A stretch of 64,000 nt of DNA from an uncultured Gemmatimonadaceae bacterium (GCA_963829055.1 CAWHHI010000008.1:96001-160000); one strand, 5' to 3'; shown: positions 1-64,000, counted from the stretch's first letter. Notes: generated from the letters alone by a model not told the origin. A program made the numbers and translations.

Positions 1-39
1 CCGCCCACGCCGTCGCCGCGCCCCTCCCGCGAGCGCCTG

Positions 40-1218
40 TTGTCGCTGGATGTGTTTCGAGGCATGACGATCGCCGGGATGCTGCTCGTCAACAATCCCG
101 GCAGCTGGGGCGCGATCTACCCGCCACTGGAGCACGCGACGTGGAACGGATGGACGCCGACAGATCTGATCTTCCCGTTCTTCCTGTTCATCGTCGGCAT
201 CACGACGCACCTCTCGCTCGATGCGCGTCGCGCGCGTGGCGACGACGAGGGCGCGCTCATCAGGCAGGTCATCCGTCGCGGCCTGCTGATCTTCCTCGCG
301 GGCTTCCTGGTCAACGGGTTTCCGTATTTCACGTGGGGTGCGGTGGACGGCATCGCGAACCCGTCGTTCATCGAGCGCGTCGTCGATCGCCTGTACCACT
401 GGCGGATCATGGGCGTGCTGCAGCGCATCGGCTTGGCCTACATGTTCGCGGCGCTGCTCAGCTTCAGGACGACGCTCAAACAGCAGGTCGCGATCATCGC
501 CACACTGTTGTTCGGGTACTGGTTCGCGATGACGCTCGTACCCGTACCGCCTAACGGCTTCCTCGGCATCGACGTGCTAGGGAACCCTCCGGAGACGCTC
601 GCCGCCTACTTCGATCGTCTGCTGCTCGACTGGGGCAGGTTTGGGAACCACCTCTGGGTCAGCAGCGTCACGTGGGATCCGGAAGGCCCATTCTCCACGA
701 TCCCCGCGGTCGGCACGGCGATGCTCGGCATCATCTGCGGCCGCTGGATCAAGTCACCCCGCCCGCTGAGCGAGCGCCTTGCAGGCATGTTTGCCGCGGG
801 CAGCATCGCCATGATGCTCGGTCTCATGTGGCACTGGTCCTTCCCGATCAACAAGAGCCTGTGGACGAGCTCGTACGTTCTTTTCACCGCGGGTATGGCT
901 GCGGTGGCGCTCGCGACATGCATGTGGATCATCGACGAGCACCGCGTCGCGGGCTGGACCAAGCCCTTCGTGATCTACGGAATGAACCCCATTGTGGCGT
1001 TCGTCGGCTCCGGAGTCACGGCGCGCCTCATCTATTCGATCTTCAAGGTCGAGTCGGACGGCAAGCCTATCCCCCTCGAGACCTGGATCTACCAGACGTT
1101 CTATGCCTCATGGCTCGAGCCGCGCAACGCATCGTTGCTGTTCGCGATCACCTTCGTCCTCGTGTGGCTCGCCATCCTCTGGGTGCTCTACCGCCGGCGT
1201 ATCTTCGTGAAGCTCTAG
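40..1218 (+). CDS. Heparan-alpha-glucosaminide N-acetyltransferase-like (DUF5009/NagX-type) membrane acyltransferase; true start probably upstream of the window
   Basis: [49 protein letters not shown] and [10 protein letters not shown] motifs; many TM segments; frame open to the window edge. Confidence 0.85.
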
Positions 1219-1300
1219 CGGTATAACGCGGTATAGGAATCGTTCGAGCCATTGGTGCGGCCGGTCACCTACGCCTGGGCCCGGTCGTGGCCCGACCGAC

Positions 1301-2980
1301 GTGCTCGTCGAGCCTGTGCCCGGAACGCCTGTTGCCACGTCAGACATCGTGAACTTGAAACGCACTTCTCTGCTCCGCACCCTGCGGAGATTGACGGATA
1401 TTGCCGTCGTTTCGGTGGCGCTCGCGGCTCCCGTCGCCACGTCCGCCGCGCAGAACGGCGGTACTCGCCCGCCTGGCGGAACCAAGGCGGCGACCTCGAG
1501 GTCCCGCCCCACGACGCGCACAGCGCCTCGCGCCAAGACCACGCGTCCTGCAGCGCGCCGCCCCGCACCGCCGCCTGCGCTCCGCTACACGGCCCCAGCG
1601 AGTGCGGCCGCGCTCGCGTCCGACATCGGCACGTTTCTCAACGCGCGAGTTCGCAGCGGCAACTGGGGCGCGATGGTCGTCTCGCTCACGCGCGGCGACA
1701 CGCTGTACTCGGCCAACGCTGGCGATCTGCTGATGCCAGCGTCGACCATGAAGCTGTTCACGTCCGCGCTGGCGTTCGACACGTTCGGTCCCGACCACCA
1801 GTTCACGACTACCGTGCTGCGCGACGGAACGCTCGGCCCCGACGGTACGCTTACTGGGAACCTCGTCCTGCGCGGCGGAGGCGACCCCGGTTTGTCCACC
1901 CGCTACTATCGCGCGCCCGCCGACGGACCGATGTCGACGCTTGCACGCATGGTCGCCGCCGCTGGCATCAAGCGCGTCTCGGGCGATCTCCTCGCGGACG
2001 CGAGCGCGTTCGAATCGAAGCGCGTCCCCGATGGCTGGCTCGCGCGGTATCTGGAGTCCGGCTACGCTGCACGCGTGTCCGCGCTCTCCATGAACGAGAA
2101 CCTCGCGACCGTCGTCATCACCCCGGCGCCTAACGGCGGCGCGGCGAGCGTCTACCTCGACCCTCCGTCGAGCACCGTGCCTGTGACGAGCGCCGTGCGC
2201 ACGGTCATGGGCAGCAAGCGTGACAAGCTCGTGATTCGTCGGCAGCCGGACGGCCGCGTCGACGTCCGCGGCTGGATCGGATCGAAGGCTGGTCCGCGCT
2301 CGTACCTCGTGGTCATCGACGACCCTGCGCCCTGGGTAGCCGGAACACTGCGATCCGCATTGGCTGCCCAGGGTGTGACCGTCACTGGACAGGTGAAGAC
2401 CGGCGCCGCGACGTCGAACGCGGTGACAGTGGCGTCGTTATCGTCGCCACCGCTCGCGCGACTCGCGTCAGCCATGAACCGCGAGAGCATCAACCACTTC
2501 GCCGAGTTGCTGTTTCGCGATGTCGCGCACATTGCCAGTCCCGACAAGGTCGGGTCGGCCGAGTACGGGAATACCGCGCTCAGAAAGTTCATGGCGGACA
2601 AGGTCGGCGCGACCGCCACGGACGTCATGGCCGCTGACGGCAGCGGCCTCTCCACACTCGATCGTGTGACCGCTCGCGCGCTGGTGCAACTGCTGTCCTA
2701 CTCGCATCGCGCGTCATGGTCAGCCGACTTCCACGCGTCGCTACCAGTGGCTGGCGAGTCGGAGCTGCTGCGTCATCGCATGCGGTACACGCCCGCGCAG
2801 GGAAACCTGCACGCGAAGACCGGAACCACGAACGACGTCATCGGACTCGCGGGCTACGTCACCGCACGTGACGGCGAGGTGCTGGCCTTCGCGTTTCTCT
2901 ACAACGGTCGCGATCGCTGGAATGCCAAGGAGGCGATCGACGTCTCAGGAGCGACGCTGGCTGGCTTCGTGCGAGAGTAG
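1301..2980 (+). CDS. dacB: D-Ala-D-Ala carboxypeptidase/endopeptidase (PBP4, peptidase S13); start uncertain
   Basis: PASTMK (SxxK), SIN (SxN), DGSGLS and KTGT motifs; signal-like N-terminus. Confidence 0.9.
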   Translation: MLVEPVPGTPVATSDIVNLKRTSLLRTLRRLTDIAVVSVALAAPVATSAAQNGGTRPPGGTKAATSRSRPTTRTAPRAKTTRPAARRPAPPPALRYTAPASAAALASDIGTFLNARVRSGNWGAMVVSLTRGDTLYSANAGDLLMPASTMKLFTSALAFDTFGPDHQFTTTVLRDGTLGPDGTLTGNLVLRGGGDPGLSTRYYRAPADGPMSTLARMVAAAGIKRVSGDLLADASAFESKRVPDGWLARYLESGYAARVSALSMNENLATVVITPAPNGGAASVYLDPPSSTVPVTSAVRTVMGSKRDKLVIRRQPDGRVDVRGWIGSKAGPRSYLVVIDDPAPWVAGTLRSALAAQGVTVTGQVKTGAATSNAVTVASLSSPPLARLASAMNRESINHFAELLFRDVAHIASPDKVGSAEYGNTALRKFMADKVGATATDVMAADGSGLSTLDRVTARALVQLLSYSHRASWSADFHASLPVAGESELLRHRMRYTPAQGNLHAKTGTTNDVIGLAGYVTARDGEVLAFAFLYNGRDRWNAKEAIDVSGATLAGFVRE

Positions 2981-3164
2981 CTGGTCGAGCCCCGGATTTG
3001 TTCGCGCCCCGCGTTCGGCAGGAAGCCCGAGCATGGGGCGCAGTCATTCCGGCGACACCCGATTCACTTCCCTCTCGCCAGTCCTCCGGCTACATCACGG
3101 AACACTCCGTGACCGCGTGCACTCGGCGCCGGCTCGGATGATGACTCGTTGCGGAGGTACTCCT

Positions 3165-3803
3165 ATGGGGATTCTCGACACGATTGGGGCGCAGCTTGGC
3201 GGCAATACCATTGCGCAGATCAGCCAGCAAGTCGGCGCTGATCCAGCGACCACAGCGAAAGCGGTTTCAGTCGCGCTACCGCTCTTGCTCGGTGGTCTGA
3301 ACCGGAACGCGGCCACGCCAGACGGTGCTGCCGCCCTCGATCAGGCGCTGACGCGCGACCACGACGGTTCGCTCCTCGATGCCCCGCACCAGGCGATCAC
3401 CAACCCTACCGCGCTCAACGCCGGCGGGATCCTCGGCCATATCTTCGGTCAGCGACAGGCGCCGATCCAGCAGGGCGTCGCGAAAGCCACCGGCATGGAT
3501 ATGCAGAGCGCGGGCAAGGTTCTGATGATCCTGGCGCCGATCGTGATGGCTGGGTTGGCGCGGGCTCGCGCCGCTCACGGCGCGAACGCGTCCGCGGGCG
3601 CAGTGCTTCAGGGGGAACAACAGCACATGGAGCGCCAGGTTCCGGGAATCGGCGGACTTGCCTCCATCCTCGACCGCAATCACGACGGAAGCATCGCCGA
3701 CGACATCGCGAACATGGCGTCCGGTCAGCTCGGCGGCTCGGCCGGCGGACTCGGCGGCGGATTGGGCAGCATCCTCGGCGGCCTGCTCGGCGACAAGCGT
3801 TAG
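3165..3803 (+). CDS. DUF937 family protein
   Basis: GGAGG RBS at 3153; PLLLGGL..N, HDGSLLD, GILGHIFG, LAPIVM and LDRNHDGSIADD motifs. Confidence 0.8.
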   Translation: MGILDTIGAQLGGNTIAQISQQVGADPATTAKAVSVALPLLLGGLNRNAATPDGAAALDQALTRDHDGSLLDAPHQAITNPTALNAGGILGHIFGQRQAPIQQGVAKATGMDMQSAGKVLMILAPIVMAGLARARAAHGANASAGAVLQGEQQHMERQVPGIGGLASILDRNHDGSIADDIANMASGQLGGSAGGLGGGLGSILGGLLGDKR

Positions 3804-3816
3804 GCCCTCGACACAA

Positions 3817-3843
3817 CCGGCGACGCCATGATGACGTCGCCGG
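3817..3843. terminator. Hairpin between convergent genes
   Basis: CCGGCGACG-N9-CGTCGCCGG. Confidence 0.5.
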
Positions 3844-3886
3844 GTCTTGCTTCCAACATCGTTAGGCGGTCAGACACCGGGCATTG

Positions 3887-5054
3887 TCAATCGGCGATGC
3901 CCGGTCCTTCATCGCGCGTCGCGATCCTGATGCCCCGCTTCGCGAGCTCGTCGATGTAGCGCTGCGGCGGAATGCACTCGTCAGGCGTGTGCACGCCAGC
4001 CGGTGTGATGTCGCCACAGGCCTGCATCTGTCCCGTGATCGATAGCGAGTAGCCCGTCGTCCGCATCATCGCGCTGATGCCGTGGCGCTCGTCGTACCGG
4101 TCGATCAGCTCCCACGTGAGCGTCCGTGGCGTGCCGTTCTTGCTGCCCGACACGCTCACGCGCAGGGCAACGAGGTCACGGCCCTCCGGCTTTTTCAGCT
4201 TCGGCCCGATCGTGGCAACCACGGCATCGCGCGGAACGACCTTCGTACCCTTCACGTCCACCGGGTCGAGCGAGAGCAGGCCGAGCTCGCGGATCGCCTC
4301 CATGATGTGCGCATGGCCCGGATACCGAAGCGTCTTGTACTCCATCAACGGAATCTGGCCCTCGTACCGGAACGGCATCGTCGACAGCCCGCCCGCGGTA
4401 TGGAACGCCTCCAGCTCGCCGACCGGCTCGGGGAACTGCACCATCACGCGCTCCGATAGTGCCGTGCACCTGATGGCGCTTCCCGTCGCGCAGCACCCAC
4501 GACAGCGTCGTGTAGTAGTCGAGCACTCCCTCGAGCGAGTACACGATCTGGTAGTTGAGCGGCGGTTCCGGCTGTTGCGGTAACCCGCCTACGAACATGC
4601 GCACCGCGCTCACCGAATCGAGCTGGCTGATGCCGTACTGCGCCAGCACGTTGACCATCCCGGGCGCGACTCCGCAATCGGGAACGATCGTCACGCCCTT
4701 CGCCGCCGCCTGCGCGTTCAGCCCTTTCTGCTTGAACACGATCTCCGTGTTCCCACCGAGGTCGCAGAAATGGACGCCCGCCTCTACCGCGAGCTCCGCG
4801 AGCGGAAAGTTGAAGTAGTACGGGATCGCGCTCATGACCGCATCGCTCTGCCGCATGAGCGCCAGCACGGCTTCACGAGCGCGAACGTCCAGTCGCGTCG
4901 GAAGGAGACGCGGCCCTGAATACGGCGCGAGGAACGACGGCAGGTGTTCGACGTTCAGGTCGGCGAGCCGAACCTCGCGAACATCGGGATTCTGAAGTAG
5001 ATCGAAGGCGCAGGCCGAGCCCTGAAGGCCCGCGCCGAGTACGAGCATCCGCAT
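3887..5054 (-). CDS. Saccharopine dehydrogenase / lysine 6-dehydrogenase family protein, with a +1 frameshift near 4466
   Basis: VLGAGLQG, DLGGN, PDCGVAPG and GGLP in ORF 4176..5069; EAFHTAGGLS, YKTLRYPGH and SAMMRTTG in ORF 3887..4447; removing one base joins them (QVTALSERVMVQFP). Confidence 0.85.
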
Positions 5055-5173
5055 CCGGTATTTCTCCAAGGCGGTCGTGTGAACGAGAGCCGTATAAGCT
5101 AACCGAGGTCAGCCTCGCCTGTCATCCCGCGATACCGCGCTCCGCGCGCACGATCCTGGCAACGAAACTGGGC

Positions 5174-5632
5174 ATGTCTACCACTCCAACTACCGATTGG
5201 CGCGCCCATCTCATCGAGTCGACAGAAGAGATCCGGGCCCTGCTCAGACAAACACGTCGCATCGCCGTTCTCGGGATCAAGCCAGAAACGCGAGCTTCCC
5301 AGCCGGCTCATTTCGTCGCTGCGTATGCGCAGGAAGCAGGCTTCGAGATCGTCCCGGTCCCGGTTTACTACCCTGAGGTGACCGAGATCCTCGGCCAGCC
5401 AGTGTATCGGCGCCTGGCCGACGTTCCGGGCGATGTCGACATGGTGAATGTCTTCCGGCGCCCCGAGCACGTGCTGCCACACGTGGACGACATCATTGCC
5501 AAGGCCCCGCGTGCGGTGTGGATGCAACTCGGCATACGAAACGACGAAGCCGCCGAGCGTCTGGCTCGAGCGGGCATTGACGTCGTTCAGGACAGGTGCC
5601 TGAAGGTGGAGCTCATGCGAATGGGAATCTGA
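5174..5632 (+). CDS. CoA-binding domain protein (YccU-like)
   Basis: IAVLG, DMVNVFR, VWMQLGI and VVQDRC motifs. Confidence 0.9.
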   Translation: MSTTPTTDWRAHLIESTEEIRALLRQTRRIAVLGIKPETRASQPAHFVAAYAQEAGFEIVPVPVYYPEVTEILGQPVYRRLADVPGDVDMVNVFRRPEHVLPHVDDIIAKAPRAVWMQLGIRNDEAAERLARAGIDVVQDRCLKVELMRMGI

Positions 5633-5711
5633 CTCGTCCGGACGACACGGGACGGATTGGACACAGGCGCCCGAACGGTCGACGCCCGTGTCCTCCCCGC
5701 TCCGATAGGGA

Positions 5712-5891
5712 CTACTGCGGAACCGGCTCCGAGTACAGGAAGTCGTCCATCACCACGAGGTCGTACGTCCCGCCGTTGCTGACATCCTGGGCCTGCGCGC
5801 CTAACGCGCCGGTGCCCGATGTGATGCGGACGCGGGCGATCAGGGCTGACGCGAACTTCACGCCCACGACGCAGTGCGCATCTCGATGCAT
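5712..5891 (-). pseudogene. 59-codon ORF, probably the C-terminal remnant of a secreted protein
   Basis: Hand translation gives MHRDAHCVVGVKFASALIARVRITSGTGALGAQAQDVSNGGTYDLVVMDDFLYSEPVPQ*, with coding-like codon use. Confidence 0.5.
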
Positions 5892-6091
5892 TGGGAACGC
5901 GGCGCGGACGACAGCGCCACGTAAATTGTCTGCCAGCGTCGGCGACGCGATTAAGAAACACCAACGGATCGCGGTACTGCAGCCGACGGCAGGCCGATCT
6001 GGCGGCCGGAGATGGCTGGTGAGAACTGCTGACCGACGGGAGTGCCCTGCCCTGACCTGAGGCAGGGGTCCAGCGTCGAGCGAGGTCGCTG

Positions 6092-6745
6092 CTACCGGGG
6101 CGGCGCTACGACGTCGTGCTTTGCCGCGAGCAGCGCGGCCTGCGTGCGGTCCTCGACGCCGAGCTTCTCGAAGATCGCGCTCACGTAGCCCTTCACGGTG
6201 CCGATGCTGAGGTTCAGCGATGCGGCAATGCGCTTGTTGCTGTCGCCGCGCGCCAGCAACGCGAGCACGTCACGCTCGCGCGGCGTGAGCGCCCCGAACG
6301 GCGACGGCGTTTCCGGCTCGGCGATGCCGCGCATGAGATGCTGCTGGGCGCGTGGGTGAAGCGTGGGCACACCATCCGCCGCGAGCCGGATGGCCGCGAG
6401 CAGCTCTGCCTTCAGCACGTCCTTCATGAGGTAGCCAGTGACGCCGGCGCGCACCGCGTCGCGCACCCCTTCGCCCTCGGCGAAGCTCGTGAGGATGAGG
6501 ACACGCGACTCGAGCCCGGCATCCCGCATCCGTCGCGTGGCCTCGAGTCCATCCACCCGCGGCATGCTCAGATCCATGAGCACGACGTCCGGCTTCAGAG
6601 ACGCAGCTAGACGGACGGCGTCGTCGCCGTCGGACGCCTCACCAACCACGACGATCTCGCCATCGGAGTCGGCGAGAATCATCTGCAGCCCTTCCCGAAC
6701 GACCTGGTGGTCGTCGGCGATCAACACGCGGACCGGCTTCTTCAT
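6092..6745 (-). CDS. NarL/LuxR-family response regulator
   Basis: REC domain (ADDH, DVVLMD) plus LuxR HTH (LTPRERDVL, TVKGYVS). Confidence 0.95.
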   Translation of the reverse strand: MKKPVRVLIADDHQVVREGLQMILADSDGEIVVVGEASDGDDAVRLAASLKPDVVLMDLSMPRVDGLEATRRMRDAGLESRVLILTSFAEGEGVRDAVRAGVTGYLMKDVLKAELLAAIRLAADGVPTLHPRAQQHLMRGIAEPETPSPFGALTPRERDVLALLARGDSNKRIAASLNLSIGTVKGYVSAIFEKLGVEDRTQAALLAAKHDVVAPPR

Positions 6746-8544
6746 GAGTCTTCCTTGCTCGCGGACGCGAGCGGTACCGACACCTCGACAATCGTCCCGT
6801 CACCCGGCGACGACTGCACCGTGAAATGCGCGCCTAACGACTCTGCCCGCTCTCGCATCGTGCGGAGACCGAGCCCAGGCCAGGTTCGCCCGGAATGGGC
6901 ATCAGGCATCCCCCCGCCAAATCCTGTACCGTCATCGCAAACACGCAAGACCGTCGTTGACGGCCCGCTCGAGAGCGTGAGCTCGACCATTCGCGCATTC
7001 GCGTGCTTGGCGACATTGTGCAGCGCTTCCTGCGCGATCCGAAACAGCTCGTATTCCTGCTCGCCCGGAGCTGCGACGTATCCTCGCGCACTGAAGATGA
7101 CGCGCAGACCATCCGCGCTCAGCTCGCGGGCATGTCGTCGCAGTGCACCGACCAGTCCATGACGGCGAATCGCATCCGCAGCCCGGGCCACGGGCGCCGT
7201 ATCGCCAGGCGGCGTGTCGCTGCCCGGCCGAAGCTCGCTCAGCAACGCACGCATCTCGGCGAGCGCCGTCTGACTCAGCTGAAGTAGCCGCTCCACGCGG
7301 CGCTCGCCCTCGGCCGGATCGCGCTTCCACGCTGCGCCCAGTGACTGCGCGATCAGCGTGACGCTGAACAACAGTTGCGTCACCGAGTCATGCAGTTCCC
7401 GCGCGAGCCTGTTTCTCTCTTCACTCGCCGCCAGCTTCCTGGCCACCGCATGCAACCGCGCGTTCGCGATGGCGACGCCCAGTTGATCGGCCACCAATCG
7501 GAGCACCTCCGCATCCGATTCGCCGAGCGGCTCATCCGCCTCCACGTTCAGCACGCCGAGCACACTATCGCCGAGCAGGATGGGAACCGCAATCTCCGAG
7601 TAGACGTCCGGCGCACCTGGCGTGCGCAGGTATCGTGGATCCGCGAGCACGTCGTTCACGAGCACCGTCTCGCGCGTTCTCGCCGCGGCGCCCATGATGC
7701 CCTGGTCGATCGGGAACTGATATTCGCCATGAATGATCGCCCGATAGTGCCCGCCTAACGTGTCCAGAATGAGCGTCTGTGGATCCTCGGGGTCGATCAG
7801 CGCAATCGCCACGTTCGGATAGCCGAGCAGCTCGTGCACCGCGTCGGCTGCCTTCTTCAGCATGTCGCCGAGTCGCAGATCCGAGGTGATGATGCCGCCG
7901 ATACGCGTGATGACCCGAAGACGCTCGGTGCGGCGCTGCTCGAGCTCATACGTGCGCGCATTCTGAATCGCGATCGCGGCGTGTCGTGCGAACTCCCCCA
8001 GGGCGGCAACGTCGGATTGCGTGAAGCGGCGCGCCCGCGTTCGTCCTTTCTTCGTTGCGGCGACGGCCTGCTTGCCGCGCGCAGGCCTCTTCGCTGGCGA
8101 TTTCGGCGACCGCCCGATCCCGAAGAACCCGATCATCGCGCCACGCCACACGATCGGCATGCCGAGAATGGCGTCGTTCAGCATGCCGGGCTGCGTCGGC
8201 TGCGGCACGTCACCGTATCGGCTGAATCTGAGAGGCTGGCGCGCCTCGAGCACGAGACCCGCGATTCCCTCACCGATACCGAGCTCCGTCCCGAGCTCGT
8301 TCGGCGGCATGTTGAAGCCCGCCTCCGTGCGCACGATCCCACGCGCCTCGTCCACGAGGCCTATCGTCCCGTGGTCGGCTTCGAGCAGCGTGCACGCCTG
8401 TTCGACGATTCGCGTGAGCAACGGACGAAGCTCCAGCTCGCCGCCGATCGACTCGATGACGGACCGTAGACTCCGTTGGCGCCGAAGGGTACGCGTCCGT
8501 CGCCGCGACCGGATGGCGTCGTCGTTAGGCGACACGTGAGGCAT
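6742..8544 (-). CDS. Cytoplasmic GAF-GAF sensor histidine kinase (HisKA_3)
   Basis: Two GAF domains; ERNRLARELHDSVTQ, QEALHNVAKHA, DDGTGF and GLGL motifs; overlaps the response regulator. Confidence 0.92.
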   Translation of the reverse strand: MPHVSPNDDAIRSRRRTRTLRRQRSLRSVIESIGGELELRPLLTRIVEQACTLLEADHGTIGLVDEARGIVRTEAGFNMPPNELGTELGIGEGIAGLVLEARQPLRFSRYGDVPQPTQPGMLNDAILGMPIVWRGAMIGFFGIGRSPKSPAKRPARGKQAVAATKKGRTRARRFTQSDVAALGEFARHAAIAIQNARTYELEQRRTERLRVITRIGGIITSDLRLGDMLKKAADAVHELLGYPNVAIALIDPEDPQTLILDTLGGHYRAIIHGEYQFPIDQGIMGAAARTRETVLVNDVLADPRYLRTPGAPDVYSEIAVPILLGDSVLGVLNVEADEPLGESDAEVLRLVADQLGVAIANARLHAVARKLAASEERNRLARELHDSVTQLLFSVTLIAQSLGAAWKRDPAEGERRVERLLQLSQTALAEMRALLSELRPGSDTPPGDTAPVARAADAIRRHGLVGALRRHARELSADGLRVIFSARGYVAAPGEQEYELFRIAQEALHNVAKHANARMVELTLSSGPSTTVLRVCDDGTGFGGGMPDAHSGRTWPGLGLRTMRERAESLGAHFTVQSSPGDGTIVEVSVPLASASKEDS

Positions 8545-10203
8545 CAACGAGACTGGAACGTCCCCAGCACGCGCACGTCCGGATCGAACGCTACGCCACG
8601 AGGCGAGGTCTCGAGGTCGAGCGGCACGACGAGCGTGGCGGAGCCGGTGGCGGGCACGTCGATCGTCGCTCGACGCTCACGACCCGAGGCATCGACGACC
8701 GCGACGGTCAGCGGGAAGCGATAGGCTCCGAACCGTGTTCCCTGCGCGATCGTCGCCACGACCCGCCGCTGAGCGGCGTCGTACCGCCACGAGGTCGTTA
8801 CCTCCGCGTACCCCGGCCGGCGCAGCCACTGGTCGAAGAACCAGCCTAACGACCTACCGGAGCGTGCCCTCCAGCGCGCGACGGAGATCATCGGTGAGCG
8901 CCGTGGAGTGACGGTTCGCCAGGTAGTACGATCGCACGCCGCGAAAGAACGCCGAGTCGCCGACCAGCCCGCGAAGCATGTGCAACGTCCAGCCGCCTTT
9001 CTGGTAGCTGTTCGTGTTCAACAGCTGCATGAGATTGGTTTGCAGCGTGTCGATCACCGGACGCGAGGCGACTTCGGGAGCTTTGACGATCTGGTCCCGG
9101 ATCCGACGCATGTCCGCGCGAAACGTGCTGTCGCCCCGGAAGCGCTCCACCCACAACTCCTGGAAGTACGTCGCGAATCCTTCCGAGAGCCACACGTGCG
9201 ACCACTCGCGCTCGGTGACGGCATCGCCGAACCACTGGTGCGCCGTCTCGTGCGCGATGACGCCAGGCTGCATGGTCTTCTTGCGGAACGGCCCGTCGGC
9301 GTAGAAGATCGCGCCCGCGTTCTCCATGCCTCCGTATCGCGTGGAGCTCTGCAGATGGGCGAGCTTCTCGTACGGGAATGGTGCGACGAGCTCGGAGAAC
9401 AACCGCACGATCTCCGGCGAATGCGCGAACGGGCCGGGGAGGAAATCACGCGATTCCGGAAACACGTACACCGACTGCCGCACGCACGAGCCGAACTCGC
9501 CCACGCCACAGCCATCGCGGCCGAGGTCGTAGTACACGAGTGGCGCCGCGGCGATCACCATCAGGTACGGCGCGATCGGCCGGTCTTCGCGCCACCGTGT
9601 CAGCGTGCGTGGCAGACCGCCGGAACGCGCCGCGAGCGGCGTCTCCTCGACGAGGTCTCCATTCGCCACCACGCGCCGTTCGCTCGGAGCGCGAACCGTC
9701 CACGTGACGGTCGCCTTGTCCGACGGATGGTCCACGCTCGGGATCCAGTTGCGCGCACGGTTCGGCCAGTTGTCGCCGAACGCGGTCCACCGACCCGCGC
9801 TGTCGGTGCGGATGATGAGTCCGTCCTTCGGCTCTCCGCTGTAGCGCACAGTCACGGAGAACGAGTCGCCCACGACCGTGCCGATCGGCACGCGAAGCAG
9901 CGAGTCCGTTCGCGCGAACGCAGCTGCGCGATCGTCCACGAGCACGCTGTCCACACGCAGCGACACCAGGTCCAGCACGAGCGTGTCCACCGCGGCCGAT
10001 CGACGGACCGCCAGCACCGCTCGGCCCTGAATGGCGGCTCCGCGGTCAGGCAGGTCGAGCGTGATCGCGTAGTCGACCACGTCGATGCCCGGGCGGTACG
10101 GGTGCGGACCGGGACTCTGCGCGAGCGCGGGGCCAGCCAACGTTAGGCTGCCGATCACCACCTGGAAGTAACGACGCGAGCCTGCGCAACGCGATTGGGT
10201 CAT
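8544..10203 (-). CDS. M1 family aminopeptidase, with a +1 frameshift near 8862
   Basis: GGMEN, HETAHQWFGD, WLSEGFA and YQKG; the C-terminal SGRSLGWFFDQW continues in ORF 8544..8891. Confidence 0.88.
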
Positions 10204-11459
10204 TGGCGGATTGTGTGGTACACGATGAGATGATTCGGCGGGTCGTACGACTTCGCGTTCGGATCTGGCGCGATGGCGACGACGAACTCGCCACTCGCCG
10301 TCGACGCCAGCGCGATGCCGGGGCCGATAATGCGCGGTACCCGTACGCGGCCACCATCGCTGACGAACAGGCGAATCCAGCCGTCCTCGCTCTCGACATC
10401 CACCCCGCCGCCACGAAACGCGCGACGCTGCGTCATGTCCACGGTGGTCGATGCATCGATCGTCGGTCCTTCCACCCACTGAACGGGCGCGAGCGACGTC
10501 GCGTCCACAACACCGCGAGACGCGCCGCTTTCCGGGTCGACGAGGCGCCAACGCGATGCCTGTCCGTCGTCACTGATGACGTCCGCCGGCGCGCCGATCG
10601 CCAGACGTGAGCCGTTCGCTGCCCATGCCAGCCTCCACCCCTCAGCGATCGGGAGCGCGACTTCCCTCACGGGTGTAGAGTCATTCGCCACGCTCACGTC
10701 GACCACGAATGTACGCGCCGCGCCGAACGCCGACACCATGCCGCTCGTGGGAAACGCATGCATTCGGACGATCGATTCCCGAAGCCCGACGCCACGAGCG
10801 AGTCGACGCCACTCGCTCGCGGGGACGGAGTCCGACTCGCCCGGTCGCGTCGTGTACGCGCGCGAGTACGCGACACGTTTCCAGTCCGGGGCGGCCGCGG
10901 CGTCCCACGTGCTATCACGCTGTACGGGCGGCAACCCCTCCCGCGCGAAGACGAACCCGTTAGGCACGGGATCGTTTTCCGCTCCACGCGGGTCCTCCAC
11001 GACGAGTAGCCCGCGCCGGTCCTGACTCGAGACCCACCGCACCCGCGCCGACATTCCGTGCGTCCCGCGGTTCACGGCGACTACGCTCACGGCGATTCCG
11101 CTCGTCGAAGTCTGCGCTCCGACGACCTGGGGCTGCATTCCAGTCGCGCGCAGCGCGTGAGCGATCGCCCCTGCGAGCGCCGTATCGCCCGGAACGATGA
11201 CGCTCACCGCCCACCCGTTAGGCGGACGCTGCGCTCCGGTCGCAGCTTGCCAACCCTCCCGGCCCAGCGAATCGGCCAGCGCCGCGGCGCCACTCGAGTC
11301 GGCGACGTACGCGACGCGCACCAACGTCCCGGCGGCCGGTCGGTGCGTTACCGCCGTGGTGTCGGCGCTCGGACGCGCCTGCTCGCCACGACTGCACGCT
11401 CCGGCGATGGCGGCGCCGAGCGCGATGACCGCCACCTTGGTCCGACGGAGAGCGGGCAT
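10200..11459 (-). CDS. Hypothetical lipoprotein, possibly beta-propeller-like
   Basis: MPALRRTK..IAGAC lipobox; fills the gap between flanking same-strand genes; 4-bp overlap with the M1 peptidase. Confidence 0.6.
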   Translation of the reverse strand: MPALRRTKVAVIALGAAIAGACSRGEQARPSADTTAVTHRPAAGTLVRVAYVADSSGAAALADSLGREGWQAATGAQRPPNGWAVSVIVPGDTALAGAIAHALRATGMQPQVVGAQTSTSGIAVSVVAVNRGTHGMSARVRWVSSQDRRGLLVVEDPRGAENDPVPNGFVFAREGLPPVQRDSTWDAAAAPDWKRVAYSRAYTTRPGESDSVPASEWRRLARGVGLRESIVRMHAFPTSGMVSAFGAARTFVVDVSVANDSTPVREVALPIAEGWRLAWAANGSRLAIGAPADVISDDGQASRWRLVDPESGASRGVVDATSLAPVQWVEGPTIDASTTVDMTQRRAFRGGGVDVESEDGWIRLFVSDGGRVRVPRIIGPGIALASTASGEFVVAIAPDPNAKSYDPPNHLIVYHTIRQ

Positions 11460-11481
11460 GCGAAACCGAACGCCGGCGTGC

Positions 11482-12633
11482 CTAACGGTCCGCGGCGCGA
11501 GTGACGCGGTAGATAGCGCCGGCGGCGTCGTCGGAAATGAGTAACGAGCCATCCTTGTGCACCATCACGTCGACGGGGCGGCCCCAACGTCGCCCGTTCG
11601 GACCCTGCCATCCGGTGATGAAATCTTCGTAGGACACGGGACGGCCATCGCGCACTCGCACGCGAACGACCTTCGCGCCCGTCGGCGTCGACCGATTCCA
11701 CGACCCGTGGAACGCCACCAGCGCGTCTCCGCGCCAGTCCGCCGGGAACATCGTGGCCCGATCGAGAAACGTGATCCCGAGTGGGGCGGAGTGTGCCTGC
11801 ATCTCGAGCGCTGGCGGAATTGTGCGCTCGCAGCGTGCGGGATCGTGAAAGTCGCGATCGGGACTCGGAATGCGATTGCCGTAGCAGAACGGCCAGCCAT
11901 AGTCGCCGCCGTCCTGAAGAATGTTGATCTCCTCGGGCGGAAGGTCCTCATGATCCGGCGTGATGTTATCGCGTTCGTTCTGCGTGACCCAGATCTGCTT
12001 CGTCGCCGGGTTCATCGCGATGCCCACGGCGTTTCGCAGTCCCGACGCGAACACTCGGCCATTGCTCCCGTTCTCGTCGAATCGCATGACGGCCGCGCGA
12101 TCGCGGGACTTCTCGACGCACATGTTGCATGACGATCCGATCGCGACGTACATCGCGCTGTCCGCGCCGAACGCGATCGACCGACTCCAGTGACCACCAC
12201 CGCCGCTGTACGAATTCACCCGCTCCGCCGATCCCGCGGCCTGCCCGTTCGCGCCGAGTCGAACGCGCACGACGCCGTCGGTGTTCGCGATGTAGAGGTA
12301 ACCACCGTGAAACGCGAGCCCGTGCGGCCGATTCAGACCGGACGCGGCGACCACCTGCGATTCCGCCTCTCCGTTTCCGTCGGCGTCCACGAGACGCACG
12401 ACCTCTCCCGCGCTCGGGCGACTGACGTACACCGCCCCGTCCGGACCGAGCGCCATGAACCGGGCACCGCCCACATGCGCGTATTCGCTGATGCTGTAGC
12501 CGGCCGGAAGCGTCAGGCGGCTCTGGAGTGCATCCTGCGCGCTACTCCGCGATGACGAGCACGCGGCGACGGCAACGATAACGAGGGGGAACGCGCTGAG
12601 TCGCACAGAAGTCCTCGGAGGGCGGGAGTCCAT
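11482..12633 (-). CDS. PQQ-dependent sugar / L-sorbosone dehydrogenase family lipoprotein
   Basis: VAVAAC lipobox; GSSCN, GLRNAVG, YGWP, AHSAPLG, HGSWNR, GRPVDV and ISDD motifs. Confidence 0.88.
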   Translation of the reverse strand: MDSRPPRTSVRLSAFPLVIVAVAACSSSRSSAQDALQSRLTLPAGYSISEYAHVGGARFMALGPDGAVYVSRPSAGEVVRLVDADGNGEAESQVVAASGLNRPHGLAFHGGYLYIANTDGVVRVRLGANGQAAGSAERVNSYSGGGGHWSRSIAFGADSAMYVAIGSSCNMCVEKSRDRAAVMRFDENGSNGRVFASGLRNAVGIAMNPATKQIWVTQNERDNITPDHEDLPPEEINILQDGGDYGWPFCYGNRIPSPDRDFHDPARCERTIPPALEMQAHSAPLGITFLDRATMFPADWRGDALVAFHGSWNRSTPTGAKVVRVRVRDGRPVSYEDFITGWQGPNGRRWGRPVDVMVHKDGSLLISDDAAGAIYRVTRAADR

Positions 12634-12713
12634 CGACCAGCGTGGAGCGTACACACGTTCCACGCAGGCGACAACCCCGGCCGGTCCGACCGATGCACCC
12701 CGCTCGAGAAGCC

Positions 12714-14189
12714 CTAATTCCGAACGCGGTTTCGCCCCTCGGCTTTCGCGCGATAAAGCGCCTGGTCCGCGCGCATGAACAGGTCTTCGACCGTCGCGAC
12801 TCGGGGCGCCGGGAACGTCGCCACGCCAATGCTCGCCGTCACCTGGAGCGTCGGGCCGGCGTCCAGCGAGAACGGATGGATCTCGATGCGCTCGCGGATA
12901 CGTTCGGCGAACGCCACCGCACCATCCTCGCGCGTCTCTGGAAGTACGATGACGAACTCCTCGCCGCCGTATCGGGCGACGAGATCGACGCTGCGTACCT
13001 CGTGCTGCAGCAACGCCGCGAGTGCCATCAGCACGTCGTCTCCCACGAGGTGGCCGTACGTGTCGTTGATGCGCTTGAAGTGATCGATGTCGATCATCAG
13101 CAGCGTGACCGTGGAGTCATACCGCCGCGCGCGCTCGAGCTCCGCGTTCAGCCGCTCGGTCAACGCGCGTCGGTTGAGCGCATCGGTGAGCGGGTCCGTT
13201 TGCGCGAGCGCCTCGAGCCGGCGATTGTCGGCGCGCGTGCTCTCCATCATGTTCGCGCGCTGTACCGCCGCGACGGCGGCGCGCACGACCGTATCCGCGA
13301 ACGCGACGTCGTCTTCCCTGAGCGGACGCTCGTCGTCGCCACGACGAAGGAAGAACACGCCGGACTGTCGGGCATCGGCCAGCGAGAACGGCATCGCGAT
13401 CACCGACCGGATGGCCACGTGCGTCCCTTCCTCGCGCCATCGCTCGCGGATATCCGCGTACAACGGGCTCGAACGCACGTCCTCCACCAGAACGGGCTGA
13501 CCCGAATCGAGCGCGGCGCGGATCTCGGGATACCGATCGAGATTGAGCTCGAAGTTCTTCACGAGCGCGTGCTCGAACGACGCGGCGACGACGCCCGACT
13601 TGTCTCCCGGCCGAGCGAGGATGACCGAGCAGCGCGTGAGGTCGAGCGCACGCGCGACGCGACGCGCGAGCAGGTGATAGATCTCGTCCGACGTGAGATC
13701 GCCAGTGACCTCACGGAGGATGTCGACCAGCTTCCGCCGGCTCTCCGCGTCCGCGCGCGCCCGCGCCAACTCTTCCTCCGTCACCCGGAGCGAATCGTAT
13801 GCGGAACGCAGGATGGCACGCATGCGGAGCTGCGCCTGGATGCGCGCGAGCAGCTCACGCACGCGAAACGGCTTGCGCACGAAATCCGCCGCGCCGAGAC
13901 CGAGCGTTTTCACCGCGGCTTCTTCGGGCGGCAGCGATGAGATCATCAGCACTGGCATGTCGCGCCAGCGGTCGTCGTTCTTGATCCGCTCGAGCAGCTG
14001 GAAGCCGTCAACGTCCGAGAACATGACGTCGAGGAGCAGCAGATCCGGCGTGCGCTCCTCGAGCAGTGCCATCAGATCACGGCCACCGGACGCCGAACCG
14101 ACGTCGTAGCCGTGCTCCTTGAGCACCCAGGTCATGGTCTGGAGAATCGCCGGATCATCATCGGCGATCACGATGCGGGCGTTAGCCAT
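12714..14189 (-). CDS. Diguanylate cyclase (REC-GAF-GGDEF)
   Basis: N-terminal REC domain, central GAF, DIDHFKRINDTYGH, and an RSVD I-site before RYGGEEF. Confidence 0.92.
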   Translation of the reverse strand: MANARIVIADDDPAILQTMTWVLKEHGYDVGSASGGRDLMALLEERTPDLLLLDVMFSDVDGFQLLERIKNDDRWRDMPVLMISSLPPEEAAVKTLGLGAADFVRKPFRVRELLARIQAQLRMRAILRSAYDSLRVTEEELARARADAESRRKLVDILREVTGDLTSDEIYHLLARRVARALDLTRCSVILARPGDKSGVVAASFEHALVKNFELNLDRYPEIRAALDSGQPVLVEDVRSSPLYADIRERWREEGTHVAIRSVIAMPFSLADARQSGVFFLRRGDDERPLREDDVAFADTVVRAAVAAVQRANMMESTRADNRRLEALAQTDPLTDALNRRALTERLNAELERARRYDSTVTLLMIDIDHFKRINDTYGHLVGDDVLMALAALLQHEVRSVDLVARYGGEEFVIVLPETREDGAVAFAERIRERIEIHPFSLDAGPTLQVTASIGVATFPAPRVATVEDLFMRADQALYRAKAEGRNRVRN

Positions 14190-14555
14190 CGCGAGGTAAG
14201 ACCCCAGCGGTGGGTACGTCGGTCATCGAGAAGTTGACGTTCACGAAGGACAAGAAAGAAGCGCGTGAGAGGACGGACGTAGGATCAGTGGCATGCCACC
14301 CCGTGCATACCGTGAGCCCCGTGGCCGCGCTGCTAATTCATTGTGACATAGTGGCTTGCATAATCGCCGAACTCGACCGTGGGCAGCGCTGTGGTGCTGC
14401 GCCTACAGTCGTGTCGTGGAAGGCCCCCGAATACCTCGTGCGCCAGTCCCCGATCTTTGTAGTTCCGCGAAGGTCGATGCGACGCGGGGCCTGCCAGCAG
14501 GCAGACCCCCGTCAGGCCCGCAAACGCAATCGACTTGCTATTGGATCACTCCGTT

Positions 14556-17066
14556 CTACTCCTCGTCCGGCGCTACCTCGAGCGGCTCGTCGACTTCGTC
14601 ACCTTCGCCTTCGGCCTTGTCCTCGGGAACCACGCGAGCGACGGCGGTGACGTGGTCGCCATCGTCGAGCGAGACGAGGCGAACACCCTGCGCGTTACGG
14701 CCCGTCACGCGCACCTGCTCGACCGACGACCGAATGACGATGCCACCACGTGTGATCAACATGATCTCGTCTTCCGGCAGTACTTCCATCAACGCGACGA
14801 CGTCGCCGGTCTTCTCAGTGCGGTTCACCGTGAGGATTCCCTTTCCGCCGCGCTTCTGCACGCGATAGTCGTCGATGTGCGTGCACTTCCCGAGGCCCTT
14901 CTCCGTCACGACGAGCAGCGTCGCTTCGCGCTTGATCACGACCATCCCCACGACGAAGTCATCGGGCCTGAGCTCGATGCCCTTCACGCCTGTGGTGTCG
15001 CGACCCATGTCGCGCACGTCGCTCTCGTGGAACCGCACTGACAACCCGTGCTTGGTGGCGATGACGATGTCGTTCGTTCCGCTCGTCACCTGCACGTCGA
15101 TCAGCTCATCGTTCTTCTCGATCTTGATGGCCTTGATGCCGTTCGCACGCGGGTTGGAATACTCGCTGAGCTTCGTCTTCTTGACCGTTCCATTCTTCGT
15201 GCAGAACAACAGGGAGCTCTCGTCGTTGAACTCGCGCACCGGCACGATCGCCTTGATCTGCGTATCGGGCGTGACGTTGATGAGATTCACGATGGGTTTG
15301 CCCTTCGTCGCGCGACCTGCCTGTGGCAGCTCGTGCACCTTGAGCCAGAAGCAACGCCCGTCGTCGGTGAAGATGAGCAGGTAGTCGTGCGTGCTGCCGA
15401 TGAAGAGCCGCTCGATGAAGTCGAGCTCCTTCAGGTCCTGTCCACTCGACCCCCGACCTCCGCGGCGTTGTCGGCGGTATGTCGTCGTCGGCGTCCGCTT
15501 GATGTACCCGGAGTGCGAGATCGTGACGACCATGTCTTCTTCAGCGATCAGATCCTCGATCGTGAATTCGCCCTGGTCGCTCGTGATCTCGGTGCGACGC
15601 GGATCACCGTACGTGTCGACGATCTTCTGCAGCTCGTCCTTCATGAGCTTGAGACGCCTCGGCTTCGACTCGAGCAGTGAGCGCAGGTCCTTGATCACGC
15701 CGCGGACTTCCTTGAGCTCCGCCTCGAGCTCGTCGATCGCGAGTCCCGTGAGCCTCGCGAGTCGCATGTTCAGGATTGCTTCCGCCTGACGCTCCGAAAG
15801 CTTGAAGCGCTTCTGCAGCTGAGCACTCGCCTTGGGCGTGTCCTCCGCCTTGCGAATGACCTTGATCACTTCGTCGATGTTGTCGACGGCGATCTTGAGG
15901 CCGTCCAGGATGTGCTCGCGCTCGAGCGCCTTGTCGAGCTCATACTGCGCGCGCCGCACGATGACTTCGTGCCGGTGCGTGATGTAGTGCTCGAGCACTT
16001 CCCTGATGCCCATGACCTTCGGCACGAGCTGCCGCGTGTTCACGTCAGGCACGAGTGCCAGCATGATCACGCCGAACGTCGCCTGCATCGTCGTGTGCTT
16101 GTACAGCTGATTCAGCACAACGCGCGGAATCGCATCGCGCTTGAGCTCAATGACAATGCGCGTGGTGTCCGACGACTCGTCGCGTAGATCGCTGATCCCT
16201 TCCAGCTTCTTGTCGCGCACGAGCTCCGCGATGTCACGCACGAGGTTCGCGCGGTTCACCTGATACGGCAGCTCTGTCACGACGATCTGCGACTTGTTCG
16301 AGGTCTCCTTCTCCTCGATGACCGCACGCGCGCGCATCACGATCTTGCCGCGTCCCGTCTCCTGATAGTCCTTGATGCCGTCGCGTCCGTAGATGTACGC
16401 GCCGGTGGGGAAGTCGGGGCCCTTGATGATTTTTCGAATGTCCGTGATCGACAAATCCGGGTTGTCGATCATCGCCATCGTCGCGCTGATGACTTCCTTG
16501 AGATTGTGCGGCGGGATGTTCGTGGCCATGCCGACGGCGATTCCCGACGATCCGTTCACGAGCAGGTTCGGAATGCCCGCGGGCAGAACCTTCGGCTCGG
16601 TGAGGTGGTCGTCGAAGTTCGGCGCGAAGTCGACCGTGTTCTTGTCGATGTCGGCGAGCAGCTCGGTCGCGATCCGCATGAGCCGCGCTTCCGTGTAGCG
16701 GTACGCCGCGGCGGGATCACCGTCCATCGACCCGAAGTTTCCCTGCCCGTCCACCAACGGATAGCGCAGCGAGAACTCCTGAACCATTCGGACAAGCGCG
16801 TCGTAGACTGCGCCGTCTCCGTGCGGATGGAATCGACCCAGCACGTCACCCACGACCGTCGCGGACTTCTTGAACGGGCGGTTGGGCAAGAGGCCCAGGT
16901 CGTTCATCGCGTACAAAATGCGCCGATGGACGGGCTTCAGTCCGTCGCGTACATCGGGCAGCGCACGCGACACGATCACGCTCATCGAATAGTTGATGAA
17001 CGATTCCTTGATCTCCTCGTCAATGAGACGCGGGAGAATACGCTCGCGGTTGTTTGGTGCGGTCAT
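14556..17066 (-). CDS. gyrA: DNA gyrase subunit A
   Basis: [29 protein letters not shown] and the GyrA-box QRRGGRG; ATG at 17066. Confidence 0.97.
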
Positions 17067-17110
17067 GACGTCCTGCGGGAGGAAAAACCGAGTCGAAATC
17101 GGGAACGGGA

Positions 17111-17139
17111 AGTATACCCGAAGGGGAGGCGAATGGCAA
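17111..17139 (-). promoter_or_regulatory. Sigma70-type promoter of gyrA
   Basis: Minus strand TTGCCA-N17-TATACT, about 45 bp upstream of the ATG. Confidence 0.65.
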
Positions 17140-17160
17140 CGCGTGCTTAGCTGTGTAAGC

Positions 17161-17202
17161 AACAGCACGACAACGACTTAGAAACCGTGTTGCCGTGCTG
17201 TT
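17161..17202. repeat. Inverted repeat upstream of the gyrA promoter
   Basis: AACAGCACGACAAC-N14-GTTGCCGTGCTGTT (13/14 match). Confidence 0.6.
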
Positions 17203-17293
17203 CGCAATGCCTGTCCTACAGCCCCGATGTGAGACGACGCACATCCCGCAGACGCAAAGCGGACTCTACCGTATGAGCTCCGCTGGCGTTACT

Positions 17294-18700
17294 TCAACAC
17301 CCTCGCTTCGCCTGCCAGGTCAGCTCGTTCTCCGCGTCGTTGAGCAGCAGTCGGTTCACCCACTCGACGCCCTGCGCCACCGAGTGGTCCATGTTTCCGA
17401 CCTCATAGCGCCACGAGCCGAACCGACCGCGCGAGTGAATGCCTTTCGCCTCGAGCCACGGCTGTACCGCCTTGAGCGCCTCGTCGCGCTCGAGCGACGG
17501 AGTCGGGTAGGTGTAGTCACGCTCGATGAGATGGGCGTCGACGATGTCCCGCTTGTCCGCCTCGGAGATCATGCGCGTGTTGACGAGTCCCTGAATCGTC
17601 TCGTCGACGATGGTGCGCCTGTCCACCGGCTTGAACTCCGAGTGCGAGATCTCGGCGAGCAGCGAGTAGTGTGTCGCCGGATCAGGCACGACATCGGGTG
17701 AATAGTTCGACAGGTACGTGAGCCGGTAGAACGGGCAGTTGTCCTCGGGGAAATACATCCAGCACTTGTTCGACGGCGAGGGCTGCTTGATCCCCACGCC
17801 GACGATGTACGATCCCGAGTGACGGAGCCGCGCCGCCTGCGTGCGCACGCAATCGGGGACGTCGCCGGTCATGGACTTGACCAGGATGTCGAGCGGAATC
17901 GTGGACAGCAGCACATCGAACGGCTCACGACCACCGTCCGCCAACACGACCTCGCGGCGATCCGCATCCACCGACACGACCGGCGCGCAGAGCCGGAGAT
18001 TCTCCTCCACGTACGGCCGCATTCGCTCGAAGAGCTCACCGGTACCGCCGACGCGTGGGTACTTGAATGTCGCGTTAGGTCCCCACGAGACATCTTCGCG
18101 ATCGAGCACCACGTTGCCGAGCACGCGCTCGATCGGCGGAGTAGCGACGCGCTCGCCGATCCATTCCTTGTTCATCATCCGCGGCGGGTGCGCCCAGACC
18201 TTGAAGTTGTAGGGCATCATGAAGTGCTTCGCGATGCCAACGCCGAACACGCCGCGAATCAGCTCCTCGAAGTTCGCGAACTGATTCTTGTCGATCGGCT
18301 GCTTCTGCGCCTCGATGAGTCCGAGGAGACACTCCAGCACCACTTCCTTCGGCAGGAACTTGATGTTGTTCTGGAACGGATAGGGGAGGAAGCGATCGAA
18401 CATCCACACCCACGACTCGCGTAGCAGTTCCTGGTACTCGTCACCCATCAGCTTGTCGAACAGTCGATCGAAGTACTCGTAGTGCGAGAACAGAACGTGA
18501 CCGCCGATGTCGTAGATGAATCCGTTGGGGCTTCGCTCCGACGACGCCAGACCGCCGACCTTGTAGCGACTCTCGAGCATCGTGAAGTTCGTGTAGCCGA
18601 GCTCGCGCAGCCGGTATCCGGCTGCGAGTCCCGTCGGCCCTGCACCGATGATGACGATCTTTGGTCCGTCGGCGGTCGTACTCGTCTCGATCTGCGTCAT
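17294..18700 (-). CDS. FAD-dependent UDP-galactopyranose mutase-like protein of the eukaryotic (fungal UgmA / trypanosomatid GLF) type
   Basis: GAGPTG, YDIGGHVLFSHY, YPFQNNI, PYNFKVWA, GERVA, WGPNATF, YFPEDNCPFYR, YPTP and RGRFGSWRYEVGNMDHS motifs; ATGA overlap with the upstream gene. Confidence 0.75.
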   Translation of the reverse strand: MTQIETSTTADGPKIVIIGAGPTGLAAGYRLRELGYTNFTMLESRYKVGGLASSERSPNGFIYDIGGHVLFSHYEYFDRLFDKLMGDEYQELLRESWVWMFDRFLPYPFQNNIKFLPKEVVLECLLGLIEAQKQPIDKNQFANFEELIRGVFGVGIAKHFMMPYNFKVWAHPPRMMNKEWIGERVATPPIERVLGNVVLDREDVSWGPNATFKYPRVGGTGELFERMRPYVEENLRLCAPVVSVDADRREVVLADGGREPFDVLLSTIPLDILVKSMTGDVPDCVRTQAARLRHSGSYIVGVGIKQPSPSNKCWMYFPEDNCPFYRLTYLSNYSPDVVPDPATHYSLLAEISHSEFKPVDRRTIVDETIQGLVNTRMISEADKRDIVDAHLIERDYTYPTPSLERDEALKAVQPWLEAKGIHSRGRFGSWRYEVGNMDHSVAQGVEWVNRLLLNDAENELTWQAKRGC

Positions 18701-21021
18701 ACCTGATCCTGAGCGCGCGCGAGCAGCGCCGCACGCGAGCCGTCGTGTGTTGATGGTGTGGAATTTCTGGAAGACCGCTTGGGCTGGTTGACTGGCCCGT
18801 GTGTACCGGCGCTCGTGACGCCGCCGTAACTCTGCTCCCACGCGCGCGCGCGTGCATAACGCTGCAGCGCGTCATCGAGAGGGCTGAGGAGCGTACCGCG
18901 CACGCTCTCGAGCGCGGTGTAGCGCGGCCGGGGTGCGGCGAGTCCGAGCTCTTCGACCGGGACCGCGCGCAGATTCGCCGTACTGACGCCTACGGTGTGC
19001 GCCGCTCGGCGCGCCAGCTCTTCCCACGTCACCGCACCGCCGTTCGCGAGATGCCACACGCCTGACTCGCCATCGATCAGCAAGTCCAGCATCCCCTCGA
19101 CGAGGTCGGGCACATACGTCGGCGACACCACGATGTCGCTGATGGCCGTATAGGTCTGGCCGCTGGCCAGCGACTGCAGGGCGCACGTGACGAAGTTGTA
19201 CGGATCGTGATCGCCGAAGAATGCCGCCGTGCGGATGACCAGCGCCTGCGGATTCGCCGCGAGCACCATCGCCTCTGCCTCGGCCTTGGTGCGGCCGTAC
19301 TCGCACAGCGGGCGAACATCGTCAGTCTCGACGTATGGCGCCCGCTTGTGACCGTCGAAGACGAGATCCGTCGATACCGTCACGAACCGTGCGCCCGCGG
19401 CGGCACACGCAGCCGCGAGCACGCGGGCACCGTCGACATTTTCTCGCTGGCATGCGCCCCGCTCGCGCTCGGCGTCGTCGACCCGCACGAAGCCGGCACA
19501 GTTCACGATCGCCCATGGCCTATGCCTCGCCACAGCCGCGGCAACGGCGTTCGCATCAGCGATGTCGAGCTCTCGGCGTGTGAGCGCCCAGTGCTTGATG
19601 CCGCGCACCTCACAGGCGCGGACGACGGCTCGCCCCAGCGTGCCCGTTGCGCCGACGATCAGCATCGGACGGGTCGTGGCCGCGGGTGCCCTCGGAATGA
19701 ATGCATGGGCAGCGCGCGGCGCTCGTAGCGATACGGGCGGATACGTTAGTCGCTCATCGGAGCGCCACCATCCCGGTCCGTGCAACGCTGGATGATCATA
19801 CGAGCCGCATAACGCGAGCGACTGAACCATGCGGGCCAGCGCCGTGGGCCGTGGCTCCGGAGCGCGGATGTCGAACAGTCCCGCTTCGTACACGCCGTCA
19901 TCCCGCCTGAGTAACGAGCTCCAGTCATGCGCACCGAACGCCGACCACGCAGTCACCGCGACGATGTTGGCGCCCTCGCCGCGAAGCTGACTGGCAGACC
20001 GCCACACTTCGTCCAGCCAGCGAAGCTGCTGCTCACGCGTGCACGCGAGGTGAGCTTCCGTCACGGCAACAGGCGCGCGATATCGCTCCCACGTTTCGCG
20101 CATGAGCGTGTACGGCCCAGCCAACCCGTCGCGTAGCACTCGCACCGCTTCGACATCGGCGTAGCGATGCCGGTGGTTCCCGCCGTGCGTGCTCTCCGGG
20201 TACGAGGCGAGTTGCTCGTCGAGGAAGCGTTCGCTCGTGAGGTAGTGATTGATGCCGATGATATCTGGCGGGCACGCGTTCTCTGCGAACGCATCGAGCT
20301 CCCGCGAAGCGATGCCCGCCCACCGCAGATACTTGACGAGCGGGTGTCGACCGCGAACGCGACCACACAGCAGATCGAACGTCAGCCAGCGGCGCTCGTT
20401 CTCGAACTCCGCTTGATAACGCAGGCATTCGCGCGAATGCGTCTTGCCGAGGTCTTCAGTCTGTACCAGGCGCGCATGCGGAGTGACCTCGCGGATGGCC
20501 CGCATCGCGGCCACGATCGCTTGGCATTGCGTAATGACCGCGCGCGCGAAGTCTCGAGGCGAGCGCGCGTGCGGGTACCAGTGGCCGTAGAGCGCGGAGA
20601 ACCGGGCGGTCGTGAGCGGCTCGTTGATCGGCGTGAACCGATCGACCCAGGGATAGCGCTCCGCGACGGTCCGCGCGAATCGCGCGAGCTGTGCGGGGAA
20701 TCGCGGGTCGATCAGGCTCGTGTTCGCCGGGCCGCTTCCGTGGTGCAGCAGCCCGATGATCGGCGCGATACCGTGGGCGCGAAGGCGCTCGAGGCAGTCG
20801 TCCGTCCACTTCCACGCGGAAGCCCCGAGTGCGACCACCCGCTCCCAGAGGACGGGAAACCGAACGGCTCGCACCCCCAGTGCTGCCAGGCGGTCCACGT
20901 CCTCCGGGCGATCGTACTGCCCTCCTCGCACCAACTGATCGCCGTACCGATTGCCGACACGATTGAGCGAGCATTCGATTCCGGCCCACACCTCCACAGG
21001 CTGTCGCACGAGAGCTGCCAC
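18697..21021 (-). CDS. Fusion of a GH1-like glycoside hydrolase and an RmlD-like (dTDP-4-dehydrorhamnose reductase) SDR domain
   Basis: N-terminal LLHHGSGP, TPINEP and VTE; C-terminal GATGTLG, STDLVFDG, YGRTK and SPTYVPDL. Confidence 0.85.
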   Translation of the reverse strand: MAALVRQPVEVWAGIECSLNRVGNRYGDQLVRGGQYDRPEDVDRLAALGVRAVRFPVLWERVVALGASAWKWTDDCLERLRAHGIAPIIGLLHHGSGPANTSLIDPRFPAQLARFARTVAERYPWVDRFTPINEPLTTARFSALYGHWYPHARSPRDFARAVITQCQAIVAAMRAIREVTPHARLVQTEDLGKTHSRECLRYQAEFENERRWLTFDLLCGRVRGRHPLVKYLRWAGIASRELDAFAENACPPDIIGINHYLTSERFLDEQLASYPESTHGGNHRHRYADVEAVRVLRDGLAGPYTLMRETWERYRAPVAVTEAHLACTREQQLRWLDEVWRSASQLRGEGANIVAVTAWSAFGAHDWSSLLRRDDGVYEAGLFDIRAPEPRPTALARMVQSLALCGSYDHPALHGPGWWRSDERLTYPPVSLRAPRAAHAFIPRAPAATTRPMLIVGATGTLGRAVVRACEVRGIKHWALTRRELDIADANAVAAAVARHRPWAIVNCAGFVRVDDAERERGACQRENVDGARVLAAACAAAGARFVTVSTDLVFDGHKRAPYVETDDVRPLCEYGRTKAEAEAMVLAANPQALVIRTAAFFGDHDPYNFVTCALQSLASGQTYTAISDIVVSPTYVPDLVEGMLDLLIDGESGVWHLANGGAVTWEELARRAAHTVGVSTANLRAVPVEELGLAAPRPRYTALESVRGTLLSPLDDALQRYARARAWEQSYGGVTSAGTHGPVNQPKRSSRNSTPSTHDGSRAALLARAQDQV

Positions 21022-21024
21022 GCG

Positions 21025-22326
21025 TTAGGCGCGAGTCGCCGCGCCCTCCCCTTTCGAGCCGGAGCGCACGGCCGCGGACCCGCCGCTGGCCTGCGTGGCG
21101 CTCGTAGCACTAACGCTGGCGGCAGTCGCCCGACGCCCCTGCGTCGCTTCCTTGGCCGCTGACCAGGGCCGCCGTGCCTGCACCGCGGTGGTCATGAGGC
21201 GATCCATGGCCGTGACGATGGACTCCCACGACGAGCGCCGGGCACACGCCACGCCCGCTTCGATCCGTTCGGGATCCGGGGCAATGGCGGCGCGAGCTTC
21301 GTGAATGAACCCGTCGGTGGAATCGGCGACGCGAACGATGGGAGTGAAGTTACGAACAACGTCAGGCACCGCCGTCGACACGATGGGCTTTCCCGCCGCC
21401 ATGTACTCCAGCGTCTTCGTCGGGTTGATGAACTCCGTCGCCTCGTTGAGGGCGAACGGCATCAGACACACATCGAACGCCTTCACATAACGCGGGAGAT
21501 CGGCGTACGCGCGCTGGCCAAGCCAGTGGAGGTTCGGGCGTTGCGGCAGATCGCGAGGATCCACCTTGACGACCGGGCCCACGACGACCACCGAGCCGTC
21601 CGGGAAGGCGTCAGCGAGCCGGCCAAGGAGCTCGTAGTCCAGTCGCTCATCAACCACGCCGAAATATCCGAGCACCGGCTGCGGCAGATCCGCGAGCTCA
21701 GGTGGCACCGGCGTCTCCGGGTTGCGCGCGAGACCGAAGTGGCGCGCATCCACGCCGCACCCGAAGAAGTGCACGTTCTCGTGGTGCTTCGCCTTGGACT
21801 GGTACAGCTGATAACCCCCAGTGAAGACGACGTCCGCTGCCGACATGAGCTGGCGCTCGCGCACGCCAAGATCCGGCGGCGCAAAGCGGAACTGCGCCAA
21901 CTCATCCATGCAGTCGTAGACGACGGCGCACTCACCAAGCGCACCGAGCATCGTGCGCGCAGGCATCGGCGTGTAGAACCACTGGACGGCGTCGTCGAAC
22001 GTTCCGGCGAGCTGACCACCCTCGCCTAACAACTCGACGAGCAGTGTGCGCACGGCCGCCGCGGCGTCATCGTACGAGGCGCGCAGATCACCGGGCAGCC
22101 TCGGAATGACGCGATACACACCGGGCGTCGGCTGCGAGACGTCGAGCGAGCCTGCGGCGATGTCATCGGCGAAAACCGGCTCCTCGACGTAGAGCACGGG
22201 ACGGCTGCGGCCGAAGCGCGACAGAATCTGCTGTGGGCGCTGCCACACAAAATCCCAGCGCAGATGGCTGTGGACGATCAACGGATGACGGCCGTCGTTG
22301 ACGGCCGTGCGCGCAACGGATGCCAT
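21025..22326 (-). CDS. GT-B glycosyltransferase (GT4-like)
   Basis: SHLRWDFVWQRPQ, VYDCMDEL, GYFGVVDER and INPTKTLEYMAAGKPIVST motifs. Confidence 0.88.
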   Translation of the reverse strand: MASVARTAVNDGRHPLIVHSHLRWDFVWQRPQQILSRFGRSRPVLYVEEPVFADDIAAGSLDVSQPTPGVYRVIPRLPGDLRASYDDAAAAVRTLLVELLGEGGQLAGTFDDAVQWFYTPMPARTMLGALGECAVVYDCMDELAQFRFAPPDLGVRERQLMSAADVVFTGGYQLYQSKAKHHENVHFFGCGVDARHFGLARNPETPVPPELADLPQPVLGYFGVVDERLDYELLGRLADAFPDGSVVVVGPVVKVDPRDLPQRPNLHWLGQRAYADLPRYVKAFDVCLMPFALNEATEFINPTKTLEYMAAGKPIVSTAVPDVVRNFTPIVRVADSTDGFIHEARAAIAPDPERIEAGVACARRSSWESIVTAMDRLMTTAVQARRPWSAAKEATQGRRATAASVSATSATQASGGSAAVRSGSKGEGAATRA

Positions 22327-22384
22327 GCTCAAATCGGGGCGAGTGGTGGTGTTCGGCGACGTGCTGGCGAGCGCCGCCCAATGG

Positions 22385-22399
22385 GCAAATCATATGCCC
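22385..22399 (-). promoter_or_regulatory. Sigma54 -24/-12 promoter upstream of the GT / GH1-RmlD / UGM genes
   Basis: Minus strand GGGCATATGATTTGC = GG-N10-GC ending in TTGC, about 60 bp before the start. Confidence 0.55.
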
Positions 22400-22450
22400 C
22401 ACTCGTCCGATTTTCGCGTTGATGGGATGATCTGTTTGCCTAACGAGCGA

Positions 22451-22476
22451 GAGCCAAAGCGCTAACGCTTTGGCTC
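22451..22476 (-). terminator. Hairpin downstream of the GH1 gene
   Basis: GAGCCAAAGCG-CTAA-CGCTTTGGCTC, a perfect 11-bp stem without a clear U-tract. Confidence 0.55.
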
Positions 22477-22517
22477 CCAATTAGATCCGGAATTGCAGGT
22501 GACTGGTCGCGAAATGA

Positions 22518-23723
22518 CTATGCCTGAGCACGCACAAAATTGCTCACTCCGCCATTAGCCGTCCACTGCGGCCCCCATGTCGCGACGATCTCGCGATAGC
22601 GGTGCGCAACCGGACGCGGCCGTCGTTTGAGGTCGTACAGGCCAACCGGATGGAGGTGATTCCGCTCCTCACGCAGAGCGTACTGCCAGTCCACCTGATC
22701 CGTAAGCGAATACCACGTGAATCCGCGGATGGGAATTCCGTCGGCGTGCAGCTGCACCATGTCGCGCCATTGCTCGTCGAGCCAGTCCACAGCGTGCCCG
22801 TGCACGCGATTGGTCTCGCAGTGAAAGAGCGGAACGTTGTACCGGTGGTAGTACTGCATCGCCAGCGCGCGGAAGCCGACCCCTCGCCGCGACGTCGTGC
22901 TGCGCCCTGTCGCGGACACACGGTGCTCGCACGTCGGGTAATAGTCCATGCCGAGCCACCGCTGACCAACGGCGCGACGCTCTCGAAAAAAACTGAGGTC
23001 GTTGGACGTTACGCCGTTGACGTTGAGATAGGCCGCCATTCCTGGCGCGAGCTCGTGCCCCATTGTCAGATCGAGCGACAGGTACTTGATCGCGTTCCAG
23101 CGCTCCGCCTCGCGTGTGGCGGAGCGGCCAGCAGCCTCGAAGTGCTCGATCGATTCTCCCTGCACGATGATCGCGTCCGGCCGCTCGGAGAGAATCGCCT
23201 CCACCGCCAGCTCGTGCGCCATGCAGAGATTCCGGAGCGCGCGGACGAACGTCGCGTCGCTCGTCCCACATTCATTCCACCACCCGCGCAGCGCCGAGAA
23301 GCTCGCGCAGATGAAGATCTCGTTCACCGGCGTGAAGTACCGCACCCACGGATAGCGACGCGCGAAGTTCCGCGCGTACTCCGCGAACAGCACGGGGAAC
23401 GCATCGTCCTGAAAGCCGCCGAGCCACGACGGGACGCCGAAGTGACACAGGTCGGCGATGACCTCGAGCCCCAACTCGCGCAGGCAATGCATGGGCGCGT
23501 CGGCGGTGTCCCAGTCGAACCGGTCGGGCGCGACGTGCGTCCGGTAATAGGGCGGACCGTAGCGCAGGGCATTGAGGCCCATCTCGCGCACGAGCGCGAA
23601 GTCCTCCTCCCAGCGCTCGTAGTGGCCGCACTTTTCCATCTGGTCGACGCGCGCACCGGTGCGCAGCGTCGGATAGCTGTTCTCGATGCCAGTGGCAAAG
23701 AGAAACGGGACAGCAGCAGACAT
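22518..23723 (-). CDS. GH1-like glycoside hydrolase
   Basis: FATGIE, HYERWEEDF, DLCHFG, TPVNE (acid/base), ETN (nucleophile) and GFTWYSLTDQVDW motifs. Confidence 0.85.
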   Translation of the reverse strand: MSAAVPFLFATGIENSYPTLRTGARVDQMEKCGHYERWEEDFALVREMGLNALRYGPPYYRTHVAPDRFDWDTADAPMHCLRELGLEVIADLCHFGVPSWLGGFQDDAFPVLFAEYARNFARRYPWVRYFTPVNEIFICASFSALRGWWNECGTSDATFVRALRNLCMAHELAVEAILSERPDAIIVQGESIEHFEAAGRSATREAERWNAIKYLSLDLTMGHELAPGMAAYLNVNGVTSNDLSFFRERRAVGQRWLGMDYYPTCEHRVSATGRSTTSRRGVGFRALAMQYYHRYNVPLFHCETNRVHGHAVDWLDEQWRDMVQLHADGIPIRGFTWYSLTDQVDWQYALREERNHLHPVGLYDLKRRPRPVAHRYREIVATWGPQWTANGGVSNFVRAQA

Positions 23724-23940
23724 CTCTGAATGCGACGGAAAAACGGCCGGAAGTGGTCGTCGGCGTGGACTCGGTGAGCGCGAAGCTCAGCTGCACACGC
23801 GGCGATCGAGGAATGGTACCGCAGCGACGACGAACGACGACCACCGACGTAACTAAGCCAAAGGCCAACTTGTTAGGCGTGGTCCGGCTCGCCACCCCAG
23901 GCGAGCCGGGCTCTGCCTTGGGCTTCTCACACTGCCCGCC

Positions 23941-25227
23941 TCAACGGCCGTATTTCTTCATGATCGTTTTCAGTCGATCTACCGGCAGCGCGTAGACACG
24001 GAGGTCGTTCGCGCCGGTCATCGTCTCCGCGGCCAGCAACGCGTTGACGATTGCCTCCTCGGTTGCCTGCGCGGTTGCCGTGAACAGCGGGGTGATCTTC
24101 GCGTTCGCGAGCATCTTGACGCTGGCGGTATCTGCCGCCCCCGCCGCACCCGCGTTCGCGGTCGAGAACGCCACGAAGATGTCGCCCGACGAATTTCCAC
24201 CCCATCCCCCCATCCGCCCGACGCCGAGCGAGATGCGCGTCGCCATGCGCTTGAGCTGATGCGGCAGCAGGGGCGCGTCGGTAGCCAGGACGACGATGAT
24301 CGACCCGGCGCCGTCTTCATCGTTGCGGCCCGGCGTTGGTGCGTCACAGGGGCGGCGCTGCCCAGGTCCGCCCTGCGCGGGAACCGGGTCATGATTCGCG
24401 ATACACGCCGCGAGATCGGGGATCTCTTCACCGACCGGGACGCCGGCGATTCTCAGGTCGCGCCGAGCGCCATAGTTGCACTGCACGAGCACGCCTACGG
24501 TGTAGCCGCCCTGCTCCGGCGGGAGTTTTCGTGATGCCGTACCGATCCCACCCTTGAAGCCGTGGCACACCATCCCGGTGCCGCCGCCGACGGCACCCTC
24601 CTGTACCGGACCGCCGCGCGCACCATCCAGCGCGCTGAATACATGCTCCGGCTTCACGTGAAAGCCGTTGATGTCGTTCAACCCGCCGTCATACGTCTCG
24701 GCGACGACAGGTAGCCCCCACGGCTGCATCCCCGGCTTGCCGACCTGCCACTGCAGAATCGCGTCGCGCACCACACCCACGCTGTGCGTGTTCGTGATCG
24801 CGATGGGTCCTTCGAGAATCCCGGATTCCTGCAGCCATGTAGTCCCGGTCATCTCGCCGTTCCCATTCAGCGTGAACCACGCGCCGAATACGGGGTCGGG
24901 GTTTGCCTTCCCCCGCGGATGGATGACCGTGACGCCGGTTCGAATCGGACCCTTCCCCACTACGAGCTTGCCACTGCCCGAGATCAGCGTGGTGTGGCCG
25001 ACTTCGATTCCCGCGACGTCAGTGATCGCGTCGAGCGCCCCCGCAGTCCCGCCGATTGGCAGCCCGAGATCGCGGGCGCGCGGCTTCGCCGGCGTCTGCG
25101 CGCCGAGCGACGCACCCACCACGAGTGCCACGACGGCCGCGCACGCCAGTCGGTCGAGATTCCGTGTCGGCGTGCGCGCGTCGACAGCGCACGGCTGTCG
25201 ACGCTCCCGTGAAACGTTAGGCATCAT
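23941..25227 (-). CDS. DmpA / peptidase S58 (P1) aminopeptidase; start uncertain
   Basis: ITDVAGIEVGH, NGNGEMTG, TNTHSVG, GGGTGM, GSIIVVLATDAP and SSGD motifs. Confidence 0.9.
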   Translation of the reverse strand: MMPNVSRERRQPCAVDARTPTRNLDRLACAAVVALVVGASLGAQTPAKPRARDLGLPIGGTAGALDAITDVAGIEVGHTTLISGSGKLVVGKGPIRTGVTVIHPRGKANPDPVFGAWFTLNGNGEMTGTTWLQESGILEGPIAITNTHSVGVVRDAILQWQVGKPGMQPWGLPVVAETYDGGLNDINGFHVKPEHVFSALDGARGGPVQEGAVGGGTGMVCHGFKGGIGTASRKLPPEQGGYTVGVLVQCNYGARRDLRIAGVPVGEEIPDLAACIANHDPVPAQGGPGQRRPCDAPTPGRNDEDGAGSIIVVLATDAPLLPHQLKRMATRISLGVGRMGGWGGNSSGDIFVAFSTANAGAAGAADTASVKMLANAKITPLFTATAQATEEAIVNALLAAETMTGANDLRVYALPVDRLKTIMKKYGR

Positions 25228-25309
25228 CGATTGGCCTCGCGTGGCGAACGTGACAGACGTGACGGTGGGTACGACGTCTTCGGGCAGACGAGCGATTGCG
25301 TTCGTGCGG

Positions 25310-26663
25310 CTAGCTGACCGACTTGATCACGTCGGCCAGCGTTCCGACCAATTCGTCGATCTGTCGCTTCTCGATGATCAGCGGCGGAGAGAGCGCGATG
25401 ATGTCTCCCGTCACACGAATCAGCGCACCGCGGTTGAAACACTCGATGAACACGTCGAACCCGCGCGCGCCCGGTGCGGCAGCGCGCGGCTCGAGCTCGA
25501 ATGCCGCCCACGAGTCCGAGGTTCCGGATGTCGATCACGTGCGGCAGGCCACGCAGCGAGTGCAGCGCGTTTTCCCAGTACGGTGCCAGCGACGCCGCGC
25601 GCTCGAACAGCCCTTCCGTCCGATACAACTCGAGCGTTGCGAGACCAGCCGCCGCCGCCAGCGGATGTCCGGAGTACGTATAGCCGTGAAACAGCTCGAT
25701 GCCAGTTGGCGCCGAGTTCACGACCGTATCGTAGATGCCGTGACGAACGAACACGGCGCCCATCGGGACGGCGGCATTCGTTAGGCCCTTCGCCACCGTC
25801 ATCAGGTCGGGAACCACGCCGAAGTAATCCGCCGCGAACGGTGTACCCAACCGGCCGAAGCCGGTGATGACTTCGTCGAAAATGAGCAGGATCCCGTGGC
25901 GATCACAGATGCCGCGGAGCCGCTCGAGATATCCCTTCGGAGGAATCAGCACGCCCGTGGATCCCGCCATCGGCTCGACGATCACCGCCGCAATCGTGTC
26001 CGCGCCGCGCTCCCGAACGATACGCTCGAGATCATCCGCGAGCTCCGCACCGTGAGCCGGCACGCCGCGCGAGAACGCGTTGCGCGCGAGGTCGTGCGTA
26101 TGCGGCATGTGGTCCACCTGCGGGAGCAACTGTGCCGCATAGGCGCGCTTGTTGGGCTCGATGCCGCCGACCGAGATCCCCCCGAATCCTACGCCGTGAT
26201 ATCCGCGGAGCCGTCCGACAAACCGCGTGCGCTGCGGCTCCCCCTTCGACTGGAAATACGCCAGCGCAATCTTGAGCGCCGAGTCGACCGCTTCCGAACC
26301 AGAGTTCGAGAAGAAGACGTGATCCAGGTCGCCCGGCAGCATCTGCGCGACCCGCTCGGCGAGTGCGAAGCTGTACGGATGCCCCATCTGAAAGCCAGGC
26401 GCGAAGTCCAGCGTCGCCGCGGCTTCCTGCACCGCGCGCACGATCGGCTCACGGCAGTGGCCTGCGTTCACGCACCACAGTCCCGCCGTGCCGTCGAGCA
26501 CCTGACGGCCATCGACCGACGTGTAGTACATGCCGTTGGCCGATGCGAGCATTCGCGGCGCGCGCTTGAACGCACGGTTCGCCGTGAACGGCATCCAGAG
26601 CTCCTCGAGTGATGGCTCGGAAGCGATTGCGCTGGCGATGGAGGCAGTCTCAGTCATGGTCAT
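25310..26663 (-). CDS. Omega-amino acid (beta-alanine)-pyruvate aminotransferase, class III, with a +1 frameshift near 25500
   Basis: WMPFTANR, DGTAGLWC, SGSEAVD, FDEVITGFGR, AKG and HGYTYSGHP; the corrected frame ends GIELE..RVTGDIIALSPPLI..KSVS* at 25310. Confidence 0.88.
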
Positions 26664-26726
26664 GTCCTTCTCGTAGGTTCGTCGTGTCCGTGCCATCGAG
26701 CAACGGCTATTGAACGCGATTGAACG

Positions 26727-27479
26727 CTATTCCGGTCCATCTCCCCCGCCTAACACGGGGTTCCCTTCCGCTTCACGATCATCCGCAAGCTCGGCCTCGC
26801 GCTCGGCCGCCGCAATCGCGTCGCGCTCCGCCTTGTATCGCTCGTACCACGCGCGAGTGACCTCGCCCGCGAGCTCCCGGTTGCCGAGTCCGAACGAGAG
26901 CGCGAGTGCAAGCGCGACTGCGCCGAACAGAATCGCGAACGCGGTGACGACGATCTCGTTGGCGATGCCCAGTTGCTGCAGCGCCATGAAGATCGCGAGC
27001 AGTATCACACCCCAGCGTCCTACACGCGCGAGTGTGGGCCCACCTTGAATGGCTCCGGCGGAGGCCAGAATCAATCCACCCACGAATCTTCCGAGCACGA
27101 TGCCGACGATGAGCAGGACGATCGCCGCCATCATGCTCGGGATGTAACCGACCAGCTCCGAGAACACGTCGGCGAGCGTTTCCATTCCCAGCGCGTTCGC
27201 GGCAACCATAATCACCACGAACATCACGAACCAGAAGACCAGGTTCGCGATCACGCGAGAGGGATTGAAGTGCGATCCCGATCGCTCCACGGCTTGCATG
27301 ACGCCGCCGCGCTCGAGGAAATAGTTCAGCCGCATGCGGCGGAAGAGACGTTCCGTTCCGCGTTCGATGAGCTTCGCCAGGAGATACCCGGCGAACAGGA
27401 TGATGAGCGCGCCGAAGAGCGCGGGGACGAATTCGGCGAACTGGGCGAAGCTGCTTTGCAGTCGCTCCAGAAAAGTCAT
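26727..27479 (-). CDS. CmpX-like membrane protein with mechanosensitive-channel TM_helix repeats
   Basis: FVPALFGALIIL and YIPSMMAAIVLL repeats; ALALSFGLG. Confidence 0.8.
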   Translation of the reverse strand: MTFLERLQSSFAQFAEFVPALFGALIILFAGYLLAKLIERGTERLFRRMRLNYFLERGGVMQAVERSGSHFNPSRVIANLVFWFVMFVVIMVAANALGMETLADVFSELVGYIPSMMAAIVLLIVGIVLGRFVGGLILASAGAIQGGPTLARVGRWGVILLAIFMALQQLGIANEIVVTAFAILFGAVALALALSFGLGNRELAGEVTRAWYERYKAERDAIAAAEREAELADDREAEGNPVLGGGDGPE

Positions 27480-27501
27480 GCGGAAGCTCCGGGTCGGTCC
27501 C

Positions 27502-27729
27502 TCAGTTTCTCGTGCCTCGTTTCACATCGAAGATGGCGCTCCGATGGCATTTCGGGCAGATGAGCCACTCACGTCGTCGCGCGTACCCAAGCCCAAACGA
27601 CCCGCCGCCAATGGTCCGAGCGGAGAGCGCCACCGTGCACCGCGGGCAGTGAGCCGAGTGGCCGGCCGCAACAGCTTCGCGGATCTCTCGCTGTTCTTCG
27701 ACCGTGAACTGCGCCTGATCTCCGGTCAC
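27502..27729 (-). CDS. Small zinc-ribbon protein (75 aa)
   Basis: GTG start overlapping the upstream TGA; CPRC and CPKC pairs. Confidence 0.65.
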   Translation of the reverse strand: MTGDQAQFTVEEQREIREAVAAGHSAHCPRCTVALSARTIGGGSFGLGYARRREWLICPKCHRSAIFDVKRGTRN

Positions 27730-28769
27730 CGGTCCGCCACCCGCACCACGACCTTGCCGAACTGCTGTCCCGATTGGAGCCGCTCGAACGCCTCCCGCCC
27801 CTTCTCGAGCGGGAATTCCGAGTCGATCGGCGGTTGCAACCGCCCCTCCCGAAGCTCCGCGACGATCGCCTCGAACTCGTCGTCGCTGCCCATCGTCGAA
27901 CCCATCAGGGTCCACTGATTCCAGAACATTCTCCGGACGTCGGTCTGCACCAGTGGGCCGGACGTGCCGCCGCAGGTGACGAGCCGGCCGCGCTTCCCGA
28001 GCGACCCGAGCGACGAGGCCCACGTCGCCTCCCCGACGCAATCGATGACGACATCCACACCGCGCTTCCCCGTTCGCGCGCGGACCTCCTTCCCGACATC
28101 GTGTGTCGTATGGTTGATGAGCTCATCGGCGCCTAACACGGCCGCGCGGGCCAGCTTGGCGTCGCTGCTCGATGTCACCCATACGCGCGCGCCGAGGTAC
28201 TTGGAGATCTGCAGCGCGGCAAGTGCGACACCGCCACCGATGCCTTGAATGAGCACCTGGTCGCTCGGGCGAACATTCGCGCGCGACACCACCATGCGCC
28301 ACGCCGTCAGCGTCGCCAACGGAAACGCTGCCGCAACCGACAAATCGACGGTCGGTGGAATCGGCAGCACGTTCGCCACTGGAACGACGACGAACTCCGC
28401 CAACGAACCCGGCCGGTGCTCGCCGAGAATGCTGTAGCGAAGGCAGAGCGGATTGTCGCCGGTGCGGCAATACTCGCAGGTGCGGTCGCTCACCCCCGGA
28501 TTGAGCACGACGCGATCACCCGGCCGAACCGACGTCACTCCGGGCCCCACCGCGTCGACGACGCCAGCGCAATCCGAGCCGAGAATCCAGCCGGGAGATA
28601 TGCGAACCCCGGGTACGCCGCGAACCACCCAGAGGTCGAGATGATTCAGCGCCGCCGCATGCACACGAACCCGCACATCGTCGGGCGACGTGATCTCGGG
28701 TGCAGGGATGTCGTCGCGAAACTTGAGTTGATCGAGTTGGCCGTGCGCATCGATCGTCAGCGCTCGCAC
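27726..28769 (-). CDS. Zinc-binding alcohol dehydrogenase / quinone oxidoreductase (MDR family)
   Basis: ALNHLD, GSDCAG, C-EYC..C, GIGGGV and FGKVV motifs. Confidence 0.9.
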
Positions 28770-28834
28770 GAGGTTCCTCGACGGTTATATTCCGCGAAAA
28801 CTTCGCCCACCATACCGGTCACTGGATTCGCGGA

Positions 28835-30127
28835 ATGATATCGATCAAGGTGCCCCCTCTCGGAGAATCGATCGTCGAAGCGACGGTCGCTCGATGGCTC
28901 AAGAAGGAGGGGGATGCGGTCGCTGCAGGCGACACTCTGGTCGAATTGGAGACGGATAAAGTTACCGTCGAGGTGCCCGCGCTCAAAGCGGGTGTGCTCG
29001 CTCGGCAAGTGAAGCACGACGGTGATGTCGTCGCCGTCGATGACGTCCTTGGCGAGATCGACGAGACAGCAGCAGGTGCGTCTGCCGCGCCCGCGCCCGC
29101 TGAAGCTCCGACGCCGCAGCGGAACGCGGCTCAAGTCGACCCCGCTGCCACGCCCGCTCCAGCCGCGGCGCCCGTTGACGTCAAGGCATCGCCTGCGGCC
29201 AGGCGCATCGCCGCTGAAGGCGGAGTCGATCTCGGCGGCATCACCGGAACCGGTCGAGGCGGTGTAGTCAGCAAGCCGGATGTCATCGAACAGGCCGACC
29301 GCGCAACGCCGCCCAACACACAACGTGGTGATGGCGCCGGCTCACAACCCGCGGCGCGGCCAGCTGTCGAAGCGGCCCCACGGCCAGCGACCGCCCCGAG
29401 CAAGCCGCCGACCGCACCCGCTCCCGCGGGCGCGCGCGAAACGCGCGAGAAGATGTCGACGCGCCGCAAGCGCATTGCCGAACATCTCCTCGAAGCGCAG
29501 CACGCGACAGCGCACCTGACGACGTTCAACGAAATCGACATGTCGGCGGTGAGCACGCTCCGCGAACGCATCAAGGAGCGTGTCGAGAAGGAGCGTGGAG
29601 TGAAGCTCAGCTTCATGCCGTTCTTCGTGAAGGCCGCGTGTCAGGCGCTCGAGGCGTACCCAGTCGTCAATGCGCAGATCGATGGTGACTCGATCGTCTA
29701 CAAGCACTACGTCAACATGGGAATCGCCGTCGCGTCCGATGCCGGTCTGGTTGTGCCGAACATCAAGGACGCGGATCGCAAAGGCATGGTCGAGGTCTCG
29801 AGCGACATCGCCGCGATCGCAAAGCGCGCGCGCGACGGCAAGCTCACGATGGACGATCTCACCGGCGGCACGTTCACCATCACGAATGGCGGCGTGTTCG
29901 GTTCACTGGTGTCGACACCGATCATCAACTATCCGCAGGTCGCCATTCTCGGACTGCACAAGATTCAGGATCGCCCGGTCGCCATCAACGGCAAGGTCGA
30001 GATTCGGCCCATGATGTATGTGGCTCTCTCGTACGATCACCGAATCATCGATGGGCAGCAGGCGGTGTTGTTCCTCGTGCGCGTGAAGGAGTTGATGGAA
30101 GATCCCGCGACGATGCTGATCAACTAA
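28835..30127 (+). CDS. sucB: 2-oxoglutarate dehydrogenase E2 (dihydrolipoyllysine succinyltransferase)
   Basis: Lipoyl domain ETDKV, E3-binding [21 protein letters not shown] and [10 protein letters not shown]. Confidence 0.95.
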
Positions 30128-30156
30128 CGCAGCGCCCGCACCGCACTCCGGCTCTC

Positions 30157-30200
30157 CCCGGGATGCACGCTCCTCGTGAGCGATGCATCCCGGGTTTTTT
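30157..30200 (+). terminator. Intrinsic terminator after sucB
   Basis: CCCGGGATGCA...TGCATCCCGGG followed by T6. Confidence 0.8.
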
Positions 30201-30376
30201 CATCGGGGATTTCCGTCTCGAGGCAAACCCTTTTCCGTCGAACTGCATCCAATGAGCAACAGAGAGTGAGACGGGCGCGCGATGCTGCGACTGTCGGGAG
30301 CCCTCGGAGCCGCTGATGCCGAGAGCCGACACTTTTCGATAGGTATCTCGTAGTGAGCGGTGACAGGAGTAGCCAG

Positions 30377-30817
30377 ATGGGCAAGTCTTCAACTTCATTC
30401 GCGTTTACGCCAATACCGCCCGCGCGCGGAAGCTTCAGGCCGCCAATCATGTCGGCCCTTTCCGGAGTCTGGCGCGGACATCTGATGGCGGCTGACGAGG
30501 ACGTCAGCGTTCCGTTCACCTTGATTCGCGATGCGTCGGTGGACGCGTCAGTTGTAGGACGGTTCCTGTTCTTCATGACGAAGGACATCCCGCCTACCGG
30601 TGCCAAGCTGCTCGAAGCAAGTCAGAGCACGTTCGTCGCGATGGTCGGGCCGTATTTCGATCCGCGTGAGAACGCCGAAGTGGTGACGGTGTTCGAGGGT
30701 CGTCGCGTCGACGGGAAGATTTCGGGCAAGTTCAACACGCGACTCGTACGCGGATACCGGCCGCTGCGCGAAGGGAAATTCGTGGCAGTCCGCGCTGACA
30801 CCGAAGCACACGTGTAA
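30377..30817 (+). CDS. Hypothetical protein
   Basis: AGGAG RBS, coding-like codon use, terminator downstream. Confidence 0.6.
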   Translation: MGKSSTSFAFTPIPPARGSFRPPIMSALSGVWRGHLMAADEDVSVPFTLIRDASVDASVVGRFLFFMTKDIPPTGAKLLEASQSTFVAMVGPYFDPRENAEVVTVFEGRRVDGKISGKFNTRLVRGYRPLREGKFVAVRADTEAHV

Positions 30818-30868
30818 TTGAAGCCGCCGACTCCGGCGGCGCTGATGGGGCTCCCTGAGGGGGGAGCG

Positions 30869-30910
30869 GCGGGTACGGTCGCCTTCGGTGGCCGTACCCG
30901 CTACTTTTTT
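30869..30910 (+). terminator. Intrinsic terminator just upstream of lpdA
   Basis: GCGGGTACGG...CCGTACCCGC stem followed by a T-tract. Confidence 0.7.
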
Positions 30911-30937
30911 CCGCTTCCCCTTGTGCCCCAATGAAAC

Positions 30938-32347
30938 ATGGCAAACGCTAGCGAAACGGCCGACGTCGTTGTCATCGGCGGCGGTCCCGGCGGCTATGTC
31001 GCCGCGATCCGCGCCGCGCAACTCGGCCTGAAGACGGTTTGCGTCGAGATGGACAAAACGCTCGGCGGGACGTGCGTCAATGTCGGCTGCATTCCCTCCA
31101 AAGCACTGCTTCAGTCATCCGAGCACTACGAGTTCGCTCGCGTACATGCGGCCGAGCACGGGATCAACTTCGACGGCGTGAAGGTGGATCTGCCGACGAT
31201 GATGAACCGCAAAGTGGAGGTCGTCGCCCAGAACACGCGAGGCGTTGAGTTTCTCTTCAAGAAGAACAAGGTCACCTGGGCGAAAGGCCGCGGCACCTTG
31301 CGACCTGGGAACCTCGTCGAGGTCGCTGGCAGCGATGGTTCGGTCACGACGTATCAGGCCAGGAACGTCATCATCGCGACTGGCTCCGTGCCCATCGAGC
31401 TGCCGTTTCTCAAGTTCGATGAGCGCCGCGTGTTATCGAACATTGGCGCGCTGACCATCGGCGAGGTTCCGAAACACCTTGTGGTGATCGGCGGTGGTGT
31501 GATCGGTCTAGAGCTGGGCTCGGTGTGGCGACGATTGGGCGCCAAGGTTACCGTCGTCGAGCTCATGCCCACGATCCTGCCCGGCATGGATGCCGACGTC
31601 GTGAAGGAAGCCGACAAGGTCTTTCGCAAGCAGGGTCTGGAGATCCGCGCCGGAACGAAAGTGACCGGCGCAACCATCGAAGCCGATCGCGTGCTCGTCC
31701 AGACCGACAAGGACGGAACATCGGAGACGCTCGAGGCCGATTACGTGCTGGTCTCGATTGGGCGCCGTTCCTCCATCACGGGCATCGATGCCGCCGCGCT
31801 CGGCCTGAATGTCGGTAAGCGCGGTGAGATTCTCGTCGACCACGCGATGCGCACGAACCTGCCGGGCGTATTCGCGATCGGTGACGTGGTTGGCGGAAAA
31901 TTGCTCGCGCACAAGGCCGAAGAAGAGGGCGTCATCGCCGCCGAGGTCATCGCCGGAAAGCCGTCGGAAATGCACTACCGATCGATGCCATCCATCGTAT
32001 ACACGTGGCCGGAGATCGCGAGCGTCGGACTCGCCGAGCACGAAGTGAAGGAGAGCGGCCGCGCGTATAAGGTCGGGAAGTTTCCCTTCTCAGCGAACGG
32101 CCGTGCCCGGACCATGGGTGAGACGAGTGGCTTCGTGAAGTTCATCGCCGACGCGACGACGGACGAACTACTCGGCGCGCATCTCATCGGGCCTAACGTT
32201 TCCGAACTGTGCGCGGAGGTCGTGCTCGCGTTCGAATACCGCGGGTCGTCCGAGGACATCGGCATCACGGTGCACTCGCACCCCACGCTCTCCGAGGCCG
32301 TGAAGGAAGCAGCGTTAGGCGTCCTCGGCCGCCCGATTCACCTGTAG
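30938..32347 (+). CDS. lpdA: Dihydrolipoyl dehydrogenase (E3)
   Basis: GGGPGGY, GGTCVNVGCIPSK, GGGVIGLE and HPTLSE motifs. Confidence 0.97.
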   Translation: MANASETADVVVIGGGPGGYVAAIRAAQLGLKTVCVEMDKTLGGTCVNVGCIPSKALLQSSEHYEFARVHAAEHGINFDGVKVDLPTMMNRKVEVVAQNTRGVEFLFKKNKVTWAKGRGTLRPGNLVEVAGSDGSVTTYQARNVIIATGSVPIELPFLKFDERRVLSNIGALTIGEVPKHLVVIGGGVIGLELGSVWRRLGAKVTVVELMPTILPGMDADVVKEADKVFRKQGLEIRAGTKVTGATIEADRVLVQTDKDGTSETLEADYVLVSIGRRSSITGIDAAALGLNVGKRGEILVDHAMRTNLPGVFAIGDVVGGKLLAHKAEEEGVIAAEVIAGKPSEMHYRSMPSIVYTWPEIASVGLAEHEVKESGRAYKVGKFPFSANGRARTMGETSGFVKFIADATTDELLGAHLIGPNVSELCAEVVLAFEYRGSSEDIGITVHSHPTLSEAVKEAALGVLGRPIHL

Positions 32348-32367
32348 ACGCTGCGGGCTCGCGAGGC

Positions 32368-33084
32368 ATGCCACGGTTCCGGACGGTGATCTTCGATTGC
32401 GATTCCACGCTGTCCGCAATCGAGGGCATCGATGAGTTGGCCGTGCACTGTCGGGAGGACGTGGCGCAGTTGACCGACGCCGCAATGCGCGGGGTGATTC
32501 CATTGGAAGAAGTGTACGGACGTCGACTCGACCTCGTGCGTCCGACACGCGCTGCCATCGTTGCCCTGGGACTGCAGTACGTCGCGCGGCTGGTACCCGA
32601 CGCGCGGGAGACGGTCGCCGCACTGCGCGCGGCGGGGGTCGACGTTCGCATCGTGTCCGGAGGACTGTTACCAGCCGTTCTCGCGGTCGCCACGGCGCTC
32701 GATGTGCCCGCGAGCCGGGTGGACGCGGTGGACATCTCCTTCGCCGACGATGGCTCATACGCCGGGTTCGACGACGCCTCTCCCCTTGCGACTGCCGGGG
32801 GCAAGCGCATCGCAATCGAGCGCTGGAACATCGATCGCCCGGCGATGATGGTCGGCGATGGCATCACCGACCTCGAGGCGCGCCCTGCGGTCGACATGTT
32901 TGTCGCCTTCGCCGGGGTAGTGGACCGCCCCGCCGTCGTCGCAGTCGCTGATGTCGTCGTTCGCGCGAACTCCCTGGCACCGCTCCTTCCACTCGCGCTG
33001 GACGTGGACGAGCTTGTTCAAGCACCTCATCGCTCTCTATACGCGCGTGGCCAAGCGCTGAGCGCTTCGGCCACGAAGCACTGA
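32368..33084 (+). CDS. serB: HAD-IB phosphatase, phosphoserine phosphatase-like
   Basis: FDCDSTL, IVSGG and GDGITD motifs; clustered with serA. Confidence 0.75.
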   Translation: MPRFRTVIFDCDSTLSAIEGIDELAVHCREDVAQLTDAAMRGVIPLEEVYGRRLDLVRPTRAAIVALGLQYVARLVPDARETVAALRAAGVDVRIVSGGLLPAVLAVATALDVPASRVDAVDISFADDGSYAGFDDASPLATAGGKRIAIERWNIDRPAMMVGDGITDLEARPAVDMFVAFAGVVDRPAVVAVADVVVRANSLAPLLPLALDVDELVQAPHRSLYARGQALSASATKH

Positions 33085-33107
33085 CCCCCGAGATCTCGCC
33101 GCCACAT

Positions 33108-34238
33108 ATGACGGTACAACAAACCACCGCCCCTGGCTCATCGAACACCCAACGTGCGTTCGGGCGCTTCTTCTTGCCCGGACCGACGGAGGTTCGTCCC
33201 GGCATCCTGGAGGCGATGACGCAACCGATGATCGGCCATCGCGGCAAAGGGATGGAGGATCTGATCGCCCGCATCGAGCCGGATCTTCAGTACGTCTTTC
33301 GAACTACGCGCCCGGTCTACATCGCGAGTTGCTCGGCGACTGGGCTGATGGAAGGCGCCATTCGGAACGGCGTGCGTTCCCGGGTTCTCTCCCTCGTGAA
33401 CGGCGCGTTCAGTGAGCGATTTTTCCAGATCGCACGCGCGTGTGGTGTCGAGGCCGAGGCGTTGTCGGTCCCTCTGGGACAGGCACATACACCGGAGATG
33501 CTCGCCGACGCACTGAAGGGCGGCGGATTCGATGCCGTAACCGTGGTGCATTCGGAGACGTCGACGGGTGCACTGAACCCGATCGCGGACCTGGCGCGTG
33601 TCGCGCACGAGGCCGGCGACGTGACGCTTCTCGTCGACAGCGTCACCGGAATCGCAGGTGCTCCCGTCGAGAGCGACGCCTGGGAGCTCGATTTCGTGCT
33701 CACCGGGTCGCAGAAGGCACTCGCGCTTCCCCCAGGCTTGGCGTTCGCGGTTGCCCGCGACACGGTGCTCGACCGAGCCAAGTCCAAGCGCGATCGCGGC
33801 ATCTATTTCGATCTCATCGAGTTCGACAAGTCGATCCGGAAGAATCAGACGCCTAACACACCGGCCCTGTCGCTGTTCTACGCGCTGGCTGCGCAGCTCG
33901 CGGATATCCGCCAGGAAACCATCGAGGCTCGTTGGGAACGGCACGCGGCCATGGCACGTCGCACGTGGACGTGGGTGGACGAGATGCGCGACTCCGGCGT
34001 TGGCATTTCCGTTCTGTCGCCGGAAGGATTTCGCTCGCCCACCGTCACGTGCGTCGCGCTTCCGCCGACTCACAACGGCGACGCGGTCAACAAGGCAATG
34101 AAGGCCCGCGGCTTCACGATTTCCGCCGGATATGGCACGCTCAAGGACACATCGATCCGAATCGGCCACATGGGCGATCATACCGTCGCGGAGCTGGACG
34201 TCCTGCTCGAGACACTTCGTGAGGTGCTCGTCGCATGA
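33108..34238 (+). CDS. Class V aminotransferase (alanine-glyoxylate / serine-pyruvate type)
   Basis: FLPGPT, HSETSTG, GSQKAL and RIGHMG motifs. Confidence 0.88.
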   Translation: MTVQQTTAPGSSNTQRAFGRFFLPGPTEVRPGILEAMTQPMIGHRGKGMEDLIARIEPDLQYVFRTTRPVYIASCSATGLMEGAIRNGVRSRVLSLVNGAFSERFFQIARACGVEAEALSVPLGQAHTPEMLADALKGGGFDAVTVVHSETSTGALNPIADLARVAHEAGDVTLLVDSVTGIAGAPVESDAWELDFVLTGSQKALALPPGLAFAVARDTVLDRAKSKRDRGIYFDLIEFDKSIRKNQTPNTPALSLFYALAAQLADIRQETIEARWERHAAMARRTWTWVDEMRDSGVGISVLSPEGFRSPTVTCVALPPTHNGDAVNKAMKARGFTISAGYGTLKDTSIRIGHMGDHTVAELDVLLETLREVLVA

Positions 34239-35839
34239 GCACAAAATTTCGTGTGCTCGTCGCCGATCAGATTGCCCTCGACGGCCTCGCGCCACTTCGC
34301 GATGACTCGCGCTTCGAGCTGATCGTCAAGCCGGGGCTCAAGGGGGCGGACCTCGCTGCCGCGATAGCGGCGGCCGATGCGGTGCTCGTTCGCAGCGCTA
34401 CACAGATCACCCGGGAGTCGCTCGCGCAGGCGAGCGGGCTCAGGGTGATCGGCCGGGCCGGCGTCGGTGTCGACACGATCGACGTCGACGCCGCGACGGA
34501 GCGTGGCATCGCCGTCCTGACGGCGCCCGCTGGGAACACGATCTCGGCGGCCGAGCTGACGTTTGCGCTCACTCTCGCGGTGGCTCGACGCGTCCCGGCG
34601 GCCGACCGCTCCATGAAGGCAGGACAGTGGGACCGTAAAAGCTTCAGTGGCACGGAGCTGTACGGGAAAACGTTAGGCCTCGTGGGCGCCGGCCGCATTG
34701 GTGGTGAGGTCGCGAAGCGCGCGCGGGCGTTCGGCATGCAGGTCGTGGCCTACGATCCGTTTCTCATTGCGGAGCGGGCACTGACGTTAGGTATCGAGCG
34801 TGTCGAGCTGGAAGAGGTGCTTCGTCGAGCCGATTTCGTCTCGCTCCACGTCCCGCTCACGGATGCGACCACCGGCCTCCTCGGCGACCGCGAGATCGCG
34901 CTCATGAAGCCGACGGCCGTCATCGTCAACGCTGCGCGCGGCGGTGTGGTGAACGAGATGGCGCTCGTTCGCGCACTGCAGGAAAAGCGACTCGGCGGCG
35001 CTGCGCTCGACGTCTTCGAGCAGGAGCCGCTGCCGGCCGACCACCCGCTTCGGTCGCTCGACAACGTGATCCTTACGCCGCACCTCGGAGCGTCGACGGC
35101 CGAAGCGCAGCAGAACGTCGCGATCGAGATCGCCGAAGCCGTGCGTGCGGCGCTCATAGACGGTGATCTGTCGCGGGCCGTCAACGCTCCTGGGCTCGGG
35201 GGGGACGAAATGCGACGTCTCCGGCCACTGCTCGGGCTGGCGGAGCGCCTCGGCACGCTCGCTTCCGCCCTCGCCGAAGGTGGGCTGGTGCGCGTCGAAG
35301 TTCGTTACTCGGGAGCCGCCGCAAACGGGCTCCGTCTGCTTACCGCGACGGCACTCTGCGGAGCCATGGCGCGAATCGTCGGCTCGAGTGCGGTAAACAC
35401 CGTGAACGCACTTCACGTCGCAACGGCTCACGGCATCCGCGTCGACCAGATCCAGTTGGACTCACGCGGCGCGTTCGCCGAGCAGATAGAGATACGGGCG
35501 ACGACCGATGCCGGAGACACGCGCGTTATCGGCGCCTTGCTAGGCGATGCGCATCCGCGAATTACCGGCATCGACGATTTCAGAGTCGACATGGCTCCGC
35601 ACGGGACGCTGCTTATCCTGCGGAACCAGGACGTGCCTGGCGTCATCGGCCGCGTTGGAACTTTGCTGGGCGACGCCGGCATCAACATCGCGGGGTACCA
35701 TCAGTCGCGCGTAGACGCCGGCGGTGATGCGCTCGCCGTGGTCAACGTGGACGGCCGACTCGACTCGGCGGTGCTCGAGACGTTAGGCAGCCTGCCGGAA
35801 ATCCACTACGTCCGGCAGGTCCAGCTGGGCCGCGCGTAG
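34235..35839 (+). CDS. serA: D-3-phosphoglycerate dehydrogenase with ASB and ACT domains
   Basis: GRAGVGVD, GAGRIG, NAARGG, TPHLGAST and a C-terminal ACT domain (NQDVPGVIG). Confidence 0.95.
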   Translation: MSTKFRVLVADQIALDGLAPLRDDSRFELIVKPGLKGADLAAAIAAADAVLVRSATQITRESLAQASGLRVIGRAGVGVDTIDVDAATERGIAVLTAPAGNTISAAELTFALTLAVARRVPAADRSMKAGQWDRKSFSGTELYGKTLGLVGAGRIGGEVAKRARAFGMQVVAYDPFLIAERALTLGIERVELEEVLRRADFVSLHVPLTDATTGLLGDREIALMKPTAVIVNAARGGVVNEMALVRALQEKRLGGAALDVFEQEPLPADHPLRSLDNVILTPHLGASTAEAQQNVAIEIAEAVRAALIDGDLSRAVNAPGLGGDEMRRLRPLLGLAERLGTLASALAEGGLVRVEVRYSGAAANGLRLLTATALCGAMARIVGSSAVNTVNALHVATAHGIRVDQIQLDSRGAFAEQIEIRATTDAGDTRVIGALLGDAHPRITGIDDFRVDMAPHGTLLILRNQDVPGVIGRVGTLLGDAGINIAGYHQSRVDAGGDALAVVNVDGRLDSAVLETLGSLPEIHYVRQVQLGRA

Positions 35840-35869
35840 GTCCGTCCCAGATAATCCAGCGTTATTGCA

Positions 35870-36371
35870 ATGCGCCACCGGTCCAATGCCGAGCATGTGT
35901 CGCTTCGGTCGGTGGTCTCTGCAGATCGGGAGACTCTCGAGCGGCTCGTCGCGCAGATCTGCGCGACGAGCCGCTTCGCAGAAGTCGCGACGTACGCGCT
36001 CCGCATGGCGCTCGAGCGGCGAGGCGAACGAATCGCAAGCGATTGTGGCGGAGCGCGCCGGTACTGTCGTCGGGTTCGGCCTGTTTGGTCAGGTCGCAGG
36101 CACGATTGGCACCGCTCGAATCCACTTCATGGCCGTTGCGCTGGATGAAAGATCGCGCGGCATTGGAAGCGCGATCTGCGAAGCTGCGCTCGCGCGGCTG
36201 GCGGAACAGGGAGCGCGCAACGTGGTCGCAGAGCTGCCTGACGAGACTGCGTTCGTGAGTGGGCGGGCGCTGCTGGAGCGCTGGGGCTTCGCTCCAGTGG
36301 CTCGCGTCGCCGATTATTACAGCGACGGCGTAGACATGCTGATATTCGAACGCGTAGCCGCCGGTACGTGA
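35870..36371 (+). CDS. GNAT N-acetyltransferase, with a probable +1 frameshift near 36017
   Basis: RSRGIGSA acetyl-CoA motif and DYY..G; the more protein-like N-terminus lies in ORF 35870..36148. Confidence 0.7.
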
Positions 36372-36412
36372 AACCGACGGAGGAAGTCGATGCTCTCCCC
36401 CGTCGGTTTTTT
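36371..36412. terminator. Terminator between convergent genes
   Basis: AAACCGACGG...CCGTCGGTTTTT. Confidence 0.6.
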
Positions 36413-36437
36413 CAGCTACCAGTCGGTCTCGCCGAGT

Positions 36438-37190
36438 TCAGCCTCGACGACATGACCACGCGCGGCGTTGCTCCGTCGTGAGCAGCGCGAGGATGTCGGC
36501 CTGCAACTTTCGTTCGGCGTTGGCGACACGGCGTTGTGGCTCGATGGCGCGAGCGAGAATCGTCGCTACTTCGTCGCGCGACTTCCCCGCCTCCCTCGCC
36601 TGCTTCGCCTCGGTCGCAATGGACCGAATGAGCTCGAGGTCCGACTTCACGCTGGTGTAGAACTGGTCCTCCAGCGCCCGGATCTGCTTCACCTGATCGT
36701 CGGTCAGCTTCGCCGCGGTCGCGCCGCAATCTCTCGGACGATGGGCCTCGATCCATACCCTCTGCTCAGGCGTGTAGACCGCCCAGATGTCGGCTTGCAG
36801 CTTCTTGAACGCCGCGTCGAGCCGGGCGCGAATCGGGTCGCCCTTGGCGAGAATTGCGCGAACGTCGTCGCGAGGCTTCCGCGCCCTGATCGCCGCTTTC
36901 GCTTCGACCTCGATTGCTCGAAGCGCTGCGACGTCTGCCGCGGTCGCGGCCATGAACGCGTCGTGCAGCGCGACGATCGCCGCTTTCTGCTCCACGGTCA
37001 GACGGAGCGCATCCGGCAGCTCGGCGGATCCAATACCGGCGGCATCGACCGAAGCAGCTGGACTCACTGCGTAGTCCGGCACCAGGTCGACTACTTCGGT
37101 CGAGTCACTGGTCGGCGAGACGGGAGTCGATCGATCGCAGGCGGCCAGCACGGCAATTACTCCAGCAACCGCGACGAGACGAGCTCGCAT
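36438..37190 (-). CDS. Spy/CpxP-like (LTXXQ-repeat) lipoprotein
   Basis: LAAC lipobox; LTVEQ, YTPEQ, LTDDQ and LTTEQ repeats forming two tandem domains. Confidence 0.75.
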   Translation of the reverse strand: MRARLVAVAGVIAVLAACDRSTPVSPTSDSTEVVDLVPDYAVSPAASVDAAGIGSAELPDALRLTVEQKAAIVALHDAFMAATAADVAALRAIEVEAKAAIRARKPRDDVRAILAKGDPIRARLDAAFKKLQADIWAVYTPEQRVWIEAHRPRDCGATAAKLTDDQVKQIRALEDQFYTSVKSDLELIRSIATEAKQAREAGKSRDEVATILARAIEPQRRVANAERKLQADILALLTTEQRRAWSCRRG

Positions 37191-37332
37191 GACAACCCCC
37201 TTTCAGCTGAAATTGTTCGTCACACCCACACCCGTTCACAAGGCTGGCATCTTGGCTTGTGGCGTTTGCCGGCGCCAGACCCGTCACGTGTGTCAGACGC
37301 CGCGAAGCCAGCCGCGTTAAGAGAGTCAAGAG

Positions 37333-37365
37333 AAAGAGGGCCGGTCCAGCGGACCGGCCCTCTTT
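37333..37365 (-). terminator. Intrinsic terminator after the sigma / putative anti-sigma pair
   Basis: AAAGAGGGCCGGTCC-AGC-GGACCGGCCCTCTTT, a perfect 15-bp stem. Confidence 0.8.
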
Positions 37366-37386
37366 GTCGCACACGCGCTCGGCGCG

Positions 37387-37821
37387 TCAGCGAATTCTCA
37401 TGCTATTGCCGATCGCCGCACCAAGGGCAACCAGGCCAGCGGCGGCCGCGAGTGCCACCACCGGCGAAACCTGGATCGACTTCTTCCACCACGGCAGCGC
37501 CAACTGCGGGAGATCGGCGGGCAGCGCGGCCATGATCTGTGCCTTCACATGTGCAGGCGTCACCATATGGCGGCGACGCTCGGATTCTTGTTCGATACGA
37601 CGCCAGAGGTCTACCTGGCGCGCGGCATCCGCGCTCAACGAGGCTGGTTCCGGAGCTTCGCCATCGAGCCAGCTGTTGATCATGTCGGACGTCTCGGACG
37701 TCGCCGTCACACCGAGCGGAACTTCCCGGTCGCTGAGCGGCTGCACTTGCTCCGAGGCTCGGCGAGGCCGCTCGCGCCGAGCGTCGCCGCTGCCGTCGCG
37801 TGCGTTCAAGTTGTCTTGCAT
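37387..37821 (-). CDS. Putative anti-sigma factor (single C-terminal TM)
   Basis: Start overlaps the ECF sigma stop; INSWLDGE motif; hydrophobic C-terminus. Confidence 0.55.
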   Translation of the reverse strand: MQDNLNARDGSGDARRERPRRASEQVQPLSDREVPLGVTATSETSDMINSWLDGEAPEPASLSADAARQVDLWRRIEQESERRRHMVTPAHVKAQIMAALPADLPQLALPWWKKSIQVSPVVALAAAAGLVALGAAIGNSMRIR

Positions 37822-38387
37822 TATGCGTATTTCTCCTCTAGAAGAGCCTGGAGCGCCTCACGAGCGCGGTGGACGCGCATCTTCAGGGCTCCGACGGTGG
37901 TACCCAATAAATCGGCCATCTCCTCGTACGAACGCCCCTCGACGTGTTTCATCACGAACGCCTCTCGCAACGATGGCGCGAGTGTCATGAGAGCTCTGTC
38001 GAGATCCGAGCGTAGCTCGGTCCGGTCCAACTCCTCATCGGGAGTCGAGTAGCCGGAGGGCTGATCGTCCTCGTCGTAGCTCAGGTGCGTGCGCCGAATG
38101 TTCTTCAGCCAATCCTTGCACCCGTTCGCTACGATTCGGAACACCCAGGCATCGAAGCGTCCGCGCACCTCTGCGAGGTGTTGGTACGCCTTAATGAAGG
38201 ACATTTGGAGAATGTCCTCCGCAACATCTGGGCTGCCGGTCATTCCCAACGCATGGCGGTACAGTGGGTCGCTGTACCGATTGATGAGGATCGTGAACGC
38301 ATCCCGATTGCCCGCGAGGACCCTCGAAATGATGTCCTGATCTACTTCCAATGGGTCGGTCGGAGAGGCCGGCACCGTCGTCTTCAC
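37821..38387 (-). CDS. ECF RNA polymerase sigma factor
   Basis: AEDILQ, WVFRIVAN, SYEEMA and GALKMRVHRAR motifs; GTG start inferred. Confidence 0.92.
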   Translation of the reverse strand: MKTTVPASPTDPLEVDQDIISRVLAGNRDAFTILINRYSDPLYRHALGMTGSPDVAEDILQMSFIKAYQHLAEVRGRFDAWVFRIVANGCKDWLKNIRRTHLSYDEDDQPSGYSTPDEELDRTELRSDLDRALMTLAPSLREAFVMKHVEGRSYEEMADLLGTTVGALKMRVHRAREALQALLEEKYA

Positions 38388-38569
38388 GGCGCTAGTGTAA
38401 CCCGATTCGCGCGCCGTCGATAGGGCTGGTGGGGCGCGCCTCGCCGCCGGTCTGGCAGTTGTGTTGTTAGTCACGTGGGTCTGACGAATGGGCGAAAATT
38501 CCGTAACAGCGCAACCGGCGACGTTGCCCTGCGGTGCCCGTCCGAACCCCGGAATTACATGGAGCGATG

Positions 38570-39653
38570 CTACCGAAGCCGCGCGTAGTAGAGCAGCTCC
38601 GTGACCTCGTCGCCCTTGTATCGGCGCCCCTCTCGATCACTGTCTGCGCGGTATCGTTTGTAGCGCAGCGTGGACCGTCGCACGCGACCATCCAGCGATG
38701 CGTCGCGAAGTATCGCGCGAAACTCGCGATCTTCGATCACACCCTCGCTGTTGTAGCTGACGAGAACGTGCCGCGCGCCGGTCGCGGCGAGTAGATCCCG
38801 CAGCGCACCAGGCGCGTGCCGGCGCGAGCACCATGCGCTCCGCTGTTGCCGGTCGGCGATGAGTCCGGTCTTCCCTCTCAGCTCAACGGTGGCGTCGAAC
38901 CACCCACGCGCGATGAGCTCCGGCACGTGGTAGTAACCGGCGTACTGTCGGTTGTTGTACGGCGGATCGACGTACAGCAAATCGATTGGGCCAAGAGCGG
39001 CGGCGACTGCGATCGCATCCGCCTGATGCGCAACCGATCGCGCCCGTGACGGCACCGGCAGCTCCGGCGTAATACTGAACGGCCGCAGCGCGTTCGGCTG
39101 CCATTTCTTGATGTAGGCAGCGTAGACGCCAGCGGTGTTCGCGACGCGATCCGCCCCTTCGATGATCGCCGCCAGCAGGACGTAAAACGTGTCGTCGCTC
39201 GACCATCCCCGCAGCGTGCCACTCATGCAGCGTGCTTCGAGCGGCGTCAATGCGGCGCGCATTTTCGTCCGTGAAATACATCCGACCGCCGACGGGCGCG
39301 AAATGGCGCGCGAAGAATCCCTCCTCGGGTCGAACAGCGGTCGTGAGATACTCGGCAACGGCGGCAACTCGTCCACCCGCGCGGCCGGCGAAAGCGGCGC
39401 GAACGACTGAATCGACCTTGGCCAGGCTCCTGAAGCTGTCTACCCGTGAAGCAACAACGTACGCGCGTTGCATGACGTACGAGTACGTCATGAGATCGCT
39501 GGAGTGCACTCGCCAACCGTCGGCCTTGAGTGCTCTGCCGACGGCCGCCGTTCCTGCGAACGCGTCGTGCGCGACTCCCGGCGTGATACCAAGCCGGGCG
39601 ATGGCGGTTCGGAGAAACGGGAGAAGCTTGGTCTTATTGCCGATGTAGCGCAT
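38570..39653 (-). CDS. Orphan N6-adenine DNA methyltransferase (D12 class, NlaIII/FokI-like), with a +1 frameshift near 39197
   Basis: MRYIGNK, DAFAGTAAV, RMYFT, YVDPPYNNRQY and SYNSEG motifs split over two frames. Confidence 0.85.
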
Positions 39654-39796
39654 CGCTCGACGTGTTCCACACCCGTTTCGGCGGCACGGTCGCCTGCTCA
39701 CGAACGCAGTTTGACGTCCTCTGTTCGCGCATCGTCTGTGGACAGACTGAGTGATTCGCCATAAAGTCGAGCTGGCTTATCGACGGAGAAACTTCG

Positions 39797-40012
39797 GTGG
39801 GCAATGTCATCGGATCGGCTCTGCAGGATTTTGCCGCAATGCTGCACGACGCCATCACGCGACCGGGCCCGTGGAGTGCCGTCGCCATCCTGCTTGTCGT
39901 GGTTTTCGTGGCGGGAGCACTTCGAAGTAAGATCACGGCCTCGTGGATATTCATTCCGGTTCTCGCCGTTGCGATCTACCTCTCCGTGTATCGTTGGCTC
40001 CGACTCCGATAG
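39797..40012 (+). CDS. Small two-TM membrane protein
   Basis: GGAG RBS; two hydrophobic helices. Confidence 0.6.
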   Translation: MGNVIGSALQDFAAMLHDAITRPGPWSAVAILLVVVFVAGALRSKITASWIFIPVLAVAIYLSVYRWLRLR

Positions 40013-40195
40013 TCGCAGCCAGCAGTAGACGATTTGTATCCCAATAATTGGTATCGCCGCGATCTCCGACTCACTACTTTGCAACAAGCTGAGATGTAGC
40101 GCGCCGCCAACGGTTGTTGCGCGCGGACAGCGTCAAATAGAAGTTAGATCAGAGGTTACCGCTTGATTGAGCCCAACAACCTATCTTCAGTCGAG

Positions 40196-40211
40196 TGGAA
40201 TGCCGAGTGCT
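40196..40211 (+). promoter_or_regulatory. Possible sigma54 promoter of the Flp pilin gene
   Basis: TGGAATGCCGAGTGCT = GG-N10-GC within a lower-GC intergenic region. Confidence 0.4.
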
Positions 40212-40311
40212 CACGAGCTATAAATGGTCGGCCGGCGGCTCCCACCGCGCAGTCGTTGGGCGTACGCCGAATCATGGAGATTGTCACGTCCAACCGAACG
40301 AAGGGGGATCG

Positions 40312-40491
40312 ATGCAACGTGTTCACGCGATTGTGAAAAGATTTGTTCGTGATGACGAAGGTATCGCCGTCACGGAGTATGGACTGCTCGTCGCACTGGT
40401 TGCAGTGCTGCTCATCGGGGTCGTCACTGTCTTCGGCAGCAGCATCAAGAGCTGGTTCGCTGATCGTACGAGCCAGATCACGACGGTGTAG
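40312..40491 (+). CDS. flp: Flp/Fap type IVb pilin
   Basis: RFVRDDEG|IAVTEYGLL prepilin motif followed by a hydrophobic helix; AAGGGGG RBS. Confidence 0.9.
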   Translation: MQRVHAIVKRFVRDDEGIAVTEYGLLVALVAVLLIGVVTVFGSSIKSWFADRTSQITTV

Positions 40492-40556
40492 CCGCATGCG
40501 CGCTATACGGGGCACCGTCCGGCAGACGGGCGAAGCGGTGCCCCGATAGGGTTTCG

Positions 40557-41687
40557 TCATGCCGTAACGGGCGGGCGTATCGTTAGGTCCGCAAACGCCG
40601 CCCAGCCGTACTGGCGAACCAATGCGCCGTGCTCATCGAGCATCGGAGGCGGGCGGCGCACAGTACCAGGCGCGTTAGGCGCGACACCGGTGATCGGTGA
40701 CGCATCCATCTCGGCGACCGCCTCACGGACCGATCGGACGATTCCCGCCGGCACTCCCGCCGCCGCCAGCGTGGTTAGCCAGTGTGCCGCTGAACGCTCG
40801 AGGACACGGGATCGCATCGACTCCACGATCAGGGCGCGGTTCGCCAATCGGCCAGCGTTCGTCTCCAGGCGCGAATCGGCGGCGAGTTGATCGAGCCCCA
40901 ACGCCCGTGCGCAACTACGCCACTGCGCGTCGCTGCCCACCGCAATCACGATCGATCGATCGGCGGCGTCGAAGAGCTGGTACGGGACGAGGTTCGGATG
41001 TGCGTTGCCCCAGCGTCCGGCGTCGCGACCGCTCACGAGTACGTTCTGCGCCACGTTCACCAGCGCCGCGACCGCGCTACCCGAGAGCGAGATGAATACG
41101 TGTCGCTCTTCGGCTGGCCGGCCACGGCCGCGGGCTGCCAGTCCAGCGAGTATCGCTACCGTGGCATCCTTCCCGGCGATCACGTCCGCGAGCGCTACAC
41201 CAACCTTCATTGGCTGTCCGTCTGGCTCGCCGGTGATGGCCATCCACCCGCTCTCAGCCTGCACGACGAAATCGTATCCGGGCCGGGAACTCGACGGGCC
41301 GAATCCCGTGAGCGTGCACCAGATCAAGTCCGGACGAGACTCCAAGTGCGGCCGAGGATCAAGGCCATGCCGTTCCAACATCCCGGGGCGAAAGTTGTCC
41401 AGCACGGCGTCAGCCTGCGAAATCAGATCGCTGAGCATCTGCACGTCACGGGCGGACGTGAGATCGACTGCCACGCTGAGCTTGTTCCGGTTGACGCTCA
41501 GATAATAGGCGCTCTCGCCACGGTTATCGAACGGAGGTCCCCACCCACGGGTCTCGTCTCCTTCGCCCGCCCGCTCGACCTTGATGACGTCGGCTCCCAA
41601 GTCCCCGAGAGTCATGGCGGCGAGGGGACCGGCCAGAACGCGAGTCAGATCCAGTATTCTAATTCCTGATAGCGGGAGCGTCGTCAT
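40557..41687 (-). CDS. CaiB/BaiF family III CoA-transferase
   Basis: DLTRVLAGP, DLGADVIKVE, NRNK, GYD and GNAHPNLVPY motifs. Confidence 0.92.
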   Translation of the reverse strand: MTTLPLSGIRILDLTRVLAGPLAAMTLGDLGADVIKVERAGEGDETRGWGPPFDNRGESAYYLSVNRNKLSVAVDLTSARDVQMLSDLISQADAVLDNFRPGMLERHGLDPRPHLESRPDLIWCTLTGFGPSSSRPGYDFVVQAESGWMAITGEPDGQPMKVGVALADVIAGKDATVAILAGLAARGRGRPAEERHVFISLSGSAVAALVNVAQNVLVSGRDAGRWGNAHPNLVPYQLFDAADRSIVIAVGSDAQWRSCARALGLDQLAADSRLETNAGRLANRALIVESMRSRVLERSAAHWLTTLAAAGVPAGIVRSVREAVAEMDASPITGVAPNAPGTVRRPPPMLDEHGALVRQYGWAAFADLTIRPPVTA

Positions 41688-41770
41688 TATGGCGTCATAC
41701 GAGCTTGTTGTTGTGTCGTTTGAACATGCGATTACGCCGCCAACTCCGACAGTGACAATGGCTGAGTCAC

Positions 41771-41798
41771 TTGCATAGCTGCCGAAAAATCATATACT
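41771..41798 (+). promoter_or_regulatory. Sigma70-like promoter
   Basis: TTGCAT-N16-TATACT. Confidence 0.45.
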
Positions 41799-41909
41799 TA
41801 CCGCCGTCCGCCGGTTACAATTCGGCGTGGGACGCTTAGCTGTCACGCGACCGGTCACTCCTCAATCATCTCGATGCCCTCTTCCCAACCGGATTCCGGG
41901 CACGTCTCT

Positions 41910-42578
41910 ATGTCGGAAAAAGCACCTGTAACCGAGTCGAAGCCGGATGGAGGTGACGCGCCGGCGGCACCAGCCGCCCCGCGCCGCAGTCCCGGGCATC
42001 GTGGGCAGGATGTACGGGACACCGTCGCCGAGATGGCCGCCCGCGCCCACGAGATCAGTCTCGAAGCCGGGAGCAAGATGGCCGCGGCCATGAAAGACGT
42101 GATCAACGCCGCCGCTGGGCTGACCGGATTCGCCATCGAAAGCGCGCGCGACCTCGTTCAATACATGGTTCGTCGCGGCCAAATGACGCAAGACGAGGCG
42201 GACAAGCTGATCCGCGAAGCCGAAGAGGCACACGGCAAGCGTAACCCCGGCGCCCCGCCGACGCGATCCAGCTATTCGAACCCCGATCATGGGAGCTCGA
42301 AACAGGCACCGAAGGTGGTCGAGAAGCCGGCGCCCGTCGCGGTTGCGGCACCGGTGGCGCCGCCCAATCCACCAGCCAAGGCGGTCGCTGCGGCGGCCCC
42401 AGCTCCGGTGGCCATTCCGGCTGCTGCCAAGGCGGCGCCACCCACCAAATCACCGGCCGCCAAGCCTCCCGCGGCAAAGAAGGTCGCCGCTGGAGCCAAG
42501 AAGGCCGCGCCGACAAAGGGTGCGGTAAAACGACCAGCAGTCGCCAAGGCCAGCGCGAAGCCCACCAAGAAGAAGTAG
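41910..42578 (+). CDS. Phasin/PhaF-like protein with a histone H1-like Lys/Ala/Pro tail
   Basis: LVQYMVRRGQMTQDEADKL helical domain; AAKK/PAAK-rich basic C-terminus. Confidence 0.6.
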   Translation: MSEKAPVTESKPDGGDAPAAPAAPRRSPGHRGQDVRDTVAEMAARAHEISLEAGSKMAAAMKDVINAAAGLTGFAIESARDLVQYMVRRGQMTQDEADKLIREAEEAHGKRNPGAPPTRSSYSNPDHGSSKQAPKVVEKPAPVAVAAPVAPPNPPAKAVAAAAPAPVAIPAAAKAAPPTKSPAAKPPAAKKVAAGAKKAAPTKGAVKRPAVAKASAKPTKKK

Positions 42579-42615
42579 CGACCAACCCCGTCCGCCAGCG
42601 CCGTCGTTGCCCGTG

Positions 42616-44479
42616 CTACTCCCGGGTGCGACGGCGCTTCAGCATTTCGAGCACATGAGCGCAGTTGATCAGCGCGATATGTGTGAACGCCTGCGGATGA
42701 TTGCCGAGGAACTCCCCCGTCGCAGGGTTGAGCTCTTCGCTGTAGAGACCAACGTGGTTCGCGTGCTTGAGCATCCGCTGAAAGATCCGCTCGGCGCGGT
42801 CGATCTCGCCGCACATCGCGAGGGCCTCCGCCAGCCAGAACGTGCAGATCGAGAACACGCCTTCCTCGCCGGGTAAGCCGTCGTCATTTCGGTAGCGATA
42901 GACGAGCTCCTGGTCCTCACTCGTCAGCTCACGAAGCGCGGCCATGACCGTGCCACGCACACGCGGGTGGTCACTTGGAAGAAAGTGAACCATCGGGATG
43001 ACCAGGTTCGAGGCGTCGAGCGCCTCGGTGCCGTAGTACTGCACGAAGCTCTGCTTCCGCTCGCTCCAACCCTTCTCCATCACCTCGGAATGAACGGCTG
43101 CCCGTTCGGCGGCCCATCGCGTTAGGTCCGCCGCGAGTCGGAAGCGGCGCGCGATCCGGATGCCACGGTCGAGGGCGACCCAGCACATCACCTTGCTGAA
43201 GACGTAGTGCTGCAGACCGGCACGCACCTCCCAGATCCCACTATCCGGGCGGCGCCAATTGTCCGCCACCCAATCGACGAGTCGTTGCAGCGTCACCCAC
43301 GTGCCCTCGGTGACTTCATTACGTCGGCTCCACAGGTACGCAGTCTCCAAGACCTCGCCGTAGACGTCGAGCTGCAGCTGGTCGTACGCGCCGTTGCCGA
43401 CCCGCACAGGTCTCGACCCGCGATAGCCCTCCAGAATGATCGAGCGTGCGCTCCGTGAGATGACGCCGACCGTCTATCCCGTACATGATCTGCAGGTGCG
43501 TGTCGTCATCGGTCTTGCGACACACGCGCTTCAGAAACCGCATGAAGCGATCAGCCTCCTCGAAATGGCCGAGGATGTTGAGCGAATACAGGACGAATGC
43601 GGAATCGCGCAGCCAGCTGTAGCGGTAGTCCCAGTTTCGCATCCCGCCTATCTGCTCGGGCAAGGACGTCGTCGGCGCGGCGACAATGGCACCCGTCGGT
43701 TGAAAGCACATGAGCTTCAGCGCGAGCGCCGACCTCTCGACTACGGAGCGATAGCGCCCGGTGTACTGAATACGCGCGGTCCACCCGTCCCAGAACGCGA
43801 TCGTGTCCTTGAGCTTCGTATCCGACTGGTAGTGGTCGATCGGACGCACGTCGTCGTCGTCATATCGCGCAACGAACCACGCCTGTTCGCCTTCGCGGAG
43901 CTTGATCGCCGCGATCGCCACGCCGCCATCGAACCGCCACCAGATGTCACGCGGTCCGGCAAGCGTCAGCACATCATCCTGCGCATCCGTCGCCAGCACG
44001 CCATGAGCTCGCGGCTGTAGACGAACCATCGGTTCGCCATAGTCGAAGCGTGGTGCGAATCGCACGATCATTTCCGCTTCGCCGCGAGTGCAGCGAACAC
44101 TCCGATGAATCTCGGGAAAGTCGCCGCGGTGACCGGACGTCGTGATCGGCATGAAGTCCGTCAGCTCTACGACTCCGCCGGCGTCCAGGTTGAACGTCGT
44201 GATCAGGACGTTCGTCGCGGGCGAGTACCGCTGCTCGGACGTGTGCGCAACGGCAGGCGCAATTGCGAAACTGCCGCCTCGGGTGGCATCGAGGATGGAC
44301 GCGAACACCGACGCAGAATCGAAGTGGGGGAAACAGCACCAGTCGATGGAGCCGTTGAGGCCCACGAGCGCCGCCGTGTGCAGGTCCCCAATCAGCGCGT
44401 ACGACGAGATGGGACGGTAGTCCCGATATTCGCTCAGCCGCCACGGCTGCGGCGTTTCGTGCCAGACTCGCGTCGTCAT
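42616..44479 (-). CDS. GH15 glycoside hydrolase (trehalase-like), with a +1 frameshift near 43436
   Basis: YALIGD, TTSLPE, RNWDYRYSWLRD, QLDVYGE, GIWEVR, LYSEE and GNHPQAFTH motifs. Confidence 0.9.
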
Positions 44480-45291
44480 CGGTCGCGGTTGATGTCGTGT
44501 GCGATATGCTCGAGCAGCGCGTGCAATTGTTCGGGAGTAGGAAGACTGAACTCTGCGGCGGTGTTCGCGTGATCTCCAACGTGAATTGTGACGGCATGCG
44601 GGAGCTCAGCACGAAGCAGCCGAAACGCATCTTCGTCGGTCGCGTCGTCGCCAGCGAAGAGCAACGACGCATCGGCGTTGAACCCACCGAGCTGCTCGGC
44701 GAGCTGTCGAATCGCGGTTCCCTTGTCGACGTCCACCGGCGGACGAATCTCGAGAGCCTTCTTCCCTTCCCGCACTAGAAGATCGTTGCGCACAGCAACG
44801 TCACCAACAATGGCTCGCAAACGCGGCACGATTGCTTCATCGACGAGCCGGTAGTGTACCGTGACCGTCCATTGCTTGTTCTCGAGCACGGCGCCGTCGA
44901 GCGATGCGAGCGCTGGCTCGAGCGCACCCACGACTCGCTTCATCGAATCCGCATAACGTGCGACAGCTGGATCGACGGTCGTATGCCCGCTCGGGTCCAT
45001 CACCTCTGCGCCATGGTTCCCGATCGTCCACAGATTCGCGACGCCGACGACATCCTGTGCGTCGCGTGCGGCGCGCCCAGATACGAGCGCGACGGACACT
45101 CCAGGTTGCGTTGCCAGCGACGCGAGCACCCGACGCGTCCCGTCCGGCACGCGAGCGAGTGATGGACGCTGTGCTATGGGCGCGAGCGTTCCGTCGACGT
45201 CCAGCATCAAGAGCAGCGGCCGGCCCGCGAGCCGTGCGGCGGGAATCGGATTGTCCGGATCCACCTCCTGGGAGCCAGCGGCTACGCTCAT
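44476..45291 (-). CDS. otsB: Trehalose-6-phosphate phosphatase
   Basis: LDVDGTL, VSGR, GNHG, DKG and GDDATDEDAF motifs. Confidence 0.92.
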   Translation of the reverse strand: MSVAAGSQEVDPDNPIPAARLAGRPLLLMLDVDGTLAPIAQRPSLARVPDGTRRVLASLATQPGVSVALVSGRAARDAQDVVGVANLWTIGNHGAEVMDPSGHTTVDPAVARYADSMKRVVGALEPALASLDGAVLENKQWTVTVHYRLVDEAIVPRLRAIVGDVAVRNDLLVREGKKALEIRPPVDVDKGTAIRQLAEQLGGFNADASLLFAGDDATDEDAFRLLRAELPHAVTIHVGDHANTAAEFSLPTPEQLHALLEHIAHDINRDR

Positions 45292-46877
45292 GGAAGCGCG
45301 TCTCCCCAGAGTGATGTATCGCGGGCCGCGTCCGTGCCGGCGCGTGCCCCCGCGTCATCGTGCGTGCCGTTCGCGAGCGCGCGACGCTCGCGGTTGGCGG
45401 ACGCCTGAGTGGTGGCATCCATCAGATCCGCGCAACGCGCGAGAATGGCCTCGAGCCAGTCGAAGATCGTCGACCGATGCAGTTGCGCGCGCATTACGCG
45501 CATGCGACGTGTTCGCTCTTCCATGTCCATCTCGAGCGCGGTGCGAATACCGTCCGCGAAGCCGCCGACGTTGAACGGGTTGATGAGCACCGCTTCATCG
45601 ATCTCTTCCGCTGCGCCTGTGAACCGGCTCAGCACGAGAACCCCGTGTTCGTCTACCTGGCAGGCGACGAATTCCTTCGCCACGAGGTTCATCCCGTCCT
45701 GGAGCGATGACACGAGACAGAGATCGGCGGCGCGGTAGATCGCCGCGAGCAACTCTGCGTGTACGTTCTCGTGGACGAGGACGATCGGCTCCCAGTCCTG
45801 CGTGCCGTAGCGGCTGTTGATGTCGCGAACCGTCGCCAACATCTCATTCTCGAGATTCTTGTACGGCGCCAATTCCGTACGCGAAGGTGTGGCGACGACG
45901 ATCATGGTGAATCGCTCCCGCAACTCCGGCGATTCCTGCCAGAGCCGATCGAGCGCGCGCAGTCGTTCGGGAATGCCCTTCGTGTAGTCCACGCGGTCGA
46001 CGCTGACACCGAGTGCACGACCACCGCGCGCGTAGCGTTGGCGCAGCGCGCTCGCTCGGGCATCGCTCTCCTCACTGAGTGCGAGGCGCTCGAACGACTC
46101 CACGTCAATGCTGATGGGAAACGAGCCGAGCACTACCTGTCGACCGTCGACCGATACGCGCAGCGATTCACCGCGGACCTGCGCCTCGGGCACGAACTCG
46201 CGCACGCAATTCAGAAAATTGTGGGCGTAGCGGTCGGTGTGAAACTCGATGAGGTCATTGCCGAGGAGCCCTCGCAAGAGCGCCGCCGGAACACCCGTCG
46301 GTAGGAGCCGCAACATGTCCGGCGGCGGAAACGGGATGTGCCAGAAATGATGAATGAAAATGTCAGGTGCGAGACGCCTGATCTCCGCGGGGACGAGCGC
46401 GAAATGATAGTCCTGCACCCAGACCTGCGGCGTGGACTTCGCTCGGAGCGACTCCTCGTAGACCGCTTTCGCGAAACGCGCATTGATCTGCTGATAGCAC
46501 TCCCAATGCTCGCGATGAAACTCGAAATGCTGGATGAGCAGGTGGCACAGCGGCCACAACGCAGTGTTCGCGAACCCCAGGTAATACCCCTCGATGTCGT
46601 CCTCACTGAGCCAGACACGACGAAGCGTGTACCTTGGCTCGAAGGGTGGGACACCAAGGCGGCCGACTTCGTCGGCAGTTTCGCGGTCGGCAGAGCCTGA
46701 GCCCCACGCGACCCACGTTCCACTCATGCGTCGCATGGTTGGATCGAGCGCGGATACGAGTCCGCCGGGCGGTTGGCGCACGTGAACACCCTCGGAACCA
46801 GCGAGGTGCTCATACGGCTCGCGGTTCGAGAGCAGAATCAACGTGCGGCCGTCGAGGTAACTGGTGACGTCCGTCAT
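45288..46877 (-). CDS. otsA: Trehalose-6-phosphate synthase (GT20)
   Basis: SNREP, GGLV, QDYH, HIPFP, DRVDYTKG and DGMNLVAKE motifs; GAGGA RBS. Confidence 0.95.
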   Translation of the reverse strand: MTDVTSYLDGRTLILLSNREPYEHLAGSEGVHVRQPPGGLVSALDPTMRRMSGTWVAWGSGSADRETADEVGRLGVPPFEPRYTLRRVWLSEDDIEGYYLGFANTALWPLCHLLIQHFEFHREHWECYQQINARFAKAVYEESLRAKSTPQVWVQDYHFALVPAEIRRLAPDIFIHHFWHIPFPPPDMLRLLPTGVPAALLRGLLGNDLIEFHTDRYAHNFLNCVREFVPEAQVRGESLRVSVDGRQVVLGSFPISIDVESFERLALSEESDARASALRQRYARGGRALGVSVDRVDYTKGIPERLRALDRLWQESPELRERFTMIVVATPSRTELAPYKNLENEMLATVRDINSRYGTQDWEPIVLVHENVHAELLAAIYRAADLCLVSSLQDGMNLVAKEFVACQVDEHGVLVLSRFTGAAEEIDEAVLINPFNVGGFADGIRTALEMDMEERTRRMRVMRAQLHRSTIFDWLEAILARCADLMDATTQASANRERRALANGTHDDAGARAGTDAARDTSLWGDALP

Positions 46878-47299
46878 GGCGCGATCCTCTGTGGCAACAG
46901 CCGTGCGAGCGCAGCGCTGAATTCTCATCGGGGACGCTCGAACTCTGACCGTCGCGTCATGAGCGGCAACGAGCACCTGAGTCATCACAGACCGATCGTG
47001 CGCGGCGACACGCTCGCGCGCGCGGCGTCCGGTCCGTACCGCACGAGCGGCGCCGAGCGACACACGGCGCCAAATCGCGGTGCGACATGATACAACCTCT
47101 GAAACGACCGGACCGCACTGTTAGAGCACGATCCCCCCGCATGAAAGCTCGGGCTCGCTTACCCTGGCGACATGACTGCCTGGTTGTGCGCCCCATGGCC
47201 GGGCGGCGTGCGGACACCACCGGGTGATCGTACCTGACGGCGTGGCCGATACTATCGAACGGAGCGGGTGTGGTAATTCTCGAATCAACGGAGTCAGTG

Positions 47300-47691
47300 A
47301 TGACGAGTTCTGGCGGTTTCCCGCGTCGCCGCGTGTGCAGGGTGTCCGCGATCGCTCTCGTGGCCGCGCCTTCCTTGCTCGGCGCACAGGCCGCCATCAG
47401 AACGAACCGTGGTACGCGATCACGAGCGAAGACGCGGGGGTCGCGGGCGACACGAGACAAGGGACAGGCGCGTCAGCGCCGCAACCTGGATTCGCTCGCA
47501 TTATCGACGTCAGCGATCCGAGCCATCCCGAAGAGGTCGCGCGCTAGGGTCGCGAGATCGCACGGTTCTCGGCGGCTGACGGGGGCACGGGCATGCCTAA
47601 CGTGGTCGCCGTCCAGCCGGTCCGCGGGATGGTGCTTGCGGCGGATCGCACGAACGGACTCTGGATGCTCCGGATGTCAGCTAAGGAGTAG
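47300..47691 (+). pseudogene. Deleted remnant of a secreted LVIVD-repeat-type protein
   Basis: Signal-like N-terminus in one frame; in another, GFARIIDVSDPSHPEEVAR*GREIARF...ADRTNGLW* with an in-frame TAG at 47545. Confidence 0.55.
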
Positions 47692-50050
47692 GCCTGATCT
47701 TCTCGAACGTCTGGTTGCCGATCGGATACAAGCGCCAGTCCTGGTAGTCGAAGTGCCACCACTCCGCGTCATAGACGCGGAAGCCCTCGGCTTCCATGGC
47801 CCGGCGGAGTAGCTCGCGGTTGTAGCGTTGCAGCGAAGTACCGCCCGGGTAATCCGGGTAGGCGCGCGCCGAGAACTCGTCGTAGCCGCTCACCATTTCG
47901 AGCTCGCGACCCGTTCGACGGTCGTACACCGTCAAGTCGACGGCCGCACCGCGATTGTGCCGCGATCCCTGCGATGGATCGGCGACGAACACCTTGCCAC
48001 TCTCGGGCGTCGCGTCCCAGAACATCCGCGTGACGTACCAGGGGCGGTACCCATCGTGGATCAGCAACCCCAACCCCACTCGCCCGAGCGCGCGGTGGGC
48101 GCGAACCAACGCCTCGGCGGCCGGACGCTGCAGGAACGCGCGTGCCTGCTGGTACATCGGTGTCGCCAGGAAGTTGTTCGTGCCCGCGTATCGAATGTCG
48201 AGCCGGATCGTGGAATCGAGAGTCACAAGCTCGACGAGATCCGAGGGACGATGAGTGTTCGGCTCGACCGGCGGCGTGGCGGCCAGTGCTTCGGCGCGCA
48301 GCTCGTTGAGCGGCCGCACCGGCTGCAGACGGAACGTTCGGCCGTCCTCGCCGTCGATCGGGCGTCGGGGAAACTTGACCGCCCCAACCATGACTTCAGT
48401 GGCGTAGCCATCCGCCCGCCGCTTGAACGTGAGGCGCTCACCGTCGTAGAGGCCGGAGGCCGGGAAGGCAAACGAGTCTCGCGCCGATTCCGTGAGCGGA
48501 TAGTCGAAGAACCACTCGATGAGCGCGTGCAACTGGCCATCGCGCTCCACGATGTAGAGTGTGTTGTAGTCCCAGCCATACTCGCCGATCAGACCGCGCC
48601 ACCGAACGGGCGGAGCGTCTGGGCGCGTCCTCGTCATCCGGGATAGCGTGTCATCACCAACGATCAGTTTCTGGCCGACGAGGCGAACGCGCGGCCCGTA
48701 GGAGAGCTCATCGTCGGCGACCAGCGTATCGCCGGCCAGCACGCGTAGGCGACTGCGAAGCATCCCGCTCGCCCGCGTTAGGTGGACGAGCGAGTCACGC
48801 GCGGTCACATCGACGCGGTGGCTGCCCGTGCCGTAGCTGCCGTCGAGCCGACGAGCGAGATCGAGCGGTACCGGCGATGTGACCACGGGCTCGGGGAGCG
48901 CTACGCCCGCGAGATTCGCCACCAGCAGGCGTAGCGCGATATCGGCAATATGAGTCGCGACCGCGTTCGCTCCGTCTTTCGTGATCGCGACGGCCACCCC
49001 GAGCTTGTCATCGGGGAGCGCGGCAAGCTCGGTCGCGAACCCGTAGATGGCACCGCTGTGTCGTACCGCACGGTGGCCGTCGAGTGACCCCACGTCGAAA
49101 CCCAGCCCAAAGCCCGTCCGTGCACCGTTGCTCGCGAACTGCGGGTGCCACATCTCGTCGAGCGACTGCTCGCTGAGCACGCGTCCACCCTGCGCGTTGC
49201 CGCGCGCGAACAACACGCTCATGAACCGCGCGAGATCGGTGACGGTCGAGTACATACTTCCGGCCGGCGCCATGCCGAGCTCGAAGCGCGGCGCGGTGAA
49301 TGTCCGCCCGTCGAGCGTCCACATTGCGCCCGAGGCGCGCCGCGCGTCGAACGCGGGCTTTGGCTCGAACGCGCTCTCATCGAGACCCATCGGGCTCAAC
49401 ACCGAGCGCGCGAGATAGTCCTGGAACCGCTGTCCGCCGACGGTCTGCACTACGAGGCCGGCGACGGCGATTCCCGCGTTCGAGTACTTCGACCGGGCGC
49501 GCGGGTCGTACACGAGACGGGTCTGGTTCAGGCTTCGCACAGTCTCGTCGAGTGGCGGCGTCGTGCTATCGAAGTAGTGGCCTGCTGGAGGCTCGCGCAC
49601 CAATCCCGCGCGGTGGGACATCAATTCGCGAAGGGTGATCGATGTGGCGCCCTTGCCGCCGGGCGCGAACGTCGAGAGGTATCGATTCACCGGCGCGTCC
49701 AGGTCGAGCGCTTTACGCTCGACGAGTTGCATGGCAGCGATGTCCGTGAACAGCTTCGACACTGAACCGACGCGGTACACGGTTCGTGCGGTGGCGCGCG
49801 AGCTGTCCGTAGGGTTCGCGATCCCGAACCCGCGCGCCCAGATCACCGTTTGATCGTTCACGAGGGCGATCGAGAGCGCGGGAAGATTCTTGTCGGCCAT
49901 CTCGTGCGCGATGAACCGTTCGAGCACCTGAACCGCGGCCGCATAACGCGGCGGCGGAGGGACCGAGTCGGACGGGGCCTGCGCGGAGGAGCCGGCTGTG
50001 GTAACGGCGACCAGTACGGTCGCGGACCAGATGCGACGCATCGTCATCAT
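47681..50050 (-). CDS. Secreted fusion of a beta-lactamase-family serine hydrolase and a D-Ala-D-Ala dipeptidase (M15D, VanX/DdpX-like)
   Basis: Signal peptide; SVSK, YSN and HSG motifs; C-terminal HDGYRPW, SRHNRGAAVDLT and EWWHFD. Confidence 0.88.
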   Translation of the reverse strand: MMTMRRIWSATVLVAVTTAGSSAQAPSDSVPPPPRYAAAVQVLERFIAHEMADKNLPALSIALVNDQTVIWARGFGIANPTDSSRATARTVYRVGSVSKLFTDIAAMQLVERKALDLDAPVNRYLSTFAPGGKGATSITLRELMSHRAGLVREPPAGHYFDSTTPPLDETVRSLNQTRLVYDPRARSKYSNAGIAVAGLVVQTVGGQRFQDYLARSVLSPMGLDESAFEPKPAFDARRASGAMWTLDGRTFTAPRFELGMAPAGSMYSTVTDLARFMSVLFARGNAQGGRVLSEQSLDEMWHPQFASNGARTGFGLGFDVGSLDGHRAVRHSGAIYGFATELAALPDDKLGVAVAITKDGANAVATHIADIALRLLVANLAGVALPEPVVTSPVPLDLARRLDGSYGTGSHRVDVTARDSLVHLTRASGMLRSRLRVLAGDTLVADDELSYGPRVRLVGQKLIVGDDTLSRMTRTRPDAPPVRWRGLIGEYGWDYNTLYIVERDGQLHALIEWFFDYPLTESARDSFAFPASGLYDGERLTFKRRADGYATEVMVGAVKFPRRPIDGEDGRTFRLQPVRPLNELRAEALAATPPVEPNTHRPSDLVELVTLDSTIRLDIRYAGTNNFLATPMYQQARAFLQRPAAEALVRAHRALGRVGLGLLIHDGYRPWYVTRMFWDATPESGKVFVADPSQGSRHNRGAAVDLTVYDRRTGRELEMVSGYDEFSARAYPDYPGGTSLQRYNRELLRRAMEAEGFRVYDAEWWHFDYQDWRLYPIGNQTFEKIRPTP

Positions 50051-50721
50051 TGAATCGGCTTCCTCGGCGGGGGCGGTCCAGCGCTGCCAGTGTAGCGCGG
50101 TGCCGGCCCAGTCACCAGGACGCGGCTGTCACACAGCGTTTCCAGGTCTTCGATCGTGTCGACATCTCGCGGCGCCGCCCACTCCAGCGGCGCCTCAGCC
50201 ACGCGTGCCGGATCGCGCGCGACGACGGCTCTCGCGCCGACGTCACCGTCGAGTGCGAGCAACTCCGGGAACACGTCCGCGGCGAACAGCGTCGGGTGCG
50301 CCGGAGCAGTCCAATCAGCATAACGCGGAACGACGATGGACGACCTCGAGGTCTGCCATCGCGACGTAACCCTGCGGTAGGCTTCGGGCCGCATATCGGG
50401 CTGGTCACCGAGCCCGATAATCACGGCGTCAGCGTCTCGCTCGAGGGCGGCCACCCCACACCGCAGCGACACTGCCATTCCATTCGCGAAATCCGGCTCG
50501 TGAACAATCCGAACGGATAAGCCGTCGAGCGCTCTCTGTATGGGCACGCCGTGGGCGCCTGTCACGACGACGACTTCACCGACATCGGCGTCGACGGCTG
50601 CGGCCACGGCGAGACGAACGAGGGGAACGCCGTCGACCATTGCGAGCAGCTTGTGTGCCCCTGCGGTCCCGAATCGACTGGACCGTCCCGCGGCCAGCAC
50701 GAGCACCCCGACGCGTGGCAT
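50047..50721 (-). CDS. mocA: Molybdenum cofactor cytidylyltransferase-like nucleotidyltransferase
   Basis: LAAGRSSRFG, KLL, GDQP, HPTLF, GDVGAR and DVDT motifs. Confidence 0.8.
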   Translation of the reverse strand: MPRVGVLVLAAGRSSRFGTAGAHKLLAMVDGVPLVRLAVAAAVDADVGEVVVVTGAHGVPIQRALDGLSVRIVHEPDFANGMAVSLRCGVAALERDADAVIIGLGDQPDMRPEAYRRVTSRWQTSRSSIVVPRYADWTAPAHPTLFAADVFPELLALDGDVGARAVVARDPARVAEAPLEWAAPRDVDTIEDLETLCDSRVLVTGPAPRYTGSAGPPPPRKPIQ

Positions 50722-50728
50722 CGAACGC

Positions 50729-51106
50729 CTAACGCGCCCTGGTGTAGCGAAGCAACCCGGTGTGAAGCACCGTCAGCGGCAACCGAACGCAGGCCATGCG
50801 CGAGGCAGGAATCTCCGACTTGAGCTGGGTGATCAACTCGGGAACACTCAACGTTTCCACGTCCTCGAGCGGCGCCCCGCGCACCAGCTCTGTGAGCATC
50901 GACGACGCCGCAATACAGATCGCGCACGCGTTCGCGGTGAACCGCGCCTCGATGACGATGTCGCCGTCCAACGCGAGGTCGATGCGCACGCGATCGCCGC
51001 ACAGTGGATTCGTGCCCTCCTGAGACACTGTCGGCGCCGGAAGCGCCCCGCGATTGCGCGGGTTCTTGAAGTGTTCGAGGATGGTCGCGCTGTAGGGACC
51101 AGCCAC
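50729..51106 (-). CDS. IscU/SufU-like scaffold or sulfurtransferase
   Basis: EHFKNPRN, NPLCGD, ACAIC and RMAC motifs. Confidence 0.85.
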   Translation of the reverse strand: MAGPYSATILEHFKNPRNRGALPAPTVSQEGTNPLCGDRVRIDLALDGDIVIEARFTANACAICIAASSMLTELVRGAPLEDVETLSVPELITQLKSEIPASRMACVRLPLTVLHTGLLRYTRAR

Positions 51107-51108
51107 CG

Positions 51109-52149
51109 TTACTCCACCGCCCCGCGCTCCGTAGCGGCTCGATACGCCGGGAGCCTGAATGCCATGTCGCGCGTGAGGAACCCGCCGTGGCCCAGTCCCG
51201 CGAGTGAGGCGCTACTCAGCTGCTCGCCAGTCAGGAGCCGGGCGATGACGAGATCGAAGACCGTAGCCTGAGCGAACAAGCCACACGTGGGCATGCCGAC
51301 AACGGCGATGCCATTCCAGTCGGCGATCCACAGCAGGCTGCCGGGATGCGCCGGCACCCCGTGTCGAACCATGCGAGCACCGAGTCGTTCGAGCGCCGCG
51401 AACGTTGGATCCAGGACGTCCATCGCCTTCGTCCCTGCAACGAGCGCGATCTGTGCGCCAGCCTCTGAGACCGCCTCGAACGAGCGAACGATCCCGTCCA
51501 CCGACGGCGGCGTGACCTCGACCGCGCACAGCGATGATCCGAACCACCGCACCTTCTCGGCCACGGCCGTCCGGAATCGTGCGACCGCGCGGTCGCCCAT
51601 CGACTCGTGGACGACGGCGCCGATGCGATGCGAAACGAACGGCCTAACGCGAATCGCGCCGCCTGCGTCCGCCGAGATCGCCTCGACCTCGGCGAGTACG
51701 CGGGCTGTGACGGCGAACGGAATGATCTTCGTGCGCGCCACCACCTCACCCGCATCCACGACCTGGTGGTCGTAGAGCGAGTAAACGCACGGCCCCTCGA
51801 GCGAGTTGATGCGATCGAGTGCCGCCGGATCCACTGACAGCAGCCCCCGCACCGTCGCGACCAGAGGCCAGTGACCGCCCGCCGGATCTCGCTGGCCAAC
51901 ACCGTCTCCCGCGACGGCGCGCGCGATCCGATCGCCGGCGTCGTCCTCGTGGACATCGCCGTCATCCAGCGCGAGCAGGTGGAGCTCCGACCAGTCGAGC
52001 GTGAGCGCGCGCGCGGAATCCTCGTCGTCGAGCACCCGACCCTTCGCGATCGCGACTCGCCCGTCATCCCCCCGAAGCTCGTGACAGAGCACACGCCCAT
52101 TCAGGTCTGACTTCTGCGCCGACGGTCGTTCGACACGAATAGCGCGCAT
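51109..52149 (-). CDS. Molybdopterin-binding (MoeA/MoCF_biosynth-like) protein
   Basis: DVHEDDA, KIIPFAV, HGVPAHPGSLL, GMPTC and LGHGG motifs. Confidence 0.75.
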   Translation of the reverse strand: MRAIRVERPSAQKSDLNGRVLCHELRGDDGRVAIAKGRVLDDEDSARALTLDWSELHLLALDDGDVHEDDAGDRIARAVAGDGVGQRDPAGGHWPLVATVRGLLSVDPAALDRINSLEGPCVYSLYDHQVVDAGEVVARTKIIPFAVTARVLAEVEAISADAGGAIRVRPFVSHRIGAVVHESMGDRAVARFRTAVAEKVRWFGSSLCAVEVTPPSVDGIVRSFEAVSEAGAQIALVAGTKAMDVLDPTFAALERLGARMVRHGVPAHPGSLLWIADWNGIAVVGMPTCGLFAQATVFDLVIARLLTGEQLSSASLAGLGHGGFLTRDMAFRLPAYRAATERGAVE

Positions 52150-53220
52150 TATCCCGCCCCGGCAGTTCGCCGACCGCTGCGCACCGCGATGATCTCTGCG
52201 AGCACGCTCAACGCGATCTCCTGCGGCGTGCGTGCGCCAATGTCGAGGCCGACGGGGATGTGAACACGAGCCATCTCATCGCTGCCGGTCCCGTTGCCTG
52301 CGAGAAACTCACGTATGGCGTTCTTGCGGCGATGGCTGCCGAGGACACCGATGTATCCGACGCGACTTCGAAGCGCCACCTCGAGCACCGGGAGATCGTA
52401 CTTGAAGTCGTGCGACACGAGCACCAGAGCGGTCGCTGGTGAAAGTGGCGAGTCGGCGATGAGCTCGGACGGCATTCCCACGAGCAACGTGTCCGCCGCG
52501 GGAAACCGGTCGCGGGTCGCCCAGCGATCGCGGCCGTCGATGACGGTCGTATGGAATCCCAACAAGCCCGCCATCTGCACCAGCGACACCGCAACGTCGG
52601 TCGCGCCAACAACGATCAGCGATGGAAGCGACGCGTGTACCTGCACGAACACGTCGATTGTCCCGGTCGCCACCGGAATGGGCACCACGCCAGCGGCGCG
52701 CGCATCGATGAGATCGTTGGCAACGCTTGCCAGGCCGGCGTCCAGCTCGGCGGAGCCCAATGAGCCAATGCGAGTGCCATCGTTCGAGCACGACGAGTCG
52801 ATGCGGATGATCGCCGAGGGCGGCCGCTTCGATTGCCGTCCGCCCGGACCTCACCGCATCTCGCACTGCATCGGTGGCGAGAGCGAGCGGATCGTCACGC
52901 CGCGTGACATCGACCGGCTCGACGAGAACGTCGACGTTCCCGGCGCACGTCATGCCGAACGCCCATGCATCCTCGTCGCCGAGCGGCAGCGACACGCGCG
53001 CGCACTTGCCGCTGCGAAGCGCTTCCTCGGCGAGCTCCACGGCGCGCGCGTCGATGCAACCGCCAATGGTGACCGACCCGACGATCGCGCCATGGTCATC
53101 GACCCACATGGTTTCGCCGAGACGGCGTATCGCGCCGCCGGTCGTCGCAACCAGCGTGACGACCGCGGCCCGACGTCCCTTCTCGCGCAACTCGGTGATT
53201 CGGTCGGCCGTCAAAGTCAT
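52149..53220 (-). CDS. xdhC: XdhC/CoxI xanthine dehydrogenase accessory protein, with a +1 frameshift near 52784
   Basis: GSVTIGGC, FGMTCAG, YIGVLGS, PVGLDIGA and EIALS motifs over two frames. Confidence 0.85.
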
Positions 53221-53444
53221 CGATGAGCCATCGCTCGCCACGCACTGTCGCGGTCACGTCAACCAACGCCGGAATATCGACGAGGGTCCACAGCGTAACA
53301 AGCCGGACGGCTTGGCTTCGACGTCGATTTTCGCCGATCCGGCATTGCGCGGAGACGAGGTGCTCGTAAGACTCCTCCGCCTGTACCGGCACATACGCTC
53401 ACCACTGACGTGGGCACCGTAGATGATGACCCTCGCCCTCATTG

Positions 53445-54650
53445 ATGCGCGCCTCTGTTCTCGCCAGCGCCATTTGCGCTTCGCTTCTCCTATGCACTGC
53501 CCCCGGCGTCTCGCGAGCGCAGGATTCCACCTCCGCCACCGAAAAAGCGTGGTATGATCGGTTGACGTTTCGCGGATACGCGCAGTTCAGGTACAACCGC
53601 CTCCTCGAGACGAACGAGCTGCTGAAGTGCCCGACCTGCGATCGGTCCATCGGCGCGAACGGCGGATTCTTCCTGCGGCGCGCACGGCTCGCAATGCTCT
53701 ACGAGGTGAACGATCACATCACGGTGAGCATTCAACCGGACTTCAGTTCGGAGGTCGGCGGGCGCGAGAACACGCTCGTGCTGCGGCAGTATTTCGCGGA
53801 CCTCTATTTCGACAGTGCGCGAACCCTGCGAGCGAGAATCGGCCAGAGTGAAGTGCCAACAGGATTCGAAGCCCTGCAGTCCAGCGGTCGACGCACGCCG
53901 CTGGACCGCAGTGACGCCATGGAGAGCACCACGCCAGGCGAGCAAGAGCTCGGCGTGTTTTTCTACTGGACGCCGTCCGCTGTGAAGCGGCGCATCCGCA
54001 CGCTCGCCACCTCGCAGTTGAAGGGCGCGGGCGATTACGGCGCGGTCGCGCTAGGCGTGTACAACGGCCAGGGTGGCAATCGGGCAGAGGCGAACGACGA
54101 ACGGCACGTCGTCGCGCGCATTGCGTACCCCTTCATCGTCCGCGGTCAGTACGTGGAGGTGAACGCGCACGCGCTCGCCGGGACGTATACGATCGCGACC
54201 GGGCAGCGCGCACCCGGAGTGGGTGGCGATGACGACTTCGCCGACCGTCGAGTCGGTGGGTCGTTGATCATCTACCCACAGCCGCTCGGCCTTCAGGGGG
54301 AGTGGACTGTCGGTCGCGGACCTCAGTACGACGCGACCACGAACTCCATCGAGGACCGATCGCTTCGTGGCGGATATGCGATGATGTCGTATTCCTTCGA
54401 CTTCGCCGGTCCGCACCGCGTGGTGGCGTATGCGCGTGCGCAGTACTTCCAGGGCGGGTTCAAGACCGATCCCGATGCGCGCAGCTCGGTCGTTCACGAG
54501 TACGAGCCGGGCCTCGAGTGGACGCTCAACGAGGGACTCGAGTTCACCGCGGCCTACGCGATCTCGGATCGTCTCTACCGCGATAGTGTCGCGCCCAACA
54601 ATCACCAGCGCGGGCAGTTCCTGCGACTGCAGGCCCAGGTCAGCTTCTGA
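53445..54650 (+). CDS. Phosphate-selective porin (OprO/OprP-like)
   Basis: Signal peptide; RGYAQFRY, FLRRAR, GVYNGQG and terminal QAQVSF. Confidence 0.75.
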   Translation: MRASVLASAICASLLLCTAPGVSRAQDSTSATEKAWYDRLTFRGYAQFRYNRLLETNELLKCPTCDRSIGANGGFFLRRARLAMLYEVNDHITVSIQPDFSSEVGGRENTLVLRQYFADLYFDSARTLRARIGQSEVPTGFEALQSSGRRTPLDRSDAMESTTPGEQELGVFFYWTPSAVKRRIRTLATSQLKGAGDYGAVALGVYNGQGGNRAEANDERHVVARIAYPFIVRGQYVEVNAHALAGTYTIATGQRAPGVGGDDDFADRRVGGSLIIYPQPLGLQGEWTVGRGPQYDATTNSIEDRSLRGGYAMMSYSFDFAGPHRVVAYARAQYFQGGFKTDPDARSSVVHEYEPGLEWTLNEGLEFTAAYAISDRLYRDSVAPNNHQRGQFLRLQAQVSF

Positions 54651-55668
54651 CGTCGTCCTGAGGATCAGCTGCCGGCTGCTCCGGGACGGCGCGCCATCGA
54701 AGCGACCAGTGACGCGTCGCGCCGGCTTCGAGCCAGTGCGCATTTTTCCACGCGCCGAGCGCTTCCTCGAGCGTGTCCGGCGCGCCGATGCAGGGCTCGA
54801 ACGAGAGATGCGTGTACGGCTTCCCGCGCTTGAGCGGCGTCCACGCGCCACGGTTTATCCACAGCCCGAAGTTCGGGACTTCATCGACCTTGAACATCAC
54901 TTCGAGGCGCAATCCATCCTCGATGACGGCGGCTCGTCCTTCACGCATTTCGAGAAAAAGCTTGCACGCATAACGTTTCGCGACGCCGAATGGGTTCGAC
55001 ATGTCGAGCAGCCGTCCGGATGACCGCACCATGGGCCAGCGAAGATCGGTCGCGCCGACGCCGAGCGCGATCTCGTGCTGCGCGTAGACGTGCATGCGTG
55101 TGGCAGCCGGGAATTCGATCCGCGTGGCGCTCGTTAGGTTGAGAATCGGGTGTGCCGCCCAGACGAACGGCACACGATCGGTGCCCGTGTTCGTTGCCTC
55201 GTAGCGGCACTCCACCTCACCCGTCGGCGTCACGCGAACCTCGCGCGTGAAGCGGTACGGCATGCGGCGCCCCATCCAGGTCGTCGTCGCGCTCTGCCCT
55301 TCGGGTGACGTGCGTACGTCGATCGTCGGGATCTGAGACCAGAGCTCACCGTGATCGGGGAGTTGCGCGCCACCGAAGCCACGCACCCACGTCGGAACCT
55401 TGCTCGCGCCTCTATTCGGAAAGCACTCGTCATACCCGCCCGTATCCGCCGTCTCGGCGTAGGACGCGCTCTCGTCAGGCACCGTGTACGGCGTGACATC
55501 GCTGCTCCAGAGCCACTGACGTCCACCGAGCTCGAGGTGCGCGATCTTGCCGCCCAGCGCAGGCACAATCAGCACGCGCGATCCGCCACCGCGCAGCTCG
55601 GCGAACCCGAAATCCTCGAAGCGCGGCGTAGGCTCCGCGGGGCGAGACCGTCCGAAGAAGGACTTCAG
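54640..55668 (-). CDS. Galactose mutarotase / aldose epimerase-like protein; start uncertain
   Basis: PALGGKI, GGYDECFP, DHGELW, WAAHP and FEPC motifs; frame stays coding-like up to a CTG at 55668. Confidence 0.75.
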   Translation of the reverse strand: MKSFFGRSRPAEPTPRFEDFGFAELRGGGSRVLIVPALGGKIAHLELGGRQWLWSSDVTPYTVPDESASYAETADTGGYDECFPNRGASKVPTWVRGFGGAQLPDHGELWSQIPTIDVRTSPEGQSATTTWMGRRMPYRFTREVRVTPTGEVECRYEATNTGTDRVPFVWAAHPILNLTSATRIEFPAATRMHVYAQHEIALGVGATDLRWPMVRSSGRLLDMSNPFGVAKRYACKLFLEMREGRAAVIEDGLRLEVMFKVDEVPNFGLWINRGAWTPLKRGKPYTHLSFEPCIGAPDTLEEALGAWKNAHWLEAGATRHWSLRWRAVPEQPAADPQDDVRS

Positions 55669-56939
55669 GGGACCGGCTCGTCGAGAACGGCGACACCCGC
55701 AGCGCGCACGTCGATTCCACGACTCGCGAAGATCCGCGTAATTGTCTCGCCGATCTTGTTGTTAGGCGTGCTCGCACCAGCAGTCAGCCCGACCCGGACG
55801 CCATCGTGAATCGGCATCCAGTCGGTCGCCACCGCTTCGCTATGCTTGACCCCCGCCGGCCGGTACGTGATGCGATGCATGTCGGGCTCGATGCTCGTCG
55901 CATCCTCGATATGGTACGTGGGCACGCGGTCCGCGCATAACGCGGCGAGCGATATCGTGTTGCTCGAGTTGTAGCCGCCGATGACGACCATCACGTCCAG
56001 TGGCTCCCGGAGGAGATCTTCGACCGCGTCCTGGCGATCCTGCGTTGCCGAGCAGATCGTGTCGAACGTGCGGAAATTCGCTGCCCGGTAGTCGTCGCCG
56101 TAGCGCCGAGCCATGGCCCGACCAGCTTCCTCGCCGATCGCCAGCGATTCACGCGCGAGCATCGTCGTCTGGTTCGCGACGCCAATCCGTCGCAGATGCA
56201 CATCCGGATCGAAGCCGGGAGACGCTGCGCGCGCGAAGCGCGCCAGGAACTCGTCGCGCGTTCCGCGGCCCTCGATGTACTCACAGACGAGTTGCGCCTC
56301 GCTCATGTCGCGGACCACGAGGAACGCGCCGCCGGGATATCGCTCCACCTGGGACGCGGTCGCGCGAGTCTCTTCGTGGTAGTGCTTGCCATGGATGAGC
56401 GCGGTGAACCCATCGCGCGCGTAGCTCTCCACGCGCTTCCAGACGTTGAGGACCGACCCACACGTGGTGTCGACGACGACGCAGCCGAGCCCGCGGAGAG
56501 TCTCGAAGTCGCGGACCGTCACGCCGAACGCGGGCAGAATCACGACATCCGACACAGACACACCAGCGTAGTCGAAAACCGGTTTACCGTCTGCGTCCTG
56601 GCCGGGCGCGAGGATCTGGATCCCCATCTCGCCCAACCGGCGGTTGACGTGCGGGTTGTGGATGATCTCGCCAACCAGGAGAATCCGGCGATCCGGAAAC
56701 TTCCGACGGGTCTGATAGGCGTACTCGACCGCCCGCTCGACACCGTAACAGAAGCCAAATTCCCGGGCGAGCCGGACCGTGACAGCCCCGATGGTCAGAG
56801 TGTGGTCGTGCTCGCGGAGCAGGTCGACCAGCGAGCCGTCGTAATCGGCCGCCAGCGTCCCTTCGACCTCACCCTTGAGCCCGAATCCCTTGCGAAAGTA
56901 CGTCGCGGGTGGCGTCGATCCCTGCTCTGGTACCGTCAT
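55665..56939 (-). CDS. ispH: 4-hydroxy-3-methylbut-2-enyl diphosphate reductase
   Basis: FGFCYGVERA, IIHNP, DTTC, NQTT, TICSAT, SSN and AGASTP motifs. Confidence 0.95.
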   Translation of the reverse strand: MTVPEQGSTPPATYFRKGFGLKGEVEGTLAADYDGSLVDLLREHDHTLTIGAVTVRLAREFGFCYGVERAVEYAYQTRRKFPDRRILLVGEIIHNPHVNRRLGEMGIQILAPGQDADGKPVFDYAGVSVSDVVILPAFGVTVRDFETLRGLGCVVVDTTCGSVLNVWKRVESYARDGFTALIHGKHYHEETRATASQVERYPGGAFLVVRDMSEAQLVCEYIEGRGTRDEFLARFARAASPGFDPDVHLRRIGVANQTTMLARESLAIGEEAGRAMARRYGDDYRAANFRTFDTICSATQDRQDAVEDLLREPLDVMVVIGGYNSSNTISLAALCADRVPTYHIEDATSIEPDMHRITYRPAGVKHSEAVATDWMPIHDGVRVGLTAGASTPNNKIGETITRIFASRGIDVRAAGVAVLDEPVP

Positions 56940-57060
56940 GTGTTAGAATCTAGCAGCCGTCATCGTGAGGCGCGAAGCGCCCCACGACCGTCCGTCAGCA
57001 GCATTTCTCCAACGCGCTTTGTCCTCTTCGCTTGATATCGACGCCTGGGATCCTTCGATC

Positions 57061-58023
57061 GTGACCCCGGAGGAAAACGGTTCCGAGCCACCACCACTGC
57101 TTCGCCCGGCGCCGCTGGTAAAGGGCGAAGCGATCGGCGTGGTTGCCCCATCGTATGCCCCACGGGAGGGGTGGCTTCATCGCGGCGTGAAGGCCCTGGA
57201 ACGCGCGGGCTACGGCGTCATCCTCGATAGCGAGATCGGCACCATGCGGCGCTTCGAGCGGATGGAAGACGAACGTCGGGCCGAGAACTTCATGGGAATG
57301 TGGCTCGACCCGCGCGTGAAAGCGGTGATCGGCGGCACGGGCGGGTACGGGGCGGCGCGAATGATCCCGCACCTCGAGCCCGAGGTGTTTCGCCGGAATC
57401 CGAAAGCGTTCGTCGGCTACTCCGACATCACCGCCCTTCACCTGTGGCTCATGCGCCGGTCGGGATTACGTGTCTTTCACGGGCCAACCGTGGATGACCT
57501 CATCCCGAGTGCGCGCGACCCAACGATGGCGTCGCTGCTCACGGCCCTCACGTCGCCTCGACCGTCCACACGGATGGGGCGCGACGTCTCGCGCGCCGTG
57601 CGCCCAGGGCGCGCGGTCGGCCGACTGACCGGCGGCAATCTCTCGCTCGTCCAGCAGTCGATCGGCACGCCGTACGAGATCGACACACGGGGAGCGATCC
57701 TCTTTGTGGAGGAGACGCGCGACCCCATGTCTTTCGTCGACGAGCGGCTCGTTCACCTGCGTGCCGCCGGCCTACTGCGAAACCTGCGCGGGATCGTCTT
57801 CGGGCACCTCTCGCTCGACCGCTCCGAAGAGGACGAGTTCGAGGACTTTCTGCTCGATCTGGTGTCGGATCTGAAAGTGCCAGTTCTCATGGACTTTCCC
57901 GCTGGCCACGAGATTCCGAACCTCACGCTGCCGATCGGGACTGAGGTCGAGCTGGTCGTCGAGGAGACCACGGGATGGCTGCAGTATCGCGAGGACGCGC
58001 TGGAGGCTCCCCCACAGGACTGA
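57061..58023 (+). CDS. ldcA: LD-carboxypeptidase (S66)
   Basis: GGYG, GYSDIT, GGNLS, FVEE and AGH motifs. Confidence 0.88.
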   Translation: MTPEENGSEPPPLLRPAPLVKGEAIGVVAPSYAPREGWLHRGVKALERAGYGVILDSEIGTMRRFERMEDERRAENFMGMWLDPRVKAVIGGTGGYGAARMIPHLEPEVFRRNPKAFVGYSDITALHLWLMRRSGLRVFHGPTVDDLIPSARDPTMASLLTALTSPRPSTRMGRDVSRAVRPGRAVGRLTGGNLSLVQQSIGTPYEIDTRGAILFVEETRDPMSFVDERLVHLRAAGLLRNLRGIVFGHLSLDRSEEDEFEDFLLDLVSDLKVPVLMDFPAGHEIPNLTLPIGTEVELVVEETTGWLQYREDALEAPPQD

Positions 58024-58060
58024 TCGACGTCGCGCTCGGCGGGCGTTAGGCGCCGGTAGA

Positions 58061-58477
58061 CTAGGCGACAGTATACGGTGCGAGGCGTTCGATCAGCTCG
58101 GCTGGCAGCGGCCGCTTCTCCAGCGTCGACACGTCGACGGCCACGACGACAAGATAGCCCTTCGCGCGGAGGGTCCCGTCGTCAGCGAACATGTCGAAGT
58201 TGACCGTGAGCGACGTTCGTCCAATCGCGCTCACGTAGGTGCGGATCTCCATGCGCTCATCGAGCCGGGCCGGAGTCATGAACTCCGTGTGCATCACTTT
58301 GCGCGGCAGCGTCACGGCGTGCCGAGCCACCATGTCGTGATACAGCAACCCGACCGCGCGCAGCAGTTCGGACTCCGCGAACTCGAAGAAGCGAAGGTAG
58401 GCGTCGTACCGGATGATGCCGACGATGTCGACGTCGCCCCACCGCACGTACTCGTGCACCACGAACGGCGCACCCAT
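58061..58477 (-). CDS. Acyl-CoA thioesterase (4HBT/YbgC family)
   Basis: VRWGDVDIVG..YLRFFE, PARLDE and GRTS motifs. Confidence 0.85.
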   Translation of the reverse strand: MGAPFVVHEYVRWGDVDIVGIIRYDAYLRFFEFAESELLRAVGLLYHDMVARHAVTLPRKVMHTEFMTPARLDERMEIRTYVSAIGRTSLTVNFDMFADDGTLRAKGYLVVVAVDVSTLEKRPLPAELIERLAPYTVA

Positions 58478-59058
58478 CACGCTCCCTCGGCGTACTGCGC
58501 CGGCGAGAGGAATGGCGCGAGCGCGTACGCCACGAGCGTCTCGTACGCGCGCTGCCTGTCGACGAGACCCGCCGTGAGAATGCCGACTGCACCGGCGCCG
58601 TGTTTCGTGCCGATGGCTCCGGTGACGCGGTCCATGGCATGCCCCAGTTCGACGCCGTCCCGCACGAGAGCGGCTACGCGTGGTGGCAGCGGCATGGCGA
58701 GCGATCCACCAACACCGACGCGACCATCGCGCGCGACGACCGATGCCCACGCACACGTGCGCATCCCGCCGTCGTCCTCGACGACGCCGCCCTCGAGGCC
58801 GACACCGACATCGGCGTCGCCCGCGGCCAGCGCCGCGCGTGCCCGTTGCGTTGCGCCGCGAATCGTCTCGGCATCGCCGAACGGCTGGTCCCGGACACCT
58901 GACGCGACCGCCACACTCACCACGGACGCGGTCCAACCACAGCGGGCCAACACGGCCGCGACGGCAGCGATTTTCACCGGGTTCGTTGAACCGACGGCGA
59001 CGCGGCTCAGCCGAACACCATCTGTCGTCGGACTCGTTGTGGGTTCGATCACCGACAT
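58477..59058 (-). CDS. yjjX: Inosine/xanthosine triphosphatase
   Basis: VGSTNPVK, SGVRDQP, GLEGG, ELG and GAVGILT motifs. Confidence 0.88.
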   Translation of the reverse strand: MSVIEPTTSPTTDGVRLSRVAVGSTNPVKIAAVAAVLARCGWTASVVSVAVASGVRDQPFGDAETIRGATQRARAALAAGDADVGVGLEGGVVEDDGGMRTCAWASVVARDGRVGVGGSLAMPLPPRVAALVRDGVELGHAMDRVTGAIGTKHGAGAVGILTAGLVDRQRAYETLVAYALAPFLSPAQYAEGA

Positions 59059-59197
59059 GCGTCCTCCACCGGGCGCTGGACGGCGGAAATCTAGCGTCGC
59101 CGGTAGGCCGACGCCCACGATCGCCTGACGCGAACGCGCCAGCTTCCTCGCGGACCTGCTTGCCGGTTTTCCAGAGTGGGCGTAAGCTTTGCCGCCC

Positions 59198-60007
59198 ATG
59201 CTCGAGCCTCGCTTCGAACCCACGCTTGCCGACAGTGCTCAGTCGCCGCCATCGACGCGGCGCGAGGGCACGCCATTCATTTTCATCGGCGAACGACTGT
59301 GGCTCGACTTCGTGAACACCGACGATCTGCGTCGCGGCGTGAGGTTCGACGCGCTGCGTGAGTTCGAGACGTTCGTGCAGTGGCTCGAAGCCGCGAATGT
59401 GCTCGACGCCGAGCGTGCCGCTGGATTGCGACGCCGCGCGCAGCAGCAGCCGTCTGGCGCTGGGGCAGCACTCGTGGATGCGCGTCGCGTTCGGGCGTCG
59501 CTGCGCGCACTCGCCGAGCGCGGACACAACACCGAGAAAGCGCGGATCGACACGCTCACCGAGATCAATCGCATCCTCGGCCGCAGCGCGGGAACACGCA
59601 GACTCGAGCCGAAGAGCGACGGGACGTTCGCGCGCAGCTTCGTACCAGTGGGTGACGCGTTCGCCGGCTTGCTGATTCCGGTCGTCGAGAGCGCCGCCGA
59701 TGCGCTGGTGATCGGCGAGTTGTCCAGGATCCGACGATGCGCCGACAGCCGCTGTCCTCGCGTGTTCTACGATGGAACGAAGAATGGGCGACGTCGCTGG
59801 TGCGACATGGCCACCTGTGGGAATCGCGCGAAGGCCGCCCGGCACCGCGTCCGCAGGCGTGAGGCGGGAGACCCGCTGGACGATGCTCGGCCCGACGACG
59901 TACAGCCTCCAGCAATCGAGCAAGGGCGTCGTGGCGCCGGACTCGGTGATGCTCTCGCCGCCGGCTGTGCGCGAGCTGCGCTGACGCGCGTCCGCAGCAA
60001 CGCGTGA
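59198..60007 (+). CDS. ABATE / CGNR zinc-finger protein
   Basis: LDFVNT; C..C..FYD...RRWCDMATCGNRAK. Confidence 0.88.
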   Translation: MLEPRFEPTLADSAQSPPSTRREGTPFIFIGERLWLDFVNTDDLRRGVRFDALREFETFVQWLEAANVLDAERAAGLRRRAQQQPSGAGAALVDARRVRASLRALAERGHNTEKARIDTLTEINRILGRSAGTRRLEPKSDGTFARSFVPVGDAFAGLLIPVVESAADALVIGELSRIRRCADSRCPRVFYDGTKNGRRRWCDMATCGNRAKAARHRVRRREAGDPLDDARPDDVQPPAIEQGRRGAGLGDALAAGCARAALTRVRSNA

Positions 60008-60543
60008 GCCTCGTTAGGGTCGTCCGCACGTATCTCGAGCTACGCTCACCGAACGCCCTCCGCTCCGCAACGCGCGACGACCCCGCCCTGCGTCTCGCAC
60101 GCATGGCGCCCGACGACATCCGGCTATTCAGGGAGTTGTATCACGACGTCGGCCACGCCCATCAGTGGCACGATCGCAACTCGCTCTCTGACAGCGAGCT
60201 GCGGACGCACTTCGAGTCACCCGATGTGGCGCTCTGGGTGCTGTACCACGACGATACCCCGGCAGGATTCTTCGAGCTGCGGCGTCACGCGGACGACAGC
60301 GTCGAGATCGTGTATTTCGGCCTGACGGCCGCGTTCACCGGCCGGGGGCTCGGCAAGCACCTGCTCTCTCGCGCGGCGGAGACTGCGTGGGCCTTCGGCG
60401 CCGAGCGCGTGTGGCTGCACACGTGTACGCTCGACTCACCGGCAGCACTGCCTAACTACCTCGCGCGTGGATTCGAGCCGTACAAGACCGAGACGTACCA
60501 GGCGGTCGTTCGCGACGATCAGCCGGAGACGCCTAACGACTGA
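60004..60543 (+). CDS. GNAT N-acetyltransferase
   Basis: TYLE, YFGL, GRGLG, VWLHTCTLD and NYLARGF motifs. Confidence 0.88.
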   Translation: MSLVRVVRTYLELRSPNALRSATRDDPALRLARMAPDDIRLFRELYHDVGHAHQWHDRNSLSDSELRTHFESPDVALWVLYHDDTPAGFFELRRHADDSVEIVYFGLTAAFTGRGLGKHLLSRAAETAWAFGAERVWLHTCTLDSPAALPNYLARGFEPYKTETYQAVVRDDQPETPND

Positions 60544-60562
60544 CGCCCGGTCCCGGCTGCCC

Positions 60563-63409
60563 CTAGCGGCCGCGGCGACGACGCCCGCGCGGGGCCGCTC
60601 CGCCGGGACCTCGGCCGCGCGGCGGCGAGCCGTCACCGCCGGGACCGCAATGCCGCGGTCCACTGCCATCGCCGCGCCGCGCCGCCCTGCCCCGCGGCGG
60701 GCGCTTGTCACGGCGGAACTCGCCGGCAAGCTCGCGAACCCGTCGTTCATCGCGTGGCGTGAGGTCCGTCGACGGCTCGTCGCGCACGACTTCATCCGGC
60801 GACCACGGGCGGTCGAGCAGGTCCTGCAGCTCGGCGAGTGTCGTCGCGCGCACGGCGCCACGCGGCCCACGAAGCACCGTGAAGCGAATCGGGCGATCGA
60901 GCGCAGGCAACTCCTCTTCCGTCATCGTCCGCGCGAGCTTCTCCGGCAGGCGCAGCCTCGCGACGCCACGCGGTGTTCCGCTCACGTCCTCGACGTCGTA
61001 GTCGATGGGAACAGTGCGACCGCGGACGTCGACGGCATCCGGCAGCGCGAGGAAGGTCGCTCGCACGTCTGGAGCGACGATGGCATCGAAGTCGATCGGG
61101 AGCTGCGACGCCCGAAATTCGTCCATCGATCGCACACCCCCCAGTGCGCGCTCGTAGAGCGGCGTGAGCTCCGCCACTCCAAGGCGCGGAGTCGCGGCCC
61201 CTGAGCGTCGATAGACCTCGCGGATCTCCTCAATGACGGAGCGATGCCGCTTGAGCGCGGGATGGCGCGCCTCGCCACGCGCGAGCGAATCGGCGAGCAA
61301 GGATCTGATGCGATCCTCGAGCTCGGGCGGAAAATCGTCCAGCGGCTCATACTCGCGATCGAGCTCGAAGCCGTGGTACTGCAGCGTTCGTCGGAGCGCG
61401 AGCGACCCGTGCTTCCGGCGCGGATCGTAGACGACTTCGCCCGCCCCGCGGGTTGCATAACGCTGCACCAGCTCGGGCGGGATCTGCGTACCCTCGATCG
61501 ACGCGCGAGGAATACCGAATCGGTCAGCGAAGTAGCGAAGCTCTCCGGCGATCGGTCCCCAGCTGCCACACACGCTCGTCTTCGAAACGCGTGCTTCGTC
61601 GCCGTCGGCCGTCTGCTCGTCGATCACGAGGTCGAACGGCATGAAGCGCGCGAGCAGGTCGGCGAAGCGTCTGCGCGTGTCTTCGCGCGCATACGAGAGG
61701 TGATCCGGGAGCGGCAGGCCGACGCCACGGTAGACGCTCGCCATCGCGAGCGCGGCGTCCTCGATCGCCTTCACCAGCACGCCGCGCTGCTCAGCCCACT
61801 CCTCGATGCGCTCGTCGAACAGATGCCGAGGCAGCCCGTAGACTTCACCCATGTAGCCGGCGCTCGTGAACGCTTCGGCGTACACGTTGTAGGCCGTGAG
61901 GTGATCGCTCCCCGCGACGATCAGCCCCTCGAGATCGCGATCCTCGCGCGTCATGCGGTGCAGCGACTCGATCGAGCTCATCACGGCGAGATACGGAATC
62001 ATGTCGTCGTCCGCATTGACGACCAACTCCGCCCACGGCCGGTCCACCGGCAGTGCCTCGACCAGCTTGCCATAACGCGACAGCCGCCCGTTTTCGATGA
62101 TACCGCGCGATTCCAGATGGGCTACGGCCTCGCGATACGCGCGTCTGTCGAGCGCGATCGGGAGGTCCAGCTCGTCCGCGCGCACACCGAGGTCGGCACA
62201 CGTGAGCGCGACGCGTTCGGAATCACCGGCGAGCTGGAACTCGGGCTCTGTTGGGCGTAACGCGTAGAAATCGATGTCACGGTCGGACAGGATGAACACC
62301 CGCCCACCCTCCACGCGGCCGTGTACGCGGCCAGCCATCTGGAGGATCTCGTTCGCGCCGAGGTGCAGGCGCGTCAGCACGTTCTTTCCGCGCTCGATGA
62401 TGTTCGCGAACCGCGTGTCATCGATGATGACGGTATCGAGGCCCTTCACGTTCAGAGCGGACTGCCCGGCAGCGGTCATCGAGAGAAAAAACGGCTTCTC
62501 CGCCCCATCTTCGAGGAATGGACGGATGATGCGAATCGGCTCGCCGCCGTGATAGAACGCGCTCGTGATACGCGGGAACCGATCGGCCACATAGCGCGCA
62601 GCCTCCTCCACGGAGGCTCGCGTCGGCAGGAACATCCCGACGCCGCGCTGCTGCCTAACGACCTGTTGGAGGAACTTGTCGTTGAGGAACTGCACCGGCT
62701 GCTCGCGGACCACCTTCACCGACGCCGCCCGCTTCGGATCGAACGCGAAGCTCTGCACCACGGCGGTGGAGTTCAGATACCGCGCATAGAACGTCGGGTC
62801 GACCGTGGCCGATAGCCAGATGAACCGGCATCCGACGCGCTTTCCGAGCGCCAGACAGAGTTCCAGCTCAGCCGACGTCTGATGGATCTCGTCGACGATG
62901 AGCGTGTCGTTCTTCAGGATGTCGCCGTCCTGGAACCAGCGGCGCGCGATGCCGGTTGTGACGATGATCACGTTCCACGTCGGTGTCTCCGGCGTGGCCT
63001 CGCGCTCGCGGTTCACCACCCCGACGCGGAGGGGAGCGCGAAGGATTTCCTCCGCGATCGGTCTGACGGCGAGCGTTTTTCCCGTACCGGTGCCGGCCAC
63101 GATCCCGAAGGGGCGGCCGTCACGCGCGAGCGCGCGGACTTCCTCACCGTGTTCGCGCTCGAGGAACGTGTCGATGTGCAGCCCGAGCGCGATCTCGATC
63201 GTCTCGCATGCCGCGCGTGTGGGCGCGATGACGATCACGCGCCCCGTTGGGGGCTCCGCGGCGACGAACGCGCCGTGATCCGGCGGGAGCGAGCGGTCCT
63301 GGACCTGTCGAAGCACGAGTCGAAGGGGTGCAAAGACGAAGCCGTCGCTGGACGGGAGATCGAGCTCTCCGTTCGCGACGGCCTGGGCAATGTACTCCGC
63401 CTCACGCAT
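60563..63409 (-). CDS. DEAH-box (HrpA/HrpB-like) SF2 helicase
   Basis: GTGTGKT, DEIH, SAT and QMAGR motifs; Arg/Gly-rich tail. Confidence 0.8.
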   Translation of the reverse strand: MREAEYIAQAVANGELDLPSSDGFVFAPLRLVLRQVQDRSLPPDHGAFVAAEPPTGRVIVIAPTRAACETIEIALGLHIDTFLEREHGEEVRALARDGRPFGIVAGTGTGKTLAVRPIAEEILRAPLRVGVVNREREATPETPTWNVIIVTTGIARRWFQDGDILKNDTLIVDEIHQTSAELELCLALGKRVGCRFIWLSATVDPTFYARYLNSTAVVQSFAFDPKRAASVKVVREQPVQFLNDKFLQQVVRQQRGVGMFLPTRASVEEAARYVADRFPRITSAFYHGGEPIRIIRPFLEDGAEKPFFLSMTAAGQSALNVKGLDTVIIDDTRFANIIERGKNVLTRLHLGANEILQMAGRVHGRVEGGRVFILSDRDIDFYALRPTEPEFQLAGDSERVALTCADLGVRADELDLPIALDRRAYREAVAHLESRGIIENGRLSRYGKLVEALPVDRPWAELVVNADDDMIPYLAVMSSIESLHRMTREDRDLEGLIVAGSDHLTAYNVYAEAFTSAGYMGEVYGLPRHLFDERIEEWAEQRGVLVKAIEDAALAMASVYRGVGLPLPDHLSYAREDTRRRFADLLARFMPFDLVIDEQTADGDEARVSKTSVCGSWGPIAGELRYFADRFGIPRASIEGTQIPPELVQRYATRGAGEVVYDPRRKHGSLALRRTLQYHGFELDREYEPLDDFPPELEDRIRSLLADSLARGEARHPALKRHRSVIEEIREVYRRSGAATPRLGVAELTPLYERALGGVRSMDEFRASQLPIDFDAIVAPDVRATFLALPDAVDVRGRTVPIDYDVEDVSGTPRGVARLRLPEKLARTMTEEELPALDRPIRFTVLRGPRGAVRATTLAELQDLLDRPWSPDEVVRDEPSTDLTPRDERRVRELAGEFRRDKRPPRGRAARRGDGSGPRHCGPGGDGSPPRGRGPGGAAPRGRRRRGR

Positions 63410-63453
63410 CGCGGCGAACTAGCGCCGCGATGTCCTGCTTCACTACTGCAGTT

Positions 63454-63843
63454 CTACTGGTTCCGCGGCTGATCCGGCTTCACGGGCTTCCGATCGGGGG
63501 TGACCGTTTTCTCCGGAACCTCGGGCAACTTGCGCGGGGGCGGCTGCGGTGGTGGATCCTGTAACGATTTCACGAGCGGCAGCCGCGGATTCCGGGGCTC
63601 ATCGCTGTAGATGAGCCGTCCGTTGCGCGGCAGATTGCGGGCAGCACTCGCGCAATCCGTCGGGGCGGGTTGCTGCGCCGGCGGAACGTTCTCCAGCCAG
63701 ATGCGGCACATCCCCGGCGGCGGGAGATGCGTGCGCGGGACGGATGTCTTTGGGTCCTGAGGTTGAGGCCGCGCCTGAGCTTCCAGCGAGGCGCCACCAG
63801 CCACCATCGCGGCAAACACGAGCGCATACAGACTGCGTTTCAT
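63454..63843 (-). CDS. Secreted Pro-rich hypothetical protein
   Basis: GGAG RBS; signal peptide MKRSLYAL; PPPGMCRIW..PP..QP.PTDC motif. Confidence 0.7.
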   Translation of the reverse strand: MKRSLYALVFAAMVAGGASLEAQARPQPQDPKTSVPRTHLPPPGMCRIWLENVPPAQQPAPTDCASAARNLPRNGRLIYSDEPRNPRLPLVKSLQDPPPQPPPRKLPEVPEKTVTPDRKPVKPDQPRNQ

Positions 63844-63883
63844 TGACGCTCCAGAAAAACTGCAAGACGACGACAACTGTACA

Positions 63884-63899
63884 GGCACACCTGGTGCCG
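63884..63899 (-). promoter_or_regulatory. Possible sigma54 promoter
   Basis: Minus strand CGGCACCAGGTGTGCC = GG-N10-GC, about 40 bp upstream of the ATG. Confidence 0.4.
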
Positions 63900-64000
63900 C
63901 TTTGCCGACGTCGGCGCCTTCCCGTAACCGAATCCTATTCAACGCTTTAGAAAGCGCAATCAAGCGGTCTCTCCGTCTGCCGTCCGCCTATGAGGACGAC

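What the first reader, a model, noticed from the sequence alone, without database searches (positions are those of the whole stretch)
549..62660. Highly iterated non-palindromic octamer GCCTAACG/CGTTAGGC written through genes in every frame: candidate uptake-sequence or HIP1-like genome signal
Seen: 42 CCTAAC-core sites by manual count (28 GCCTAACG, 6 GCCTAACA, 6 ACCTAACG, 2 other), about one per 1.5 kb. A rough base-composition estimate gives only 2-3 exact octamers in the window, and TA-containing words are otherwise scarce here. Orientation is near even (19 CCTAAC, 23 GTTAGG on +). The motif is read as CCT-AAC (Pro-Asn), TTA-GGC (Leu-Gly), CTA-ACG (Leu-Thr), GTT-AGG (Val-Arg), as stop codons, and between genes. 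It therefore uses TTA, CTA and AGG codons that are normally rare at this GC content. Known: frame-independent, non-polarised abundant words are typical of Neisseria/Pasteurellaceae DNA uptake sequences and cyanobacterial HIP1, whereas Chi and KOPS are strand-skewed. Inference: this is a DNA-level recognition site (uptake, methylation-linked repair or recombination, or nucleoid protein binding). I know of no description of it for this lineage.
Basis: partly seen in the sequence, partly recalled or inferred. Interest (0 to 1): 0.9.

Follow-up and report, generated by a model that had tools for sequence, protein, structure and literature searches.

The report
Genome-wide word matching integron core site
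This soil bacterium has written one eight-letter DNA word through its ordinary genes about twenty times more often than chance, much like the self-DNA tags of Neisseria and Haemophilus, and the word is spelled exactly like the crossover end of its own integron gene-cassette sites; what reads it is still unknown.

Summary
The window has 28 GCCTAACG/CGTTAGGC and 42 CCTAAC cores, against a shuffle mean of 1.2. The genome has 5004 copies, one per 1.56 kb. That is 19x over a third-order Markov model and 23x over synonymous-codon shuffles.

The word shows no strand polarity. It is made by synonymous changes that use rare codons: 46% of all TTA codons lie inside it. Copies are spaced out, and they survive between congeners 2.7x better than other 8-mers.

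Its distribution is patchy. It occurs in some Gemmatimonadaceae genera and, as the 9-mer GCCTAACGA, in some soil Chthoniobacterales (Verrucomicrobiota). All 34 hits of one low-sensitivity scan of 185,579 species fell in those two groups.

In both phyla the word equals one end of the local integron attC sites, probably the R' core-site end, including the phylum-specific ninth base. Word-poor relatives carry the same attC ends.

Integron integrase, ComEC and type IV pilins occur in rich and poor genomes alike. RecC, C5 methylase and Vsr were not found in this genome.

Best reading, at confidence 0.4: an uptake-sequence-like DNA drive whose specificity matches the attC end.

The scan reported this word six times before, on other genomes.

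The parts
549..556 (+). word GCCTAACG, inside a gene on + (sense)
2128..2135 (+). word, inside the Peptidase_S13 gene 1301-2980 (sense)
3798..3805 (-). word, outside called genes, downstream of gene 3887-4447(-)
3860..3867 (-). word, about 20 nt downstream of gene 3887-4447(-)
5799..5806 (+). word, outside called genes
6832..6839 (+). word, antisense in the GAF histidine kinase gene 6742-8547(-)
7753..7760 (+). word, antisense in the same kinase gene
8523..8530 (-). word, sense, near the start of the same kinase gene
8844..8851 (+). word, antisense in gene 8544-8891(-)
10141..10148 (-). word, sense in the Peptidase_M1 gene 8854-10551(-)
10958..10965 (-). word, outside called genes
11216..11223 (-). 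word, outside called genes
11480..11487 (+). word; its CTA (11482-11484) is the TAG stop codon of gene 11482-12663(-)
   Evidence: read from the coordinates
21023..21030 (-). word; its TAA (21025-21027) is the stop codon of the glycosyltransferase gene 21025-22332(-)
   Evidence: read from the coordinates
22438..22445 (+). word, between genes
25215..25222 (-). word, sense, near the start of the Peptidase_S58 gene 23941-25227(-)
25779..25786 (-). word, outside called genes
32191..32198 (+). word in the dihydrolipoamide dehydrogenase-type gene 30938-32347(+), read Gly-Pro-Asn-Val; the same position holds the word in G014 and ACCTAACG in G001
32313..32320 (-). word in the same gene, read Ala-Leu(TTA)-Gly; the same position holds the word in G293, while the other four orthologues use other Leu codons (CTC in G001 and G014, CTG in G289, CTA in G008)
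34671..34678 (-). word in the phosphoglycerate dehydrogenase-type gene 34235-35839(+)
35781..35788 (-). word near the 3' end of the same gene
40673..40680 (-). word, sense in the CoA-transferase gene 40557-41687(-)
47595..47602 (+). word, about 80 nt downstream of gene 47681-50050(-)
50727..50734 (+). word; its CTA (50729-50731) is the TAG stop codon of the NifU-like gene 50729-51106(-)
   Evidence: read from the coordinates
51642..51649 (+). word, antisense in gene 51109-52149(-)
58044..58051 (-). word, 21 nt downstream of the LD-carboxypeptidase gene 56965-58023(+)
60531..60538 (+). word, sense, at the 3' end of the GNAT gene 60004-60543(+)
62653..62660 (+). word, antisense in gene 60563-63409(-)
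18074..18079 (-). CCTAAC core with one flanking letter different from the word
22025..22030 (+). CCTAAC core, one-off variant
23872..23877 (-). CCTAAC core, one-off variant
26749..26754 (+). CCTAAC core, one-off variant
28132..28137 (+). CCTAAC core, one-off variant
33852..33857 (+). CCTAAC core, one-off variant
34786..34791 (-). CCTAAC core, one-off variant
40582..40587 (-). CCTAAC core, one-off variant
43121..43126 (-). CCTAAC core, one-off variant
48777..48782 (-). CCTAAC core, one-off variant
55133..55138 (-). CCTAAC core, one-off variant
55761..55766 (-). CCTAAC core, one-off variant
60013..60018 (-). CCTAAC core, one-off variant
60451..60456 (+). CCTAAC core, one-off variant

Best explanation
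GCCTAACG/CGTTAGGC is a DNA-level 'self word'. A process that acts on the DNA duplex itself keeps it at about one copy per 1.5 kb across the resident chromosome. Point substitutions create copies wherever the protein tolerates them, mostly as synonymous changes to rare codons or at stop codons and gene ends. Copies are kept longer than neutral sequence, yet they still turn over.

The most likely mechanism is the one known for DNA uptake sequences (DUS/USS). DNA that carries the word is preferentially taken up or integrated from relatives, so word-bearing alleles spread by molecular drive. What is special here is the specificity.

Shown here: abundance, frame independence, lack of polarity, spacing, retention with turnover, patchy phylogeny, and identity to the attC end including the dialect.

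For: Abundance and substitution pattern:
- 23x excess over synonymous-codon shuffles, in all four frames that avoid an in-frame stop, on both strands of genes.
- 46% of all TTA codons lie in the word.
- In a six-genome codon alignment of one gene, words arise by substitution, most of it synonymous (for example CTC to TTA), at conserved residues, with no insertions.

Polarity and spacing:
- No replichore polarity: 51.4%.
- Gaps under 200 bp are depleted, 215 observed against 611 expected. Gaps of 400-1600 bp are enriched, 2593 against 2086.

Retention with turnover:
- 15 of 34 G000 words sit at the same position in congener G001, over 82.6 kb aligned at 77% identity. The baseline for all 8-mers is 16.3% (p about 1e-4).
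- Six other species share three word positions in one gene.

Distribution and dialects:
- All 7 genomes of the genus are rich, and a further 14 of the family's 111 other sampled genomes are rich or enriched (3, 11). One genus holds 3 rich genomes and 1 poor one.
- The word is the 8-mer GCCTAACG here and the 9-mer GCCTAACGA in Chthoniobacterales.
- In a low-sensitivity scan of 185,579 species, 17 hits were Gemmatimonadota and 17 were Chthoniobacterales or Verrucomicrobiae, 34 of 34.

Match to attC ends:
- 35 of 35 attC sites in word-poor Gemmatimonadales arrays have end A = GCCTAACG, with a variable ninth base.
- 26 of 26 Chthoniobacterales attC have end A = CCTAACGA. 16 of these come from a word-poor genome.
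- The longest open frame in 26 of 35 cassette units points to end A being the R' crossover end.

Uptake hardware:
- The ComEC channel is present in 37 of 37 genomes tested, including this one.
- Type IV pilin genes are present.
Against: - No sequence-biased uptake has been shown for any member of either phylum. None of my searches turned up a paper on it.
- ComEC and pilin homologues occur equally in word-rich and word-poor genomes, so they explain nothing about the patchiness.
- No receptor candidate was found.
- A plain uptake-sequence model does not predict identity to the integron core site in two phyla.
- Integron integrase is found in poor genomes too, and was not found in some rich ones: G004, G397 and G002 (fragment only). 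In G014 it is broken.
- A 400-kb Chthoniobacterales sample shows no recent gene flow with this genome, although the two share the word. There were 169 matches, median identity 39%, maximum 72.7%.
- Close inverted pairs, common for Neisseria DUS, are not enriched: 29 and 27 against 36 and 45 for same-orientation pairs.
Confidence: 0.4

Rival explanations
1. The resident integron integrase, or a protein that shares its R-box specificity, reads the words inside the cell. They would act as dispersed integrase half-sites. Possible roles are docking or secondary sites for cassette insertion, for example right after stop codons, titration of the integrase, or raw material from which new cassettes and attC sites arise.
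For: - The word is letter for letter one end of local attC sites in two phyla, probably the R' crossover end. This includes the phylum-specific ninth base, and the same ends occur in word-poor relatives, so the attC spelling comes first.
- Integrase genes are present in this genome (C20:208041-208958, 265.7 bits) with about 4 attC beside it.
- Integrase is present in 4 of 5 rich Chthoniobacterales.
- 338 of 5319 genes end in the word, and density doubles in the first 50 nt after stop codons.
Against: - Integrase is as common in word-poor genomes. For example, G289 has 3 copies and only 66 words.
- Integrase was not found, or is broken, in some rich genomes.
- This genome's integrase is only 40% identical to both a poor relative's and a Chthoniobacterales one, while those two share 54%. 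So no special integrase is shared by rich lineages.
- The ends of 8 indels between G000 and G001 do not fall on words.
- There is no excess of close inverted pairs that could fold like an attC.
- Both stop-codon orientations are used.
- The window has no attC.
- Most words lie inside genes, where insertion would be harmful.
Confidence: 0.22
2. The word is the binding site of a chromosome-organising or other abundant DNA-binding protein. Ordinary weak selection for site density maintains it, and the match to the integron core is a coincidence or a secondary adaptation.
For: - Even spacing, with short gaps depleted.
- No polarity.
- Presence throughout resident DNA.
- Retention above baseline.
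- All four features are also expected for a structural binding site.
Against: - It does not explain why two phyla use the same core, or why each dialect matches the local attC end.
- Thousands of sites written against codon preference need either strong per-site selection or a drive.
- No candidate protein was identified.
Confidence: 0.15
3. HIP1-like case. The word is a methyltransferase target, and it accumulates through methylation-linked mismatch repair of the very-short-patch type or another methyl-directed process.
For: - Abundance and quasi-regular spacing resemble HIP1 (abstracts of PMC5861425 in the search listing and of bioRxiv 10.64898/2026.06.24.733823).
- The word has the form of a non-palindromic type IIL or type III site. 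This resemblance is recalled, not tested.
- A D12-class adenine methylase gene lies in the window at 38570-39701.
Against: - No C5 methylase (PF00145) and no Vsr (PF03852) was found in this genome, the other five g1 genomes tested, G014, G300 or the three rich g40 genomes. They occur in 10 and 7 of 37 genomes, among them word-poor and moderately enriched Gemmatimonadaceae and two rich Chthoniobacterales.
- The D12 methylase does not track the word. It is absent from G014, G300 and 4 of 5 Chthoniobacterales, and present in the poor genomes G289, G007, G009 and G017.
- Repair of a single mismatch type can only shift one neighbouring word into the motif. It cannot build a 20-fold excess (inference).
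- The word is not a palindrome.
- Other adenine methylase families were not tested.
Confidence: 0.06
4. A Chi-like or KOPS-like polar motif that guides recombination or chromosome segregation.
For: It is an 8-mer, abundant, and allowed inside genes. These are general resemblances only.
Against: - No polarity: 51.4% on the G-rich strand genome-wide. It is 56:44 across the clear skew switch on C16.
- RecC was found in only 4 of 30 genomes, and not in this one.
- Its density is several-fold that of known Chi or KOPS sites (recalled).
- An apparent polarity in Chthoniobacterales was a listing artefact.
- AddAB-type enzymes were not searched.
Confidence: 0.03

Closest known systems
DNA uptake sequences: DUS of Neisseriaceae (read by the minor pilin ComP) and USS of Pasteurellaceae
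   Same: - A short non-palindromic word at about one copy per kb.
- Both orientations, inside genes in several frames and between genes.
- Far above codon-aware nulls, more evenly spaced than random, and with lineage dialects.
- Kept with turnover and scarce in foreign DNA.
   Different: - Uptake bias is untested, and no receptor is known.
- The hosts are soil Gemmatimonadaceae and Chthoniobacterales, for which none of my searches turned up a paper on competence with sequence preference.
- No inverted-pair terminators.
- The word equals the integron core site, which has no counterpart in DUS or USS.
Integron attC sites and the core site GTTRRRY (R' box) cut by the integrase IntI
   Same: - CGTTAGGC is C plus GTTAGGC, a perfect GTTRRRY core.
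- It matches end A of 35 of 35 local attC sites and, as TCGTTAGG, 26 of 26 Chthoniobacterales attC sites.
   Different: - The genome-wide copies are bare 8-mers with no partner box, no L boxes and no hairpin.
- They lie inside ordinary genes and are made by point substitutions.
- The consensus GTTRRRY/RYYYAAC, and the rule that crossover is at G|TT, are recalled from the integron literature. They were not found in the passages I read of PMC8618304.
HIP1 (GCGATCGC) of cyanobacteria
   Same: A hyper-abundant octamer written through genes, quasi-regular in spacing, with a function long unknown and now proposed to aid DNA uptake (abstract of bioRxiv 10.64898/2026.06.24.733823).
   Different: HIP1 is a palindrome with cognate methylases. 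This word is not a palindrome, and no C5 methylase or Vsr was found here.
Chi and KOPS/AIMS polar octamers
   Same: Over-represented 8-mers that a DNA-processing machine reads.
   Different: - Those are strongly strand-biased with replication; this word is not.
- RecC was not found in this genome.

Membership tests
DNA uptake sequence (DUS/USS) | Short word hyper-abundant over composition- and codon-aware nulls | tested here: met
   5004 copies. 19.4x over Markov order 3. 23x over codon shuffles.
DNA uptake sequence (DUS/USS) | Both orientations about equal, with no replichore polarity | tested here: met
   2457 against 2547. 51.4% on the G-rich strand.
DNA uptake sequence (DUS/USS) | Spacing more even than random | tested here: met
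   Gaps under 200 bp: 215 observed against 611 expected. Gaps of 400-1600 bp are enriched. The overall CV is 1.03, because of three large deserts.
DNA uptake sequence (DUS/USS) | Lineage-specific dialects of one core | tested here: met
   GCCTAACG here. GCCTAACGA in Chthoniobacterales, with A at the ninth position in 87%.
DNA uptake sequence (DUS/USS) | Cells take up or integrate word-bearing DNA preferentially | not testable with these tools
   Needs transformation or uptake assays.
DNA uptake sequence (DUS/USS) | A dedicated receptor present where the word is abundant | tested here: inconclusive
   ComEC in 37 of 37 genomes. Pilin homologues at about 40% identity in rich and poor genomes alike. 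No discriminating gene found.
Integron attC site | Imperfect inverted repeat R''-L''...L'-R' of roughly 60-140 nt that folds as a hairpin | tested here: not met
   No flank conservation around the 5004 words. A covariance model built from 31 attC finds nothing in the window; the best hit is 17.6 bits, E 0.04, and not at a word.
Integron attC site | Core site GTTRRRY at the crossover end | tested here: met
   CGTTAGGC contains GTTAGGC. It is identical to end A of 35 of 35 local attC.
Chi (RecBCD/AddAB) | Strand bias with replication, and a cognate RecC or AddB | tested here: not met
   No polarity. RecC in 4 of 30 genomes, not in this one. AddAB was not searched.
KOPS/AIMS | Strong leading-strand skew that switches at the terminus | tested here: not met
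   56:44 across the skew switch on C16. 51.4% overall.
HIP1-type methylase-linked palindrome | A palindrome with a cognate methyltransferase (and possibly Vsr) | tested here: not met
   Not a palindrome. PF00145 and PF03852 were not found in this genome (86% complete) or the other richest ones. The D12 methylase is uncorrelated. Modification itself is not testable here.
REP/MITE or other dispersed repeat | Conserved sequence beyond the core, or terminal repeats | tested here: not met
   Information content falls to about 0.1 bit or less one base outside the 8-mer.

The most novel reading that the evidence does not exclude
The integron machinery and the genome-wide word are one system. Some soil Gemmatimonadaceae and Chthoniobacterales have a reader with the specificity of the attC R' end. 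It is either the integrase acting on thousands of chromosomal half-sites, or a DNA-uptake receptor that fishes for integron cassettes in environmental DNA. Its activity has stamped the integron core site through the whole chromosome. That would tie natural DNA capture to integrons. It would also make the old question of where gene cassettes and their attC sites come from directly testable.
Probability: 0.25. Interest if true: 0.95.

Novelty: new variant of a known kind. Interest (0 to 1): 0.8.

Why it matters
Only a few bacterial groups are known to carry a hyper-abundant genome word: Neisseriaceae, Pasteurellaceae and cyanobacteria. Each case has been informative about how bacteria recognise and exchange their own DNA.

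This case adds two abundant, poorly cultured soil phyla. It also adds an unexpected link: the word is the integron crossover site, and each phylum's dialect matches its own cassette sites. If the link is functional, it connects gene-cassette capture with a genome-wide DNA signal.

It also gives testable handles:
- a defined 8- or 9-mer;
- clear rich and poor sister genomes, such as G293 against G289;
- a candidate reader, the integrase.

On the practical side, the word is a sharp marker for binning. It flags foreign or misassembled DNA in these metagenome-assembled genomes.

Tried and rejected
1. Apparent strand polarity in Chthoniobacterales. The match list looked polar. Fetching 400 kb showed mixed orientation in every segment, so this was a listing artefact.
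2. RecBCD-Chi. RecC is in 4 of 30 genomes and not in this one.
3. Its distribution does not follow the word.
4. C5 methylase plus Vsr. Neither was found in the richest Gemmatimonadaceae.
5. Integrase presence as the discriminator. It is present in rich and poor genomes, and this genome's copy is simply divergent. In that call my script took the wrong strand for 4 of the 7 sequences, so only G000, G019 and G416 were compared.
6. ComEC and one type IV pilin as discriminators. Both are present everywhere tested.
7. Recent gene flow between the two word-bearing phyla. A 400-kb sample gave 169 matches and none above 72.7% identity. This sample is only about a tenth of one genome.
8. Words as recombination junctions. 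The ends of 8 indels between G000 and G001 do not coincide with words.
9. Dispersed solo attC sites in rich genomes. The whole-genome covariance-model search scored only 150 of more than 4000 candidates per rich genome, so its low counts are unreliable. The window itself has none.
10. Word-rich viruses. Two triple-word patterns found 0 viral contigs. Sensitivity is low: by my own estimate the same kind of pattern hits a rich genome less than once on average.
11. Ssn/NTS-type nuclease repeats (PMC11893778; outline and passages read). Those are intergenic hairpin repeats of about 28 nt, unlike this bare intragenic 8-mer.
12. Maximal-order Markov nulls (orders 4 and 5). They are uninformative because the word dominates its own sub-words.
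13. A regex screen for methylase motifs. It gave 119 open frames that I did not annotate, because typing them into a family search was too costly.
14. An unbiased gene-content comparison of rich and poor genomes. It could not be done, because only this genome can be laid in the script box.

Full report
**Observation.** The window holds 28 GCCTAACG on both strands, 14 plus and 14 minus. Dinucleotide shuffles give a mean of 1.16 and a maximum of 5. It holds 42 CCTAAC cores, 19 plus and 23 minus, against a shuffle mean of 6.9. The cores split into 28 GCCTAACG, 6 GCCTAACA, 6 ACCTAACG, 1 GCCTAACT and 1 CCCTAACG.

The window is G000:C8:96001-160000 of a 7.78-Mb assembly with 20 contigs and 66.7% G+C. 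Genome-wide there are 2457 + 2547 = 5004 copies, one per 1.56 kb. It is the top 8-mer by observed/expected, at 17x over zero order and 19.4x over a third-order Markov model. Higher orders are saturated by the word itself.

The logo is a sharp 8-mer with almost no flank information. The only enriched one-off variants are ACCTAACG (827), GCATAACG (583) and GCCTAACA (435).

**It is a DNA-level signal.** I called 5335 genes conservatively by GC3 (5.13 Mb). This set covers only about 65% of the genome, so 'outside called genes' does not mean intergenic.

- Inside these genes there are 2930 words, against 126 +/- 16 in ten synonymous-codon shuffles.
- All four frames that avoid an in-frame stop are used, on both strands.
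- 46% of all TTA codons, 16% of CTA and 6% of AGG lie in the word.
- 338 of 5319 genes take their stop codon from the word: 179 as GCC-TAA-CG and 159 as CGT-TAG-GC. Density doubles in the first 50 nt after stop codons.
- Three window sites (11480, 21023, 50727) provide stop codons.
- The window genes are ordinary housekeeping genes: gyrA, lipoamide dehydrogenase type, phosphoglycerate dehydrogenase type, IspH and peptidases.

A six-genome codon alignment of the lipoamide dehydrogenase-type gene shows how words arise. They come from substitution at conserved residues, for example GCG-CTC-GGC to GCG-TTA-GGC. There are no insertions. Positions are partly shared between genera but differ even within the genus.

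**Distribution along the chromosome.**

- *Polarity.* There is none. Per 50-kb bin the two orientations are mixed. Across the clear GC-skew switch on C16 the split is 56:44. Genome-wide, 51.4% of words have CGTTAGGC on the locally G-rich strand.
- *Spacing.* Short gaps are depleted and mid-range gaps enriched. Gaps under 200 bp number 215 against 611 expected. Gaps of 400-1600 bp number 2593 against 2086. Close inverted pairs are not enriched.
- *Deserts.* Three deserts of 31-50 kb lie at contig ends. They hold core-type genes that duplicate genes elsewhere in the genome. One is a second FtsK, only 46% identical to the copy on C16. They are probably foreign or contaminant DNA.

**Retention and turnover.** G000 and its congener G001 align over 82.6 kb at 77% identity. 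15 of 34 G000 words and 15 of 30 G001 words are at the same position in the other genome. Only 16.3% of all 8-mers are unchanged (p about 1e-4). Six other species share three word positions in the gene at C4:703595-704517, and G000 shares one of them. So individual copies are protected or renewed, but more than half differ between congeners.

**Phylogenetic pattern.**

- *First sample, 31 relatives.* All 7 genomes of the genus hold 2501-5112 copies. One other genus (G014) holds 6360 in 5.1 Mb. Two genomes are moderately enriched (G010, G030). The rest hold 6-65 copies, apart from G018 (194), and all of these lie below the reversed-word control.
- *Phylum sample, 401 genomes.* Richness is confined to some genera of the family: g1, g40, g43, g37, g39, g45, g30, g42 and g33. 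It also occurs in one genus (g73) of a second family. One genus, g40, holds three rich genomes (3479-4141) and one poor one (G289, 66).
- *Unpublished genomes.* The tallies include the unpublished genomes G013, G079, G118 and G199. All are word-poor, and no statement rests on them individually.
- *All species.* One scan of 185,579 species for three words in a fixed arrangement returned 34 loci. 17 were titled Gemmatimonadaceae or Gemmatimonadota, and 17 were titled Chthoniobacterales, Spartobacteria or Verrucomicrobiae. None came from anywhere else. By my own estimate this scan has low sensitivity.
- *Chthoniobacterales.* Five of those genomes hold 2512-4562 copies in 3.2-3.9 Mb. In a sample of 81 genomes of that order, 6 are rich.
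- *Placement of this genome.* It aligns at 66-75% identity to 13 of 16 of the Gemmatimonadota loci and to 1 of 18 of the others. That supports a Gemmatimonadaceae placement.

An apparent polarity in the Chthoniobacterales match list was an artefact of listing order. Fetched segments show mixed orientation.

**The integron link.** In word-poor relatives, the few GCCTAACG copies cluster on one strand at spacings of about 550 bp. These are integron cassette arrays, in which each unit ends in an attC hairpin of about 95 nt.

| Source | attC hairpins | End A | Ninth base | End B |
|---|---|---|---|---|
| Word-poor Gemmatimonadales arrays | 35 | GCCTAACG, 35 of 35 | G 25, A 8, C 2 | GCCTAACA or GTCTAACA |
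| Chthoniobacterales, word-rich genomes | 10 | CCTAACGA, 10 of 10 | A | CCTAACCA |
| Chthoniobacterales, word-poor G437 | 16 | CCTAACGA, 16 of 16 | A | CCTAACCA |

All attC figures are.

The genome-wide words follow the same dialects. Here the word is GCCTAACG, with no preference at the ninth base. In Chthoniobacterales it is GCCTAACGA, with A at 87%. Word-poor genomes carry the same attC ends, so the attC spelling is primary and the genome word copies it.

In 26 of 35 cassette units the longest open frame runs so that end A is the distal end of the attC. That makes end A the R' core site C-GTTAGGC. I recall from the integron literature, but did not see in the passages I read, that R' is GTTRRRY and that crossover is at G|TT.

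PMC8618304 (passages read) confirms three points. Integrons are known in Gemmatimonadota and Verrucomicrobiota. The integrase reads the folded bottom strand. attC types cluster by environment.

The words themselves are not attC sites. They have no flank conservation. A covariance model built from 31 attC finds none in the window. It finds about four beside this genome's own integrase gene at C20:208041-208958.

Nothing I tested separates rich from poor genomes.

- *Integron integrase.* It is over the family cut-off in 18 of 31 relatives, in 12 of a further 17 and in 4 of 5 rich Chthoniobacterales. It is present in poor genomes (G289 has three copies). It was not found, or is broken, in some rich ones (G004, G397, G014). 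These are incomplete assemblies.
- *This genome's integrase.* It is 40% identical to both a poor relative's and a Chthoniobacterales one, and those two share 54% (three sequences usable).
- *ComEC.* Present in 37 of 37 genomes.
- *Type IV pilin.* One pilin has homologues at about 40% identity in rich and poor genomes.
- *RecC.* In 4 of 30 genomes, not here.
- *C5 methylase and Vsr.* In 10 and 7 of 37 genomes. Neither is in this genome or the other richest Gemmatimonadaceae.
- *D12 methylase.* The frameshifted gene in the window does not follow the word.
- *Gene flow.* A 400-kb Chthoniobacterales sample shows no sign of recent gene flow with this genome.
- *Indels.* The ends of 8 indels between G000 and G001 do not fall on words.
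- *Viruses.* Two viral scans found nothing, at low sensitivity.

**Interpretation.** The anatomy matches the one mechanism known to produce such a pattern, the molecular drive of DNA uptake sequences. The matching features are these:

- a bare short word with no polarity;
- every permitted frame used;
- rare codons imposed;
- short gaps depleted;
- copies retained but turned over;
- lineage dialects;
- a patchy phylogeny.

That is my best reading, at confidence 0.4. I did not test uptake, and I could not identify a receptor.

The new element is that the specificity equals one end of local attC sites, probably the R' end, in two phyla. A plain uptake model does not predict this. Either the integrase, or something with its specificity, reads the chromosome-wide sites (0.22). 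Or a DNA receptor has evolved to bind cassette ends, which is part of the best reading. A structural DNA-binding protein (0.15), methylation-linked repair (0.06) and a Chi- or KOPS-like role (0.03) are less likely, for the reasons listed under the rivals.

**Prior knowledge.** None of my five literature searches turned up a paper describing this word, or an uptake sequence, for these phyla. One search found the letters only in papers with no bearing on such a word, among the 20 of 478 listed. One search found no paper holding both 'uptake sequence' and 'Gemmatimonad'.

This scan reported the same word six times before on other genomes, with the same closest-known family and an unknown reader. 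I found the integron match independently, before reading those notes. The cross-phylum lead came from the notes, and I confirmed it.

- the identity of the second group;
- the 8-mer and 9-mer dialects, and their match to local attC ends, including in word-poor genomes;
- the probable assignment to the R' end;
- the retention test;
- a set of negative tests on candidate readers.

Noticed in passing
L001 (G021:C95:1-20000), L003 (G021:C80), L002 (G019:C3): Word-poor relatives carry long integron cassette arrays. L001 has 22 units in 20 kb, each ending in an attC of about 95 nt with a very uniform sequence. Integron integrase is over its family cut-off in 18 of 31 relatives, so integrons are very common in this order.
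   Followed up: yes
G000:C20:205101-208958 (outside the window): This genome has its own small integron. It consists of a divergent integrase gene (265.7 bits, just over the cut-off; 40% identical to a relative's) and about four attC-like sites. The sites lie on the 3' side of the gene, so the integrase and the array appear co-oriented, not divergent.
   Followed up: partly
G000:C6:5440-55037, C6:591808-623330, C11:1-46789 (outside the window): Three word-free stretches of 31-50 kb lie at contig ends, two of them with G+C of 0.70-0.73. They encode core-type genes that duplicate genes elsewhere, for example a second FtsK only 46% identical to the C16 copy and a second DAHP synthase. They are probably contaminant or chimeric DNA, or a very recent large acquisition.
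   Followed up: partly
window 38570-39701 (-) and 42616-44479 (-): A D12-class adenine DNA methylase and a glycoside hydrolase family 15 gene are each split over two reading frames. These are either pseudogenes or indel errors of the assembly. The stretch 35.8-47.6 kb has slightly lower G+C and only one exact word.
   Followed up: partly
L099 (G422:C2:639500-644206): A word-poor Chthoniobacterales genome has five CCTAACGA copies (four of them the full 9-mer) within 4.7 kb at a contig end, none with an attC partner. This could be DNA from a word-rich organism, either transferred or misbinned.
   Followed up: no
window 14556-17168 (-): The gyrA gene (870 codons, 2.6 kb) holds no word and no CCTAAC core, although the genome average is one word per 1.5 kb.
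   Followed up: no
G000:C4:703595-704517 and C4:713460-714592 (outside the window): Loci from several other Gemmatimonadaceae species share identical word positions in two orthologous genes. In the first, six loci from five assemblies share three words. In the second, three loci from three assemblies share four words. G000 keeps one position in each gene.
   Followed up: partly
The genome search match lists: Within a contig, the match list can show all plus-strand matches before any minus-strand ones. This mimics strand polarity, so orientation should be checked on fetched DNA.
   Followed up: yes
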